The position numbers and the translations under genes are program-made. The notes under the pieces are model-generated. The model did no database searches. It saw only the letters and a list, made by a program, of their open reading frames with translations, and was not told the origin of the DNA. From Gammaproteobacteria bacterium (GTDB taxonomy: Bacteria; Pseudomonadota; Gammaproteobacteria; CAJXQU01), in NCBI GenBank assembly GCA_965238175.1, contig CBDEGZ010000003.1, positions 1,312,001 through 1,376,000 on the forward strand: a stretch of 64,000 nt of DNA, written 5' to 3'. Positions 1 to 64,000 of this stretch are shown here, one piece after another (within the stretch, counting starts at the first letter, position 1; the number at the start of each line of letters is the position of its first letter).

Positions 1-971
1 ATCGGTTGTATAGAATTGGACTCATCATTGCGGTTGTCACAACCTTTGGAATGGCTATCGCTGAAAACATGATCGTCTGGTCTGTAATGCGTTTTCTAGC
101 TGGTTTTAGTAGTGCTGCAGGATTGATGATTGGTTCGGGTCTGATTCTAAATTGGTTAATGCGCCATAACTATCGTAGTGAACTTGGCGTGCATTTTATG
201 GGAATTGGACTTGGGATTGCTATCACCGCAATAGCTGTCGATTTGATGATCGGAAATCTCGGTTGGCGTAGCCAATGGATGATTTTCAGCATTATTGGAG
301 TTCTACTTGCGATTCCTGCATGGTGTTGGTTGCCACGACCAGAGAATGGATTGGTAACATTAACCGGAGAAAAACTGCAAGATAAACCACCTTCGAAACG
401 TTTCACGCGTTTGATGCAATACGCCTATTTTTGTGCTGGTTTTGGTTATGTTATTAGTGCGACTTTTATTGTTGCGATTGTTGAACGACAACCAACTTTA
501 TCGGGGCAAGGTGAATTTGTTTGGTTGATTTTGGGGTTGACGGCAATCCCAGCTGTCGTTATTTGGGATCGTGTCGCGAGAGTGACTGGAACGCTTGATG
601 CTTTATTGATTTGCTACCTACTTCAAATAATTGGAATTGGCTTGCCATTGATAAATGATGGTTTAGAAGTGGTGCTCATTAGTGCAGTACTTTATGGTGC
701 AACCTTTGTTGGGATTGTTAGTTTAGTCTTAACAATAGCTGGAAAATTTTACCCAACTAAGCCTGCAAAATTAATGGCGAAAATGACGATTAGCTACGGT
801 ATTGCACAAATCGCAGGTCCGTTTTTAGCTGGGTTGCTTGCAGAAAATAGTGGTCACTATCAAGGCGGATTAACGCTTGCCGTGATCATAATGATGATTG
901 GAACTATGATCTTGCTTTTTGTTCGTTATGTAGAAAAAAATACTGTTGATGTGCTTGATGAAAAGAATTAA
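1..971 (+). CDS. MFS transporter, YbfB/YjiJ-like (5' part outside window)
   Basis: Multiple TM helices; RFLAGFSSA and FCAGFGYVISATF motifs; ORF open at window edge. Confidence 0.8.
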   Translation, partial: RLYRIGLIIAVVTTFGMAIAENMIVWSVMRFLAGFSSAAGLMIGSGLILNWLMRHNYRSELGVHFMGIGLGIAITAIAVDLMIGNLGWRSQWMIFSIIGVLLAIPAWCWLPRPENGLVTLTGEKLQDKPPSKRFTRLMQYAYFCAGFGYVISATFIVAIVERQPTLSGQGEFVWLILGLTAIPAVVIWDRVARVTGTLDALLICYLLQIIGIGLPLINDGLEVVLISAVLYGATFVGIVSLVLTIAGKFYPTKPAKLMAKMTISYGIAQIAGPFLAGLLAENSGHYQGGLTLAVIIMMIGTMILLFVRYVEKNTVDVLDEKN

Positions 972-1000
972 ATTGAGTCTTAATAAATTAATCTTGTGAA

Positions 1001-2509
1001 TTAATTTAGCAACACATTTGTACCTGGACCTAAAGGCCAACCAAGATAAATCCAAAGCAAAAGTAGAACTGACCATCCAAGCAAAAATGCGATCGAATAA
1101 GGTAGCATCATCGCAATGATTGTCCCTATTCCGATATCTTTTTTATATTGTTGTGCAAAGGCGACAACAACACCAAAATAGGGCATTAAAGGGGTGATTA
1201 TGTTGGTACTACTGTCTCCAATTCTATAGGCGACTTGTGTTGCTTCAGGAGTGATACTCGAAAGCAGAAACATCGGGATAAATATGGGGGTGATTAACGC
1301 CCATTTTGCAGATGCGCTACCGATAAATAAATTAATGAATGCGGCCATAAGAATAAATGCAATAAGCAAAGAGGATGATTTTAGTTCGAGTGTAGAAAGC
1401 AGACTTGCACCGTTGATTGCAATGATAGAACCAAGATTACTCCAGGAAAAATAGCTGACAAATTGAGCGGCAAAAAACATCAACACTAAATAACTTGCCA
1501 TCGTTGCCATATGTTTTTCCATACCAACTACAAACTCACTTGTGTGTTTGTAGTGACCGCTGACTTTTCCAAAAAGTATGCCAGCAACTGCTGCGTAAAT
1601 AGCAATAATAGTCACAATGCCTTTGATAAAAGGAGAATGTAAAATACTCTGTGATACTTGATCACGAAGAACACCACTTTCGGGAATTAGAGCTAATAAC
1701 AATAAACCGATAAAAAGCAGCGTAAAGACACCAACTGCTTTAAGAGCAGACTTTTCTTTTGTAGGTAAATTTTCAAGAGTTGCTTTTGTAAGATCGGAAT
1801 TCATTTCTGATTTTGTCCAGCGTGGACTAACTACGTGTTCCGTAATCTAGGTTGCAATAATGGTGACAAAAAAAGTTGAAGCAAAAATAAAATAATAATT
1901 CCCTGCGGCACTAACCTGATAATCTGTTTGAATAAGTGAAGCTGCTTCTGTCGAAATACCTGCAAGAATTGCATCTAAAGGACCAATTAATAAATTTGCG
2001 CTATAGCCTCCTGAAACACCGGCAAACGCGGCAGCAATTCCAACGATGGGGTGTCGACCAACACTTTGAAATATAAGCGCTGCTAGTGGGATCAAAACCA
2101 CGTAACCAGTATCAGCAGCCAGACTGGATAAAACACCGGCAAGAACAATGGTAAAGGTTAATAATGTCTCTGGAGTTTTTAAAACAGTTGCACGGAGAAG
2201 CGCACTTAATAAGCCGGAATGTTCGGCAACACCAATACCCATGATAGCGACGAGTACTGTTCCAACAGGTGCAAACGTTACAAAATTTTTGACCGTCTCG
2301 GAGAGTATTCGATGCAATCCATCAAGGCTAATCAAATTGACAGTTTGGATTGTCTGTTTTGTTATTGGATGAACTGCATTAAGACCGAGAGCACTAAGAA
2401 TTGCAGATGCAAAAAGAATGATCCCACAGAGGATCAAAAATAAAACGGTTGGATGCGGAAGACGATTGCCAGCATTCTCAATAAAATCGAGTAGCGAAGC
2501 TAGTCTCAT
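1001..2509 (-). pseudogene. abgT: AbgT-family (p-aminobenzoyl-glutamate) transporter split by an in-frame TAG
   Basis: ORFs 1847-2509 (IENAGNRLPHP) and 1001-1804 (AYRIGDSSTNIITP) are in the same frame; junction reads IIAT*ITEHVVSPR with TAG at 1847-1849 where Trp is expected. Confidence 0.85.
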
Positions 2510-2512
2510 GCT

Positions 2513-2980
2513 TTATGAATTTGTAATATTTTTTTCCATAAAAAACATATTACCCTGATAGCCGAAGTTTTCATAAGCTTGTCTTGCGATCTTATTATGT
2601 TGCAATACTTCCAGTGTCATTTTGCAACAGCCTCGTTCTTTTGCTAAAGCTTCAATAGCTAAAAACAGTTTTCTCGATAAGCCTTTTCCTCGGTACCCAT
2701 TTATAACATAAACATCGTGTATATTCATGATCGGTTTACATTGAAAAGTAGAAAAATTTTCTATCGCGTTTAACAAACCGACGGGTTTATTTTCATCAAA
2801 TGCTAAAAAAGAAAAAAAGTCTGGACGATTTTTGATCGAAGCTACAAGATTATTTTTGGTATAAGTCGATAATTCTTTACTGCCACCCATTTGATCCATC
2901 GCATATTCATTTAGCAATAAAACCAGCGATTCGGCAAGTGAAGAATTATCTAGATCACTTGCAATTACCTGAATCGACAT
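2513..2980 (-). CDS. GNAT-family acetyltransferase
   Basis: NIHDVYVINGYRGKGLS and LEVLQHNKIARQAYENFGY motifs; likely start MSIQVI at 2980, 1 nt after the upstream stop. Confidence 0.85.
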   Translation of the reverse strand: MSIQVIASDLDNSSLAESLVLLLNEYAMDQMGGSKELSTYTKNNLVASIKNRPDFFSFLAFDENKPVGLLNAIENFSTFQCKPIMNIHDVYVINGYRGKGLSRKLFLAIEALAKERGCCKMTLEVLQHNKIARQAYENFGYQGNMFFMEKNITNS

Positions 2981-2981
2981 A

Positions 2982-3617
2982 TTAATTATCCGTGTACAAA
3001 TTTCTGCGTCGACAAAATGAAACCAGAATATAACGCGTACCTTTGGTTGTTGGTCTGCCACCGTGAGGGTGTGTGATGCAAGGAAAGAGGGAACAATAAC
3101 CCCCTTTAGGGTTGGCTAATATTTGTTGCCGCGAAAACCAGGTTCCACCACCCTCAAATTCTGTATTAAGACCAACTGTAAAAGTGTAATCAGCATAATC
3201 CTGATGAATGGATAGAAGTTGCTGATCTTCAGAACGGTAACGTGCCATAAAACTTTCTTCCATCATCATTTCACGCCAGCGTTGTCCTTCTAAACGCCAT
3301 AGTTTTCTAGCTAAAGGATGGCAAAATTCTTCCAGTACCTTGTGGTACATTTCGTCTAGACCTAACTCTGTGAGCAGAACATCAGTAGTAGGGTAAAACT
3401 CATGTCTTTTGGTGGTCCAGAGATTACCTTCTTCGACCTTAGCAATAATCTCTTCGCAAAAAGCATCAGTAAATAAAGGAAAGTGATAAATTTCTGGCCC
3501 AAGCTCTTCAACCATCAATTCATATTCTTGTGTTCTTGTACCAGGTGCAATGTATTTTTCACTCCAAGCTTTCCAGTTGTCTCCCCACGAGGCGAGAGTA
3601 ATATTTTCCATAATCAT
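2982..3617 (-). CDS. 2OG-Fe(II) dioxygenase resembling the lysyl-hydroxylase (PLOD) catalytic domain
   Basis: FPLFTDAFCEE, YPTTDV, HQD (HxD), FEGGGTWF, HPHGGRPTTKGTRYILVSF. Confidence 0.75.
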   Translation of the reverse strand: MIMENITLASWGDNWKAWSEKYIAPGTRTQEYELMVEELGPEIYHFPLFTDAFCEEIIAKVEEGNLWTTKRHEFYPTTDVLLTELGLDEMYHKVLEEFCHPLARKLWRLEGQRWREMMMEESFMARYRSEDQQLLSIHQDYADYTFTVGLNTEFEGGGTWFSRQQILANPKGGYCSLFPCITHPHGGRPTTKGTRYILVSFCRRRNLYTDN

Positions 3618-3858
3618 GTCTTCCGTGACTTATTAACATATTCAATAAAAACTCTATCGTAGTTGAAAGTTAGTTTCAATATTATGTCTCTGTCCTCGTT
3701 GCTTTGTGTCTTATTGTTTTCAAGAAGATAACATTTTATTACATTGATCGGCAAAAGCTCGGTAGATAAGCTTCAATGACGCTTATTTAGTATTCATTTA
3801 GTTAACGGGTGATAGCGTCAATATTGTGTTAATAAGAATATGCTGAGGGAGGTATAAA

Positions 3859-4845
3859 ATGACAGATCTAATAAGTAAAATAACGGGTTTTTTAGGCGAA
3901 GCAGGTTCAGGTGCGCTTGGGCATGCACTCATAGGGTTAGCAATTCTCATTGTTGGTCTAATTGTTGTTAAGTTCATCACCGAAATTTTTCGGTGCTTAT
4001 TATCAAGCTCTTCTTTTCTAAAACACACAACAGATGATGGAATGGTAACTGACTTCACCGGCCCAATCTCATCACTTATCAAAGCAATATTGACAATTTT
4101 TGTACTGATGGCTGTACTACAACATTTTGGTTTTACAGATGTGCTTGATCCATTAAAAGCAATGTTAGAGCAGTTTATGGGTGCAATACCAAATATGATC
4201 GGCGCTGGCGTAATTGCTTATGCTGGTTGGATTATCGCTAAGATTGTTTCGCAATTTGTTGGCGTTGGGTTGACTAAAATTGGTGATCAAATTGCAGAAC
4301 GAACGGGCAATTCTGATCTAAAAATATCATCCTTTGGTAGTGCTTTTATTTTCGGTGGTATTTTATTACCGATAATTGTCAGCGCGCTTGGTGTGCTAGA
4401 TATTCTTGCTATTTCTGAGCCTGCATCCGCAATGATCGAAAAATTGATGGTGGTAGTACCGAATATGATTGGTGCTGCAGTAATTTTATTAGTCGCCTAT
4501 TTTGTTGCAAAGTTTGTCGTATATATGTTGTCGGGTTTACTCGAAGGCATGGATATTAATTCGGTACCTGAAAAAATGGGCATCGCAGGAATGTTCAGTG
4601 AGAGCTTCACACCAACTAAATTGATTGGTGGATCAATCATGTTCTTTTCAATGCTGACAGCTTCAACAGCCGCGGTTAATGTTCTGGAAATTGACGTGAT
4701 TTCAAATAACTTCAGTAAAGTACTAGAATTTGGTGGGATATTGGTAGGCGGTGTGATCTTGATAGTAGGGAATTTCCTAAGCTCAATGGCACATCAAAAA
4801 TTGACTGCGTCTGGTAACGCCGGTCTAGCCAACATTAATTTTTAA
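3859..4845 (+). CDS. TM-helix-repeat / mechanosensitive-channel-associated (CmpX-like) membrane protein, possibly 3'-truncated
   Basis: Repeated IPNMIGA/VPNMIGA helices; ends abruptly at GLANINF. Confidence 0.6.
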   Translation: MTDLISKITGFLGEAGSGALGHALIGLAILIVGLIVVKFITEIFRCLLSSSSFLKHTTDDGMVTDFTGPISSLIKAILTIFVLMAVLQHFGFTDVLDPLKAMLEQFMGAIPNMIGAGVIAYAGWIIAKIVSQFVGVGLTKIGDQIAERTGNSDLKISSFGSAFIFGGILLPIIVSALGVLDILAISEPASAMIEKLMVVVPNMIGAAVILLVAYFVAKFVVYMLSGLLEGMDINSVPEKMGIAGMFSESFTPTKLIGGSIMFFSMLTASTAAVNVLEIDVISNNFSKVLEFGGILVGGVILIVGNFLSSMAHQKLTASGNAGLANINF

Positions 4846-4869
4846 CTCAATTCGCCAAGACGGAAGAAA

Positions 4870-5490
4870 ATGAAAAGTACACTCTACTATATTCTTGATC
4901 CAATGTGTTCGTGGTGTTGGGGCTTTCGGCCAGTTTTTTCTGCGCTATTGGATCTATTACCCGAGCAGTTCGAAGTCAAATACATCATGGGTGGTCTCGC
5001 TCCAGATTCTGATCAGGCAATGCCTGACGAAACCAGAACTTATATCCAAAAGCAATGGCGTTTAGTGGCCGATAAAACAGATGCAGAATTTAATTGGGAT
5101 TTCTGGACAGAATGCATACCGAGCCGTTCCACATATCCAGCTTGTCGCGCTGTTATTACTGCAGGACTACAAGGAAAAGAAAATATTCCAAAAATGATTG
5201 AAGCGATTCAGCAAGCTTATTACTTGGAAGCGAGAAATCCATCTGATTTCAGTACACTAATCACCTTAGCTGATAAACTTAATCTTGATAGTGATAGATT
5301 TAAGCAAGATATCGTATCTTCAAAAATAGAACAGTTGCTTCAGCAAGATTTTGCAACACGCAGACTGTTCGCAGTGAATAGTTTTCCTACCGTATTACTT
5401 AAACAAGAAAAGAATCTGTCCTTTGTGGCTCAAGGAGATGACTCCTTGGAAAATATAATAAGAAGGCTACAGGCACAGTCTTTGCTTTGA
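4870..5490 (+). CDS. DsbA-family thioredoxin-fold protein
   Basis: DPMCSWCWGF active site and SFPT cis-Pro motif. Confidence 0.85.
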   Translation: MKSTLYYILDPMCSWCWGFRPVFSALLDLLPEQFEVKYIMGGLAPDSDQAMPDETRTYIQKQWRLVADKTDAEFNWDFWTECIPSRSTYPACRAVITAGLQGKENIPKMIEAIQQAYYLEARNPSDFSTLITLADKLNLDSDRFKQDIVSSKIEQLLQQDFATRRLFAVNSFPTVLLKQEKNLSFVAQGDDSLENIIRRLQAQSLL

Positions 5491-5519
5491 TATACCATAC
5501 AAAAAAAAGGAATAACAAA

Positions 5520-6320
5520 ATGAGTCTAGAAATAAGCGATCTGTCGATCTTGCTGATTGAACCATCAGATGTTCAATTCAAGCTGATAAAAAATCATCTT
5601 GAACTTGATGGAATTAATAAGATCACTCATGCGTCCACGGGTGAAAAAGCACTTATTGAAATGCGTCGATATGAACCTGATCTGGTTATCAGTAGTATGT
5701 ATTTACCCGATCTTACGGCGATTGATTTGGTGACGGTGATGCGTAACGATGAGAACTTAGTTCATATTCCTTTCATGCTAATCTCAAGTGAGACAAAGTT
5801 TGAACACACAGAGCCAGTTCGTCAGGCAGGTGTGGTTGCAATTCTTCCTAAACCCTTTGATCATGACGATCTCAGTCGAGCCCTGCACTCTTCATTAGAA
5901 TATATTGATTCGGAAATCATTGAGTTAGATAGCTTAGATGTTGAAAATATTAAAGTATTAGTGGTTGACGATAGCTCAGCTTCACGTAAACATATTTCAC
6001 GTGTCCTGAATAATTTAGGGATCGCAAAAATAACACTTGCAGAAGATGGTAAAGATGCCATTGAACGATTATCCGAACTAGAATTTGATCTGGTTGTCAC
6101 AGATCTAAACATGCCAGAAATGGATGGTCAGGAGCTAGTCCAATACATTCGGAACGAAATGCAAGACACACTTATGCCAATATTGATGGTCACCAGCGAA
6201 CATGATGAATCGAGGTTGGCCAATGTTCAACAATCTGGTGTTACTGCGATCTTTGACAAACCATTTGATCCATTTAGTATTAAAGAAGTTCTATACCGCG
6301 TTTTTGAAGATGTCGCTTAA
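5520..6320 (+). CDS. Response regulator with two receiver domains
   Basis: Two REC domains (LLIEPS...LPKPF; VLVVDDS...VTDLNMP...DKPF); ORF track starts at 5487, likely start 5520. Confidence 0.85.
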   Translation: MSLEISDLSILLIEPSDVQFKLIKNHLELDGINKITHASTGEKALIEMRRYEPDLVISSMYLPDLTAIDLVTVMRNDENLVHIPFMLISSETKFEHTEPVRQAGVVAILPKPFDHDDLSRALHSSLEYIDSEIIELDSLDVENIKVLVVDDSSASRKHISRVLNNLGIAKITLAEDGKDAIERLSELEFDLVVTDLNMPEMDGQELVQYIRNEMQDTLMPILMVTSEHDESRLANVQQSGVTAIFDKPFDPFSIKEVLYRVFEDVA

Positions 6321-6422
6321 CGCAGCAAAACCAGGTTCACTTTAGAAGACTCCATGGAAGGCTTACTAAAAAAGCATACTTCAACAAAGTAAGCTTACAA
6401 CTGCCTTATCGAGGAGATATAT

Positions 6423-9107
6423 ATGGCTCAGCCGGACAGTGCAGAATTAGAACATGAAACAGATTTAGATCCTCAGGAAACTCAAGAATGGGTAGAAGCA
6501 CTGGATGCGGTTCTTGAACAAGAAGGTGTAGGAAGGGCCCACTTTCTACTCGAAAAATTAATCGATAAAGCTCGTCGCTCCGGTGCCTACCTTCCTTATT
6601 CCGCAGAAACAGCTTACCTCAACACTATTCCACCCGACAAAGAAGAAAAATCTCCCGGCGATCCGGCAATTGAGTGGCGACTTAGATCACTAGTTCGTTG
6701 GAATGCGATGGCGATGGTGGTACAAGCAAATCGTAAAAATGGCGAGTTAGGTGGCCATATTGCAAGTTTTGCCTCAGCAGCAACCTTATATGATGTGGCT
6801 TTTAATCATTTTTTCCATGCACCAACAGAAGATCACGGTGGAGATCTAGCCTTTATCCAAGGGCATTCAGCACCTGGAATTTATGCTCGTTCATATCTTT
6901 ATGGGCGATTTACTGAAGAGCAGCTGCTCAATTTTAGACAAGATGTCGGCGGAAATGGCCTGACATCCTATCCACATCCATGGCTAATGCCGGACTACTG
7001 GCAATTCCCAACGGTATCGATGGGCCTTGGGCCAATAATGGCAATTTATCAAGCCCGATTCATGCGTTACATGCAGAATCGAGGGTTATGTGACAATGCA
7101 AAACGCAAGGTTTGGGCGTTTATGGGCGATGGTGAAATGGATGAGCCTGAATCCCGTGGTGCTATTGGATTAGCGGTACGAGAGAAACTAGATAATCTGA
7201 TTTTCGTGATCAATTGTAATTTACAACGACTTGATGGCCCGGTACGTGGTAATGGAAAAATCATCCAGGAATTAGAATCTGAATTCAGAGGTGCAGGCTG
7301 GAATGTAATAAAAGTGATCTGGGGCTCGTATTGGGATCAACTAATCGCACAAGACACATCCGGTATGTTACTCAAACGAATGGAAGAAGTCGTTGATGGT
7401 GAGTATCAGTCCTATGCGACACGTGGTGGCGCCTATGCGCGAGAACACTTTTTCGGTAAATACCCTGAAACGGCCGCATTGGTTGCGAGCATGACTGATG
7501 AGGATATTGACCGGCTTAATCGTGGCGGACATGATCCACACAAAGTATACGCTGCCTATGCCGCTGCGATGAAACACAAAGGTCAACCGACTCTTATTCT
7601 AGTTAAAACTGTTAAGGGATACGGCATGGGAGATTCTGGTGAAGGCATGAATATTACCCATCAGCAGAAAAAAATGGGTGAGGATTCTCTGAAAGAATTT
7701 CGCGATCGTTTTAATCTGCCTATCTCTGATGATGACATCAATGACATTCCATTTTTCAAACCACCCACAGACAGTCCAGAGATCAAATATCTAAATGAAC
7801 GTCGTGCAGCGTTGGGTGGTGATTTCTTCAAACCAAAAGTCAAAGCACCTGCTTTAACGATCCCCGAACTGGATGTTTTTGAAGTCTTACTCAAAGGCAG
7901 TGGCGAACGTGCTATGTCCACCACAATGGCTTTTGTACGTATATTAAACATCTTGATGAAAGATGAAAATATTGGTGAACGGATTGTGCCGATCATCGCA
8001 GATGAGGCACGCACCTTCGGTATGGAAGGTATGTTCCGACAATATGGGATTTACTCGTCCGTAGGCCAGCTTTATGAGCCTCAAGATCGCGATCAAGTAA
8101 TGTATTACCGTGAAGATATTAAAGGACAAGTAATCGAAGATGGCTTAAATGAAGCTGGTGCAATGTCTTCATGGATTGCGGCCGCAACCGCTTACCGTCA
8201 TCACAGTACTGCAATGATTCCGTTTTATACCTACTACTCCATGTTTGGCTTTCAACGTGTCGGAGACTTGATCTATGCCGCAGCTGACAGTCGAGCACGT
8301 GGTTTCTTAATGGGAGGGACTGCTGGACGAACAACCCTTGCTGGCGAAGGTTTACAACATCAAGATGGCCAAAGTCATCTGCAAGCTTCGATGATCCCTA
8401 ATTGTATTTCTTATGATCCCGCTTTTGCTTACGAACTGGCCATCATCATTAAAGATGGCTTAAAAAGAATGTACGTTGAGCAGGAAGATATCTTCTATTA
8501 CCTGACCATAATGAACGAAAATTATCAGCAGCCAGCCATGCCAGAGGGTGTCGAAGAAGGCGTTCTAAAAGGACTGTATTTATACAAAGAAAGTCACCGA
8601 GAAGAAGCCCGTTTAAGGGTACAACTTTTAGGTGCTGGAACTATTCTTAATGAAGTAATCGCCGCTGCAGAAATGTTAGAAAATGAATATGGCATTGCGG
8701 CCGATATCTGGAGTGCGACAAGTTTTACAGAACTTCGTCGAGAAGGTCTTGATTGTAAACGTTGGAACAGACTGCACCCTGAAGAAACACCGAGAATAAG
8801 TTATGTCGAACAATGTTTATCAGATCGCAAAGGACCTTTTATCGCCTCCACAGATTATATGAAGCTACAAGCCGATCAAATCAGGGAGTTCGTTCCAGGT
8901 TTTTATAATGTATTAGGAACCGATGGTTTTGGACGAAGCGATGATCGAAAACAGTTACGTAACTTCTTTGAAGTTGATCGCTATCATGTTGTGATTACGG
9001 CATTGGAAAGCTTGGCGCAAGAAGGATTCATTTCTGCTGAAAAAGTGACCGAAGCAATCAATAAATATGGTATTGATCAAAACAAACCTAACCCAGTGAC
9101 AGTATAA
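6423..9107 (+). CDS. aceE: Pyruvate dehydrogenase E1, homodimeric
   Basis: GGHIASFAS, FPTVSMGLGP, GDGEMDEPES, GEGLQHQDG; GGAG RBS. Confidence 0.98.
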   Translation: MAQPDSAELEHETDLDPQETQEWVEALDAVLEQEGVGRAHFLLEKLIDKARRSGAYLPYSAETAYLNTIPPDKEEKSPGDPAIEWRLRSLVRWNAMAMVVQANRKNGELGGHIASFASAATLYDVAFNHFFHAPTEDHGGDLAFIQGHSAPGIYARSYLYGRFTEEQLLNFRQDVGGNGLTSYPHPWLMPDYWQFPTVSMGLGPIMAIYQARFMRYMQNRGLCDNAKRKVWAFMGDGEMDEPESRGAIGLAVREKLDNLIFVINCNLQRLDGPVRGNGKIIQELESEFRGAGWNVIKVIWGSYWDQLIAQDTSGMLLKRMEEVVDGEYQSYATRGGAYAREHFFGKYPETAALVASMTDEDIDRLNRGGHDPHKVYAAYAAAMKHKGQPTLILVKTVKGYGMGDSGEGMNITHQQKKMGEDSLKEFRDRFNLPISDDDINDIPFFKPPTDSPEIKYLNERRAALGGDFFKPKVKAPALTIPELDVFEVLLKGSGERAMSTTMAFVRILNILMKDENIGERIVPIIADEARTFGMEGMFRQYGIYSSVGQLYEPQDRDQVMYYREDIKGQVIEDGLNEAGAMSSWIAAATAYRHHSTAMIPFYTYYSMFGFQRVGDLIYAAADSRARGFLMGGTAGRTTLAGEGLQHQDGQSHLQASMIPNCISYDPAFAYELAIIIKDGLKRMYVEQEDIFYYLTIMNENYQQPAMPEGVEEGVLKGLYLYKESHREEARLRVQLLGAGTILNEVIAAAEMLENEYGIAADIWSATSFTELRREGLDCKRWNRLHPEETPRISYVEQCLSDRKGPFIASTDYMKLQADQIREFVPGFYNVLGTDGFGRSDDRKQLRNFFEVDRYHVVITALESLAQEGFISAEKVTEAINKYGIDQNKPNPVTV

Positions 9108-9111
9108 AAAT

Positions 9112-10815
9112 ATGGCAAACACTCAAGATATTTTACTACCGGATATTGGTGATTTTGATGAAATCGATGTGATCGAGATCATGGTTAAGCTTGGAGATAG
9201 CGTCAATAAAGAAGATCCACTCATTACGCTTGAAAGTGATAAAGCCACGATGGAAATTCCTTCGCCAGAAGAAGGTATCGTTGAAAGTATCAATGTAAAT
9301 GTCGGCGATAAAATAAAACAAGGAGATCTGATTTTATCGTTAGGAAAAGCTGATCAAGGAAACCAGGCTAAAGCTCCCGATCAATCCATGATTGAAAAAA
9401 CTGTGGCAGAAGAATCTGGCGTAGCGACGATAGATCTTGAAGAATACAAAGTAGAGCTAGAACCAGAGCCCAAACCTGAACAGACCGAACAGCAAGAAAC
9501 GTCAAGCCAAGTCATTGAGATTGAATTGCCCGACATTGGTGATTTTGATAGTGTCGATGTGATCGAAATACTGGTGAATCCTGGTGATGAAATTGATGCT
9601 GAAGATCCTATCGTGACCTTGGAAAGCGATAAGGCGAGCATGGAAATACCTTCATCTCATGCTGGTCAGATAAAAGAAATCAAAGTTCAAGTTGGCGAAA
9701 AAATTTCGCAAGGTGCTGTACTATTATTATTGGAAAGTCGAACAGGTGTAAATACAGGAAATGTAGAAAAAATTTCTACCGCTGAAAGCTCAACTACAGA
9801 TCAAGCATCCGTAACGGAACAAATAAATGAAGTTGAGATTCCAATGCTTGAAATCACTCAACAAATGCCAGCACCGAAAATTCCTAAAACAGCAGAAACA
9901 GTTGGGAGCAGCCGTTCATCAAAAGCCTTAGCAAGTCCTTCGGTACGTAAACTTGCTCGTGAATTGGGTGTTGATCTGGGCCTGGTATCAGGCAGTGGCC
10001 CGCGTAAAAGAATTCTAAAGGGAGATGTAAAAAAATATACCAAATCAGTCATCAAAGGACGATCAAAAAATTCCGAATTTTCTTTACCTGAAATTCCTGC
10101 TGTTGATTTTTCAAAATTTGGTGAGATAGAACTTTCGCCTTTATCGAAGATCAAAAAGTTGACCGGCAAGCATATGCAGCGCACCTGGTTGACGGTTCCA
10201 CAAGTTACACATTTTGAAGAAGCAGACATCACCGATCTTGAAGAATTTCGCCAACTAAAAAAATTAGAAGCAAAAGAAAAAGGCACCAACCTGACATTGA
10301 TCACATTCCTGGTGAAAGCAGCAGTGGTTGCATTGAAAAAATATCCAAATTTTAATTCATCATTAGCTTCTGATAGTGAAGCATTAGTGATGAAAAATTA
10401 TTTTCATATCGGAATTGCTGTTAATACCGACAATGGTCTGGTTGTTCCTGTGCTCCGTAATGCCGACCAAAAAGGATTATTTGATATTGCACTTGAAATT
10501 ACTGCGCTCAGTGAAAAAGCCAGAAAAGGCATTCTCTCACCATCAGAAATGCAAGGTGGTTGTTTTACCATCTCCAGTCTTGGTGGTATTGGTGGCATTG
10601 GTTTTACACCGATTGTAAACGCACCTGAAGTTGCCATACTTGGCGTATCAAAATCCGATCTAAAACCTGTTTATGAAAATGATCAATTTGTACCAAGATT
10701 AATTTTACCTTTTTCTGTTAGTTACGATCATCGTGTTATTGATGGCGTTGCTGCGGCACAATTCTCAGCTTTTATCAGAGAAATATTATCTGACATCCGT
10801 CAAATATTATTATAG
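9112..10815 (+). CDS. aceF: Dihydrolipoamide acetyltransferase E2 with two lipoyl domains
   Basis: LESDKATME and LESDKASME lipoyl motifs, [19 protein letters not shown]. Confidence 0.97.
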
Positions 10816-10825
10816 GAGAAATATT

Positions 10826-12121
10826 TTGACCGACAATAACATTCCATTACAAGGCAATAAAATTACCATTACTAATGGCATATTAAATGTCCCTGATGAT
10901 CCCATCATTCCTTATATTGAAGGTGATGGTATCGGCCCGGATGTCTGGCAAGCTTCTGTTCGCGTAATGGATGCTGCTGTTAAAAAATCTTATGGAGATA
11001 AACGTAAGATACATTGGATGGAAGTGTTGGCGGGCGAAAAGGCCAATTTACAAACGGGCAGTTGGTTGCCAGAAGAAACGTTGGATGCCTGCCGAGAATA
11101 CCTCGTTGCGATCAAAGGCCCACTGACAACTCCGATTGGTGGCGGTATCAGATCACTTAATGTTGCCTTACGACAAATATTAGATCTATACGTTTGTTTA
11201 CGCCCCGTGCGTTGGTATAAAGGTGTGCCCTCACCTGTGAAGCATCCAGAATTAATCGATATGGTTATTTTCCGTGAGAATACCGAAGATATTTATGCCG
11301 GAATTGAATTCGAATATGGATCGGAAGATAACAAGAAATTTTTAGATATTCTGAAAAATGAATTTCCAAATTATTTTCAAAAGATCCGTTTTCCAGAGTC
11401 TTCAGGAATAGGTATAAAACCTATTTCACGCGATGGTACACAACGTTTAATTCGAGCGGCGATCAAATATGCTATCGACAATAATCGCAAAAGTATGACC
11501 ATTGTTCATAAAGGTAATATCATGAAATTTACCGAAGGTGCTTTCAGAAATTGGGGCTATGAATTAGCTGAAAGTGACTTTGCTGATCAGACCTATACCT
11601 GGGATCAGTGGGAACGAACAAAAGTAGAAAAAGGTGGCCAAGCAGCAAACGATGAACAAGAAGCTGCACTCAATGCTGGCAAAGTTCTTGTTAAAGATGC
11701 AATTGCTGATATCACTTTACAACAAGTTCTTACTCGACCGACTGACTTCGATGTTATCGCAACCATGAATCTTAATGGTGACTATCTTTCCGATGCACTC
11801 GCTGCACAAGTTGGTGGTATTGGGATTGCTCCCGGTGGAAATATCAACTATGACACTGGACATGCAATTTTTGAAGCTACACACGGAACTGCCCCGAAAT
11901 ATGCTGGGCAAGACAAAGTGAATCCAGGTTCGTTGTTACTCTCTGGTGAAATGATGTTGCGCTATTTAGGTTGGACAGAAGCTGCGGATTTGATCATTAA
12001 AGCAATGGATAAAACCATTGCCGATAGAACTGTAACCTATGATTTTGCACGTCAAATGGAGAATGCGACAGAAATTAAATGCAGTGAGTTTGCCGATGCA
12101 TTAATAAATAATTTAAGTTGA
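10826..12121 (+). CDS. icd: NADP-dependent isocitrate dehydrogenase (dimeric)
   Basis: [31 protein letters not shown]; probable TTG start at 10826 after GGAG. Confidence 0.96.
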
Positions 12122-12154
12122 GAATAATCAAAGTTTATATATTTAATTAAGAAC

Positions 12155-13885
12155 ATGGATAAAGAACATATCATTTCTGAATGTTCACAAACTATCTACG
12201 ATGGCTTTCAGCGCTACAATAAAAATTTTCATCGCATAACAGATCGTGCACATATCCGGTTTAAGCAAAGAGACTGGAAAGGACATCAACAAGACATTGT
12301 TGATCGGATTGAGCTTTATGAAAAATCAGCATCACGTATTGCAAGTGTTGTAAAAAAATTACTCGATCAAGAATCAGAAAATTATGAACTTTGGTACGAG
12401 ATAAGATCTTGCCTTGGCAAGCGTATTGAGAATATTCCTGATTCGGCTTTTATAAAAACATTTTTTAATTCAATTACACGTCGTGTTTTTGGAACCATCG
12501 GTTATGATCCAAATGTCGAATTTGTTTTTTCGAGCATGGATGATACATCTGATCGTGTCGCATCACTCAATTTAAAAAGATACCCTTATTGGAACTCACT
12601 AGAAACAATATTTAGTGATGTCCTGGAAGATATCAGTTTTGAAATTCCGTATGCGAATAAAAGCACAAGTATAAAAACCATTTCAGAAAAAGTGATGAAC
12701 TTTTGTAAACGTCATCTAGGTAAAGACGATGAATATGTTCGATTTGAATTCATAGAATCACTTTTCTACCAATCAGCAAGAGCTTACTTAGTCGGCAGAA
12801 TCATAAAGCTTAAAAGCATCGTTCCACTCGTTATAGCATTTAAAAATACCGATGATGGAATTAATATCGATGCAGTTCTTTTGAGCGAAGAAGAGGTTAG
12901 TGTCGTTTTTGGATATACTCGGTCATATTATTTTGCTGATCCCAATTCTGTAGAAGCTGCTGTTCATTTCTTACACTCAATCCTACCGAACAAACCTGTC
13001 GATGAGTTATTTACAGTCTTGGGACGAGTACGACAGGGGAAAACTGAACGCTATAGAAACTTCACAAAACATTTGGAAAAAACAGATGATCTGTTTGATC
13101 ATGCTGATGGTGATAAAGGTTTAGTCATGATTGTTTTTGACCTACCGTCTTATAATTTGGTTTTTAAGATCATTCGAGATCGTTTTGGTTATCCAAAAAC
13201 TATTTCTCGCCAGGGAGTTATTGATAAATATCAACTGGTCTCAAAGCATGATCGTGCCGGCAGACTAATAGACACGCAGTCCTTCTTTAATATTGAGTTT
13301 CCGGCCGATCGGTTTTCAAAAATATTATTAGATGATCTTCTGGAAAATGCAAGGCAAACGGTTTTTCTTAAAAATAATAAAGTTGTTTTTAAGCATGTTT
13401 ATGTTGAGCGATATGTACGACCGCTCAATCTATTTATAAAGGAAGTCAGTAAAGGGGAAGCCGAGTTAGCAATCCTCGATTATGGCCAAGCCTTAAAAGA
13501 TTTAGCTCAAACGAATATATTTCCTGGTGATCTATTGTTGAAAAATTTTGGTGTCACTCAACACAACCGAGTGGTTTTTTATGATTACGATGAAGTCGCT
13601 TTGATTACAGAATGTAATTTTAGAGCGATCCCAGAAACAAATGATCCTGATGATGAAATGCGTGCATCGATCTGGTATCACGTCAACGAAAATGATATTT
13701 TCCCAGAAGAACATTTGAAATTTTTAGCCATGAATAAAGATCTTCAATCCTTGTTTATTGAAGCACATGAAGATTTACTCACTGTAGATTATTGGCATGA
13801 TATAAAAGCCCGACATCTTGCTGGCGAAATGTCGGCGGTTATTCCTTACTTTCGTCCAACAGTACCGCGCATAAAATCAATTTAA
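12155..13885 (+). CDS. aceK: Isocitrate dehydrogenase kinase/phosphatase
   Basis: KGLVMIVF, VFKIIRDRF, HDRAGRLID, NIFPGDLLLKNFGVT, VFYDYDE. Confidence 0.93.
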   Translation: MDKEHIISECSQTIYDGFQRYNKNFHRITDRAHIRFKQRDWKGHQQDIVDRIELYEKSASRIASVVKKLLDQESENYELWYEIRSCLGKRIENIPDSAFIKTFFNSITRRVFGTIGYDPNVEFVFSSMDDTSDRVASLNLKRYPYWNSLETIFSDVLEDISFEIPYANKSTSIKTISEKVMNFCKRHLGKDDEYVRFEFIESLFYQSARAYLVGRIIKLKSIVPLVIAFKNTDDGINIDAVLLSEEEVSVVFGYTRSYYFADPNSVEAAVHFLHSILPNKPVDELFTVLGRVRQGKTERYRNFTKHLEKTDDLFDHADGDKGLVMIVFDLPSYNLVFKIIRDRFGYPKTISRQGVIDKYQLVSKHDRAGRLIDTQSFFNIEFPADRFSKILLDDLLENARQTVFLKNNKVVFKHVYVERYVRPLNLFIKEVSKGEAELAILDYGQALKDLAQTNIFPGDLLLKNFGVTQHNRVVFYDYDEVALITECNFRAIPETNDPDDEMRASIWYHVNENDIFPEEHLKFLAMNKDLQSLFIEAHEDLLTVDYWHDIKARHLAGEMSAVIPYFRPTVPRIKSI

Positions 13886-13894
13886 GGAACTAAA

Positions 13895-14257
13895 ATGGAA
13901 CATGTTGCCATACTAGGGGCGAGTAATAATCCGACTCGTTACGCCTATAAAGCCCAAGTCTTGTTAACTGAAAATGGGCATACCGTCTATCCCGTCTCGC
14001 TTAAAGAGAAAGAAATTCTCGGTATCGAGAGTGTGACTTCATTAAGCGATATCAAACATGATGTTGACACAATTACTGTTTATATAAATCCAGAGAATCT
14101 TCATATGGTAATTAAGGATATTCTTGAAATCAAACCCAAAAGAGTTATTTTCAACCCTGGCTCGGAATCACCAAAAGAGTTGGAAACATTAGAGCAAGCT
14201 GGCATCCATATTGAATCTGCCTGCACACTCGTTTTATTAAAGACAAATCAGTATTAA
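13895..14257 (+). CDS. CoA-binding protein (YccU-like)
   Basis: ILGASNNPTRYA, VIFNPGSE, ACTLVLL. Confidence 0.85.
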   Translation: MEHVAILGASNNPTRYAYKAQVLLTENGHTVYPVSLKEKEILGIESVTSLSDIKHDVDTITVYINPENLHMVIKDILEIKPKRVIFNPGSESPKELETLEQAGIHIESACTLVLLKTNQY

Positions 14258-14322
14258 TTACTTCGTCATAGATAATCACGAAGTGTATTATAGTCATCAC
14301 TCGTTTTCTAAAGGAAAAACTA

Positions 14323-16974
14323 ATGGATCGCACTCTTTTATCACCACAAACAATTTATCTTAAAGACTACCAACCTGCTTTATTTTTGATCAAAACAGTT
14401 GCTCTCACCTTTAAACTTGAAGAAGAAAAAACATGCGTATTATCAAAACTCGAACTCACGCGTAATACGGATTATATCAGTGACAATAACGCACCTTTAG
14501 TTCTTGATGGTGAAAAACTGAAGCTGATCGAAATTAAGCTTGATGGCATGGTTTTAGGGAATGATCAATTTTCCGTCGATGACATTTCATTGACGATAGA
14601 AAATCTACCCGATCAATTTACACTTGAAATTGAAACTGAAATTGATCCAGTCAATAACACCTCATTAGAGGGCTTGTATCAATCAAGTGGCAATTTTTGC
14701 ACGCAGTGTGAAGCAGAAGGTTTCCGTAAAATCACCTATTACCTTGATCGTCCTGACGTGATGGCAAAATTTACAACAACCATTGAAGCTGACAAACAAA
14801 AATATCCCGTAATGTTATCGAATGGCAACTTGATCGAAAAAGGGGATTTGGACGATGGTAGGCATTGGGTTCGCTGGCAAGATCCTTTTATCAAACCTTG
14901 TTATCTTTTTGCATTAGTTGCAGGTGATCTTGCTTTAACCAAAGACAGTTATACAACAATATCAAATCGTAAAGTCGCATTGGAAGTTTATACCGAACAT
15001 CACAATGCCGATAAAACCAGCCATGCTATGGAATCATTAAAGAAAGCGATGAAATGGGATGAGGATACTTTTGGACTTGAATACGATCTGGATATTTATA
15101 TGATCGTAGCAGTTGATGATTTCAACATGGGCGCTATGGAAAATAAAGGTCTGAATATTTTCAACACCAAATACGTTCTTGCTTCACCCGAATCAGCTAC
15201 AGACGGAGATTACATTGGAATAGAAGCGGTTATTGGTCATGAATATTTTCATAACTGGACAGGGAACCGAATTACTTGTCGCGATTGGTTTCAACTTAGC
15301 TTAAAAGAAGGTTTAACTGTTTTTCGAGATGAATCATTTACTGCAGATTTAAATTCACCAGCAGTAAAACGTATTGATGATGTTCGTGTTCTTCGTGCAC
15401 ACCAATTCCCAGAAGATGCGGGGCCAATGTCACACCCGATCAGACCGCAATCTTATATGGAGATCAATAATTTCTACACAATGACGGTTTATAACAAGGG
15501 TGCCGAAGTTGTACGCATGTATCAAACATTATTCGGTAAAGAGGGCTTCAGAAAGGGGATGGATCTTTATTTTGAACGACATGATGGACAAGCGGTGACT
15601 ACCGATGATTTCCGAAGTGCTATGTTCGACGCTAATGTCCAAAGCCATAATGATAATCAAAATGCGAAAAATATTGATCTTTCTGTTTTTCAAAATTGGT
15701 ATGACCAAGCTGGTACACCTGATTTATTCGTCACCGAGCATTGGGATGAAGTCACTGGAAAATACTCACTGAATTTTCGTCAAGAATGTGCAGCAACACC
15801 AGAACAAGAAACCAAACTTCCTTTTTTGATCCCAGTACGAACAGAACTTCTTGATCAAAAAGGCCAGGTAATGGTCAAAGAAACTGTTTTAACACTCACA
15901 GAAAGAGGGCGGAAATTTGAATTTGAAGGTTTATCTCAGCGACCTATTCCATCCTTACTACGCGGTTTTTCTGCACCGGTAAATCTACATTTTGATTACG
16001 ATAATGATCAGCTTGCTTTCCTGATGGCAAATGAAACTGATCAATTTAATCGTTGGGAAGCAGGTCAAAATTTAGCCATGCGCGTTTTGCTGGACTTAGT
16101 AGAAAAGGTAAAACAAGATCAAACCTTATCGATAGATAATAGTTTTGTTAATGCATTTCAAAAAACCTTAACTAGTGACAATGATCCTGCGCTAATTGCA
16201 GAAGCGATGACACTGCCATCACAAGGAGATATCGCACAACAAATGGACGTTGTTGATCCAGAAGCAATCTATCAAGCTCGAAAATTTGTTCTACAAACAC
16301 TAGCGAAAAATCTCAAAATCGATCTAGAAGAAGTTTATGAAAAAAATCGTAGCACGGGCGATTTCAAAATTGATCCTATCAGTATGGCAAAACGCAGATT
16401 GCAAAATTGCACACTACATTATTTGACAACCTTAGAGTCGCAAGAATCTCGTCAATTAGCTATTACACAGTTTACAAATGCAGAAAATATGACAGATAAC
16501 CTCAGTGCGTTACGAACATTGATTAACCATGAGTCAAAAGAAAAAAAACAAGCCCTTTCACAATTTTACGATCGGTGGAAAGACGATTCTTTAGTCTTAA
16601 ACAGCTGGTTTAGCATTCAAGCCACGAGTAGCCAACTCAACACATTGCAGATTGTTGAGGAGCTTTTGCAACACCCACTATTTAGCATGAAAAATCCCAA
16701 TAAGATTCGCGCCTTAATCGGTGCTTTCGCTCAGGGAAATCAACGTTGTTTTCACAAAGAAGATGGATCAGGTTATCGATTTTTAGCCGATCAAATTATT
16801 AAACTTGATCCAATGAATCCACAAGTCGCTTCCAGACTAGTAAGAGTTTTTACACGTTGGAAACGATTTGATGAAAATCGAAAATCTCTAATGAAGAAAG
16901 AACTGGAAAGGATCAAACAACAAGCTGATTTATCGAAAGATGTCTTTGAAATTGTTGATAAGAGTTTGGGGTAG
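14323..16974 (+). CDS. pepN: Aminopeptidase N
   Basis: TQCEAEGFR, GAMENKG, HEYFHNW zinc motif. Confidence 0.98.
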   Translation: MDRTLLSPQTIYLKDYQPALFLIKTVALTFKLEEEKTCVLSKLELTRNTDYISDNNAPLVLDGEKLKLIEIKLDGMVLGNDQFSVDDISLTIENLPDQFTLEIETEIDPVNNTSLEGLYQSSGNFCTQCEAEGFRKITYYLDRPDVMAKFTTTIEADKQKYPVMLSNGNLIEKGDLDDGRHWVRWQDPFIKPCYLFALVAGDLALTKDSYTTISNRKVALEVYTEHHNADKTSHAMESLKKAMKWDEDTFGLEYDLDIYMIVAVDDFNMGAMENKGLNIFNTKYVLASPESATDGDYIGIEAVIGHEYFHNWTGNRITCRDWFQLSLKEGLTVFRDESFTADLNSPAVKRIDDVRVLRAHQFPEDAGPMSHPIRPQSYMEINNFYTMTVYNKGAEVVRMYQTLFGKEGFRKGMDLYFERHDGQAVTTDDFRSAMFDANVQSHNDNQNAKNIDLSVFQNWYDQAGTPDLFVTEHWDEVTGKYSLNFRQECAATPEQETKLPFLIPVRTELLDQKGQVMVKETVLTLTERGRKFEFEGLSQRPIPSLLRGFSAPVNLHFDYDNDQLAFLMANETDQFNRWEAGQNLAMRVLLDLVEKVKQDQTLSIDNSFVNAFQKTLTSDNDPALIAEAMTLPSQGDIAQQMDVVDPEAIYQARKFVLQTLAKNLKIDLEEVYEKNRSTGDFKIDPISMAKRRLQNCTLHYLTTLESQESRQLAITQFTNAENMTDNLSALRTLINHESKEKKQALSQFYDRWKDDSLVLNSWFSIQATSSQLNTLQIVEELLQHPLFSMKNPNKIRALIGAFAQGNQRCFHKEDGSGYRFLADQIIKLDPMNPQVASRLVRVFTRWKRFDENRKSLMKKELERIKQQADLSKDVFEIVDKSLG

Positions 16975-16991
16975 ATGAACATAATAAACAT

Positions 16992-17010
16992 TTAGAGTCC
17001 GACCACATTT
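16992..17010. repeat. 19-bp inverted repeat, left copy (partner at 42794-42812)
   Basis: TTAGAGTCCGACCACATTT vs reverse complement of partner TTAGAGTACGACCTCATTT (17/19). Confidence 0.7.
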
Positions 17011-17023
17011 AATTTTTAGAAAT

Positions 17024-17243
17024 ATGAAAAGTGTAAATATTATTCATCTATTGAAGTTATTAGGATTACTATTATTTGCTATCCCAGGTGCGATTATTGG
17101 TTATAAGTTTGCCCCAGATGCACCTACATACCCAACTCTCCCATCAGAAGATGAGAGGGCATTAATATTTTATATAAATGTGTGGTTGGTTTTACAGTAT
17201 CATTTGTAACAGTTGCGGCAAATTATTTCTTTAAATTGCCAGT
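17024..17243 (+). pseudogene. 5' half of small membrane-protein gene (frameshifted, interrupted by IS4; 3' half at 42498-42600)
   Basis: Hydrophobic ORF from 17024; shifted frame reads VGFTVSFVTVAANYFFKLP up to the IS4 end. Confidence 0.65.
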
Positions 17244-17881
17244 CATTGCTGTCCCGTTAAGAACGAATAAAGTAGGCCTGAACTCCGTCTAATTTGTTAC
17301 AATGAAATCACGACAAGTCATTGAAAAACATAAGGAGAACAGGCCATGGCCGATTGTAATACTATCTTCTCACAAATACTAAAAATGATACCGAGACATG
17401 AGTTTGAGCCCTTGGCAAATCAGCATCACCGTGGTCGTTCGTTTCGAACAGCTTCACGTTGGTCTCAGTTTGTGACACTGGCAATGGCACAATTGTCGGT
17501 TCGAAACAGCTTGCGAGATATTGTCGAGAACCTGTCAGCTCAAGCGCATCGTCTGTATCATTTGGGTAGTGTAAAATTATCTCGCTCCAATTTGTCCCGT
17601 ATCAATGAAGATAAACCTTACACACTTTATGAGGCCTTGTTTGGTAAATTGTTAGCACGTTGTCAGGGGTTAACGCCAGGACAATCTTTCCGTTTTAAAA
17701 ACACATTGTATTCATTGGATGCCTCTACGATTGACCTGTGTTTATCCGTTTTCCCGTGGGCTGACTTTCGTACAACGAAAGGCGCGATAAAGCTGCATGT
17801 TGAATTGAACCATTCAGGTTATTTACCCGAGTTTGTCCCGGTAACGGAAGGGAAAACACATGACGTGACGGTGGGTCGCAC
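17244..17881 (+). mobile_element. IS4-family element, 5' part only (truncated by IS3)
   Basis: Left IR CATTGCTGTCCCGTTAA; apparently identical to 41224-41861; transposase starts at 17346. Confidence 0.9.
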
Positions 17882-17944
17882 TGAACCTGCTACATTTTAA
17901 CGGATACATTAAATAGGCGACAATATGCCTTTAGGAGTATCCAA

Positions 17945-18256
17945 ATGACCAGCAACAGAAAACCATACAAAACCTATACCCGAGAATTCAAACTAGAAGC
18001 GTTACGCTTGATGGAGCAATCAGATAAACCGTCATCTGAGATTGCCGCTGAACTTGGTATACGGCGTAATCAGCTCTATAAATGGAAAGAACAACTGACC
18101 GACAAAGGTGATACTGCATTCCCAGAACAACGTGGAAGGCCTAAGAAAGAAGCACAAAGTGAACTCACCACCTTACGCCAAGATAATGCACGGCTGAAGG
18201 AGGAAGTTGAGATATTAAAAAAGGCCGCGGTGTACTTTGCAGGCGAACTCAAGTGA
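17945..18256 (+). CDS. IS3 transposase OrfA
   Basis: YTREFKLEAL HTH; A6G slippery site at 18217-18223 preceded by GGAGG. Confidence 0.93.
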   Translation: MTSNRKPYKTYTREFKLEALRLMEQSDKPSSEIAAELGIRRNQLYKWKEQLTDKGDTAFPEQRGRPKKEAQSELTTLRQDNARLKEEVEILKKAAVYFAGELK

Positions 18257-19113
18257 AGTACGCCTTTATTAAAATACAACGTCGCCATCACTCTGTGTCG
18301 TTATTATGTCGCACCCTGACTGTCTCAGTCAGTGGTTATTATGATTGGTTAGACAGGCCTCAAAGTAAGACACACTCAACGAATCAACGGTTACTGACGA
18401 AAATAAGATGTTTTCATCAAGCTAGTTTTAAGCGTTATGGTTCACCTCGGATACATCGAGACCTACTCGATTCAGGTGAAAAAGTAAGTCGACCGCGTGT
18501 TGCACGTTTGATGAAGACTGCTGGCATTCAATCGAAGATGGCCAAACGGTTTGTGATTACAACCAATTCAAAAAATACCACAGCACCTGCACCCGATAGG
18601 CTCAAACGTGAATTTCGTGTCAATGAAACAAATAAAGCCTGGGTAGCTGACACGACCTTTATTCGTACTCGGCAAGGTTGGTTATATTTGGCTACCATGA
18701 TGGACTTGTATTCACGGCAAATTATTGGCTGGGCGATGTCTGAGCGTAATGACACCAAGCTAGTCACTGATGCGTTAACGATGTCGCTGTCACGCAGAGA
18801 CAAGGCAAAAGATGTGATTGTCCATTCCGACCAAGGCAGCACTTATGCCTCGGGTGATTATCGAAAGCTCATTAAAGATAATGGCTTCCTTTGTAGTATG
18901 AGCCGAAAAGGTGAATGCCATGATAATGCGGTCGCTGAAAGTTTCTTCGGCAGCCTCAAAACAGAGTTGGTTGATGATGAGGATTATCGAACACGTAGCG
19001 ATGCCAAACAAAGCCTATTTCACTATATTGAAGTGTTTTATAATCGAAGACGGAGGCATTCTTATTTAGGCTATGTTAGCCCTGTAGAATTTGAGCGGGC
19101 AAATGCCCCTTAG
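18253..19113 (+). CDS. IS3 transposase OrfB (DDE)
   Basis: WVADTTF, HSDQGSTY, DNAVAESFF; -1 frame overlap with OrfA. Confidence 0.95.
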   Translation: MKYAFIKIQRRHHSVSLLCRTLTVSVSGYYDWLDRPQSKTHSTNQRLLTKIRCFHQASFKRYGSPRIHRDLLDSGEKVSRPRVARLMKTAGIQSKMAKRFVITTNSKNTTAPAPDRLKREFRVNETNKAWVADTTFIRTRQGWLYLATMMDLYSRQIIGWAMSERNDTKLVTDALTMSLSRRDKAKDVIVHSDQGSTYASGDYRKLIKDNGFLCSMSRKGECHDNAVAESFFGSLKTELVDDEDYRTRSDAKQSLFHYIEVFYNRRRRHSYLGYVSPVEFERANAP

Positions 19114-19161
19114 TTATTTGCTCCGTTAAAGTGTTGCAACCTCAATTCCGGACGGTTTAGT

Positions 19162-20387
19162 TGTAGAAATTCAGATTTGATCTGACAGTTACCCAATTAT
19201 CAGTAACCGACTGTCAGGTTAAGTTTAATTCACAAACTTTTCCTTCCAGATAGCTTGTCCGTCGATGAGTGTTTCCATCGGCGTCCTCCCGCAGCACATT
19301 TTGCCTTGGTGAGTTCGTTGAGTATTGTATTTGAGCAACCATTCGTCAAGGTCGAGTTGCAGTTCATCAATCGATTGGTAAATTTTCTTACGCAAAGCGA
19401 CTTGATAAAACTCATTGAGGATCGTCTTATGGAATCGCTCACAAATACCATTCGTCTGAGGTGATTTGACCTTGGTTTTGGTGTGTTCGATATTGTTCAA
19501 CGCCATATAAAGCTGATAATCATGCTGGTCAGCTCGTCCACAATACTCCGTCCCTCTATCTGTCAAAATGCGCAACATAGGCAAACGTTGTTCTTCGTAG
19601 AATGGGAGGACGCGGTCATTGAGCATGTCAGCTGCCGTAATCGGTGTTTTAGTCGGGTACAGTTTCGCGTGAGCGACCTTGCTGTAAGTATCAACAAACG
19701 TTTGTTGATAAACCCGACCAATGCCTTTGAAAGTACCGACATAGTAAGTATCTTGCGAGCCAAGATAACCAGGGTGTGCCGTCTCTATCTCGCCACAAGC
19801 CTCATCGTCGTCTTTTTTGCGTTCCATCGCCGCGACTTGAGACTCAGTGAGGATCAAGCCTTCACCAGCTACCTTATCAGACAATGCCTTCAGGCGATCT
19901 TTAAAGCAAGCAAGACCATGACGAAGCCAGATACAACGAACGCCACTGGGTGAGACAAATGTTCCCCGTTTGCGCAGCTCGTTACTGGTGCGCGTTTGAC
20001 CATGTGCGGGCTCTTCCAGTGCATACTCGAGCACAACGGTTTCAATAGCCGGGTCGATTCTGTTTTTAAGATTTGGGGTACGCCGATTACGATCAAACAA
20101 GGCTTCTACACCGCCTTCATCAGCCGCTTCTTTGTAGCGATAAAATGTATCTCTGGACAAACCCATCATCTTGCAGGCTTTTGAGACATTGCCGAGTTCT
20201 TCAGCGAGATTGAGTAGACCAACTTTATGTTTTATAACTTTGTCATTAGTATGAATCATGAGAGTTACCTCTTTGTGTTTTGATGTTTACGTTGCAGTTA
20301 CATCAAAGCGGGTAACTCTCACTAAATCAAGCGTCGCTACGCTCCGCTTGATTTAGTGATGTGTCAGATTGGGTCTAAACTTCTACA
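19162..20387 (-). mobile_element. IS481-family element, copy 1 (1226 bp), no target duplication
   Basis: TGTAGAA...TTCTACA termini; 7-nt flanks GTTTAGT/GTTGAAC do not match. Confidence 0.93.
19225..20259 (-). CDS. IS481-family transposase
   Basis: GSQDTYYVG, LTDRGTEYCG, PQTNGICERFHKT. Confidence 0.93.
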   Translation of the reverse strand: MIHTNDKVIKHKVGLLNLAEELGNVSKACKMMGLSRDTFYRYKEAADEGGVEALFDRNRRTPNLKNRIDPAIETVVLEYALEEPAHGQTRTSNELRKRGTFVSPSGVRCIWLRHGLACFKDRLKALSDKVAGEGLILTESQVAAMERKKDDDEACGEIETAHPGYLGSQDTYYVGTFKGIGRVYQQTFVDTYSKVAHAKLYPTKTPITAADMLNDRVLPFYEEQRLPMLRILTDRGTEYCGRADQHDYQLYMALNNIEHTKTKVKSPQTNGICERFHKTILNEFYQVALRKKIYQSIDELQLDLDEWLLKYNTQRTHQGKMCCGRTPMETLIDGQAIWKEKFVN

Positions 20388-21206
20388 GTTGAACAAACTC
20401 TGAACCGTTATCAAACGTCAATGTTTTCACCTTGTCTTTATGAGGGAGCAACAAACGAATAATCGCACGATACACCACGTCTGCTGTTCGACTGTAAACA
20501 CGTGAACAACAGGTAAATAATGAGGCGCGGTCAACGACTGTCACCAAGACACTTTTTTTATCCAAGCCAATCACGGTGTCGCCCTCCCAGTCACCCAGAT
20601 GTTGCTTTTCCTTAACGATCACAGGATGCTCCGTGATGGAAACACGGTTGGGGATCTTGGAAGCTCGTGCACCAGAGCCATAGCGTATACGTCGATGCTT
20701 GTGGCCCTGAGGAAGGTAGTGTTTCAGCGTGGCATGACGTTCAGGATCGTTGTAAATGAAACGGTAGATAGTTTCATGACTAAGTGATACACCATGATGT
20801 TCCTTCAAATAGCCACTGACGTGTTCTGGACTTAAATATTGTTGGATTAAGGACACGATCTTCTGCTCTATTTCAGGATTGAGTTTGCGATATTTATTTT
20901 CATGCCCCCATCGTTTTCTTCGTTGCCATAATTCCATTGCCCAATGGTAGGTATAGATATGTCACTGTGGGTATTTATTTCGTTTGATTTCTCGGCAAAT
21001 CGTGGAAGGAGCTCGACCTAAAGCCACGGCGATTTGTTGTTGTGTTTTTCCTTCGGGTGATGCTTGCCAGATATAAAACCTTTCTTCTTTGACTAAGTGT
21101 TGATACTGTTTCATGGTGCAATTCCTTTTGTTGGGTTAGATTCTTCGTCAAAATTATCTTAACGGCTTTCTGACGTGAGGAATTGTTCTTATTGTATGAA
21201 TGCGCA
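20388..21206 (-). pseudogene. IS30-family element relic (frameshifted, 3' end removed at IS481)
   Basis: ATG at 21114 (MKQYQHLVKEERFYI HTH); downstream frame has SHETIY, GDWEGDTVIG, TLTFDNGSEF. Confidence 0.85.
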
Positions 21207-21253
21207 TCTTGTGATGCTTATAAAAAATTTTAGGAAGGGCTTAGGTAGTTAAA

Positions 21254-22104
21254 ATGTTGAAGAATATTTTCATCTCTGTATTGATTTTTTGGCCATTTTC
21301 CATATTGGCTAATGGCTATACGGAACAGGATAAGTTTATTAAATTTTTGGCGGTCTCTCCTTCTGGAGAATATATCTCATTTAGCTCTGCATCTTATAAT
21401 ATTGATGGGCATTATTTTGACGTATATCTTAATATACTGGATACGAGCGTAGGGGATATAAAAACAAAGAAGTTATTCTCTAAGATAGATGGGCATCAGG
21501 CACAAGGAAAGCTGGTTTGGGGGTATTGGGCAAACGATAAAGAATTTTATGCGGGCGGCGGTCACAGTTATGAAACATGTTATCAAATGATCTTCTCTTC
21601 TGGAGATTATGTTGAAGAAATAGATGAATCAAAAACTACTTGCCATGGGGCGGTAGAATCTGCAAATAATGAATTCTATGATATAGCTCCCAGAAAATAT
21701 AATTTGCTATATTCTTATGCTAGTTCAGAGGGGATAGGGATTTTTTATATATTTGATCTGAATAATAATAACATTATTCTTAAAGCAACAGGTGTAGGTA
21801 TAGGCTCACTTGATGCTAGCTGCCCTCCAAGCCGTTTTTTGAGCCATGATTTAAATATCATAGACTATAGCGAAAGCGGAGATAAATTTACCTGAAAACG
21901 AGAATCAATCCCGTAGATATTAATAGATATACCAATATTATTGAAGGAGATCTAGGGCTGTTTCCATGTTACTACGCTATGAGCAATGCCATTGCAAAAC
22001 ATGTGTTGAACAATGAGGAACCAGAAAAGATGAGCCCTGAGTTATTTGCCAAAGTACAGGCAGATGTTGAGGAAAAAATGATTCAAAATTTGGTGGAGCC
22101 CTAG
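21254..22104 (+). pseudogene. Secreted hypothetical protein, probably frameshifted near 21893
   Basis: Signal-peptide ORF 21254-21895; an open frame continues (KTRINPVDINRY...LVEP*) to 22104 after a 1-bp shift. Confidence 0.5.
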
Positions 22105-22183
22105 CCCTATACTTATAAAGTCATAAGCAGGGATACTAAAGCCTCCCGCCATTAATCTGTAACGTAATTCGTTCGCCCTGAAC

Positions 22184-22365
22184 TGTAGTGGTCTAATAAT
22201 TTTGAACAAATCTCAAGGGCTATACTAATGAACCGAAGACAACGCGTGAATTTTTCAACCGAGCAGAAAATTAGAATATGCTAAGTTGATGGTCAACGAA
22301 GGTTATGCCAATCAACGAATCAGATCTCTCTGGAGCAGGTTCAGGTTCAACCGCCGTATCTTGAG
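22184..22365 (+). mobile_element. Relic of a second IS3-family element (left IR plus decayed orfA)
   Basis: TGTAGTGGTCTAATAATTTTGAACA end; MNRRQRVNFSTEQK/LEYAKLMVNEGY from 22228. Confidence 0.65.
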
Positions 22366-22370
22366 GAGAT

Positions 22371-23387
22371 TTAAGAGTTTCTGTCGACGGCAAAATCGGC
22401 TAGGGTAGTCAGGGCTGCTTTATAAGGCGAAGGAGGTAAGTCTTTCAGGCTTTCAACAGCTTTTGTTGATTCAAGTCTTGCACAGTTTGTTGTATAAGCG
22501 AGTGCCCCTGTTTCTTCTATAGCAGTCATAACCTCTTCAATTTGATCCCGGCCACCTGTTTCGATGGCTTTTTTGATCAGTTTATTTTGAGACTTGGTAC
22601 CGTTCCACATGGCATAAAGGAGTGGTAAAGTTGGTTTGCCTTCTGCCAGATCGTCACCGACATTTTTACCTAATTCGTCAACGTCTGAACTATAGTCCAG
22701 AACATCATCAACCAGTTGAAAAGCGGTGCCGAGATGGCGGCCAAAGCGTGCAGCATTTTCTTCTCGTTTTTTGTTTGAATCGCAGATCACCGCACCAAGG
22801 CGCGTTGCAGCTTCAAATAATTTAGCGGTTTTATGGCGAATTGTTTCCAGATAACGTTGTTCTGTGGTGTCAGGGTCATTGCAATTGATCAGTTGCATGA
22901 CTTCACCTTCTGCAATGGTATTTGTTGTATCTGCAAGCACAGACATAACTTGCATATTTTTCATGCTCACCATCATTTGAAATGAACGCGAATAGAGAAA
23001 GTCTCCAACCAGCACACTGGCCTCATTTCCCCAAATTTCATTGGCTGTTTTTCGGCCACGTCGCATTGCTGAATCGTCAACCACATCATCATGTAGCAAT
23101 GTGGCTGTGTGAATAAACTCGATGATTGCTGCGATGTTGAGGTGGTTAGTACCGTGATAACCATGCACACGAGCACTGAGTAGCGCCAGAATTGGTCGGA
23201 GACGTTTGCCGCCACTATTGACTATGTAATGGCCTAACTGGTTTATCAGAGCAACTTCAGAATAAAGGCTCTCATGAATGAGCCGATTGACGCTGTTCAT
23301 ATCATCCGAAATCAGATCACGAATATCATCTATCGTTTTTATCTCTACTTGTTCGTGAAGTGGTATTAAGTTCATCATGATGGCCAT
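22371..23387 (-). CDS. ispB: Octaprenyl diphosphate synthase
   Basis: GGKRLRP, HDDVVD, FQLVDDVLD; divergent from rplU. Confidence 0.96.
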   Translation of the reverse strand: MAIMMNLIPLHEQVEIKTIDDIRDLISDDMNSVNRLIHESLYSEVALINQLGHYIVNSGGKRLRPILALLSARVHGYHGTNHLNIAAIIEFIHTATLLHDDVVDDSAMRRGRKTANEIWGNEASVLVGDFLYSRSFQMMVSMKNMQVMSVLADTTNTIAEGEVMQLINCNDPDTTEQRYLETIRHKTAKLFEAATRLGAVICDSNKKREENAARFGRHLGTAFQLVDDVLDYSSDVDELGKNVGDDLAEGKPTLPLLYAMWNGTKSQNKLIKKAIETGGRDQIEEVMTAIEETGALAYTTNCARLESTKAVESLKDLPPSPYKAALTTLADFAVDRNS

Positions 23388-23535
23388 TCTGCCAAGATGT
23401 TGGATGACATGCCATACTTTTGCACTTTTTTGTCATTGAATGGCTTTGTTGCCTTGTAACAGAAGGGTTTATTCCGTAAAATTACCCGGCTTTGATTTAG
23501 ACATTACATTTCAGTCAGTTTGGGAGCTAGTTCAC

Positions 23536-24189
23536 ATGTACGCAGTAATAAAGACGGGCGGAAAACAATATAAGGTCAGCGAAGGGGATATTCTCCGCGT
23601 TGAAAAACTGGATGCTGAAGAAGGCGCCACTGTTGAGTTGGGTGATGTTTTGATGCTTGGTGATGAGAGCGACATTCAGGTCGGCGCACCGATGATTGAA
23701 GGGGCTCATGTATCAGCGACCGTTAAATCGCAAGGTCGTGGTAAGAAAGTGACTATCATCAAATTCAAACGCCGCAAGCATCATCGTAAGCAGATGGGAC
23801 ACCGGCAGTCTTTCACTGAGCTTGAAATTACCGGCGTTTCAGTAACAGGTGGCACAAAAAAAGCTGCTCCAGCAAAAGCAGTGGCGAAGCCTGCGGCTAA
23901 GAAAGCAGCACCTGAAAAATCAACAGCTACAACTAGTTTCCTGAGTGCACCAGATGGCGAAGCCGATGATTTGAAACTGATTTCAGGTGTTGGTCCGAAA
24001 CTTGAAGAAAAATTAAATGCATTTGGTATTTATCATTTCCATCAAATTGCTAACTTCACTGCAGAAGATATTTTGAAAGTAGATGAAGGTTTAAACTTCA
24101 AAGGCCGAATTGAACGAGATGACTGGTTAAGCCAGGCAAAAATTCTGGCTGACGGTGGCGAAACTGAATTCAGTAAGAAAAAGAAATAA
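23536..24189 (+). CDS. rplU: 50S ribosomal protein L21 with C-terminal extension
   Basis: [14 protein letters not shown]...GHRQSFT; real ATG at 23536; Ala/Lys linker plus [14 protein letters not shown] domain. Confidence 0.96.
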
Positions 24190-24206
24190 TTTTGGAGAAT
24201 AGTTAA

Positions 24207-24470
24207 ATGGCTCATAAGAAAGCAGGTGGTAGTACACGCAACGGTCGCGATTCGGAGTCGAAACGACTTGGTGTAAAACGCTTTGGTGGTGAAATGGTTA
24301 AAGCCGGTAATATTTTGCTCAGACAACGCGGAACACGTGTTCACCCTGGGGTAAATGTAGGAATAGGCCGAGACCACACGCTTTTCGCCAAAGAAGACGG
24401 AACCGTAAAGTTTGAAGTTAAAGGTATAAAAAATCGTACTTTTATCAGTGTGACACCAGCTTCTGCATAA
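24207..24470 (+). CDS. rpmA: 50S ribosomal protein L27
   Basis: [16 protein letters not shown]. Confidence 0.99.
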
Positions 24471-24496
24471 GCGGTTCACATAAAATCTGTATGTGG

Positions 24497-24525
24497 AAAC
24501 CCCGTCTTGTGCGGGGTTTTTTTTT
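24497..24525 (+). terminator. Intrinsic terminator after rpmA
   Basis: AAACCCCG-loop-CGGGG followed by 9 T. Confidence 0.85.
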
Positions 24526-24543
24526 GCCACCTAAATAACATAA

Positions 24544-25599
<1,056 letters not shown>

Positions 25600-25669
25600 A
25601 TAAACGAATAATAGAGCAGTTAAATCAACATCAAAATAATCACAAATTTAATTAATAGATGTAATCGAC

Positions 25670-26794
25670 ATGGCCGTAAGTTCCCGACAAGATCTTTCTA
25701 AAACTCGCCGCTGGGTGATCAAGATAGGCAGTGCACTTGCGACCAATGACGGTAGTGGTTTGCGCTTGGAGTCCATAGACAAATGGGTGTCTCAAGCAGC
25801 CGAGCAAATAAAAAAAGGTACCGAAGTTATTTTTGTCACCTCTGGTTCTGTGGCGGAAGGTATTTCTCGATTGGGTATGCAAGGTAGACCTTCTTCGCTA
25901 CACGAATTACAGGCAGCAGCAGCAGTGGGGCAAATGGGGCTGGTTCAAGCCTACGAAACCTGCTTTCAACGTTATGGTATAAAAACTGCACAAGTGTTAT
26001 TAACTCACCTCGATCTAGCGCATCGCAAACGTTATCTCAATGCACGTAGTACCTTAAAAACTTTAATCGATTTGAAGGTGGTGCCAGTCGTTAATGAAAA
26101 TGACACCGTCGCAACCGATGAAATTCGTTTTGGAGATAACGATACTTTGGCCGCATTAGTCGCGAATCTAATCGATGCTGATTTGCTGGTGATTTTGACC
26201 GATCAACAAGGTTTATATAGTGCTGATCCAAGATCAAACCCTGATGCTTATTTGATTTCTGAAGGAAAAGCAGGCGATCAAAAACTCGAAGCGATGGCTG
26301 GAGAAGGTGGAAAATTAGGCCGTGGAGGTATGCGTACTAAACTTACCGCAGCATCACATGCGGCCAATTCGGGTACCGCAACAATAATTGTTTCGGGCAA
26401 TGAAGATCAAATTCTTGAGAAAATCACCAATGGTGAAGAGGTTGGAACCTTACTACTGCCTGATCAAGAACCAATTATTGCTAGAAAACGTTGGTTAGCA
26501 GGCGGTTTACAAGTAAAAGGAAAATTAATTCTTGATGACGGAGCAGTAAAAGTTTTGCAACAAAAAGGACGAAGTTTATTAGCTGTCGGCGTAAAAGATA
26601 TTGAAGGTAATTTTGATCGGGGTGAACTGGTGATCTGTGTTTCATCTTCGGGAGACGAGATCGCAAGAGGTATGAGTAATTATTCTGTAGCGGAGACAAA
26701 GAAAATTATCGGCAAAGCTAGCGATCAGTTTGAATCGATATTAGGTTATTGCGGAGATTCTGAACTAATTCACAGAGATAATATGGTGGTTTAG
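25670..26794 (+). CDS. proB: Glutamate 5-kinase
   Basis: VIKIGS, NENDTV, FGDNDTL, C-terminal PUA domain. Confidence 0.97.
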   Translation: MAVSSRQDLSKTRRWVIKIGSALATNDGSGLRLESIDKWVSQAAEQIKKGTEVIFVTSGSVAEGISRLGMQGRPSSLHELQAAAAVGQMGLVQAYETCFQRYGIKTAQVLLTHLDLAHRKRYLNARSTLKTLIDLKVVPVVNENDTVATDEIRFGDNDTLAALVANLIDADLLVILTDQQGLYSADPRSNPDAYLISEGKAGDQKLEAMAGEGGKLGRGGMRTKLTAASHAANSGTATIIVSGNEDQILEKITNGEEVGTLLLPDQEPIIARKRWLAGGLQVKGKLILDDGAVKVLQQKGRSLLAVGVKDIEGNFDRGELVICVSSSGDEIARGMSNYSVAETKKIIGKASDQFESILGYCGDSELIHRDNMVV

Positions 26795-26851
26795 TAATAA
26801 AGGGCGAAGCTTAATATCCAGATGAATAGTAAGCTTTATATAGTTAGGCAT

Positions 26852-26888
26852 AAAAAATCCCCGGCTCATAACAACAAGCCGGGGATTT
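26852..26888 (-). terminator. Intrinsic terminator of rpsT (between convergent proB and rpsT)
   Basis: AAAAAATCCCCGGCT...AGCCGGGGATTT hairpin. Confidence 0.85.
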
Positions 26889-26898
26889 GATGTGAACC

Positions 26899-27159
26899 TT
26901 ATAGACTTTGTAGCTTGGCGCTTAGGCGACTTTTATGTCGAGCAGCTTTATTTTTGTGAATTAAGCCTTTGTTTGCCATGCGATCAATCACAGGAACGGC
27001 TTCTTTATAAGCGGCTTCTGCTGATGCTTTATCATTTGCATCTACTGCATATAATACTTTCTTAAGAACAGTACGGAATCTTGAGCGTTGGCCAGAGTTC
27101 CTCGCGTAATTCGTATCGGCTTGTCGGGCGCGTTTTCTGGCTTGTGCTGAGTTTGCCAA
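26899..27159 (-). CDS. rpsT: 30S ribosomal protein S20
   Basis: [13 protein letters not shown]...[13 protein letters not shown]. Confidence 0.98.
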
Positions 27160-27289
27160 TGTAATAAATCTCCTAATCTGAAACTGGGAAGCCCTGCTGG
27201 GCGTAAAAACGCGTAACTATGCGTATTTTGGACACATTTGTCAATCTCTATGCTATTGTTTCGCCACTTTTTAGATGCATGATTAATAG

Positions 27290-28825
27290 ATGAGTCGCAA
27301 ACTACTTCATTCTACCGCTATTGTCGGCGCGATGACGATGATTTCAAGAGTTCTTGGTCTGGTGCGTGATCGTGCAATTGCACAGTATTTTGGCGCAAGC
27401 GTTGGTGCAGATGCTTTTTTTGTTGCGTTTAAAGTACCTAATTTTCTGCGTCGTTTATTTGCCGAAGGTGCCTTTTCACAAGCTTTTGTACCGATCCTCT
27501 CGGAATATCGATCACAAAAAACACATGATGAGACACAATCATTAATCAATAATGTCGCTGGCACCTTAGGACTCGTATTAACCATCATTACGATTTTAGG
27601 CGTACTTGGAGCGCCGATTTTGATCACCATTTTCGCTCCTGGTTTTCTTGACGATACTGAAAAATTTGATCTCACCGTTTCCTTATTACGGATTACCTTT
27701 CCGTATATACTATTTATTTCGTTAACAGCACTTGCCGCCGGCGTGCTTAATACCTACAAACATTTTGCCGGACCTGCATTGACACCGGTGTTTTTGAACT
27801 TGTCTATTATCGGCGCATCACTCTGGTTAGCGCCGAAGTTAGATCAACCAGTGATGGCATTAGCATGGGGTGTTTTCATTGGTGGGGTTATTCAGCTTTT
27901 ATTTCAATTTCCATTTTTACGAAGGTTAAGGTTAATTCCTCGACCAAGCTTCAAACGTGATGATGGTGTACGGCGAATTCTTAAATTAATGGGTCCAGCG
28001 ATTTTCGGCGTATCGGTTTCCCAGATCAATTTATTATTTGATACTTTGATCGCTTCATTTTTGATCACAGGCAGTGTCTCCTGGCTTTATTATGCTGATC
28101 GAATGTTGGAGTTTCCACTCGGTGTTTTTGGAATTGCGCTTGGTGTGGTGATCCTTCCGAACTTATCAGAAAAGCATGCACAAGGTTCTAAAGAGAAATT
28201 TTCCAGAATACTCGACTGGGCGTTTCGCTGGGTTGTAATCATAGGACTACCCGCCACGCTTGGTTTGGCATTGTTGGCCGAGCCTATGCTTTGCACCTTG
28301 TTCCAATATGGAGAATTCTCTGAGCAGGATGTCGCGTTATCCAGCAAGGCATTGGTTGCCTATTCGTTTGGATTGTTGGGTTTTATCTTAATCAAAGTAC
28401 TCGCGCCGGGTTATTACTCACGGCAAGATACAAAAACACCAGTGCGAATTGGAATTATCGCAATGGTCTCAAATATGATCTTGAACGTGATCTTTGTTTT
28501 CCCACTCGCACATGCAGGTCTTGCTTTAGCGACCTCCATATCCGCATTTATCAATGCAGGGTTACTTTATCGAGGCTTACGCAAAGCAGGTGTTTATCAA
28601 CCAGAATCAGGTTGGATGAAGGTTTTGATCAAAGTCGCTATTGCGGGAAGTCTGATGGCTTTGACCCTCTGGATCTATGTACCGGAATTACCTCAATGGA
28701 TACAATGGTCGGGGTTGGAACGTACAGTACAACTCGGTAAATGGATTAGTATTGGTGGTGCTATTTATGTTGGAACGCTGTTTTTGCTTGGGGTCAGATG
28801 GCGAGATCTGAATTTGTCGACTTGA
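27290..28825 (+). CDS. murJ: Lipid II flippase MurJ
   Basis: SRVLGLVRD, PNFLRRLFAEGAFSQAFVP; divergent from rpsT. Confidence 0.97.
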   Translation: MSRKLLHSTAIVGAMTMISRVLGLVRDRAIAQYFGASVGADAFFVAFKVPNFLRRLFAEGAFSQAFVPILSEYRSQKTHDETQSLINNVAGTLGLVLTIITILGVLGAPILITIFAPGFLDDTEKFDLTVSLLRITFPYILFISLTALAAGVLNTYKHFAGPALTPVFLNLSIIGASLWLAPKLDQPVMALAWGVFIGGVIQLLFQFPFLRRLRLIPRPSFKRDDGVRRILKLMGPAIFGVSVSQINLLFDTLIASFLITGSVSWLYYADRMLEFPLGVFGIALGVVILPNLSEKHAQGSKEKFSRILDWAFRWVVIIGLPATLGLALLAEPMLCTLFQYGEFSEQDVALSSKALVAYSFGLLGFILIKVLAPGYYSRQDTKTPVRIGIIAMVSNMILNVIFVFPLAHAGLALATSISAFINAGLLYRGLRKAGVYQPESGWMKVLIKVAIAGSLMALTLWIYVPELPQWIQWSGLERTVQLGKWISIGGAIYVGTLFLLGVRWRDLNLST

Positions 28826-28891
28826 ACTTAAAGATTTAAACCGCCTCTATACTTGTAGTGTAGAAGCTATAACGCAACAGGGAGAACAAAA

Positions 28892-29410
28892 ATGTATCTA
28901 AAAAGAATTTTATCAATATTGTTGTCATTGAGTTTCCTTTCGTCAGTGATGGTTTCGACCGCCATAGCTGGGGAATTTGATCTCGACATGAAAATGAAAA
29001 AGCTCGACGGTGAAAATGGAAGTCTTCAAGAACATGTCGGCAAAGGCAAATGGACGTTGGTCATGTTTTGGGAAACGACCTGTAGTATCTGCAAACAGCA
29101 AGAGCCGGAATACGCAAAATTTCATACAGATCATAAAGATAAGGATGCACAAGTCGTCGCCATCTCAATTGATGGAATGGATCAAGTCGAATTGATCAAA
29201 AACTACAAGCAGCAAAATGCATTACCGTATCCTGTTATGGTCACTGACAAGCCAGAAATCCGAGAAAAGTTTCTCGCCGCAACCGACGAACAATTTCGTG
29301 GTACACCGACCTATTTATTATTCTCACCGGAAGGTGAACTAAAAGCCGCTCAACCAGGGATGTTGTCGGCGACTTCGGTGGAAAATTATATTGCCAAGCA
29401 GAGTAACTAA
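28892..29410 (+). CDS. TlpA/redoxin-family thiol-disulfide oxidoreductase, exported
   Basis: Signal peptide, FWETTCSIC, GTPTYLL. Confidence 0.8.
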   Translation: MYLKRILSILLSLSFLSSVMVSTAIAGEFDLDMKMKKLDGENGSLQEHVGKGKWTLVMFWETTCSICKQQEPEYAKFHTDHKDKDAQVVAISIDGMDQVELIKNYKQQNALPYPVMVTDKPEIREKFLAATDEQFRGTPTYLLFSPEGELKAAQPGMLSATSVENYIAKQSN

Positions 29411-29619
29411 GCTATTGTTAAGTAAATCCAAGGGGGCAGCAACTGTCTTCAAAGATCAAGCCTGTTAGCAATAGTTTGTTATAAAAAGAAAGCTATCATT
29501 AATGGATTAAACCCTATGGTAACCAGCGCAGGCAGATAAAGAGATTTTCTCAGTTTGGCATAGCCCATTTAGATAATCTGGAACGATTAATTGTAGAAGT
29601 TTAGACCCAATCTGACACA

Positions 29620-29720
29620 TCACTAAATCAAGCGGAGCGTAGCGACGCTTGATTTAGTGAGAGTTACCCGCTTTGATGTAACTGCAACGTAAACATCAAA
29701 ACACAAAGAGGTAACTCTCA
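29620..29720 (+). promoter_or_regulatory. Two long hairpins in the IS481 leader; the second covers the transposase RBS/start
   Basis: TCACTAAATCAAGCG/CGCTTGATTTAGTGA (15 bp); TGAGAGTTACC/GGTAACTCTCA with inner TTTGATGT/ACATCAAA. Confidence 0.7.
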
Positions 29721-30754
29721 TGATTCATACTAATGACAAAGTTATAAAACATAAAGTTGGTCTACTCAATCTCGCTGAAGAACTCGGCAATGTCTCAAAA
29801 GCCTGCAAGATGATGGGTTTGTCCAGAGATACATTTTATCGCTACAAAGAAGCGGCTGATGAAGGCGGTGTAGAAGCCTTGTTTGATCGTAATCGGCGTA
29901 CCCCAAATCTTAAAAACAGAATCGACCCGGCTATTGAAACCGTTGTGCTCGAGTATGCACTGGAAGAGCCCGCACATGGTCAAACGCGCACCAGTAACGA
30001 GCTGCGCAAACGGGGAACATTTGTCTCACCCAGTGGCGTTCGTTGTATCTGGCTTCGTCATGGTCTTGCTTGCTTTAAAGATCGCCTGAAGGCATTGTCT
30101 GATAAGGTAGCTGGTGAAGGCTTGATCCTCACTGAGTCTCAAGTCGCGGCGATGGAACGCAAAAAAGACGACGATGAGGCTTGTGGCGAGATAGAAACGG
30201 CACACCCTGGTTATCTTGGCTCGCAAGATACTTACTATGTCGGTACTTTCAAAGGCATTGGTCGGGTTTATCAACAAACGTTTGTTGATACTTACAGCAA
30301 GGTCGCTCACGCGAAACTGTACCCGACTAAAACACCGATTACGGCAGCTGACATGCTCAATGACCGCGTCCTCCCATTCTACGAAGAACAACGTTTGCCT
30401 ATGTTGCGCATTTTGACAGATAGAGGGACGGAGTATTGTGGGCGAGCTGACCAGCATGATTATCAGCTTTATATGGCGTTGAACAATATCGAACACACCA
30501 AAACCAAGGTCAAATCACCTCAGACGAATGGTATTTGTGAGCGATTCCATAAGACGATCCTCAATGAGTTTTATCAAGTCGCTTTGCGTAAGAAAATTTA
30601 CCAATCGATTGATGAACTGCAACTCGACCTTGACGAATGGTTGCTCAAATACAATACTCAACGAACTCACCAAGGCAAAATGTGCTGCGGGAGGACGCCG
30701 ATGGAAACACTCATCGACGGACAAGCTATCTGGAAGGAAAAGTTTGTGAATTAA
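29720..30754 (+). CDS. IS481-family transposase
   Basis: Same protein as 19225-20259. Confidence 0.93.
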   Translation: MIHTNDKVIKHKVGLLNLAEELGNVSKACKMMGLSRDTFYRYKEAADEGGVEALFDRNRRTPNLKNRIDPAIETVVLEYALEEPAHGQTRTSNELRKRGTFVSPSGVRCIWLRHGLACFKDRLKALSDKVAGEGLILTESQVAAMERKKDDDEACGEIETAHPGYLGSQDTYYVGTFKGIGRVYQQTFVDTYSKVAHAKLYPTKTPITAADMLNDRVLPFYEEQRLPMLRILTDRGTEYCGRADQHDYQLYMALNNIEHTKTKVKSPQTNGICERFHKTILNEFYQVALRKKIYQSIDELQLDLDEWLLKYNTQRTHQGKMCCGRTPMETLIDGQAIWKEKFVN

Positions 30755-30923
30755 ACTTAACCTGACAGTCGGCTACTGATAATTGGGTAACTGTCAGATC
30801 AAATCTGAATTTCTACAGATTAATACTACTTCCAAACTGTTTTATGCTGGGCTGAGTCCAGCATCACTACTCATCTGTTTCGAATTATCAAACAAAGCAA
30901 TATCAATTTAACCTGCTCCTATT

Positions 30924-31030
30924 GATAATCAACAACGCATTTATCAAACATTAGATTATCAATCTCCAAATGAGTTTGAATTATTGAATGCAGCTTAATT
31001 TACCTGTCCGTTTTTATAGGTAGTTTACCC
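30924..31030 (+). mobile_element. IS3-family right-end relic
   Basis: DNQQRIYQTLDYQSPNEFELLNAA* followed by CTGTCCGTTTTTATAGG IR-like end. Confidence 0.65.
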
Positions 31031-31100
31031 TGATCTTTGTTTTATGTTTATACTTTCGTTTTAGTACTCAACCCACTATTTTTATCTCGTGTTAGCGCTT
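31031..31100 (-). repeat. Truncated attC-like cassette spacer
   Basis: Minus strand after ORF stop: GCGCTAACACGAGATAAAAATAG...; cut off by the IS3 relic. Confidence 0.45.
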
Positions 31101-31106
31101 TGTTAT

Positions 31107-31892
31107 TTAAGTTTGAGACCATTCTAATATACAGTTCTCAAAATTATTATTTCTCAAATCGTTTTCTTCTATAAGAATGTTAAAAACACCTTCATCATTA
31201 AATCCATTTTCTCCAATTTGCAAGAGAACAATTTTTGACTTCATTACCTCAAGCTTTTCTTCGCTAGATAATTGACAATTTGCGTACACACCAAAAATTT
31301 TAGATTTTTCACAACCATTAAAATCTCCCCAAATCTTTCCTTCCTTATTTAAGTTTAGAGCATTCATCTGATTTTTCTTGATGTCTTCATCACATGCACA
31401 TGTTAGTATGTTATCTTCACATTCCCAGCATTCTAAATCATCTTCATAAGGTTCTTCATAATAGTCAGAAAAAGATTCTTCGGTTGATCTAATTTTTTTT
31501 ATGAGTACCCCTAAAAAGAAATTATCTTCATGTTCAATTATTAACCGCCGCAAATTTTCATTTTCCACATCAACATAAATTACTTTTCCTTTATCTTTTA
31601 AAAGATCTGCAAAAAATATAAGCTGCCCTGTTTTTGGTAATAAACCAGTCTGGTCGTATTTAGAAATTTCTTTTAAATCCAATTGCCCTGCAAATCTCAT
31701 TTCCTCTGGGTGTTCCATATCTTTAGGTAAATCAACGACACAACCACCATAACGAGAATGACCTAATGGAATCTCTATTTCAGAATAGCTTACGCAATTA
31801 TCGCCCATCCAATCTTCCTTTTCCATGTAACTTGGATAGTATTTTTTTTCTTCTGCAGTTAATTCTATAATTTTAAATGATTCTTCTTTCAT
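31107..31892 (-). CDS. DUF1963/YwqG-like protein
   Basis: GHSRYGG..DLP, FAGQLDL, LLPKTGQLIFF, LLQIG, LRNNNFENC. Confidence 0.75.
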   Translation of the reverse strand: MKEESFKIIELTAEEKKYYPSYMEKEDWMGDNCVSYSEIEIPLGHSRYGGCVVDLPKDMEHPEEMRFAGQLDLKEISKYDQTGLLPKTGQLIFFADLLKDKGKVIYVDVENENLRRLIIEHEDNFFLGVLIKKIRSTEESFSDYYEEPYEDDLECWECEDNILTCACDEDIKKNQMNALNLNKEGKIWGDFNGCEKSKIFGVYANCQLSSEEKLEVMKSKIVLLQIGENGFNDEGVFNILIEENDLRNNNFENCILEWSQT

Positions 31893-31910
31893 AATTTTTT
31901 TATTTTTAAT

Positions 31911-32036
31911 GGCTGCGAATGATCTAGCATAAGAATAGTAGCGAGTTTTTACACACTCATTTTTTAGTTTAGCTCTGAACTTTGCTTCAAGATCAGCTTA
32001 AAATTACTTTTTTTAACTTAGTTCTTTGTTAGCACC
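31911..32036 (-). repeat. attC-like cassette spacer (decayed)
   Basis: Minus strand: GGTGCTAACAAAG...CGCTACTATTCTTATGCTAGATCATTCGCAGCC between tandem ORFs. Confidence 0.5.
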
Positions 32037-32045
32037 TGTGTTTTT

Positions 32046-32639
32046 TTAATCGTCATATGTGTCTTGAGTTTGTAATGGAAATATTTCCCAGTCATAATAT
32101 TTAACTATTGATTCTTCAAATTTGTCATTTTCTTCGTGAAATGAATGACAATGTGGAACAGGGAAGCCAAATTCCTTTTCTGTATAGCCAAATTCTTTTA
32201 TTGTTTTTTCAAATTGAACTAAAGGTCCATAAGCAAAAATAACATTGTGTTGGTCATAGACAATCAACCCATTATTATCAGTTGATCCAATCCAAATATG
32301 GTGTCTACCATCAGTTTCGAAGTAATCTTTATATTCTGTTAAAAAATCAATTAATTCTTCCTTATTTTTAAAAAGAGGAGATTGGTATCTTCCAAGTTTT
32401 TTTTGTGTTCTAGACACAACAAGAACATATAATAGATAATACGGAGAATTTACGTTTTCAATAAGCTTGCTCAAAAGTTCTACTTGATTTTTATTAGCAG
32501 AAATCTTAATCGAGCCCTCTGTTTTCTCAAAAATATTCCCATAATCAAATTCTATATCAGATTTACCAAAATCGCCTATTGAAAACTTCACTTTTCTATT
32601 ACTGTTTTCAGTTTTACAAAATGATTTTATTTTATTCAT
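32046..32639 (-). CDS. Hypothetical protein
   Basis: 197-aa ORF (FETDGRHHIW, YDQHNVIFAYG, PVPHCH). Confidence 0.7.
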   Translation of the reverse strand: MNKIKSFCKTENSNRKVKFSIGDFGKSDIEFDYGNIFEKTEGSIKISANKNQVELLSKLIENVNSPYYLLYVLVVSRTQKKLGRYQSPLFKNKEELIDFLTEYKDYFETDGRHHIWIGSTDNNGLIVYDQHNVIFAYGPLVQFEKTIKEFGYTEKEFGFPVPHCHSFHEENDKFEESIVKYYDWEIFPLQTQDTYDD

Positions 32640-32657
32640 AAATTTTATTTATTCTGA

Positions 32658-32794
32658 TTGCTGCTAACATCTCGTCCATGAGCAGTTGCGTAGATTAGCA
32701 GTTAACTTTTTAGATATACCTCGAATTAAAAATTTTGCAACACTTTTCAAAATAAGCAAGAACAAGCAGTTATTTATGACCATTGTGAGCCAAT
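32658..32794 (-). repeat. attC-like cassette spacer
   Basis: Minus strand: TGGCTCAC-AATGGTCATAAATAACTGC...GCAACTGCTCATGGACGAGAT-GTTAGCA; imperfect ~135-bp palindrome. Confidence 0.55.
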
Positions 32795-32803
32795 ATTTCC
32801 CCA

Positions 32804-33122
32804 TTATCCTCCTTGTCCATTTTCAAGATTAATGGAAAAATAATACGATGCAAAAAAAGACAGCCCAATAAATATAAAGTATAAAAGCAAAATTTTAAAA
32901 CCTTTCTTTTGTTTCAAAAATAGCCAAAAGAAGTTCAGAGTAAAAAAAGCAATTTATTATAAATAACACTGGATACATTATTGATTTTAAAAACTGCTCA
33001 AACTCTGTAAGATGCCCATCAGGGAAACCAAGTATTTTATAATCTGTATAAATTATTACTCCAAAACCTACGGTTAAAATTAGTCCAAATAAAGCCATGG
33101 GTCTTTTTAGTTTATTTTCCAA
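32804..33122 (-). pseudogene. Frameshifted small membrane protein
   Basis: ORF 32895-33122 (LGFPDGHLTE) continues in another frame to ...FSINLENGQGG* at 32804. Confidence 0.6.
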
Positions 33123-33129
33123 CTCTTTT

Positions 33130-33408
33130 TTACTCCCATGACTGGTAGTTAATATATGAATTCATTCCTATAGGTTTAAAGGTGAAGTATTCCTTCGCAC
33201 TCCCAATTCTTTTTCCCAAATACATCCTTCCATATCGACTTGGTCTATATGCAAATAAATTACTTGCTAAACTTGAGACAGAGCCATAACCATCAGAACT
33301 ATTTTCAAAGATCTGAAATCTAAATCTACAAATTGGGGTTTCTCCATTCCAGCCAATGCGCATTGGAACAAACCAAATCCAACTAAATCCAATAATTAGA
33401 ATTGACAC
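33130..33408 (-). CDS. Hypothetical protein (possibly 5'-truncated)
   Basis: 92-aa ORF co-oriented in the array. Confidence 0.45.
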   Translation of the reverse strand: MSILIIGFSWIWFVPMRIGWNGETPICRFRFQIFENSSDGYGSVSSLASNLFAYRPSRYGRMYLGKRIGSAKEYFTFKPIGMNSYINYQSWE

Positions 33409-33422
33409 AATTACTTTTGCTT

Positions 33423-33860
33423 TTAATTACGATCTCTATGGGTTATAGCAACTTGATATTCTTTATATCCTTTTTCAAAGGCTTCATCACTAAATAAAGC
33501 AATATATTTTGTCAGATCCAATTTAATACCACTCAGTTTTAATCGAGGTGAATTAAGTCTTTTTAGAGTGTTATTGACCATTTTAAATAGTCCGCCTCTT
33601 TCGCTCCGTACTTTATTTTTGATTTCGATTCCTTCTTTTGATAGGCGCATATTTGTTCCTTTTATTTCAATCAACCCCTTAGTGATTAATTTTTTGAATC
33701 CTTGTCGAAGTTCTTCAGGAAGGAAAATGGCGTGATTTACCATATCTCCTGCAGCAATAATTTGCGACAGGTCTATGGGCTTAAAACTAGTGCCATAATC
33801 CATGATGGCAACAAAAAACCATGCGTCACTTCGGTCAAAATACGTCGGGCTATCAGTCAT
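33423..33860 (-). CDS. Hypothetical protein, winged-helix-like
   Basis: SDAWFF, IIAAGDMVNHAI..EELRQG..KL...GLI. Confidence 0.65.
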   Translation of the reverse strand: MTDSPTYFDRSDAWFFVAIMDYGTSFKPIDLSQIIAAGDMVNHAIFLPEELRQGFKKLITKGLIEIKGTNMRLSKEGIEIKNKVRSERGGLFKMVNNTLKRLNSPRLKLSGIKLDLTKYIALFSDEAFEKGYKEYQVAITHRDRN

Positions 33861-33878
33861 TTCTTAATTATTTAGTTT

Positions 33879-34499
33879 TCATCCATAACCGTTGGTAAGC
33901 AATAGATGTAATTCGTCATCTGCTTTAAAGGCTAAGGCTAAATCTCGGCCACCGTTTTCAAAATACCCCAAAACAGTGTAGCCAGATCTTTCATCTTCTC
34001 CTACCGTGTTTAGAAAATCAGGTTTTATGTTGTAGGCTTGCCAATTTTCATCCATTATATCCAGCATATCAATCAGATCTGTTGCCAGTTTTTCAGCTTC
34101 ATCTTTTGGCAGTGTTTTCACTGTTGAGTGGGTACTGGAAAAAACTTTTTTTCCACCAATAAGAATGTCGGTCAACAACTCGATTACCTGCACTTTTGTG
34201 GGTTGTTTAATGGTAAACCCCGTATTGCCATTCCATATGTTTCCAGGCCTTTGTAATAAAACTGGGATAGGTGGTTCTTGCAGGTCTGAAAAAATTAACT
34301 GTGAATAGTGTGTCCAACCTCGTTCAACATCTTGTTTAACGATCTCATAATGAAAACTCCCAGTTTTCAGGTGTTGAATTAATGTTCTTGTGATGTCAAA
34401 TTCCTCATCTTCAAGAATATCCAAAGTGATCCAAAAGGTATTGGAATTGACGACGGTGTCTAGTTCATCTAAAAGTTTATTTCTTAATTTTCGATCCAT
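33879..34499 (-). CDS. Hypothetical protein
   Basis: 206-aa ORF co-oriented in the array. Confidence 0.65.
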   Translation of the reverse strand: MDRKLRNKLLDELDTVVNSNTFWITLDILEDEEFDITRTLIQHLKTGSFHYEIVKQDVERGWTHYSQLIFSDLQEPPIPVLLQRPGNIWNGNTGFTIKQPTKVQVIELLTDILIGGKKVFSSTHSTVKTLPKDEAEKLATDLIDMLDIMDENWQAYNIKPDFLNTVGEDERSGYTVLGYFENGGRDLALAFKADDELHLLLTNGYG

Positions 34500-34543
34500 A
34501 ATTTGACTAGGTTTTAATTTCTGATTTGTGAAAAAAATAAAAG

Positions 34544-34870
34544 TTAATTCTTTTCCGGAAATCTTGGTAAATCGCCCATATAGGGATATTCAACACCTTC
34601 GTGTTCTTTAATTAGTTTAAATTCTTCTAGTTTTCCATCATTCAAAACGGCTTGCGCATGAAAGCCAGTGTCACACTTTTGACATACGGTGTAGGCCTCT
34701 CCAAACTGAATTCCCTCAGGGGTAAAATGCGTATAGCGAAAATCTATCTCATCACCGATTTTATAGTTTATTACATCTAAATAGCCAAAATACATTTGAA
34801 ATTCTACCAGGGTCGTTTTCTCACATTTTGGATAAATTATCTTTTCATAAGTGTAGTTGTACATTCCCAT
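34544..34870 (-). CDS. Hypothetical protein (MGMY-start, Cys pair)
   Basis: 108-aa ORF. Confidence 0.6.
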   Translation of the reverse strand: MGMYNYTYEKIIYPKCEKTTLVEFQMYFGYLDVINYKIGDEIDFRYTHFTPEGIQFGEAYTVCQKCDTGFHAQAVLNDGKLEEFKLIKEHEGVEYPYMGDLPRFPEKN

Positions 34871-35027
34871 ATAACTTAAACCCTTAATTGTACGTTTATT
34901 TTACTTCTGATTTATTAGGCCAATCATAATATTTTTTTAAATATTTCTTTCATTTAGAATGTTTCTTCAAATAAGACCCAACATATTCTTATAAGATTCT
35001 TTGTTTTTCATACGCTAATTTCAAACA

Positions 35028-35411
35028 TTAATTATCTTCTTTCATCACTTCTTCGATTTTTGCTATAAAACTTAACCACTTTAGCCGTCTCTTGCATTGC
35101 GGACAAAATTTATCTTTCTCCAACGATGGTTTTTCAATCAATTTAACTATTTCAAAATCATAGTAGTCTATTCGAGTGCGATCTTTAAAACCAAACGCTT
35201 CTGGGCGATATGCACCAAAATCGACAGCACAAAAATTACATAACTGTAATTCTAACCCCTTGTAAACTTTGTAAATGCTATAGCTATGCTGCCCTTCTTT
35301 GAAGTGTTCAATCTCATGTTCAAAATTGCCACAATCATGACAGGGCGCACAACTAATTACTATCAATTCGGAATAGCATATAGGACATTGTTCTTTGTTC
35401 TTCGGTTTCAT
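35028..35411 (-). CDS. Cys-rich hypothetical protein (four CxxC)
   Basis: CPIC, CHDC, CNFC, CPQC; decayed paralog at 48286-48650. Confidence 0.7.
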   Translation of the reverse strand: MKPKNKEQCPICYSELIVISCAPCHDCGNFEHEIEHFKEGQHSYSIYKVYKGLELQLCNFCAVDFGAYRPEAFGFKDRTRIDYYDFEIVKLIEKPSLEKDKFCPQCKRRLKWLSFIAKIEEVMKEDN

Positions 35412-35494
35412 CTTCGGGTTTTGATTTTTCTAAATCATCAAAATATCTGATTTTAAATAAACTGTTCTACTTGAAATGAATTCTGGATTGTTGC

Positions 35495-36295
35495 TCAGTT
35501 CTTTTCAATTTCATACCACCATAACGAGTATTCCTGTTCCGTTTTATTATGGGATTTAGTTACAGCATCTTGAAAACCTGAAAGCCCAACTTCTCCTTTA
35601 TCAACATTCAAGGTCGGTGTAGTGCTTTGTTTTACCAATTCTTTCATTTTAGCAATTACTTCAGGTCTGTTTCTTTCTTCTTCGTTGATACAATCTGAGT
35701 AATCCAATGAAAATAATTTTTCTATATCTTCCTTGTTGGCTTGAATGTATGTTGGAAAGGAATAATAAAAAAAATCCTTGGTGTATAAAGAGTTCTTATC
35801 AGGGGTTACTAATTGCCTCCCCCCATCATCACTAACATCAAATAGATAAGCATCTGAAAGACTTCCTGGGGCTATTGAGAGGGTAAAATCTGTGACTTTA
35901 CTGTCTTTACTTCGAATACAACTTTCAAGCTTTTCACGCCATATTTTTTTAAATTCGAATTCCCCTCCCTTCATCCATTTATTATATTCCATGTCATTCA
36001 TAGTCACTATTTTTTCACGTCCTGTACTATCTATCTCCCTGGTAACGGCTACGGCTATACTCGGAAAATAAATTCTAAAGCGAGACATCTTGTTATCAGG
36101 AGCGAAAGTTGGGAGCGTTAAAAAAATATTTTTTGCATTTTTTAAGGAATCAATTTTTTCTTCTATTTTACTTCTAATACCAATTATATCTTTCTGTTTA
36201 ACTGGAACGGCATGATCGGCTAAAGTGCCTATGTCAAAACTTTTGAGTAACGCAAATGTTTGGTTTTTAATTAATACATTATTCTTATAGAGGCT
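35495..36295 (-). pseudogene. Hypothetical protein, 5' end removed by IS3
   Basis: Frame of ORF 35495-36088 appears to stay open upstream to the IS3 boundary. Confidence 0.55.
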
Positions 36296-37558
36296 TGAGG
36301 TTGCAACACTTTAACGGAGCAAATAACTAAGGGGCATTTGCCCGCTCAAATTCTACAGGGCTAACATAGCCTAAATAAGAATGCCTCCGTCTTCGATTAT
36401 AAAACACTTCAATATAGTGAAATAGGCTTTGTTTGGCATCGCTACGTGTTCGATAATCCTCATCATCAACCAACTCTGTTTTGAGGCTGCCGAAGAAACT
36501 TTCAGCGACCGCATTATCATGGCATTCACCTTTTCGGCTCATACTACAAAGGAAGCCATTATCTTTAATGAGCTTTCGATAATCACCCGAGGCATAAGTG
36601 CTGCCTTGGTCGGAATGGACAATCACATCTTTTGCCTTGTCTCTGCGTGACAGCGACATCGTTAACGCATCAGTGACTAGCTTGGTGTCATTACGCTCAG
36701 ACATCGCCCAGCCAATAATTTGCCGTGAATACAAGTCCATCATGGTAGCCAAATATAACCAACCTTGCCGAGTACGAATAAAGGTCGTGTCAGCTACCCA
36801 GGCTTTATTTGTTTCATTGACACGAAATTCACGTTTGAGCCTATCGGGTGCAGGTGCTGTGGTATTTTTTGAATTGGTTGTAATCACAAACCGTTTGGCC
36901 ATCTTCGATTGAATGCCAGCAGTCTTCATCAAACGTGCAACACGCGGTCGACTTACTTTTTCACCTGAATCGAGTAGGTCTCGATGTATCCGAGGTGAAC
37001 CATAACGCTTAAAACTAGCTTGATGAAAACATCTTATTTTCGTCAGTAACCGTTGATTCGTTGAGTGTGTCTTACTTTGAGGCCTGTCTAACCAATCATA
37101 ATAACCACTGACTGAGACAGTCAGGGTGCGACATAATAACGACACAGAGTGATGGCGACGTTGTATTTTAATAAAGGCGTACTTCACTTGAGTTCGCCTG
37201 CAAAGTACACCGCGGCCTTTTTTAATATCTCAACTTCCTCCTTCAGCCGTGCATTATCTTGGCGTAAGGTGGTGAGTTCACTTTGTGCTTCTTTCTTAGG
37301 CCTTCCACGTTGTTCTGGGAATGCAGTATCACCTTTGTCGGTCAGTTGTTCTTTCCATTTATAGAGCTGATTACGCCGTATACCAAGTTCAGCGGCAATC
37401 TCAGATGACGGTTTATCTGATTGCTCCATCAAGCGTAACGCTTCTAGTTTGAATTCTCGGGTATAGGTTTTGTATGGTTTTCTGTTGCTGGTCATTTGGA
37501 TACTCCTAAAGGCATATTGTCGCCTATTTAATGTATCCGTTAAAATGTAGCAGGTTCA
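36296..37558 (-). mobile_element. IS3-family element, copy 2 (1263 bp), no target duplication
   Basis: Same ends and ORFs (36327-37187, 37184-37495) as copy 1. Confidence 0.95.
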
Positions 37559-37907
37559 AAATGACCTCTTTTTTTCTTTCACGAACATTCATCGATAGCG
37601 TATACGAGGTTGGGAACATCATTAAAATTAAGCAATGATAAAACTCAAAAAAATCATATATATCTGATTGCTCCATCAAGCGTAACGCTTCTAGTTTGAA
37701 TTCTCGGGTATAGGTTTTGTATGGTTTTCTGTTGCTGGTCATTTGGATACTCCTAAAGGCATATTGTCGCCTATTTAATGTATCCGTTAAAATGTAGCAG
37801 GTTCAAAATGACCTCTTTTTTTCTTTCACGAACATTCATCGATAGCGTATACGAGGTTGGGAACATCATTAAAATTAAGCAATGATAAAACTCAAAAAAA
37901 TCATATA
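37414..37907. repeat. 247-bp tandem duplication including the IS3 left end
   Basis: Units 37414-37660 and 37661-37907; second IS3 left end terminates at 37805. Confidence 0.9.
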
Positions 37908-37939
37908 AAATAAGTGACTTTTAAAACAGCTATAAGCAA

Positions 37940-38532
37940 ATGAAAAACCCACACAGAACAGATATTCAACAGCTTATTTTAATGCTGGGGCCCGCACTGA
38001 TTTTTGGTAGCGTACTGCTTATTAAAGCGTTTTATTTTATAGATGATTTCACTAAATATGCACTACTTTTATCATTATCACTGGCCCCTTAACCCTCTAT
38101 GCTTTAATCCTGCTTTACAATCGGTTCAAGTTGAAGTTTATTGGAATCATTGTTCTCAATATCCTGATCATGATCGGATATTTCAAAGGGATATCAGCTA
38201 TGCTTTACTCTCCTAGCCCTAATATGGGAGGAGCTGCCTTAGGGGCTTTCCTATTATTTGGTGCTGTTGTGATTCATTTTATAATCTTTGCGTATTTTGT
38301 TTGGTTTTTTAGAAGGAAAAAACGAAAATCAAAAGACATAAAAGAGGATTTAACCGACTTTCCTTTAGTGAAGGTTGTAATTCCAAAGGGGATTTCATTG
38401 GCTTTTATTATCCTGTTTTTTTATTTACGCTCTGTCAGATTTTATGAAGGTATTAAACTGATTTTATTTTCATTTCCAAAATGCTACAGGGTTTATCACT
38501 TGCGAAAATCGCAGTTAAAATCAACGTTATAA
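37940..38532 (+). pseudogene. Frameshifted membrane protein
   Basis: ATG 37940 (MKNPHRT...SLAP*) joins ORF 38131-38532 if one base is added in the C run near 38085. Confidence 0.55.
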
Positions 38533-38634
38533 ATTTAACTCTTTAGCAAGGTTGAAAAGTTGGAATTATGCTTTGCTTGACACTTATGAGTTGACATATA
38601 ATTTGTAAAACAGAATTTTTTAAATGCATATAAA

Positions 38635-40479
38635 ATGAAAGAATTTTTTAAACTTAACAACATCGAAGTTGGTTTTGCCAACCATTCCGAAGTTTCTATT
38701 CAGAAAGGGAAGTTGAGTATTAACCTGCTTACGCCCAATTTAAAAATAACTCCGGAGCTTCATAACGGAATGTTAGACAGTGAAGAAGTGAACGTAGACT
38801 ATATTAGCTATGCAACAAGTTTGGCTATACCTGAAGGGAAATACAACACCCAGCTCGACTGCCCAGAAGACACCCCAAACGCAAACGTTTTTAATTTTCC
38901 GGAAAATGTTAATTTTTATGGTGTTCTTGATGTTCAAGAAGGGTATATACATCTAAAAGGTGAGTTAAGAAGCCGATATAGTCGTCGAACTATCCCCGTA
39001 GAAATAGTAAAGCAGTTTGATCCCAAACCCTTAATTCCTCCAAGAACCAGATTTAATTTAGGCGATGCAAAAATACAAGAGCCTCTAGAAGTCTATGAAT
39101 TAATCGTTCGGAAAGGCCGTCTAAATGAATTCCCAATGGAGATTTTAGCCTTTGAGAACTTGGAGAGTTTAGAGATTGAAGTTTCGTCCTGGCAGGGAGA
39201 CAAAAGCAGTGATTTTTCAGAAATCCCAGAAGCACTTTTTGAGTTAAAAAATCTACATACGCTATCCATTTCGGGAAGTAACATTAAAACACTTTCAGAA
39301 AAAGTAAGTGCACTCACAAAACTAGAAGAACTTCGTCTCTGCTACACTCAATTAAAAAGCCTACCCAATTCGCTATGTGATCTAAAGCGGTTACAATATT
39401 TGTCGTTGGACTGTAACGAGCTGGTTTCGCTGCCCGAAAATATCGGTTATCTTCCTGATTTAGAAGATCTCAGAATTGGATATAATCCGTTTACCTCATT
39501 ACCAAAATCGCTTACAGAAATTTCCAATATTAATCTTGAAGGGAAGCATAAAAAACTATTTTTAGATACTGCTTACAAAAGCAAGAATAAAAACGAAATA
39601 AATGAAAGTTTATTTAACCTGTTTAATCATCCCACACACAAAACTGCATTAGAAAAGGCTATACAAACAACGCCAGAATTAAAGAATTACAAAGATTTTT
39701 TATTGAATTGCAGCACACTAGCCACCTGTTTGGTGCCTGGAGATAAGCAAAAAGTAATTTCTGTTGGCGCTTCAAAAACCGGCGGAAGTCCAGATTTACC
39801 AAAAGGCTGGAAGCATCCCGCTGATCAAAATGGCAATTTTTATCTTTTTCATACGCAGATAAATTGCGAAGAAATAGGTCCTTATCAAAACTATCTGCCG
39901 AGAAAAGGGATGTTATACTTCTTTGTGAGTGACGAAGAATATGTCGAAGAGCCTTTGGTATTGTACTCAGAAGATGAAAACTTAGTCCGCATCCACTACA
40001 ACGAAGAAACAACATTTGTATTTTGTGATGACGTAGATGATGATGAATATAGAAACGAATTAGCCGTCAGCTTTCGAAACCATATATCTATTCCCGAATT
40101 TTATAACATCAAAAAAAATGCAACTGAAAGATTTCCGAAATATGCTCAATTCCTAAAAGATCAAGCAACACGTGACTTAGAAAACTTGAGGAATTTTGAT
40201 CAATTTGAACAATTCAATAAACACATTGATTTACTCCCTATTGATGGTGAACGAATGCATAGCATCAACAGTTTCGTCTTCACACAAGGTGAAACCCCAC
40301 AAGAACAAGCGGCAGACAAATTTGGCGGCGAGCCAACGGAATGGCTTGTGCTACTCAACATGGAAACTACGGGGGAGTTTATGTTTGGGGATGCAGGTAC
40401 ACTAACGTATTGCATGCATAAAAAAGACCTGGAAATTAAAGATTTTTCTAGAATTTATGCCAGCATAGAAAGTGGCTGA
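38635..40479 (+). CDS. Leucine-rich-repeat protein fused to a DUF1963/YwqG domain
   Basis: LKNLHTLSI, LTKLEELRL, LKRLQYLSL, LPDLEDLRI; GASKTGGSPDLP, FMFGDAGTL. Confidence 0.85.
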   Translation: MKEFFKLNNIEVGFANHSEVSIQKGKLSINLLTPNLKITPELHNGMLDSEEVNVDYISYATSLAIPEGKYNTQLDCPEDTPNANVFNFPENVNFYGVLDVQEGYIHLKGELRSRYSRRTIPVEIVKQFDPKPLIPPRTRFNLGDAKIQEPLEVYELIVRKGRLNEFPMEILAFENLESLEIEVSSWQGDKSSDFSEIPEALFELKNLHTLSISGSNIKTLSEKVSALTKLEELRLCYTQLKSLPNSLCDLKRLQYLSLDCNELVSLPENIGYLPDLEDLRIGYNPFTSLPKSLTEISNINLEGKHKKLFLDTAYKSKNKNEINESLFNLFNHPTHKTALEKAIQTTPELKNYKDFLLNCSTLATCLVPGDKQKVISVGASKTGGSPDLPKGWKHPADQNGNFYLFHTQINCEEIGPYQNYLPRKGMLYFFVSDEEYVEEPLVLYSEDENLVRIHYNEETTFVFCDDVDDDEYRNELAVSFRNHISIPEFYNIKKNATERFPKYAQFLKDQATRDLENLRNFDQFEQFNKHIDLLPIDGERMHSINSFVFTQGETPQEQAADKFGGEPTEWLVLLNMETTGEFMFGDAGTLTYCMHKKDLEIKDFSRIYASIESG

Positions 40480-40505
40480 AAAAACTACTTCTTTAAAGAT
40501 AAACA

Positions 40506-41008
40506 ATGAAAAAAGCGAATATCAATTCAATTCCTGCGCTTATCAATTGGTTTGGGGTTAAGTAAATCGAACTGTATGACTACTATGATTCCTAGCTTCA
40601 GATTACATTAATTATTTTTGATGCTTTTGAAAAGTTGGTTGCTCTGCTAGTTGAGGCCCATTCAGCGAATGAGGTGCGATATTACAAGATTAAACAACTT
40701 TAGGAATTAGTATTGGAAATGTGCAGAGTGATCTGTTTGGTGGTTTTCAGAAGACTAGACAGAGTTTTGAGTTGTTGGCAGAGAACAGAATAGATTTTAT
40801 CAAAGCAGAAAAAGTTGAAGCGGGAGATGAAGTTCATTTCATCATTAACTTTAGGGGTTCTCCTATTATCGAGTATTTAGCCTTTCTTGAAGTTGATGGA
40901 GAGCTTTGCTTTCAGATACGATTAGCTCTATTTAACTATGAAGACGTAGATTTATTGAAGAAACTCGAAAGCATAAGACGGAAAATAAGGAAACTGAAGG
41001 TTGAATAA
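40506..41008 (+). pseudogene. Decayed hypothetical gene
   Basis: MKKANINSIP start with in-frame stops, residual ORF 40721-41008. Confidence 0.4.
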
Positions 41009-41223
41009 TAGCTCCATGCTATCAAAAACAGCTCAAATTCAACGCTTATAAACTCGCCCCCTCATTTATCAAATGGTTTTAGTAAAATGAATTGATTGAA
41101 TTAGTATTGAATTATAAATAAATGAAACCAATAAATTATTCATTAAAAGAAACTTAAAAAAACATATATTTTATAATTAGCCACTATAGAGAAATGAGCG
41201 CAAAGGAATCTTATTAATTATTA

Positions 41224-42497
41224 CATTGCTGTCCCGTTAAGAACGAATAAAGTAGGCCTGAACTCCGTCTAATTTGTTACAATGAAATCACGACAAGTCA
41301 TTGAAAAACATAAGGAGAACAGGCCATGGCCGATTGTAATACTATCTTCTCACAAATACTAAAAATGATACCGAGACATGAGTTTGAGCCCTTGGCAAAT
41401 CAGCATCACCGTGGTCGTTCGTTTCGAACAGCTTCACGTTGGTCTCAGTTTGTGACACTGGCAATGGCACAATTGTCGGTTCGAAACAGCTTGCGAGATA
41501 TTGTCGAGAACCTGTCAGCTCAAGCGCATCGTCTGTATCATTTGGGTAGTGTAAAATTATCTCGCTCCAATTTGTCCCGTATCAATGAAGATAAACCTTA
41601 CACACTTTATGAGGCCTTGTTTGGTAAATTGTTAGCACGTTGTCAGGGGTTAACGCCAGGACAATCTTTCCGTTTTAAAAACACATTGTATTCATTGGAT
41701 GCCTCTACGATTGACCTGTGTTTATCCGTTTTCCCGTGGGCTGACTTTCGTACAACGAAAGGCGCGATAAAGCTGCATGTTGAATTGAACCATTCAGGTT
41801 ATTTACCCGAGTTTGTCCCGGTAACGGAAGGGAAAACACATGACGTGACGGTGGGTCGCACACTGTCTTTTCCCAAGGGAAGTATTGTCGCTATTGATAG
41901 AGCGTACAATGACGATGCCTGGTATAAGCAATTGACAGACAAGGGGATATTCTTTGTAACGCGCCTCAAAACGCATGCTAAATATCGTGTGATAGGTCGG
42001 AGCGATGTTTTGAAAAGCAAAGGACTGACGTGTGACCAAACCATTGAATTCACCGGGTTCCAAACCGCAAAAAAATGCCCTGCTCAGTTACGTCGTATTG
42101 GTTATCGTGACCCGAAAACAGGGAAACACGATGTGTTTCTCACCAATAATTTTACACTTGCAGCGAAAACGATTGCTGATATTTATAAAGCACGTTGGCA
42201 AGTGTAATTATTTTTTAAATGGATAAAACAAAACCTTAAAATCAAATCATTCATCGGCACAAGTAAGAATGCGGTGATGACACAGGTATGGATAGCAATG
42301 TGCATTTACTTACTGATGGTATTCATCAAATTTCAGTCCAGACTCAAGAAGAGCATGCAACAAATCTTACGTGTATTGCAACGTAATCTCTTTGATAAAC
42401 GGTCGTTGTTAGCGTTGTTGCAAGACGACCCGTTACCCGATGAGATAAATACAGTTCAGCAATTGGTATTGGTTTGAAAGTTAACGGGACAGCAGTG
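41224..42497 (+). mobile_element. IS4-family element, full length (1274 bp), transposase inactivated
   Basis: IRs CATTGCTGTCCCGTTAA / TTAACGGGACAGCAGTG. Confidence 0.93.
41326..42477 (+). pseudogene. IS4 transposase with nonsense codon at the catalytic Glu
   Basis: YKARWQV*LFFKWIKQN: TAA at 42205-42207 replaces the E of the Y-R-E-K signature; frame continues to 42477. Confidence 0.9.
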
Positions 42498-42600
42498 ATT
42501 GCCAGATATAAACTCTTTTCTTGTTACAGTGTTTACCGGTGTTCTAATGTTTGTAGAATATACAATTAGATTTGGCTTGCTTTCCAGTAATAACCTTTAA
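42498..42600 (+). pseudogene. 3' half of the membrane-protein gene begun at 17024
   Basis: ATTGCCAGA target-duplication copy, then LPDINSFLVTVFTGVLMFVEYTIRFGLLSSNNL*. Confidence 0.65.
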
Positions 42601-42793
42601 TGACACCCTTAGTTTTTTATGTGGTTCACTAAGTGTCTTCGGAGTATTATTTGTTCGAAAGTCGGTGGTTTCAGAATTAAAACGAATTAGAAATAGAGGC
42701 CTGAGACTGAGAGGTAAATGTGAAATAGTTTAGAGTCAGGTCTTTTCATATCGGATTACTTATTCAGTTTAATCGCAAAATATAAATCTAAAA

Positions 42794-42812
42794 AAATGAG
42801 GTCGTACTCTAA
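42794..42812. repeat. 19-bp inverted repeat, right copy (partner at 16992-17010)
   Basis: AAATGAGGTCGTACTCTAA. Confidence 0.7.
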
Positions 42813-42813
42813 G

Positions 42814-42972
42814 CCTTTTAAGAAAAATTATAGGGCTTGCTGAGTGACTAACATCAATCCAATGGTGACTTAACCAACTGCACGACAACAAAACTAGTCT
42901 CCTGGCATACAACAATGATTGTAATGCTTTTTACTCCCACAGGGGTAAGCGACTTTTTTCGTGGTTTAATAT
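42814..42972. repeat. Diverged ~160-bp direct repeat of 45659-45816 (3' end of the MtfA/SEC-C gene plus downstream DNA)
   Basis: Shared TTATAGGGCTTGCTGAGTGACTAACATCAATC and CCTGGCATACAACAATG...TTTTTACTCCCACAGGGG. Confidence 0.9.
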
Positions 42973-43201
42973 GGCATGTTTGATTGGCTGGGGTTTGGGA
43001 ATAGCTGGTGACAAAAGCTAACGAAAAGAGGTGACGTATTTATTTTACGAGCCATTATTACGGACTATTTGTGGAAAATAAATCTGACTCCAAATATTCG
43101 TATGGATAAGCTTTTCTTTCTGCTCCTTTAAAATAGTCCATATTATGTTCGATTTCTAGATCCATAATTTTTCCTTTCATTAAAATCTGCTTCTCACTTT
43201 T

Positions 43202-43394
43202 CTCTGAAGGTTAGCGATGATAATATCGCTCTTTAAGGAGGAAGGCCGTGTTCAAAACACTGCAGAAGTCAGAGCACCGTTAGTTATCCCTATTCACATA
43301 GGTTATCGAAACAGTTTAGCTCGCTTTCTGGTTGGTTTGTCTCGAGCTTTTTGTTAATTAGTCAGAAACATAAATGTGTAGATACTTAGGGATA
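43202..43394 (+). promoter_or_regulatory. Candidate structured cis-regulatory leader (riboswitch-like)
   Basis: P1 CTCTGA/TCAGAG encloses hairpins AGCGAT/ATCGCT and GCCGTGTT/AACACTGC; anti-RBS TATCCCTA/TAGGGATA. Confidence 0.4.
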
Positions 43395-43401
43395 CTTTAA
43401 A

Positions 43402-44793
43402 ATGTCGAAGCAAACTTCAAAAAAAACAAATGAATTAATCTCTCCACTTTCCGGACTTAGACGTCTTATTGAAACTAATCAAATTGAAGCACCTAGCGAC
43501 GACTTTCTTAACGATAAGTCTGCAGTCTGGTCTCCGCATAATAAGATCATAAACGTTACACCTGGTCCCGCCTTTGGGTCTGAATTGGTTAATCAATTTG
43601 CATCTACCCAAACAAGAGGTATGCGGGGTCCAGGCGCAGCGGGTTTTTTTACAGCAGTTCGCCAAGAATACGGAAAATTAGTAGATATGCCAAAAGGAGG
43701 AATGCCCCTTTTCTTCACCGGCTCTGGGACATCTGCTACCGAGGCTGCTGCAGGCTCTTTGCGTACTCCGGATGAAATGAATTCCGACAAGAAAGTCATC
43801 TTAACTCTGGAGATCGGCAGCTTCAGTACGGCAATGGGCCATTGCGTTGAAAACCTGGGTAGGGGTGTGATTCGCCTAAAAGGTGAAGTTGGTGAAGATC
43901 TGCCGTTTGGTCAGTGCAGAGAAGTCTTAGAAAAAGACATTGAAGGTAACATCAAGATGGTTATGGCTCCGCATAACGAAACGGGCACGGGAGTTACTGC
44001 TAGCATTCAGAAATTACGTGACTTGCTGGATGAACTAAAACATCCTGCACTTCTTGTAATCGACGGCATTTCTTCTATCGCCAGTATGCCATGCTCTATG
44101 GCTAAAATGGGAATCGATATGCTGATTGGATGTAGCCAAAAGGGTTTGATGGCTACGCCAGGTATCGGAATGATTACGCTCAGCCCAAAAGCGGTGCAGA
44201 AAATTCGTGAGTCTGATCAACAGATGAAAGAAGGGGGGCTTAAAAAAGGCGAACACTACCTTAATCTTGCCAAGATGATTGAGGCTATGGAAACCGCTGG
44301 CCTACACTTAGAAACGCCACCAAATTACGCCCAATTAGCCGTGGCTTTGGATACGCTCGCTATCGAGGGCATTGATCGAGTTTGCGAGCGCCATAGAGAT
44401 TGTTCTGAAATCTTCCGTGCCGCCGTACAGGCTGCGGGCTTTGAGCTGGTCGTAAAAGATATCAATACGGCATCTAATGCGGTGACTGCAATCAAAGCAC
44501 CAGAAGGTTATGGAGAGAAAGAAATCCAAGAAGTTCTATGGATAATGTACAACAAGCACGCCGTAGAAGCTGCCGCTATTCCAGGCTATCCAGATCTGGG
44601 CTGGCGTCTTTGCGCTACAGGCGGTATCCAGCCTCAACATGCACTCATGGCTTCAATAGCCTTCTTGAAGTCGGTTGAAGAAGCTGGAATACCGGTTGAT
44701 TATGATAAGGGATTGGTTGCTGCGTCTAAGGTGTATGGAGAGGTTCTCAGGTATCATCGCCCTCTCCCTGGACTTGATATGTACGGAAGATAA
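43402..44793 (+). CDS. PLP-dependent class V aminotransferase (alanine/serine-glyoxylate aminotransferase-like), divergent
   Basis: TPGP, GSGTSATEA, HNETGTGV, IDGISS, CSQKGLMATPG (PLP Lys). Confidence 0.85.
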   Translation: MSKQTSKKTNELISPLSGLRRLIETNQIEAPSDDFLNDKSAVWSPHNKIINVTPGPAFGSELVNQFASTQTRGMRGPGAAGFFTAVRQEYGKLVDMPKGGMPLFFTGSGTSATEAAAGSLRTPDEMNSDKKVILTLEIGSFSTAMGHCVENLGRGVIRLKGEVGEDLPFGQCREVLEKDIEGNIKMVMAPHNETGTGVTASIQKLRDLLDELKHPALLVIDGISSIASMPCSMAKMGIDMLIGCSQKGLMATPGIGMITLSPKAVQKIRESDQQMKEGGLKKGEHYLNLAKMIEAMETAGLHLETPPNYAQLAVALDTLAIEGIDRVCERHRDCSEIFRAAVQAAGFELVVKDINTASNAVTAIKAPEGYGEKEIQEVLWIMYNKHAVEAAAIPGYPDLGWRLCATGGIQPQHALMASIAFLKSVEEAGIPVDYDKGLVAASKVYGEVLRYHRPLPGLDMYGR

Positions 44794-45058
44794 GTCTGTC
44801 AAAATATGAAGAAACTGAAGGAAGGGCACTATTACATTAACTAAAGAAAGTCCTTCCTTCAGCGGCATAATAGTTGGGGTCATTTTGACGCCAATTAATT
44901 TTATAGTTATGCCAGACAATTATTAAATCAAGAACTGCCTATTTTTGCAGATACCACACAAAATCAGTACAAAATTATTAGCGATGATAAAATCAAAATT
45001 CAACTTGAGTAGTCGTTTATTTCCCTGCTTTGATGAAAACTCTATTTAAAGAGATTGA

Positions 45059-45559
45059 TTGAGAAAAATGGCAAAAATGACTTACCCTTGTCCTTGCGCC
45101 AGTGGTAAACTTTATCCTGACTGTTGTGAACTGATGCATAGGGGGAAAATTGACTCACCCAATGCAGAACAAACCATGCGTGCACGTTATACTGCATTTT
45201 GTTATGGTGAAATTGGCTATTTAGTGGATACCACGCATCCCAGAAAACGGCGTATTGGAGATTCATTTTCATTATCCAAACTGATCAAAAAGATCCGTTG
45301 GGTGGGCCTTAAAATTATCGAGTATCAATCTGGGAGTGAAGTCTCTTACGTCGACTTTGTCGCTTTCCGTATTGAACAGGGTCAGTTTGCACAACAACAC
45401 GAGCGTTCAAAATTTGTCTTCGTCAAAGATGAATGGTTTTATTTCGAAGGTGAAGAATTACCCTCAATAAAACTACAACGTAATGAACTTTGTTTTTGTG
45501 GCAGTGGTAAGAAATTTAAAAAATGCCATGGAACTTTGCCTGGTAAGTTGCGGCATTAA
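45059..45559 (+). CDS. ychJ: YchJ-family SEC-C motif protein
   Basis: CPCASGK, MRARYTAF, HERSKF, RNELCFCGSGKKFKKCHG. Confidence 0.85.
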   Translation: MRKMAKMTYPCPCASGKLYPDCCELMHRGKIDSPNAEQTMRARYTAFCYGEIGYLVDTTHPRKRRIGDSFSLSKLIKKIRWVGLKIIEYQSGSEVSYVDFVAFRIEQGQFAQQHERSKFVFVKDEWFYFEGEELPSIKLQRNELCFCGSGKKFKKCHGTLPGKLRH

Positions 45560-45736
45560 ATGGGCAGACTCGATTTGATTTATCAGTAACACCAGCAATT
45601 AAATAGTCAATATGATACTTGACCACTTTATTATTCAATCCTCCCAATCCCTCTTAGTCCTTTAAGAAAATTATAGGGCTTGCTGAGTGACTAACATCAA
45701 TCACTATAGTGATTTACCAATTGCACGATAATAAAA

Positions 45737-46579
45737 CTAATCCCCTGGCATACAACAATGCTTGTAACGCTTTTTACTCCCACAGGGGCAAGCGGCTTTT
45801 TTCCGCGGTTTAATATCATTCGCAATATTCATCACATCCTGTTGATAAATTTTTGATAGCGAAGAGAATAATTGTGGATGCTTATTTTTTAGCATTTTCG
45901 GGCGTTCAAAAAAATATTCAGAAGCAACCGCAAAAAATTCCACTCTATTCGTTGTCGCATAATCCCTTATATTGCTTTTGTTATTATTTATCGCTTTGAT
46001 TTTTTGTTCGACTAACTCAAACCACGGGATAGAAAATGCATATTCTTTTAACCGTTCGGGATAACCATCACATTCGCCATCGGCCATATCGACCAAATGT
46101 ACAAATTCATGAATACCAACATTTTGTTTATCTTTACTATTTTCAAATCCTTGATGAAGTGCTGGTCTACATAGTGCCAGTTTTCCAGCCATTGGCCCTG
46201 TTCCCACCATGCCTGTGATATTAGAATCTGGCTGGCCACATTCGAAATTTGTATTAAAACTGGCAGGTAATAAATAGACTGCATTGAGGTTAAAGTAATG
46301 CCATTTGGAAAAACCCCAAACTGGAATAACTGCACTTGCTGCTACCAAAAGACGGTCTTCATCAGACACTGTGAATTGCCCCACTTCAATTTCTGTTGTC
46401 TGCAAAAATAGTGACACACGTTGTTCAAAAAGTAGCTTGTGTTCTTCACTCAATACGCGATAAAAGGTCACTTTCTCTATCAGAAACCTGGACCATTGTT
46501 GTCGCCATTGAAGTTCTTTGTGTTGTTTTTCTAACCCAAGAAATTTTTGTAGAACTTCTTTGATCCAATTAATCATCAT
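45737..46579 (-). CDS. MtfA/M90-family zinc peptidase with C-terminal SEC-C
   Basis: NVGIHEFVHLVD, YATTNRVEFFAVASEYFFE, CPCGSKKRYKHCC. Confidence 0.85.
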   Translation of the reverse strand: MMINWIKEVLQKFLGLEKQHKELQWRQQWSRFLIEKVTFYRVLSEEHKLLFEQRVSLFLQTTEIEVGQFTVSDEDRLLVAASAVIPVWGFSKWHYFNLNAVYLLPASFNTNFECGQPDSNITGMVGTGPMAGKLALCRPALHQGFENSKDKQNVGIHEFVHLVDMADGECDGYPERLKEYAFSIPWFELVEQKIKAINNNKSNIRDYATTNRVEFFAVASEYFFERPKMLKNKHPQLFSSLSKIYQQDVMNIANDIKPRKKAACPCGSKKRYKHCCMPGD

Positions 46580-46690
46580 TTAATCTCGTAAATTCTCAAA
46601 AAAATATAACAGCTCTTGTTTTATCACTTCGGATTTTAGTAAATGTTATTGTTAAAGTTTTCACAAGTGAAGAGATAAATCAGGTCAGAT

Positions 46691-47953
46691 TGAACCTGCT
46701 ACATTTTAACGGATACATTAAATAGGCGACAATATGCCTTTAGGAGTATCCAAATGACCAGCAACAGAAAACCATACAAAACCTATACCCGAGAATTCAA
46801 ACTAGAAGCGTTACGCTTGATGGAGCAATCAGATAAACCGTCATCTGAGATTGCCGCTGAACTTGGTATACGGCGTAATCAGCTCTATAAATGGAAAGAA
46901 CAACTGACCGACAAAGGTGATACTGCATTCCCAGAACAACGTGGAAGGCCTAAGAAAGAAGCACAAAGTGAACTCACCACCTTACGCCAAGATAATGCAC
47001 GGCTGAAGGAGGAAGTTGAGATATTAAAAAAGGCCGCGGTGTACTTTGCAGGCGAACTCAAGTGAAGTACGCCTTTATTAAAATACAACGTCGCCATCAC
47101 TCTGTGTCGTTATTATGTCGCACCCTGACTGTCTCAGTCAGTGGTTATTATGATTGGTTAGACAGGCCTCAAAGTAAGACACACTCAACGAATCAACGGT
47201 TACTGACGAAAATAAGATGTTTTCATCAAGCTAGTTTTAAGCGTTATGGTTCACCTCGGATACATCGAGACCTACTCGATTCAGGTGAAAAAGTAAGTCG
47301 ACCGCGTGTTGCACGTTTGATGAAGACTGCTGGCATTCAATCGAAGATGGCCAAACGGTTTGTGATTACAACCAATTCAAAAAATACCACAGCACCTGCA
47401 CCCGATAGGCTCAAACGTGAATTTCGTGTCAATGAAACAAATAAAGCCTGGGTAGCTGACACGACCTTTATTCGTACTCGGCAAGGTTGGTTATATTTGG
47501 CTACCATGATGGACTTGTATTCACGGCAAATTATTGGCTGGGCGATGTCTGAGCGTAATGACACCAAGCTAGTCACTGATGCGTTAACGATGTCGCTGTC
47601 ACGCAGAGACAAGGCAAAAGATGTGATTGTCCATTCCGACCAAGGCAGCACTTATGCCTCGGGTGATTATCGAAAGCTCATTAAAGATAATGGCTTCCTT
47701 TGTAGTATGAGCCGAAAAGGTGAATGCCATGATAATGCGGTCGCTGAAAGTTTCTTCGGCAGCCTCAAAACAGAGTTGGTTGATGATGAGGATTATCGAA
47801 CACGTAGCGATGCCAAACAAAGCCTATTTCACTATATTGAAGTGTTTTATAATCGAAGACGGAGGCATTCTTATTTAGGCTATGTTAGCCCTGTAGAATT
47901 TGAGCGGGCAAATGCCCCTTAGTTATTTGCTCCGTTAAAGTGTTGCAACCTCA
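46691..47953 (+). mobile_element. IS3-family element, copy 3, with 3-bp target duplication GAT
   Basis: GAT|TGAACC...CCTCA|GAT; ORFs 46754-47065 and 47062-47922. Confidence 0.96.
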
Positions 47954-48285
47954 GATCATTTTAATATACTCTCTCTACGTTTACCCTTAATAAATTAACA
48001 AATAGTATGTTTAAGAATTACCATGACTCTTATTAAATGTTTCTAATGTTGTCGAAGAATATCCAGTAATGAGTTTAGCAATAGAGGGCGATACTGAATT
48101 TGATCAAGACCATTTTACTTTTTTAAGAACAATAAAAAGCAACCAACTGATTACCATGGATGGAAATGGTAAAAGATTAAAATAGACACTTTAGTTAACC
48201 CAACAATATGAAACATACATTTCAAGTAGAGCAATTTATTTAAAACCAGATATTTTGATGATTTAGAAAAATCAAAATCCGCAGA

Positions 48286-48650
48286 TGAAACCGAAGAACA
48301 ATGTTCGATATGCTATTCTGAATTGATAGTAATTAGTTGTGTGCCCTGTCATGATTGTGGCAATTTTGAACATGAGATTGGACACTTTAAAGAAGGGCTG
48401 CATATTTATAGTTTACAAGGGGCTAGAATTACAGTTATGTAATTTTTTTGCCGTTGATTTTGGTTCATATTGTCCAGAAGCGTTTGGTTTTAATGATCGT
48501 ACTCAAATAGATTATTCTGATCTTGAGGTAGTTAAATTGATTGAGAAACCATTGTTGGAGAAAGATAAATTTTGTCCGCAATGCAAGAGATGGCTGAAGT
48601 GGTTAAGTTTTATAGCAAAAATCGAAGAATTGAAGAAAGAAATTACTTAA
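48286..48650 (+). pseudogene. Decayed copy of the Cys-rich gene 35028-35411
   Basis: Similarity begins ~48218; indels break the frame; C-terminus LEKDKFCPQCKRWLKWLSFIAKIEE matches. Confidence 0.85.
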
Positions 48651-48679
48651 TGTTTGGGCGAAATTAGAGTAAAGCATTT

Positions 48680-48753
48680 AGGGTCAGGTCTAGCTATGAA
48701 TGCACTTTCGAAAAGACTAATATGCTAGATGATTGATAGTTAGACCTGACCCT
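48680..48753. repeat. REP-like element with 18-bp terminal inverted repeats
   Basis: AGGGTCAGGTCTAGCTAT / ATAGTTAGACCTGACCCT (17/18). Confidence 0.75.
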
Positions 48754-48777
48754 TAGTTTTAAAGTTAATTATAAATA

Positions 48778-49371
48778 TTACCTATAATGAGATCCTCCAA
48801 CCCACAATACAAAAGAACGACGAACACCTTTAGTTACTTTTGTTACTCTATGCAGCATATATGAAGGGAAAATAAAGACTGCGCCTTTTGCTTTATTCGC
48901 TGTTATGAAACTATTATCTTCATAATTTCCTCCTGTGAATAATTGTAAATCTCCCCCTTCATATTCACTGGGGTCAGATAATTGAACCGTGATAGAGATT
49001 TTTCGATGTGAAACGCCTTGACCCATATCTTGATGCCAGTGGTAATGACCTTTGTCTGTAGCGTCATATTCTGTATATTGTATTTGATCTTGGATGTGAA
49101 ATAAGTCAAAGTTCCAAAGCTCATCGTTGGCAGTAACAGCCATATCGGATAATTTTTCATATAACCAATACCAGCTATCCTCTTGAGGGATCCATTTAAC
49201 TTTTGAAGAACGAAAATCATCTCCCGCCCCCATAGCTATACCTTTTTGAGCTTCTAAAGATTGAACTCTGGTATGAATTTCATTTAATTCTTCTTTATTA
49301 AAACCTTCTTCATACAAGTAATGATTCTGGGAATCATTTTCCTTTTGGTTAAAGTTTAAACTATTAAACAT
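48778..49371 (-). CDS. 2OG-Fe(II) oxygenase (PKHD/prolyl-hydroxylase-like, phage-type)
   Basis: IQYTEY, YHWHQD, RKISITVQLSDPSEYEGGDL, FPSYMLHRVTKVTKGVRRSFVLWVGG. Confidence 0.9.
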   Translation of the reverse strand: MFNSLNFNQKENDSQNHYLYEEGFNKEELNEIHTRVQSLEAQKGIAMGAGDDFRSSKVKWIPQEDSWYWLYEKLSDMAVTANDELWNFDLFHIQDQIQYTEYDATDKGHYHWHQDMGQGVSHRKISITVQLSDPSEYEGGDLQLFTGGNYEDNSFITANKAKGAVFIFPSYMLHRVTKVTKGVRRSFVLWVGGSHYR

Positions 49372-49554
49372 AATGTTTGTTTTCTAAGACCAACATTTAC
49401 TAAACTTATACCCGCTCTTTGGTGAAGAAAATTAAAGTACCGTTTTCGTTATATTTTCTACACCTCCTAAATCAAACTAAATCGCCAAGAGCTGGTAATA
49501 TTGCAGTATCTATTGTTCCTATTATCCTCCATGAAAGTGTTAAAAAATATGTCC

Positions 49555-49700
49555 TTATAACTTACCCTTTTTACACATTTGCTCTCTAACCTTAGCAGTT
49601 GATATTTCATGTGCCTCAGATGGGTACGCATTCTATTATAACTCCCCTTTCTATAATTAATAGACTCAATATCCGAAGTTTTAATAATGTTAACAATTTA
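49555..49700 (-). pseudogene. Remnant resembling the C-terminus of a cytidylyltransferase-like protein
   Basis: VNIIKTSDIESINYRKG and PSEAHEISTAKVREQMCKKGKL* in broken frames. Confidence 0.4.
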
Positions 49701-49841
49701 GTTTTTAGGAGTTATTCCAGATAATATCATGTGAAGTATTATCTAAAGATGAGGAGAAGCCATTTAAGTTAAGTATAAACAGAATCGATTAAGAGCAGGA
49801 GCACAAGGTCAGGCCTGGTTATTAGCCATCTAGTACTAATA

Positions 49842-51067
49842 TGTAGAAATTCAGATTTGATCTGACAGTTACCCAATTATCAGTAACCGACTGTCAGGTT
49901 AAGTTTAATTCACAAACTTTTCCTTCCAGATAGCTTGTCCGTCGATGAGTGTTTCCATCGGCGTCCTCCCGCAGCACATTTTGCCTTGGTGAGTTCGTTG
50001 AGTATTGTATTTGAGCAACCATTCGTCAAGGTCGAGTTGCAGTTCATCAATCGATTGGTAAATTTTCTTACGCAAAGCGACTTGATAAAACTCATTGAGG
50101 ATCGTCTTATGGAATCGCTCACAAATACCATTCGTCTGAGGTGATTTGACCTTGGTTTTGGTGTGTTCGATATTGTTCAACGCCATATAAAGCTGATAAT
50201 CATGCTGGTCAGCTCGCCCACAATACTCCGTCCCTCTATCTGTCAAAATGCGCAACATAGGCAAACGTTGTTCTTCGTAGAATGGGAGGACGCGGTCATT
50301 GAGCATGTCAGCTGCCGTAATCGGTGTTTTAGTCGGGTACAGTTTCGCGTGAGCGACCTTGCTGTAAGTATCAACAAACGTTTGTTGATAAACCCGACCA
50401 ATGCCTTTGAAAGTACCGACATAGTAAGTATCTTGCGAGCCAAGATAACCAGGGTGTGCCGTCTCTATCTCGCCACAAGCCTCATCGTCGTCTTTTTTGC
50501 GTTCCATCGCCGCGACTTGAGACTCAGTGAGGATCAAGCCTTCACCAGCTACCTTATCAGACAATGCCTTCAGGCGATCTTTAAAGCAAGCAAGACCATG
50601 ACGAAGCCAGATACAACGAACGCCACTGGGTGAGACAAATGTTCCCCGTTTGCGCAGCTCGTTACTGGTGCGCGTTTGACCATGTGCGGGCTCTTCCAGT
50701 GCATACTCGAGCACAACGGTTTCAATAGCCGGGTCGATTCTGTTTTTAAGATTTGGGGTACGCCGATTACGATCAAACAAGGCTTCTACACCGCCTTCAT
50801 CAGCCGCTTCTTTGTAGCGATAAAATGTATCTCTGGACAAACCCATCATCTTGCAGGCTTTTGAGACATTGCCGAGTTCTTCAGCGAGATTGAGTAGACC
50901 AACTTTATGTTTTATAACTTTGTCATTAGTATGAATCATGAGAGTTACCTCTTTGTGTTTTGATGTTTACGTTGCAGTTACATCAAAGCGGGTAACTCTC
51001 ACTAAATCAAGCGTCGCTACGCTCCGCTTGATTTAGTGATGTGTCAGATTGGGTCTAAACTTCTACA
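49842..51067 (-). mobile_element. IS481-family element, copy 3, with 7-bp target duplication ACTAATA
   Basis: ACTAATA at 49835-49841 and 51068-51074; transposase 49905-50939. Confidence 0.96.
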
Positions 51068-51221
51068 ACTAATAGCTGACTCTGAGGGATCCTCACGAAA
51101 TTGGTCTGGATGTTTAACTCCACAGCAGCTCTCCCATGAGTTGCTGTATGCATTCAAATGCCAAGCTCCGATCTGTAGATACCATCTCTCACAACCAATC
51201 GCAAGCTACTATTTTAAGTCA

Positions 51222-51352
51222 CTTGTGATTGATAAAACTGAACAGATTCAATTGTTCTGTTTTTAAATTCCTGAAGAATTGTCTCACCACATTATTATGC
51301 CCAAAACATTTTGTGGGGCAGGCTCTTCCAACAATTACGACGACTCATACTG
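51222..51352 (-). mobile_element. IS3-family integrase-core relic
   Basis: SMSRRNCW and NNVVRQFFRNLKTEQLNLFSFINH fragments. Confidence 0.6.
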
Positions 51353-51403
51353 AAGTCGATGGGAACAAACTCTCCCACTTTATCGAAAATAAACTTCCCT
51401 TAA

Positions 51404-52060
51404 CTAATCCCTTAGACTCATAACTTTCCAACCATGTTTCTTCGCAATTTTTTCTAGTCCAGGATCAGGATCAACAGCAACAGGATTATCGACTTGTTCT
51501 AATAATGGGATATCATTACGAGAGTCACTATAAAACCAACTACCTTCGAATGAATGATCACGATTCTTAAGCCACGCTTCCAAGCGTGTGATTTTGCCTT
51601 CTGCGAAAGAAGGTGTTCCAGCAACATTGCCTGTATACCTGCCATTAATTATTTCGGGCTCGGTCGCAATAAGCTCATCAATTCCAAAGAGTTGAGAGAT
51701 AGGTTCGGTAATAAAACGGTTAGTCGCCGTTATGATCAGTAATTGGTGATTTTGTTGTCGATGGTGATTAACTAGGGCTTGGGCTTTTGGCAGCAAGATA
51801 GGTTTGATCATTTCTTTGAGATAATCTTGCCTCCAGGCGTTTAAAGTTTCCATATTGTTTTTGCCCAAAATTTCCAATTGGAAACTAAGGAAATCCATAA
51901 TGTCCAGGTTACCATTGAGATAATCCTGATAATAATTGGCGTGTCTGCGAGCATGCTCTGCTACATCTACCTTACCTCTTTTACAGAGGTAATCCCCCCA
52001 TAAAGTATCGCTGTCACCACCAATGAGTGTGTTGTCGAGATCGAATATTGCGAGTGTCAT
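51404..52060 (-). CDS. HAD-IB hydrolase (histidinol-phosphatase-like)
   Basis: FDLDNTL, ITAT, FYSDSRND; divergent from rppH. Confidence 0.88.
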   Translation of the reverse strand: MTLAIFDLDNTLIGGDSDTLWGDYLCKRGKVDVAEHARRHANYYQDYLNGNLDIMDFLSFQLEILGKNNMETLNAWRQDYLKEMIKPILLPKAQALVNHHRQQNHQLLIITATNRFITEPISQLFGIDELIATEPEIINGRYTGNVAGTPSFAEGKITRLEAWLKNRDHSFEGSWFYSDSRNDIPLLEQVDNPVAVDPDPGLEKIAKKHGWKVMSLRD

Positions 52061-52098
52061 AAGTTGCCTATTGGCTCAAATTTTGAAAGAATCATCAT

Positions 52099-52596
52099 AT
52101 GATAGATCGTGATGGATTTAGAGCAAATGTTGGTATCATTTTGACAAATGATAACGCAGATGTTTTTTGGGCGCGCCGTGTTGGTGGTTCTGATGCCTGG
52201 CAATTCCCTCAGGGCGGTATCAACCGTGATGAGACGCCAGAAATGGCTATGTATCGCGAATTGAATGAAGAAGTTGGCCTGGATCCAGAACATGTTGAGT
52301 TAGTGGGTTCTACCAAGAAATGGCTGCGCTATCGACTTCCTAAACGTTTTGTACGACATCATCAAAAACCTTTATGTATTGGACAAAAGCAGATCTGGTT
52401 TGTTTTGAAGTTGGTGGCGGATGAAGCTAACGTTGATCTTGGCATGGCCAGTAAACCCGAATTTGATCAGTGGCAGTGGGTTGATTACTGGCGTCCTTTA
52501 GATGAAATTGTCTCGTTTAAAAAGAATGTCTATCGAAAGGCTTTATCTGAGCTCGCACCACTGGTGCTGCCAGAATCAAAATTAGATACGCAATAA
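52099..52596 (+). CDS. rppH: RNA pyrophosphohydrolase
   Basis: [20 protein letters not shown], Nudix box [15 protein letters not shown]. Confidence 0.96.
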
Positions 52597-52624
52597 TTGT
52601 TCAGGTTTATCTAGTTTAATACTC

Positions 52625-53005
52625 TTACTTTGCTTTCATTTGCATTAGATCAGGAAGTAACTTCTGGGAGCTTTTTTGCGAAGCTTTACGTAAAAAGTAG
52701 CGTCTAAAATCCGGATCGAGATTCATTTTTGCCAGACCATTGTCAATTTCAGTCAAAGTCTTTTTGCAGGTTTCCATTGCAACATCAGCGACTTTTCTGA
52801 AATCTTCATGTTTATCAAGATTTGTCTTTGCCTCTTTTTTAAGACACTGATCATAACTGTCTCGATAAGACATCATTGTCGATGTTTCTTCTGCAGAGAG
52901 GTCTGTCGGGTAGCGATAACTTGTTTCAGCGTCGTCGGCAGCCATGACTTGCAGGCTAATAAAAGAGAGAAGTGTGATTAATAATTTCATAATTTTATTC
53001 CACAA
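52625..53005 (-). CDS. Secreted hypothetical protein
   Basis: Signal peptide, two Cys. Confidence 0.65.
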   Translation of the reverse strand: MWNKIMKLLITLLSFISLQVMAADDAETSYRYPTDLSAEETSTMMSYRDSYDQCLKKEAKTNLDKHEDFRKVADVAMETCKKTLTEIDNGLAKMNLDPDFRRYFLRKASQKSSQKLLPDLMQMKAK

Positions 53006-53414
53006 ATGATACTACTTTAATTTCCCAGGTTTGGTCCTTACCATCTACTTTTGTACAGCCTAATTTCACAGGTTTTCCATCTGCTTCAATCGTACCCATT
53101 GCCAATCCAGCTTGTCTTTTTCCTGCAAACAGGCGGGTGAAACGATACTTAATGGCTTTGTTTGGATGAGTATTTTTAACAACTCTTAGTTTACCTCTAG
53201 CACTTAAAATCTGACATCTACCATCAAGTACAGATTCAAACTCTATGTAATTATCTGGTACCTCTTCTTGTGTAGAGGCTGATCCCTTATCTTCATCACA
53301 GGGGGCGGCTAATGCGTTTAATGAAAATATTCCAGAGACAAAAAATAATATACAAAATGTTTTCGATTTATTTTTCATAATGAGATCATAGTCAATCAAT
53401 GGAAACTTGTACAT
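52995..53414 (-). CDS. Secreted hypothetical protein
   Basis: Signal peptide; DGRCQILS..GKLR, LGCT motifs. Confidence 0.65.
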   Translation of the reverse strand: MYKFPLIDYDLIMKNKSKTFCILFFVSGIFSLNALAAPCDEDKGSASTQEEVPDNYIEFESVLDGRCQILSARGKLRVVKNTHPNKAIKYRFTRLFAGKRQAGLAMGTIEADGKPVKLGCTKVDGKDQTWEIKVVSFVE

Positions 53415-53500
53415 TGTTTAGGTTTAGGTAATCTTCCTGAATTGTATATGGCTATTTGCAAGGTTAAGACAATATTTTTCTAAACGAGTTCATATCCCTG

Positions 53501-54472
53501 TTATGTTGCAGTTGCAAGCAGTGTAGCTCTTCTCGGTGCAGGTAAGCCCTCGCATGTTTTATCAGGATCATCTGGATCTAAAAAATTAGCCAGGGAATGG
53601 TTCGACATCCAATCGGTAGTGCGTTGTTCTTGAGTGTTGGTTTTTGTGACATCGATAAGCTGAATATTTTTATAGCCACATCGTTTTAGCCAGGTTTCGA
53701 GTGTCAGACAAGTGGGTAGAAACCAGACATTACGCATTTGGGCATAACGATCTTCAGGTAATAATATTTGTCCTTCTTCTCCTTCAATGACCAGCGTTTC
53801 TAAAATCAGTTCTCCTCCGGGTTTTAAACATCCGAGGAGATCATAAAGATGATCAATAGGCGAGCGACGATGATATAAAATTCCCATCGAAAAAACGCTG
53901 TCGAATATTTTTGACTTTGGTGGGAGATCTTCAATCCCTAGTGGTAAAACATCGACAGGAATATCTCCAACAAAATGCTTGAGCACCTGAAATTGCATAA
54001 CGCTTAACATGCCAGGATCAATTCCGATAACGCGTTTTGCTCCTGAACCAAGCATTCGAAGACAGTGATAACCGCTACCACAGCCGACATCTAGTACTAA
54101 CTTGTTTTCTAGTGGCCGTATATGCTGAGACAATCGATCCCATTTCCAATCTGATCGCCATTCTGTGTCAATATGAATTCCAAAAAGATCGTAGGGACCT
54201 TTTCGCCAAGGAATGAAATTGCGTAATAATTCTTCGAGGTTTGTATCGATACTTTCTAGATCCTTCGTTCTACCAATTTGGACTGTTGCAGTATCAAAAT
54301 TGATGTTTGACGGTTTGATGTTTGGAAGCTGATCTAAAGTTTCATACCAGCCAGCCAGATGTCCATGCGAAGATGGAGCGAGTTTTTGATCGATTAATCC
54401 AGATAAGACTTGCGTCCATTCGTCCAGAGATAAATTTTCAAGGTACTGATAAAAAGAATTAAAAGTGATCAT
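53501..54472 (-). CDS. cmoB: tRNA U34 carboxymethyltransferase
   Basis: PWRKGP, IDTEWRSDWKW, VFSMGILYHRRSP. Confidence 0.96.
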   Translation of the reverse strand: MITFNSFYQYLENLSLDEWTQVLSGLIDQKLAPSSHGHLAGWYETLDQLPNIKPSNINFDTATVQIGRTKDLESIDTNLEELLRNFIPWRKGPYDLFGIHIDTEWRSDWKWDRLSQHIRPLENKLVLDVGCGSGYHCLRMLGSGAKRVIGIDPGMLSVMQFQVLKHFVGDIPVDVLPLGIEDLPPKSKIFDSVFSMGILYHRRSPIDHLYDLLGCLKPGGELILETLVIEGEEGQILLPEDRYAQMRNVWFLPTCLTLETWLKRCGYKNIQLIDVTKTNTQEQRTTDWMSNHSLANFLDPDDPDKTCEGLPAPRRATLLATAT

Positions 54473-54486
54473 AAGTTATTTGTTGG

Positions 54487-55227
54487 TTATTCCTTTAGTG
54501 CGATCAAGGATGCGAAGTTAAAATATTGAAACCAGACTTCTGCACTTTTAAACCCGACACTATTAAGCCGCTGTTTGTGAGTTTCTAATGTCTCAGGGAT
54601 TAAAATATTTTCTAATGCCGATCGTTTTTGACTGATCTCCAGGTCGGAATAACCATTATTTTTTTTAAACATTTCATGCATTTTAATGTGTAATTTATTT
54701 TGATCAGGATCTTCGTAATCTAACTTTTCTGAGAGTATGAGAATTCCGCCAGGCAACATGCCAGCAAAAATGTTATTTAGAAATAATTCGCGATCTTCTA
54801 ACGGGATAAATTGTAGTGTGAAATTGAGTACCACAACGGAAGCGCTAGAGATGTTAATATCTCGAATATCACCACGAACCAGGTCAACATTAACATTACT
54901 CTCCTCACGAGCAAGTATCTTTCGACAATCCTCGATCATTGCGGGAGAGTTATCGACTGCAATGATCTTATCAATTTTTGAGTTATTTCTATTTTGCAAG
55001 TGATGACGCATTGATAGTGTTGCCGCTCCCAGCGAACAACCCAGGTCATAGCAAACGCTGTTTGGTTGAGCAAACTTATCGGCTAACAAGCCAATTGCCG
55101 ATATAATGGTTTGATATCCGGGGACCGATCGTTCGATCATATCGGAAAAAACATTAACCACATGCTCATCAAAGGCAAAGCCTGAAATGTCGTCAAGTGG
55201 TTTTGTGTAAATCGTGTCGCGAGTCAT
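54487..55227 (-). CDS. cmoA: Carboxy-SAM synthase
   Basis: DMIERSVPGY, YDLGCSLGA, VLNFTLQF, EISQKR. Confidence 0.96.
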   Translation of the reverse strand: MTRDTIYTKPLDDISGFAFDEHVVNVFSDMIERSVPGYQTIISAIGLLADKFAQPNSVCYDLGCSLGAATLSMRHHLQNRNNSKIDKIIAVDNSPAMIEDCRKILAREESNVNVDLVRGDIRDINISSASVVVLNFTLQFIPLEDRELFLNNIFAGMLPGGILILSEKLDYEDPDQNKLHIKMHEMFKKNNGYSDLEISQKRSALENILIPETLETHKQRLNSVGFKSAEVWFQYFNFASLIALKE

Positions 55228-55252
55228 TAGAGTTGAAAATTATAAAAGAATT

Positions 55253-56134
55253 ATGAAAAAAGTTGATCAATGGACCCCAGAATACTGGAACACTTCTCCT
55301 ATGTTTGATGATCACCGTCGATTTATAGGTCAAGCCATAGATCGAACGAGTGAAAAAAAGCACTGGGAAGACTGGCCTGATTGTAATGAACTTAACCAAT
55401 TGTGGCTACAATGGCCACATAAAAATAAAACCCTATCCGGTTATGAAACCCAATTTGTGCCTCAATCGTCACTCAAGGATAGCGCGGTATATTATGAGGA
55501 ACATATTTTCTCTAGTGGAAAAATTCCTACAAGAGATCAAAACTGGCATGACTTTTTTAACGCACAAGTGTGGTTACAATTTCCCAAAATAAAAGCCGTG
55601 ATTAATGCACAGCACATAGAAGAAATAAAAAAGCATGATCAAAGTACAAGTTCAGAAACGAGTCAAAAAAACAGCCTAAACAATAGAAACAGGAAACGAG
55701 ATGCTTTGACGCTTTTTGATGAATCAGGGGTTATTTTTGTTACACCTGAGAAAAAGGTGATCGAAGACTTGTGTTCGCACCAGTGGAAAGAGCTATTTAT
55801 ACAAAAAAGACAACAGTGGTGGGAATCAATATCTGTTTATATTTTTGGACATGGACTTTACGAGAAAGCACTTTCGCCCTATGTAGGTATGACAGGTAAT
55901 GCGATGCCGCTAATAGTCGAGGAATTATTTTTTGATCAGAATAGAACATTACAAATTAAAGAGCTTGATCAAAAAATATCACATGCCATACAAGAGCAAA
56001 AAATATTAGAAACATCTTCATGCTTAAACCCCTTACCCTTGCTGGGTATACCTAGGTGGTGGCAAGAAAACAAAAACGAAAGTTTTTACGATAATAAAAA
56101 TTATTTCAGGCCTAAAAGAAACAATAAATCATAG
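55253..56134 (+). CDS. DUF3025-family protein
   Basis: YEEHI...IPTR..NWHDFFNA.VW..FPK, RDALTLFDESG, FGHGLYEK; start uncertain (ORF from 55214). Confidence 0.8.
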   Translation: MKKVDQWTPEYWNTSPMFDDHRRFIGQAIDRTSEKKHWEDWPDCNELNQLWLQWPHKNKTLSGYETQFVPQSSLKDSAVYYEEHIFSSGKIPTRDQNWHDFFNAQVWLQFPKIKAVINAQHIEEIKKHDQSTSSETSQKNSLNNRNRKRDALTLFDESGVIFVTPEKKVIEDLCSHQWKELFIQKRQQWWESISVYIFGHGLYEKALSPYVGMTGNAMPLIVEELFFDQNRTLQIKELDQKISHAIQEQKILETSSCLNPLPLLGIPRWWQENKNESFYDNKNYFRPKRNNKS

Positions 56135-56157
56135 CCAATCAATAATATTAGGTAATA

Positions 56158-56622
56158 ATGAATACTAAAAAATCACTTGTAAATAATGGTCTTTACGTCG
56201 TTCTTGTCAGCTTGCCTGTCGCGGTGATAGGGTTACTCATATTGCAGAAAAATCTTCCAATGGGGCCGATCGTACTCGCAATGACAAACATTCCCATAGT
56301 GGGGTTGCTGATCGCAAAACGATCAGTTTTGAGTGCCGTTCCAGATCTTATTTTCGGCGCTATTGATACAGGACTTTTGACGATTCCTGTATTAGCGGGT
56401 GGTATAACGTTTGGCGTTGCTGGCGGTGTGATTGGAGATGCTTTGAGTGATGGTATAGCAGGTTTTTTTGAAGGATCTATTGCTGAATGGTTACGTGAAA
56501 AAGGGATTGAAGAATCGCGTGAAAGCGTAACAACAGGACTTTGTAAGATGGCTGGTTGCTTACTTGGTAGTGGTCTGGTTTTGAGTGTGGCTTTATTGTT
56601 TGGAATTGATCCTGGAAGATAA
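56158..56622 (+). CDS. Hypothetical membrane protein
   Basis: Hydrophobic 154-aa ORF with Gly-rich helices. Confidence 0.6.
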   Translation: MNTKKSLVNNGLYVVLVSLPVAVIGLLILQKNLPMGPIVLAMTNIPIVGLLIAKRSVLSAVPDLIFGAIDTGLLTIPVLAGGITFGVAGGVIGDALSDGIAGFFEGSIAEWLREKGIEESRESVTTGLCKMAGCLLGSGLVLSVALLFGIDPGR

Positions 56623-56729
56623 GGCACCTTATTTGTAACGGTAATTATTTATGTAGACACACCATTCTGAGGGTTGGTATAAGTTAAAAGGAAAACCATC
56701 CCTGGTTGTCTCTTTTTAATGACTGTTGA

Positions 56730-56900
56730 TCATAAATCTTTGAACAAGGCTCCTATAACAAGCAGGATGAACCCAACGGCTATGAGCCAGAATTGATTTG
56801 GTGTAGCAAACGGTATTGCGACGAAATGGCCGATTATGCCGAGAACTCCGATGACTAGCGCAATTAAAAATATATTCTGAGTTGGTGCACTTAAATTCAT
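56730..56900 (-). CDS. Small two-helix membrane protein (56 aa, below ORF-track cutoff)
   Basis: MNLSAPTQNIFLIALVIGVLGIIGHFVAIPFATPNQFWLIAVGFILLVIGALFKDL; GAGG RBS upstream. Confidence 0.75.
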   Translation of the reverse strand: MNLSAPTQNIFLIALVIGVLGIIGHFVAIPFATPNQFWLIAVGFILLVIGALFKDL

Positions 56901-57019
56901 AATTTTTTCCTCTTCTAGTTATTGTTATTAGGCGTCAATAATTATGCGCCAAAAGAAACTATAAATCCAATGAGTTGAAAAATTGACTATTTAATGTCTA
57001 GGTAATACATATACTTGTA

Positions 57020-57670
57020 TTATTTATAGATAGATTCCAATTTTTTCTTATCTTTCCATTCACACAGATCATAAATTGGACACTCTTCACATTTGGGATT
57101 TCGTGCGATGCAAGTGTATCGTCCGTGCAATATCAACCAATGATGAGCATTAACCTTAAATTCGTCAGGGATAAACTTAAGCAACTTTTTTTCAACTTCC
57201 AGAACGTTTTTTCCAGGTGCAATTTTGGTTCGATTTGAGACACGAAATATATGCGTATCTACAGCAATGGTTGGCTCACCGAAAGCAGTATTGAGGATCA
57301 CATTTGCGGTTTTTCTACCAACACCGGGCAGGGCTTCTAATGATTCGCGATCGCGAGGTACTTCGCTTCCATGTTCGTCGACAAGAAGCTTACAGGTTTT
57401 GATCACATTTTCTGCTTTTGTATTAAATAAACCGATTGTTTTTATATATTTTTTTAGATCTTCCACACCAAGTTTATAAATCGCTTCTGGTGTGTTGGCG
57501 ATTTTATAAAGTGGCGTAGTAGCTTTGTTAACGCTAACATCAGTTGCTTGTGCTGATAGGATAACTGCGATCAATAATTCAAATGGACTGGTGTAGTTTA
57601 ATTCAGTGGTTGGATTAGGATTCTTTGATCTCAGTCGCGTGAATATTTCGCTACGTTTTTCTTTATTCAT
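57020..57670 (-). CDS. nth: Endonuclease III
   Basis: LSAQATD, LPGVGRKTAN, VDTH, C-x6-C-x2-C-x5-C. Confidence 0.98.
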   Translation of the reverse strand: MNKEKRSEIFTRLRSKNPNPTTELNYTSPFELLIAVILSAQATDVSVNKATTPLYKIANTPEAIYKLGVEDLKKYIKTIGLFNTKAENVIKTCKLLVDEHGSEVPRDRESLEALPGVGRKTANVILNTAFGEPTIAVDTHIFRVSNRTKIAPGKNVLEVEKKLLKFIPDEFKVNAHHWLILHGRYTCIARNPKCEECPIYDLCEWKDKKKLESIYK

Positions 57671-57702
57671 GTTATTTAGGTTGTTTAATTTACGTGACTT
57701 AT

Positions 57703-60700
57703 CTATTTTTCGAGCTTATATAAAAAATCCATACCAGAGTTTGTGCCAGAATCTGCTTCGATAGACCAGCGTTTGGATAAATCATAACGTAATTTTAATT
57801 GCGCAACAGGATCAAAAATACCGATCCCGTAACTAATATAAAGTTTTGGTGTGAGGTATTTTCCAAGTTTAACTGAGGCATCATCGGGGCTATCTCCACC
57901 AATAGAAAATTCATCAAGCCCAAACTGCTGACCGATATTTTGGGTTAGTATTTCGGCACCTTTAAATCCTAGTGATTGTGCAGCTCCGACCAGAAGCGCA
58001 CTGTCGCCAGAAGATGCCTCACTTATTGGCCGACCAATCATTACATAAGAAAGTATATCGTCCTGATTCATAGATGGTTTTGAAAACAAGGTAAGTCTGG
58101 GTTCGGTCGCAGGACCAGTCACGTGTACACCTGCAGTGACGTTTTTAGCTTTGCGGACAGCTTTTAGATCAAGATCAGGTGAATCGATAGGGCCGCCTGC
58201 AAATAATATTTTGCCATTCTCAATATCTAACTTTTGACCATAAGCGGAATATTGACCATCGTAAATATTTATTTCTCCTGTTCCTGTCGTTGGTTTCCCG
58301 GGAATACTGTTCATTTGTAAAGCACCTTTGAGAGAACCACTGAAGCCTGTAGCGGAGAGAGAAATTTTATCTCCAAGGATCACTTTAATATCGGTTGTGA
58401 TATTCATTCCAGCAGAGGATTCTTTAGTGGTTTCTTGTTCACCGATAATGACCACGTCTTTTGACACAGGGACTGCACTGGCGATTTCTTGAGGTTCGAG
58501 GTTTGCTTCTGGAATGAGAACTTCACCACTAATGTCTAACTTATTATTTTGACTACTGATATTGATTTTTGGAGACATAAGTACCCAGGCTTCAGGTAAG
58601 TTTAGAAGCTCAAATCTGTCGCCTTTAATTTCAAGCTTGATAGGGAAAGCGCTTTCGGTTTTGGATTCTGATGAGAGAGAGTCGAGATCAACAGTTCCGT
58701 TTAGATCAAGCTGACCTTCACCAGATTTCATTTGAGCTTGTAGTGCTAGTGTTTTGTTATTGGGACTGGTCACATCGAGTTTAATGTCTTCTAGCTGGAT
58801 ACCTGCACTGGGCAGGAAGACTTCTGCCGCGAGTCGTGTATGACCTTTAATTTCCGGTTTGCTAATCGTTCCAGCAATGCGTAAGTCCACATCAACATTA
58901 CCTTTAAGATCTTCAACTTCTGGAGTTAAGATCTGAATAAATGATAAGTCATCAATCTTCGTTGTGATTTGGCCGCTTAGTGGCAATGTTTTGAAATCGA
59001 CATTACCTGGATCAAATGATTTAGTTTCGAAGCTTGCCTTTATCGGACTGTTGGCTGGTTGCGCAAGATCAAAAAATAAAGAAGCTTTGGTTTTGCTTTC
59101 ATCTATGACAACGCCTAATGATGAAGGCTTATATTCAAAACGATTTCCATTTTCAGTATCAGCACCAGGAAGCGTAATAGAACCTGCTGAAGTATTGAGA
59201 TTTAAATTTCCGCGAATATTCTTGCTGCCTACTCCCGAAGCTGTCAATGTTGATGAGACTGTTCCAGCAAGGCTTATATCTTCAGGCATGAAAGTACTTA
59301 ATAAAGTCAGTGGTATTTGAACTAGATCTGAGTTTGTTTTCCACCCGCTATCGCTGTTCCAATGTAAGCCAGTACAAATAGAAGCTTGTTTTTGAGTTAG
59401 GCAAAGTTTATCAAGGTCGACCTTTTGACTTGATGCGACTAGATTTTCCGGTGAAGTTAATTTCCACAAACCAAGCTTTGATTCTTTGAGCGATATCTCT
59501 TGAATTACACCACTCCAAACTTCATTTTTCAAACCTCCTTTGCTGACAAAACGAAGGTTGTTTTGATCTTGTTTAACTTCTGCCTTTAGAGTGTGAGCAG
59601 CTACAGAGCCAGAACTAATTAGCTCAATATCGTCAATATTATTTACTCCCAGGATCAATTGTGAGGAATGGATCTGTATATCGAATTTCTGATCATTGGT
59701 TAAATTTTTATCCTGTGAAAGATCTAAGTTAACCTTGGAAGAAACTTCTCCGATTTGTAGGTCAGGTAATTTTATGTTTTTTCCTTTCAAGGTTACCGCG
59801 ACTGAAGGCGAAGTCGTAGAACCTTTAACGGTGCCTTGAGCATTTAGTTGGCCACCAGCTTCGGGAACAACTTGTTTTAAATTGGGAGAGTCTAAAGACC
59901 AAACAAGATCAAATTCTTTTCCGGCATTACCGCTAGCTTTTAATTCGGACTTGCCAGACATAAGGCGGAGAGTTTTTATATCAATAAGATCGTTTATTAA
60001 TTCAAGATCAGCAAATGCGTTAACGGGATAGCCGCGTAATTGTCCAATAATAGACGTATTTTTAACGATAGCTGAAAGCTGTCCTTCTATTTTATCTCCT
60101 GATACTTCAGCGGATAAATTCAACTTTCCTGGCCATTTACTTTCTAATTCTCCAGGCAATTTGCCGGGATCAATATTTTTCCCACCGAGTTGAAAATCCC
60201 AAGTTATCTTTTCACCCCAGCCGATCTTTCCAACCAGATCTATTGCCCCATTAAGTAGATCAGCATGGAGGGAGGATAGATCAAAATCAGAACTTGTGCC
60301 TTTTCCGGAAAGGATCAAATCATCAACCACTATTTGTGGATGATCAACTGAGGTTTGCAGTTTGATCAAATAGTCTTCCAGTTGACCAGAAACTTTAAAA
60401 TTTCCAGTCGGGCTTTTTATTGCTTGAGTATTACTTTCTACGGTTTGTTGCCAGACAATATTATTCCAGTCACCTGAGAGATCAAAAGACAATGGAGATA
60501 CTCCCCAATTAACTTGGCCTTTAGATTTGATCTGCCCAGATAAGAGCTTGCTGATTAAATCATCAATAATAAATTTTTGATCATTGCCATGACCTTCGAG
60601 ATTAAGCGCAACATCACCAACATCTGCTTGATTGATAGAGGTTTGAATATTTATTTTATAATTTTCAGGGCTGCCACTAAGTTGTAAAGTCCCTTGTTCT

Positions 60701-61818
60701 GTTTTTATATCCGGCTCGCCTTCCAGGGGCCAGCGTAAGTTTTGCCAGTTGCCATTCAGGTTTAATTGTAGAATATCAGCAAATTGAATTTCGCCGTTTA
60801 GATCAATAAGAGCATCTATTTCATTAGACTTGATGCTCAAGCTATTTAGTTTGATTTCATTAGAAATTGCTTGTTCTAGATCAATATTTCCGTTCCAAAT
60901 ACCAGATTCTTCACTGGTGATTAGATAGTCTCCAATGAGCTTTATTTGTTGAAGATTACCTTCAGCTTTTAATCCCATATTAAAAGATATTGTAGGTAAA
61001 TCTGTTTTGATTTTTTGTATTTGAAATTGATCTGCTTTAACAATGGCATTCCAATTTAAATCGGTGAGAGGTTGCTTTATTTTTGCGTTAACCGAAAGTT
61101 CCTCAGGCGAGATTAAATTTTGTTCAATCATCAATTCTTGAAGATCGCCAGCCAGTTTTCCTGCACCAGATAATTCAGGAAGATCTGGTAACTTGACGTT
61201 CCATTGGATATCAAAATCTAATGGATAATGCTCACGTGTTTGAACCATGCCTGAAATTTCAGTTGCAACGGTGATATCTCCAGTTTTCATTGCCAGTTGA
61301 AATGGGGCAACCTGGATTGCTTTTTGATCTGCATCGAGTGAAAAAGATATTTTGTCGAGTTTTTGAGTCGTATCGTTTTTTAGCGAATAATATTTTGCAT
61401 TTGTTAGCAAAAATTTCTCTATTGTAATGGGAATAGGTAACTGAAAATCTGGTAATTCGAAAGGTTCATCGGAAGGTGGTTTTGATGATAAATCATTTAT
61501 CGTAATGCCGTCGATATTGATCAGTTTAATGTATAACTCAGGGATGAGTTTTGAATTTAGTAAGTCTGCAGGTTGCCACTCAAATTCAAATTGATCCATG
61601 GTAATTTCTATCTCGTCGAGAGAGATCTTTAAATTTTCAAATTGCAGTTTATCCCTCAGTCTGCCTTTCAAACCGGATGCCGTGATTTGATCAGAATAAT
61701 GCTTGCTGATGGTTGTCCAGACTAGTTGTGTGCCTTTTTCTGTACTGATAAAAAAAATACTGATCAGTAGTAAAATAAGTAGAACAAAAAAGGCAGTTAA
61801 GATGCGCCACAAAATCAC
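57703..61818 (-). CDS. tamB: Translocation and assembly module TamB
   Basis: 1371 aa, N-terminal anchor, C-terminal DUF490 (AYGQKL, LGKYLTPKLYISYG). Confidence 0.92.
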   Translation of the reverse strand: MILWRILTAFFVLLILLLISIFFISTEKGTQLVWTTISKHYSDQITASGLKGRLRDKLQFENLKISLDEIEITMDQFEFEWQPADLLNSKLIPELYIKLINIDGITINDLSSKPPSDEPFELPDFQLPIPITIEKFLLTNAKYYSLKNDTTQKLDKISFSLDADQKAIQVAPFQLAMKTGDITVATEISGMVQTREHYPLDFDIQWNVKLPDLPELSGAGKLAGDLQELMIEQNLISPEELSVNAKIKQPLTDLNWNAIVKADQFQIQKIKTDLPTISFNMGLKAEGNLQQIKLIGDYLITSEESGIWNGNIDLEQAISNEIKLNSLSIKSNEIDALIDLNGEIQFADILQLNLNGNWQNLRWPLEGEPDIKTEQGTLQLSGSPENYKINIQTSINQADVGDVALNLEGHGNDQKFIIDDLISKLLSGQIKSKGQVNWGVSPLSFDLSGDWNNIVWQQTVESNTQAIKSPTGNFKVSGQLEDYLIKLQTSVDHPQIVVDDLILSGKGTSSDFDLSSLHADLLNGAIDLVGKIGWGEKITWDFQLGGKNIDPGKLPGELESKWPGKLNLSAEVSGDKIEGQLSAIVKNTSIIGQLRGYPVNAFADLELINDLIDIKTLRLMSGKSELKASGNAGKEFDLVWSLDSPNLKQVVPEAGGQLNAQGTVKGSTTSPSVAVTLKGKNIKLPDLQIGEVSSKVNLDLSQDKNLTNDQKFDIQIHSSQLILGVNNIDDIELISSGSVAAHTLKAEVKQDQNNLRFVSKGGLKNEVWSGVIQEISLKESKLGLWKLTSPENLVASSQKVDLDKLCLTQKQASICTGLHWNSDSGWKTNSDLVQIPLTLLSTFMPEDISLAGTVSSTLTASGVGSKNIRGNLNLNTSAGSITLPGADTENGNRFEYKPSSLGVVIDESKTKASLFFDLAQPANSPIKASFETKSFDPGNVDFKTLPLSGQITTKIDDLSFIQILTPEVEDLKGNVDVDLRIAGTISKPEIKGHTRLAAEVFLPSAGIQLEDIKLDVTSPNNKTLALQAQMKSGEGQLDLNGTVDLDSLSSESKTESAFPIKLEIKGDRFELLNLPEAWVLMSPKINISSQNNKLDISGEVLIPEANLEPQEIASAVPVSKDVVIIGEQETTKESSAGMNITTDIKVILGDKISLSATGFSGSLKGALQMNSIPGKPTTGTGEINIYDGQYSAYGQKLDIENGKILFAGGPIDSPDLDLKAVRKAKNVTAGVHVTGPATEPRLTLFSKPSMNQDDILSYVMIGRPISEASSGDSALLVGAAQSLGFKGAEILTQNIGQQFGLDEFSIGGDSPDDASVKLGKYLTPKLYISYGIGIFDPVAQLKLRYDLSKRWSIEADSGTNSGMDFLYKLEK

Positions 61819-63581
61819 AGATCGGGTCCAATCATAATATGTAGCCGGATCGGTTTGTCTGGATCTGAAATTCCTGATGCAAGATCAACCCTGACCAGAC
61901 CTACCGGTGAGAACCAACGAAGTCCAAAACCGACGCTATATTCAATATCATCACCGAAATCATTAAAAGCATTACCTGCATCGACAAAACTTGCTAACGC
62001 CCAATTCTTCTTAATACGGTGCTCATACTCGAGACTACCGACGGCTAAATATTTGCCACCAATAACATCTCCATTGCTGTCTCTGGGGCCAAGATCTTCA
62101 TAATCAAAGCCGCGAATACTGTTGTCGCCACCGGCGAAGTAACGCAATGCGGTTGGTAATTTATCAAAATCGTTGACGCTGGTTGCGCCAATATTGCCAC
62201 GTACAATTACACGACCATTTTTCCAAAAAGATCGAATGTATTTTCCATTTAGACTAGCTTGTATAAGCGATACATCTGATAGAATACTTTCAGATGCACC
62301 ACGAATATTTAGATCAACATGGAAACCATTTTTCGTGTATGTCGGGTTGTTAGTTTCAGTCAGACTCCAGGTTATGCTTGGCATTAAAAGTACAGAACTT
62401 CTTTCAGTTGTGCCGATCTCGAAATTTTCTATTAAATAAGAAAGATTGATGGTTTCATCCCAACCCCAGCGTTTTTGTCGGTAATTTATGCCCAAATTTA
62501 ATGTATCACTTTTACTGGTATCTGTGTTTTCTCGTTCTAGTTTTCCACCAAAGTCCAGTTCACGTCCTTTTTTTGGGTAGTGTGGTAGCGTGTAATTAGT
62601 TGTAATGGTTGATAAAACCGGCGACAGTTTTATATCGGCACCTGCTCGATGACCACGATCATTAATGTAGCGGCTTTCCCAACCGAATTTTATCCGAGGA
62701 CCTGTATCGGTTCCAAAGCCGACTCCTGCGGTATAGCGATTGCGTTTTTTTGGCGATAATTTAACTTGAATAGGAACGTTATTATCCGAGATTAGATCTT
62801 GCTTTGGACGGACTTCTACATTTTCAAAGTAGTCTGTATTCGATAAAGTTTGTTGCAATTTCACCAGCAAACTATTTTCGTAAGGCTGGCCTTCTTCAAA
62901 GGTTTGTAGTTCTAATAACGTTGCGTAACTAATCGGGGATTTTGAATAACGAACTTCACCAAAGGAATATCGAGTTTCACTATTAAAATGCAGTGTGACT
63001 TTTGCGCTGTTCTTTTTCAGATCAACTTCAACTTTATTTTCAGAAAAAACAGCATCGAAGTAGCCACGCGCTGCTGCGAGGCGTTGTATGTCTTTTTTAG
63101 TTTTCTCATATAAACCATGGTGCATGACGTCACCTGATTTGAGGGGTAATTCTTCACGTAGTTTTTGAAACGCCTGATCATTAGCTGCATCACCAAAAAA
63201 TTGCAATTCTAATGTACCGACGGTAAGTGGTGCTCCAGCGTCAATTTCATAATGAATTTGCCAAACACCGTCAACTTTATTTAGTTCAGATTGAATAATC
63301 GGTTTGTAATAGCCTAAAGCCTGTAGTGCAATTTTGATCTCTTGATCGGCTTTTTTATGCAGCTTTTTAATATTGTTCTCGGTTAAACGTGGATTGTCTT
63401 TTTGCCTTTCTATGCTTAAGGAAGTGAGAATATTTTCTAATAGCGGATCTTCGACACCATCAATAGTGACGCTCACATTTTCCTTAGCGTGAGCAGGCAG
63501 GCTTATGTTTAGGTTGATACCCATGCTGATGGCTAGGTAAAAAGCAATGATACAAATGAGAGGGAAATTTTTAACGTTCAA
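61815..63581 (-). CDS. tamA: Translocation and assembly module TamA
   Basis: POTRA domains, GFGTDTGPR, FAGGDNSIRGF, IGPDL. Confidence 0.93.
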   Translation of the reverse strand: MNVKNFPLICIIAFYLAISMGINLNISLPAHAKENVSVTIDGVEDPLLENILTSLSIERQKDNPRLTENNIKKLHKKADQEIKIALQALGYYKPIIQSELNKVDGVWQIHYEIDAGAPLTVGTLELQFFGDAANDQAFQKLREELPLKSGDVMHHGLYEKTKKDIQRLAAARGYFDAVFSENKVEVDLKKNSAKVTLHFNSETRYSFGEVRYSKSPISYATLLELQTFEEGQPYENSLLVKLQQTLSNTDYFENVEVRPKQDLISDNNVPIQVKLSPKKRNRYTAGVGFGTDTGPRIKFGWESRYINDRGHRAGADIKLSPVLSTITTNYTLPHYPKKGRELDFGGKLERENTDTSKSDTLNLGINYRQKRWGWDETINLSYLIENFEIGTTERSSVLLMPSITWSLTETNNPTYTKNGFHVDLNIRGASESILSDVSLIQASLNGKYIRSFWKNGRVIVRGNIGATSVNDFDKLPTALRYFAGGDNSIRGFDYEDLGPRDSNGDVIGGKYLAVGSLEYEHRIKKNWALASFVDAGNAFNDFGDDIEYSVGFGLRWFSPVGLVRVDLASGISDPDKPIRLHIMIGPDL

Positions 63582-63590
63582 AACAGCTTG

Positions 63591-64000
63591 TTATCGATTA
63601 GTTTTATTAGATGATGTGGCTTTTAGAAGATTACTTAAAGCAATTAGAAGGCCAAGGCAAATAAAACCGCCGGCTGGCAACGATGCAAGAATAAAGGCTT
63701 TATTATTTTGCGCAAGCTGAAGTGAAAATATTTTACCCGACTCACCTACGATCAATTCTATGTCTCTAAATAAACTACCGTAGGCTATTAATTCTCGAAA
63801 TGCGCCGAGCGCAACTAATGTTAGCAAGACTACAAGGCTGTGAAAGGCTGCATCTCTAACAGATCTGATTACGTTATTTTGTGATGCAAAGACAATGGTT
63901 TTATCGAGGATTAAACAATTGGCCGCGACAATGAGTAGATAAACACCAAGTGCAGATCTTAAATCGGGATACCAAGCTTGCATGAGTAGATCGATAATGG
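63591..64000 (-). CDS. rsxE: Rnf/Rsx complex subunit E (5' part outside window)
   Basis: LIVAANCLIL, LGAFRELI..GSLF, LPAGGFICLG. Confidence 0.8.
   Translation of the reverse strand, partial: IIDLLMQAWYPDLRSALGVYLLIVAANCLILDKTIVFASQNNVIRSVRDAAFHSLVVLLTLVALGAFRELIAYGSLFRDIELIVGESGKIFSLQLAQNNKAFILASLPAGGFICLGLLIALSNLLKATSSNKTNR

Follow-up and report, generated by a model that had tools for sequence, protein, structure and literature searches.

Relocation of a core-gene cluster between IS4-family copies in a gammaproteobacterial chromosome, probably by two successive IS4 recombination events

Results

Organization of the locus

The window, that is, the whole stretch of DNA analysed, comprises 64,000 nucleotides of contig CBDEGZ010000003.1 from a gammaproteobacterial genome. 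Just after pepN, a small unit is split into two halves that lie on either side of IS4-family sequences, which in turn enclose a cluster of core genes and further IS copies. The features are as follows, in window coordinates.

16992–17010, no strand: left arm of a 19-bp imperfect inverted repeat bracketing the small unit, 17/19 complementary to 42794–42812
17024–17209, plus: 61-aa orphan hydrophobic ORF with an ATG start, stopping 34 bp short of the IS4 end
17235–17243, plus: left copy of the 9-bp target duplication, ATTGCCAGT (junction read; the 9-bp size is taken from related elements)
17244–17881, plus: IS4-family stump, element positions 1–638, 100% identical to 41224–41861
17882–19144, plus: IS3-family copy, 1263 bp, interrupting IS4 (Pfam orfA/orfB)
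19145–19161, plus: spacer of 17 bp that separates the IS3 copy from the IS481-type copy
19162–20387, plus: IS481-type copy, 1226 bp (Pfam HTH_29 and rve_3)
20388–22370, no strand: strain-specific filler with an IS481-family transposase fragment (20383–20937, minus) and an orphan 213-aa ORF
22371–29410, plus: native core cluster of ispB (minus), rplU, rpmA, obg, proB, rpsT (minus), murJ, and a thioredoxin-like gene (Pfam)
29592–30817, minus: IS481-type copy flanked by its intact 7-bp duplication GATTAAT (29585–29591 and 30818–30824)
30825–36295, minus: stretch of negative GC skew whose strain-specific genes comprise small orphans and one for a DUF1963 protein
36296–37558, minus: IS3-family copy, inverted, with unmatched flanks
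37908–41223, plus: strain-specific genes including an LRR + DUF1963 protein (38635–40479), ending in TAATTATTA at the IS4 left end
41224–42497, plus: full-length IS4-family element, 1274 bp, with its transposase frame broken by TAA at 42205–42207
42498–42506, plus: right copy of the 9-bp target duplication, ATTGCCAGA (junction read)
42507–42600, plus: hydrophobic frame continued to a stop codon
42794–42812, no strand: right arm of the 19-bp inverted repeat, pairing with 16992–17010

An earlier note on this DNA had placed ispB, rplU, rpmA, obg, proB, rpsT, and murJ in the enclosed block, and Pfam confirms IspB, L21, L27, Obg, ProB, S20, and MurJ. The core cluster is present as a single copy in the genome, is collinear in all six congeners, and has a positive GC skew, the same as its present surroundings. 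Neither an Rfam family nor a tRNA was found in 16000–44000, and Pfam searches found no replication or transfer functions in the inserted DNA. Of the two IS4 boundaries that the note gave the block, the right one is a full copy, but the left one is a mere stump of 638 bp, truncated by an IS3-family element.

Outer junctions and target duplication

The junctions were read directly as ...AAATTGCCAGT / CATTGCTGTCCCGTTAAG at 17243/17244 for the left IS4 end and ...AACGGGACAGCAGTG / ATTGCCAGATATAAAC at 42497/42498 for the right end of the other copy. The outer flanks, ATTGCCAGT left of the first copy and ATTGCCAGA right of the second, are identical at 8/9 positions, whereas the full copy's own flanks, TAATTATTA and ATTGCCAGA, agree at only 1/9; the earlier note had reported both the near-match and the mismatch, and both hold at the junctions. 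For comparison, 65 related full-length elements with both flanks were examined in other genomes. Perfect 9/9 duplications accompany 44 of them, and the remaining 21 show flank matches of 6/9 or less, with none at 7 or 8. The 19-bp inverted repeat around the unit, also described earlier, is real, its score of 17/19 exceeding those of all 60 shuffles (maximum 16). The 8/9 match, set against these frequencies, and the 17/19 bracketing repeat indicate that the two flanks were once contiguous. This supports the view that the outer flanks are the products of one transposase-made insertion. The sequence shows the insertion of a single 1274-bp IS4-family element into the small strain-specific unit that comes immediately after pepN, an event that made a 9-bp duplication.

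The nature of the small unit should be noted. The earlier note regarded the 25-kb block as inserted into a small gene whose hydrophobic frame is restored by deletion. In-silico removal of 17244–42506 does give an open 60-codon stop-to-stop frame, ...CVVGFTVSFVTVAANYFFKLP(D/V)INSFLVTVFTGVLMFVEYTIRFGLLSSNNL and a stop, with a mean hydropathy of 1.11, but it is not the reading frame of the ATG-started ORF 17024–17209. Since that ORF is out of the restored frame and ends 34 bp before the IS, a single gene would need an extra frameshift. A 31-codon open continuation arises in 461/5000 shuffles and is thus weak evidence when taken alone. What was inserted is probably the single IS4 element rather than the 25-kb block, and the "gene" is an orphan, frameshifted frame. 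The 61-aa ORF has no Pfam family and matched only itself in a search of 5.8 billion proteins (length range 33–107 aa). DNA homology to relatives ends at 16982 and picks up again at about 43171. Neither half of the unit has a DNA match in the 40 other genomes searched, six of which are congeners, and a second copy is absent from its own genome. The search for the empty site that the note had proposed gave 0 matches in metagenome_contigs for an unchanged 28-nt stretch of the left half, in a collection that may omit records near this genome.

The IS4-family element and its inactivated transposase

The genome carries only three copies of the element, mutually 100% identical: positions 1–638 and 1–1274 in the window, and positions 155–1274 on the opposite strand at C3:2862681–2863800. 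The other genome matches are just a 64%-identical stretch (C3:1644120–1644890) and a 57-nt match. The terminal inverted repeats are present (ends CATTGCTGTCCCGTTAA / TTAACGGGACAGCAGTG), and the transposase region 41326–42207 contains the domains PF01609 (DDE_Tnp_1, 8e-20) and PF14294 (DUF4372, 5.5e-29). The element may fit the IS4Sa subgroup. Its close relatives lie in other, mostly gammaproteobacterial MAG records, going by their titles. The element was not found in any of the six congeners, which makes the events at this locus recent.

In both copies that include the position, TAA replaces the codon of the catalytic glutamate. The window copy reads ...YKARWQV(stop)LFFKWIK, with TAA at 42205–42207, where an intact 397-aa homologue in genome G008 reads ...YKARWQVELFFKWIK...; the Y-2-R-3-E-6-K motif is broken by loss of the catalytic glutamate, and the family signature is otherwise present. 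The element has lost the capacity for autonomous transposition.

These observations bear on the possibility that the whole 25 kb moved as a composite transposon, with transposase cutting the outer IS4 ends and making a 9-bp duplication upon insertion. Both outer ends are present with the 8/9 duplication around the whole block, and this is the simplest reading of the two outer junctions taken alone. However, the nonsense codon lies at the catalytic glutamate in both copies that retain the site, the left copy is a stump lacking positions 639–1274, and the tip of the left terminal repeat is CAT, against the consensus CAC of related elements.

DNA between the IS4 ends

The 24 kb between the IS4 ends is a patchwork in which the native core cluster is combined with strain-specific genes and five additional IS copies. 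Besides IS4, the block contains two IS3 copies, two IS481-type copies, an IS481-family fragment, and an IS3-family remnant. The IS3 copy at 17882–19144 has unmatched flanks (CAC/ATT), as does the adjacent IS481-type copy at 19162–20387 (GTTTAGT/GTTGAAC), which marks both as recombinant. The 2.5-kb module formed by these two copies and their spacer also occurs at C3:2849759–2852264 of the same genome (G000), with 99.92% identity over 2506 bp and an identical spacer. The IS481-type copy at 29592–30817 was inserted later, in a simple event, into the degenerate remnant of an IS3-family copy (29411–29584 and 30825–31040). At the other side of the block, a 247-bp tandem duplication (37414–37907) overlies the end of the IS3 copy at 36296–37558. 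Among the 57 full IS481-type copies in the genome, 18 lack the 7-bp duplication, and six matches between left and right flanks join pairs of copies; recombination between IS copies is common in this genome. The recombinant IS copies that make a mosaic of the interior also argue against composite transposition.

Two local rearrangements were considered and rejected. A flip of the core cluster between the inverted IS481-type copies (19162–20387 and 29592–30817) is contradicted by the intact 7-bp duplication of the second copy, and for a flip between the two inverted IS3 copies, the flanks do not pair. Apart from IS copies, no paralogy was found between the strain-specific genes of the block and the island beside the third IS4 copy.

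Third IS4 copy and chromosome geometry

The dnaA gene lies at 442772–444109, and the skew peaks near 2.10 Mb. Measured clockwise from dnaA, the IS4 copies in the window are at about 885 and 910 kb; the third copy is at about 912 kb in the counter-clockwise direction. These distances carry an uncertainty of ~20 kb, as the contig ends within an IS481-type copy and the positions of two small contigs are not assigned. The two loci are at near-mirror positions about dnaA, with the third copy on the other replichore. The third copy is also 6 kb from a gene that neighbours ispB in a congener. The stump (1–638) and the third copy (155–1274) overlap in 155–638, which is the expected footprint of a crossover between a full IS4 element and an internal fragment spanning 155–638. 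The third copy thus appears to be the reciprocal product left at the apparent donor locus.

Relocation of the core-gene cluster is supported, and we infer that the 24 kb arrived between the IS4 ends by two reciprocal homologous-recombination events. The most likely course, which we consider probable, is movement of the block by recombination among three IS4 copies in two successive inversions. Before the events, the block would have been located ~1.5 Mb away on the other replichore, in the order IS3/IS481 module, ispB-to-murJ cluster, and strain-specific genes, between a full IS4 copy (Y) and an internal IS4 fragment (Z', positions 155–638), and would have adjoined genes that flank ispB in one congener. 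In the first step, the IS4 element in the small unit (X) would recombine with Y; in the second, the resulting hybrid would recombine with Z'. Both steps were most likely inversions nearly symmetric about the replication origin. The net result would be a block at the pepN locus, with its orientation relative to replication kept and the rest of the chromosome as before. The positive GC skew of the core cluster is in line with this course. The predicted products are exactly the three copies observed: 1–638 at pepN, a full copy whose left flank is foreign and whose right flank is that of the small unit, and 155–1274 at the old locus.

Reversal of the two inversions in silico, by coordinates, gave a chromosome of unchanged length. 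In the reversed chromosome, pepN, the small unit with one full IS4 between ATTGCCAGT and ATTGCCAGA, and the aminotransferase gene are contiguous, and ispB lies 10.9 kb from C3:2869654 in the same orientation as in G005, a congener that has the orthologue of 2869654–2869947 directly next to ispB. The exchanged flanks (8/9) and the reciprocal third copy make IS4–IS4 recombination the best explanation for the relocation of the core genes, one of the two mechanisms named in the earlier note. The other, the composite-transposon move, is very improbable: in addition to the dead transposase, the stump, and the altered tip, it leaves unexplained a third copy that is the exact complement (155–1274), 6 kb from the ispB neighbour, and at the mirror position. 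Moreover, the apparent donor locus carries a recombinant IS4 copy, not a scar.

The same end state in sequence can be reached through a circle. In this route, Y and Z' would recombine as direct repeats, leaving 155–1274 behind and releasing a 24-kb circle of IS4(1–638) and the block, which would then integrate by homologous recombination into the IS4 element of the small unit, probably on a sister chromosome. It yields the same three copies and junctions as two inversions and is the reverse of an excision that the present repeats permit: the 638-bp direct repeats could release a 23,980-bp circle with the single-copy genes. Excision through the direct IS4 repeats had been raised in the note. 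However, the intermediate is fragile, carrying single-copy core genes with no evident origin, and the near-mirror loci about dnaA are predicted by inversions but not by a circle. We regard the circle route as possible but unlikely. There is also a slim chance that the 24-kb block still cycles, excising as a circle and re-entering at any IS4 copy; if so, the essential genes would be a recombination-driven translocatable cassette that changes replichore within the population.

Several points, together with the synteny described below, count against the two-inversion reconstruction. Identical IS4 copies conceal the crossover points. No genome with an intermediate arrangement was found. The flanks of the reconstructed copy Y, TAATTATTA and ATTGGTACT, agree at 0/9 positions, so earlier events are needed. 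The duplicated IS3–spacer–IS481 module, present at both loci, falls outside the two-step scheme. As a separate matter, the right half of the small unit was compared with the sequence flanking the third IS4 copy on the right; homology was rejected, the score of 20 being below the shuffle maximum of 34.

Synteny in congeners

After reversal, synteny on the ispB side is restored relative to G005 only, and not relative to G004, G006, or G002; on the murJ side it is not restored. The neighbour of ispB differs in G004 and G006, where orthologues of C3:3101890–3115447 take its place, and G002 has orphans there. In G004, G005, and G006, the thioredoxin-like gene is followed by the cluster found from C3:1237720 onward, with a 943-aa ORF, and the reconstruction leaves this cluster unrestored beside the thioredoxin-like gene. 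The intergenic DNA is too diverged to give the exact point at which the thioredoxin-like gene was parted from its former neighbour, and in the closest congener, G002, contigs break at points relevant to the rearrangement history. The strain-specific parts of the block (30829–41223) were not found in the five congeners searched, where the core cluster occurs without these flanks.

Assembly of the repeats

A misresolved 638-bp repeat would also produce the observed structure, with a plain IS4 element in the small unit and the 24 kb elsewhere. All four repeat-edge junctions fit either resolution, and the contigs from runs X1 and X2 break off at the repeats; these are short-word contigs from one sample, possibly the assembly's own source. 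Among the X1 and X2 pieces listed, one (37777–41253) reaches 30 nt into IS4 from the left, another ends at 42501, 4 nt past the right end, and none bridges over long range. However, the alternative resolution would put single-copy ribosomal-protein, obg, and murJ genes on a free circle, and such a state is unlikely to be stable. The chromosome contig passes through 57 full copies of a 1.2-kb IS, suggesting reads longer than 638 bp, and in run X1 the depth of the core-cluster contig is 5.9, similar to the 6.3–8.3 of its neighbours. An artefact is very unlikely. The X1 and X2 depths fit about 70 IS481-type, about 8 IS3, and 2–3 IS4 copies.

Discussion

The case is a clear but ordinary example of repeat-driven genome shuffling and involves no new mechanism. 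It can serve as a worked example for reading IS footprints, since the complementary truncated third copy and the mirror position about the origin point to homologous recombination, not composite transposition, as the process that moved the block. A duplication split across 25 kb can mimic a composite transposon, and annotators should be cautious in naming such structures transposons. A core cluster encoding L21, L27, Obg, ProB, S20, MurJ, and IspB can evidently switch replichore while staying as far from the origin as before and oriented the same way with respect to replication, in keeping with known selection on the layout of bacterial chromosomes.

Inversions by IS recombination are known from Bordetella pertussis, through IS481, and from Yersinia pestis. 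Inversions about the replication axis through homologous recombination of inverted IS copies are described in streptococcal and Salmonella studies (PMC11602124, PMC9783417), and the positioning of repeats is treated in a further study (PMC9297083). As in these inversions, identical IS copies at the present locus and elsewhere lie inverted at near-mirror positions, flanking duplications have been exchanged between copies, gene orientation is kept relative to replication, and the genome has many other recombinant IS copies. It differs in that two events with slightly shifted end points would sum to a 24-kb translocation with no visible inversion, and in that one partner would be an internal IS fragment, giving complementary truncated copies as the footprint. 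Among the papers listed in a literature search, none had the phrase "two successive inversions".

Two further systems share part of the architecture. Tn10 with IS10 and Tn5 with IS50 are composite transposons of the IS4 family, in which, as here, two direct IS4-family copies surround the cargo and a 9-bp duplication lies outside the pair. In contrast to them, one copy here is reduced to a stump of 638 bp, the transposase carries a nonsense mutation, the cargo consists of native core genes and five other IS copies, and a reciprocal recombination product lies elsewhere. In Hfr formation by the F plasmid, circular DNA is integrated by recombination between IS copies, giving the same order of target, IS, inserted DNA, IS, and target, and the two copies of the original duplication end up at the outer edges; here, unlike in Hfr strains, the inserted DNA is chromosomal and includes essential genes.

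The element itself agrees with IS4-family members that have an N-terminal DUF4372 domain and the ends CA(C)TGCTGTCCC, which combine DDE_Tnp_1 with DUF4372, are 1271–1279 bp long, and make 9-bp duplications. The Y-2-R-3-E-6-K motif is present in the intact relatives, whereas the copies in this genome are inactivated.

Ends of the IS4-bounded block

By direct reading, the left junction (17243|17244) is ...AAATTGCCAGT|CATTGCTGTCCCGTTAAG and the right junction (42497|42498) is ...TTAACGGGACAGCAGTG|ATTGCCAGATATAAAC, as the earlier note had described, and the outer nine bases agree at 8/9 positions. The own left flank of the full IS4 copy (41224–42497, 1274 bp) is TAATTATTA, which agrees with its own right flank at 1/9. 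The block had been called IS4-bounded; its two outer ends are real, but the left copy is partial, comprising positions 1–638 only (17244–17881, 100% identity to 41224–41861) and breaking off at the start of an IS3-family element.

Transposase relatives were gathered from public genomes, and both ends were placed in 65/80 loci. A perfect 9-bp duplication is found in 44/65, while the flanks of the remaining 21/65 agree at ≤6/9, with none at 7/9 or 8/9. This distribution indicates that the IS type makes 9-bp duplications and that the 8/9 agreement at 17243/42498 marks a single insertion event. Two additional cases likewise show 9-bp duplications.

Small unit split by the IS4 ends

The ends split a strain-specific stretch between pepN and an aminotransferase gene. 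The 19-bp inverted-repeat pair claimed around the rejoined gene is present (16992–17010/42794–42812, 17/19) and scores higher than 60/60 shuffles. It brackets both halves from outside and supports a former single unit of ~560 bp. The gene said to be restored by deletion stands only in part: the coordinate-rejoined frame is hydrophobic and spans 60 codons stop to stop, but the frame continuing through the junction differs from that of the ATG-started ORF at 17024–17209 (61 aa), which stops short of the IS. The 31-codon opening is weak evidence, since shuffles give such open runs in 461/5000 cases. The 61-aa ORF matches no Pfam family and has no relatives except itself among proteins of 33–107 aa, and neither half of the unit has a DNA match in six congeners or elsewhere in the source genome (G000). 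At best, the "small gene" is a membrane-protein relic, orphan and frameshifted.

Contents of the block and IS load of the genome

Features of the block, from left to right
17244–17881, IS4 stump
17882–19144, IS3-family copy, followed by a 17-bp spacer
19162–20387, IS481-type copy
Up to the core cluster, another IS481-family transposase fragment and an orphan ORF
22371–29410, core cluster (Pfam): ispB, rplU, rpmA, obg, proB, rpsT, murJ and a thioredoxin-like gene
After the core cluster, degenerate IS3-family remnant, target of the next element
29592–30817, second IS481-type copy with intact 7-bp duplication, inserted in the remnant
Between the remnant and the inverted IS3 copy, 5.5 kb of strain-specific genes
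36296–37558, inverted IS3 copy
Up to the full IS4, a further 3.3 kb of strain-specific genes, one encoding an LRR-DUF1963 protein
41224–42497, full IS4

All seven genes from ispB to murJ named in the earlier note were thus identified. The core cluster has the same gene order in 6/6 congeners and is single-copy in G000. Two sequencing runs covering the region give contigs ending at the repeats, so the 638-bp repeat is unspanned there; its opposite resolution would leave the core genes, single-copy in G000, on a 24-kb free circle and is considered unlikely.

Ribosomal protein L21 (23536–24189) is extended at its C-terminus by ~115 aa, made up of an Ala/Lys/Pro-rich linker and then a tail that looks folded; the Pfam match covers the L21 domain only (residues 1–101). 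The extension seems genus-conserved, with congeners aligning across 209–228 aa. A perfect 247-bp tandem duplication (37414–37907) takes in 145 bp from the start of the inverted IS3 copy and 102 bp of its flank. Paralogous inverted stretches of 460 bp (35022–35481 and 48215–48656, 88% identity), each close to an IS3 copy, suggest that the strain-specific regions contain a small gene family.

G000 contains 57 full copies of the IS481-type element (1226 bp, 7-bp duplication), with duplications intact in 39/57 and absent in 18/57; six left-flank/right-flank matches pair up members of these 18. About nine copies of the IS3 element (1263 bp, 3-bp duplication) are present, and the three without duplication that lie within the block region or at its border are all recombinant. 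The 2.5-kb module of IS3 copy, spacer and IS481-type copy occurs twice (17882–20387 and 2849759–2852264 of the chromosome contig, C3; 99.92% identity, identical 17-bp spacer), and its outer flanks form a duplication in 0/4. An IS110-type element (1361 bp) has >20 copies. The chromosome contig breaks off within an IS481-type copy, and G+C is 55.8% in one small contig versus 40% in the chromosome.

Three IS4 copies

IS4 copies in G000
Copy 1, positions 1–638, pepN side
Copy 2, positions 1–1274, aminotransferase side
Copy 3, positions 155–1274, opposite strand, C3:2862681–2863800

Exactly three copies occur, all identical. The partial copies overlap at 155–638, and appear to be exactly the pair that results when a full copy recombines reciprocally with an internal 155–638 fragment. 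A strain-specific island separates copy 3 from the second module, at a distance of 10.4 kb. With dnaA at 442772–444109 and the cumulative skew maximum near 2.10 Mb, the window copies lie ~885 and ~910 kb clockwise of dnaA and copy 3 ~912 kb counter-clockwise; the loci are mirrored within ~1% of the chromosome, the distances being good to ±~20 kb in an unclosed contig.

The composite-transposon move proposed previously is not supported, on several points. The catalytic glutamate codon of the YKARWQVELFFKWIK motif, intact in a 397-aa homologue, is TAA in both copies holding the site (41224–42497 and C3:2862681–2863800). The left tip is CAT in both copies with a left end, while 57/65 relatives show exactly CACTGCTGTCCC at this end and the remaining 8/65 likewise start with CAC. 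The element was found in 0/6 congeners, and a composite move would not account for the presence of the complementary copy 3 at the apparent donor locus. The shared defects would be explained by gene conversion having equalised the copies, or by spread of the copies through recombination or with help in trans.

Neighbourhoods in congeners

In G004, G005 and G006 (congeners), a cluster with a 943-aa ORF directly follows the thioredoxin-like gene. In G000 it starts at C3:1237720, 94 kb upstream, so the core cluster has lost at least that ancestral neighbour; its relocation, as claimed, is supported. Copy 3 lies 5.9 kb from C3:2869654, a region whose orthologue in G005 lies immediately next to ispB; G004 and G006 have another neighbour there and G002 has orphans.

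At C3:1237095–1237719, the intergenic junction of two ancestral neighbourhoods, a ~270-bp unit bounded by long terminal inverted repeats resembles a miniature element. The surroundings of the class-V aminotransferase gene (43402–44793) differ among G002, G005 and G006; the G006 gene sits alone within an otherwise conserved stretch whose G000 counterpart is uninterrupted at C3:2.68 Mb. A ~166-bp repeat (42807–42972 and 45651–45816, 88% identity), with further short matches in G002 and G006, may be a small dispersed element.

Proposed reconstruction of the relocation

The arrangement was reversed by coordinates, undoing first a crossover of the stump with copy 3 and then one of the full copy so formed with the IS4 that stands at 41224 today. 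Chromosome length is unchanged, and pepN, the small unit and the aminotransferase gene become contiguous in this order, the unit carrying a single full IS4 with flanks ATTGCCAGT/ATTGCCAGA. The order at 2.84–2.86 Mb becomes full IS4, strain-specific genes, reversed core cluster, IS module and 155–638 fragment. The G005-type neighbour comes next, 10.9 kb past ispB and in the G005 orientation; ispB-side synteny is restored relative to G005 only.

Two recombination events among IS4 copies, the alternative in the earlier note, would therefore account for the split duplication, both truncations, the third-copy position and the relocation of the core cluster with its replication-relative orientation kept. 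The positive skew over 23–28 kb fits this orientation. The same products would arise if the two old-locus copies first released a circle and the circle then recombined into the IS4 beside pepN. The sequence fits both routes, but the mirror symmetry of the loci favours inversions. Recombination between IS copies about the replication axis is a familiar process (PMC11602124, PMC9783417, PMC9297083 and PMC12863080), and this case adds a clear new example whose footprint is unusually easy to read, not a new kind of system. In the reconstructed precursor, the flanks of the full IS4 at the old locus are unmatched (0/9), indicating that earlier events occurred.
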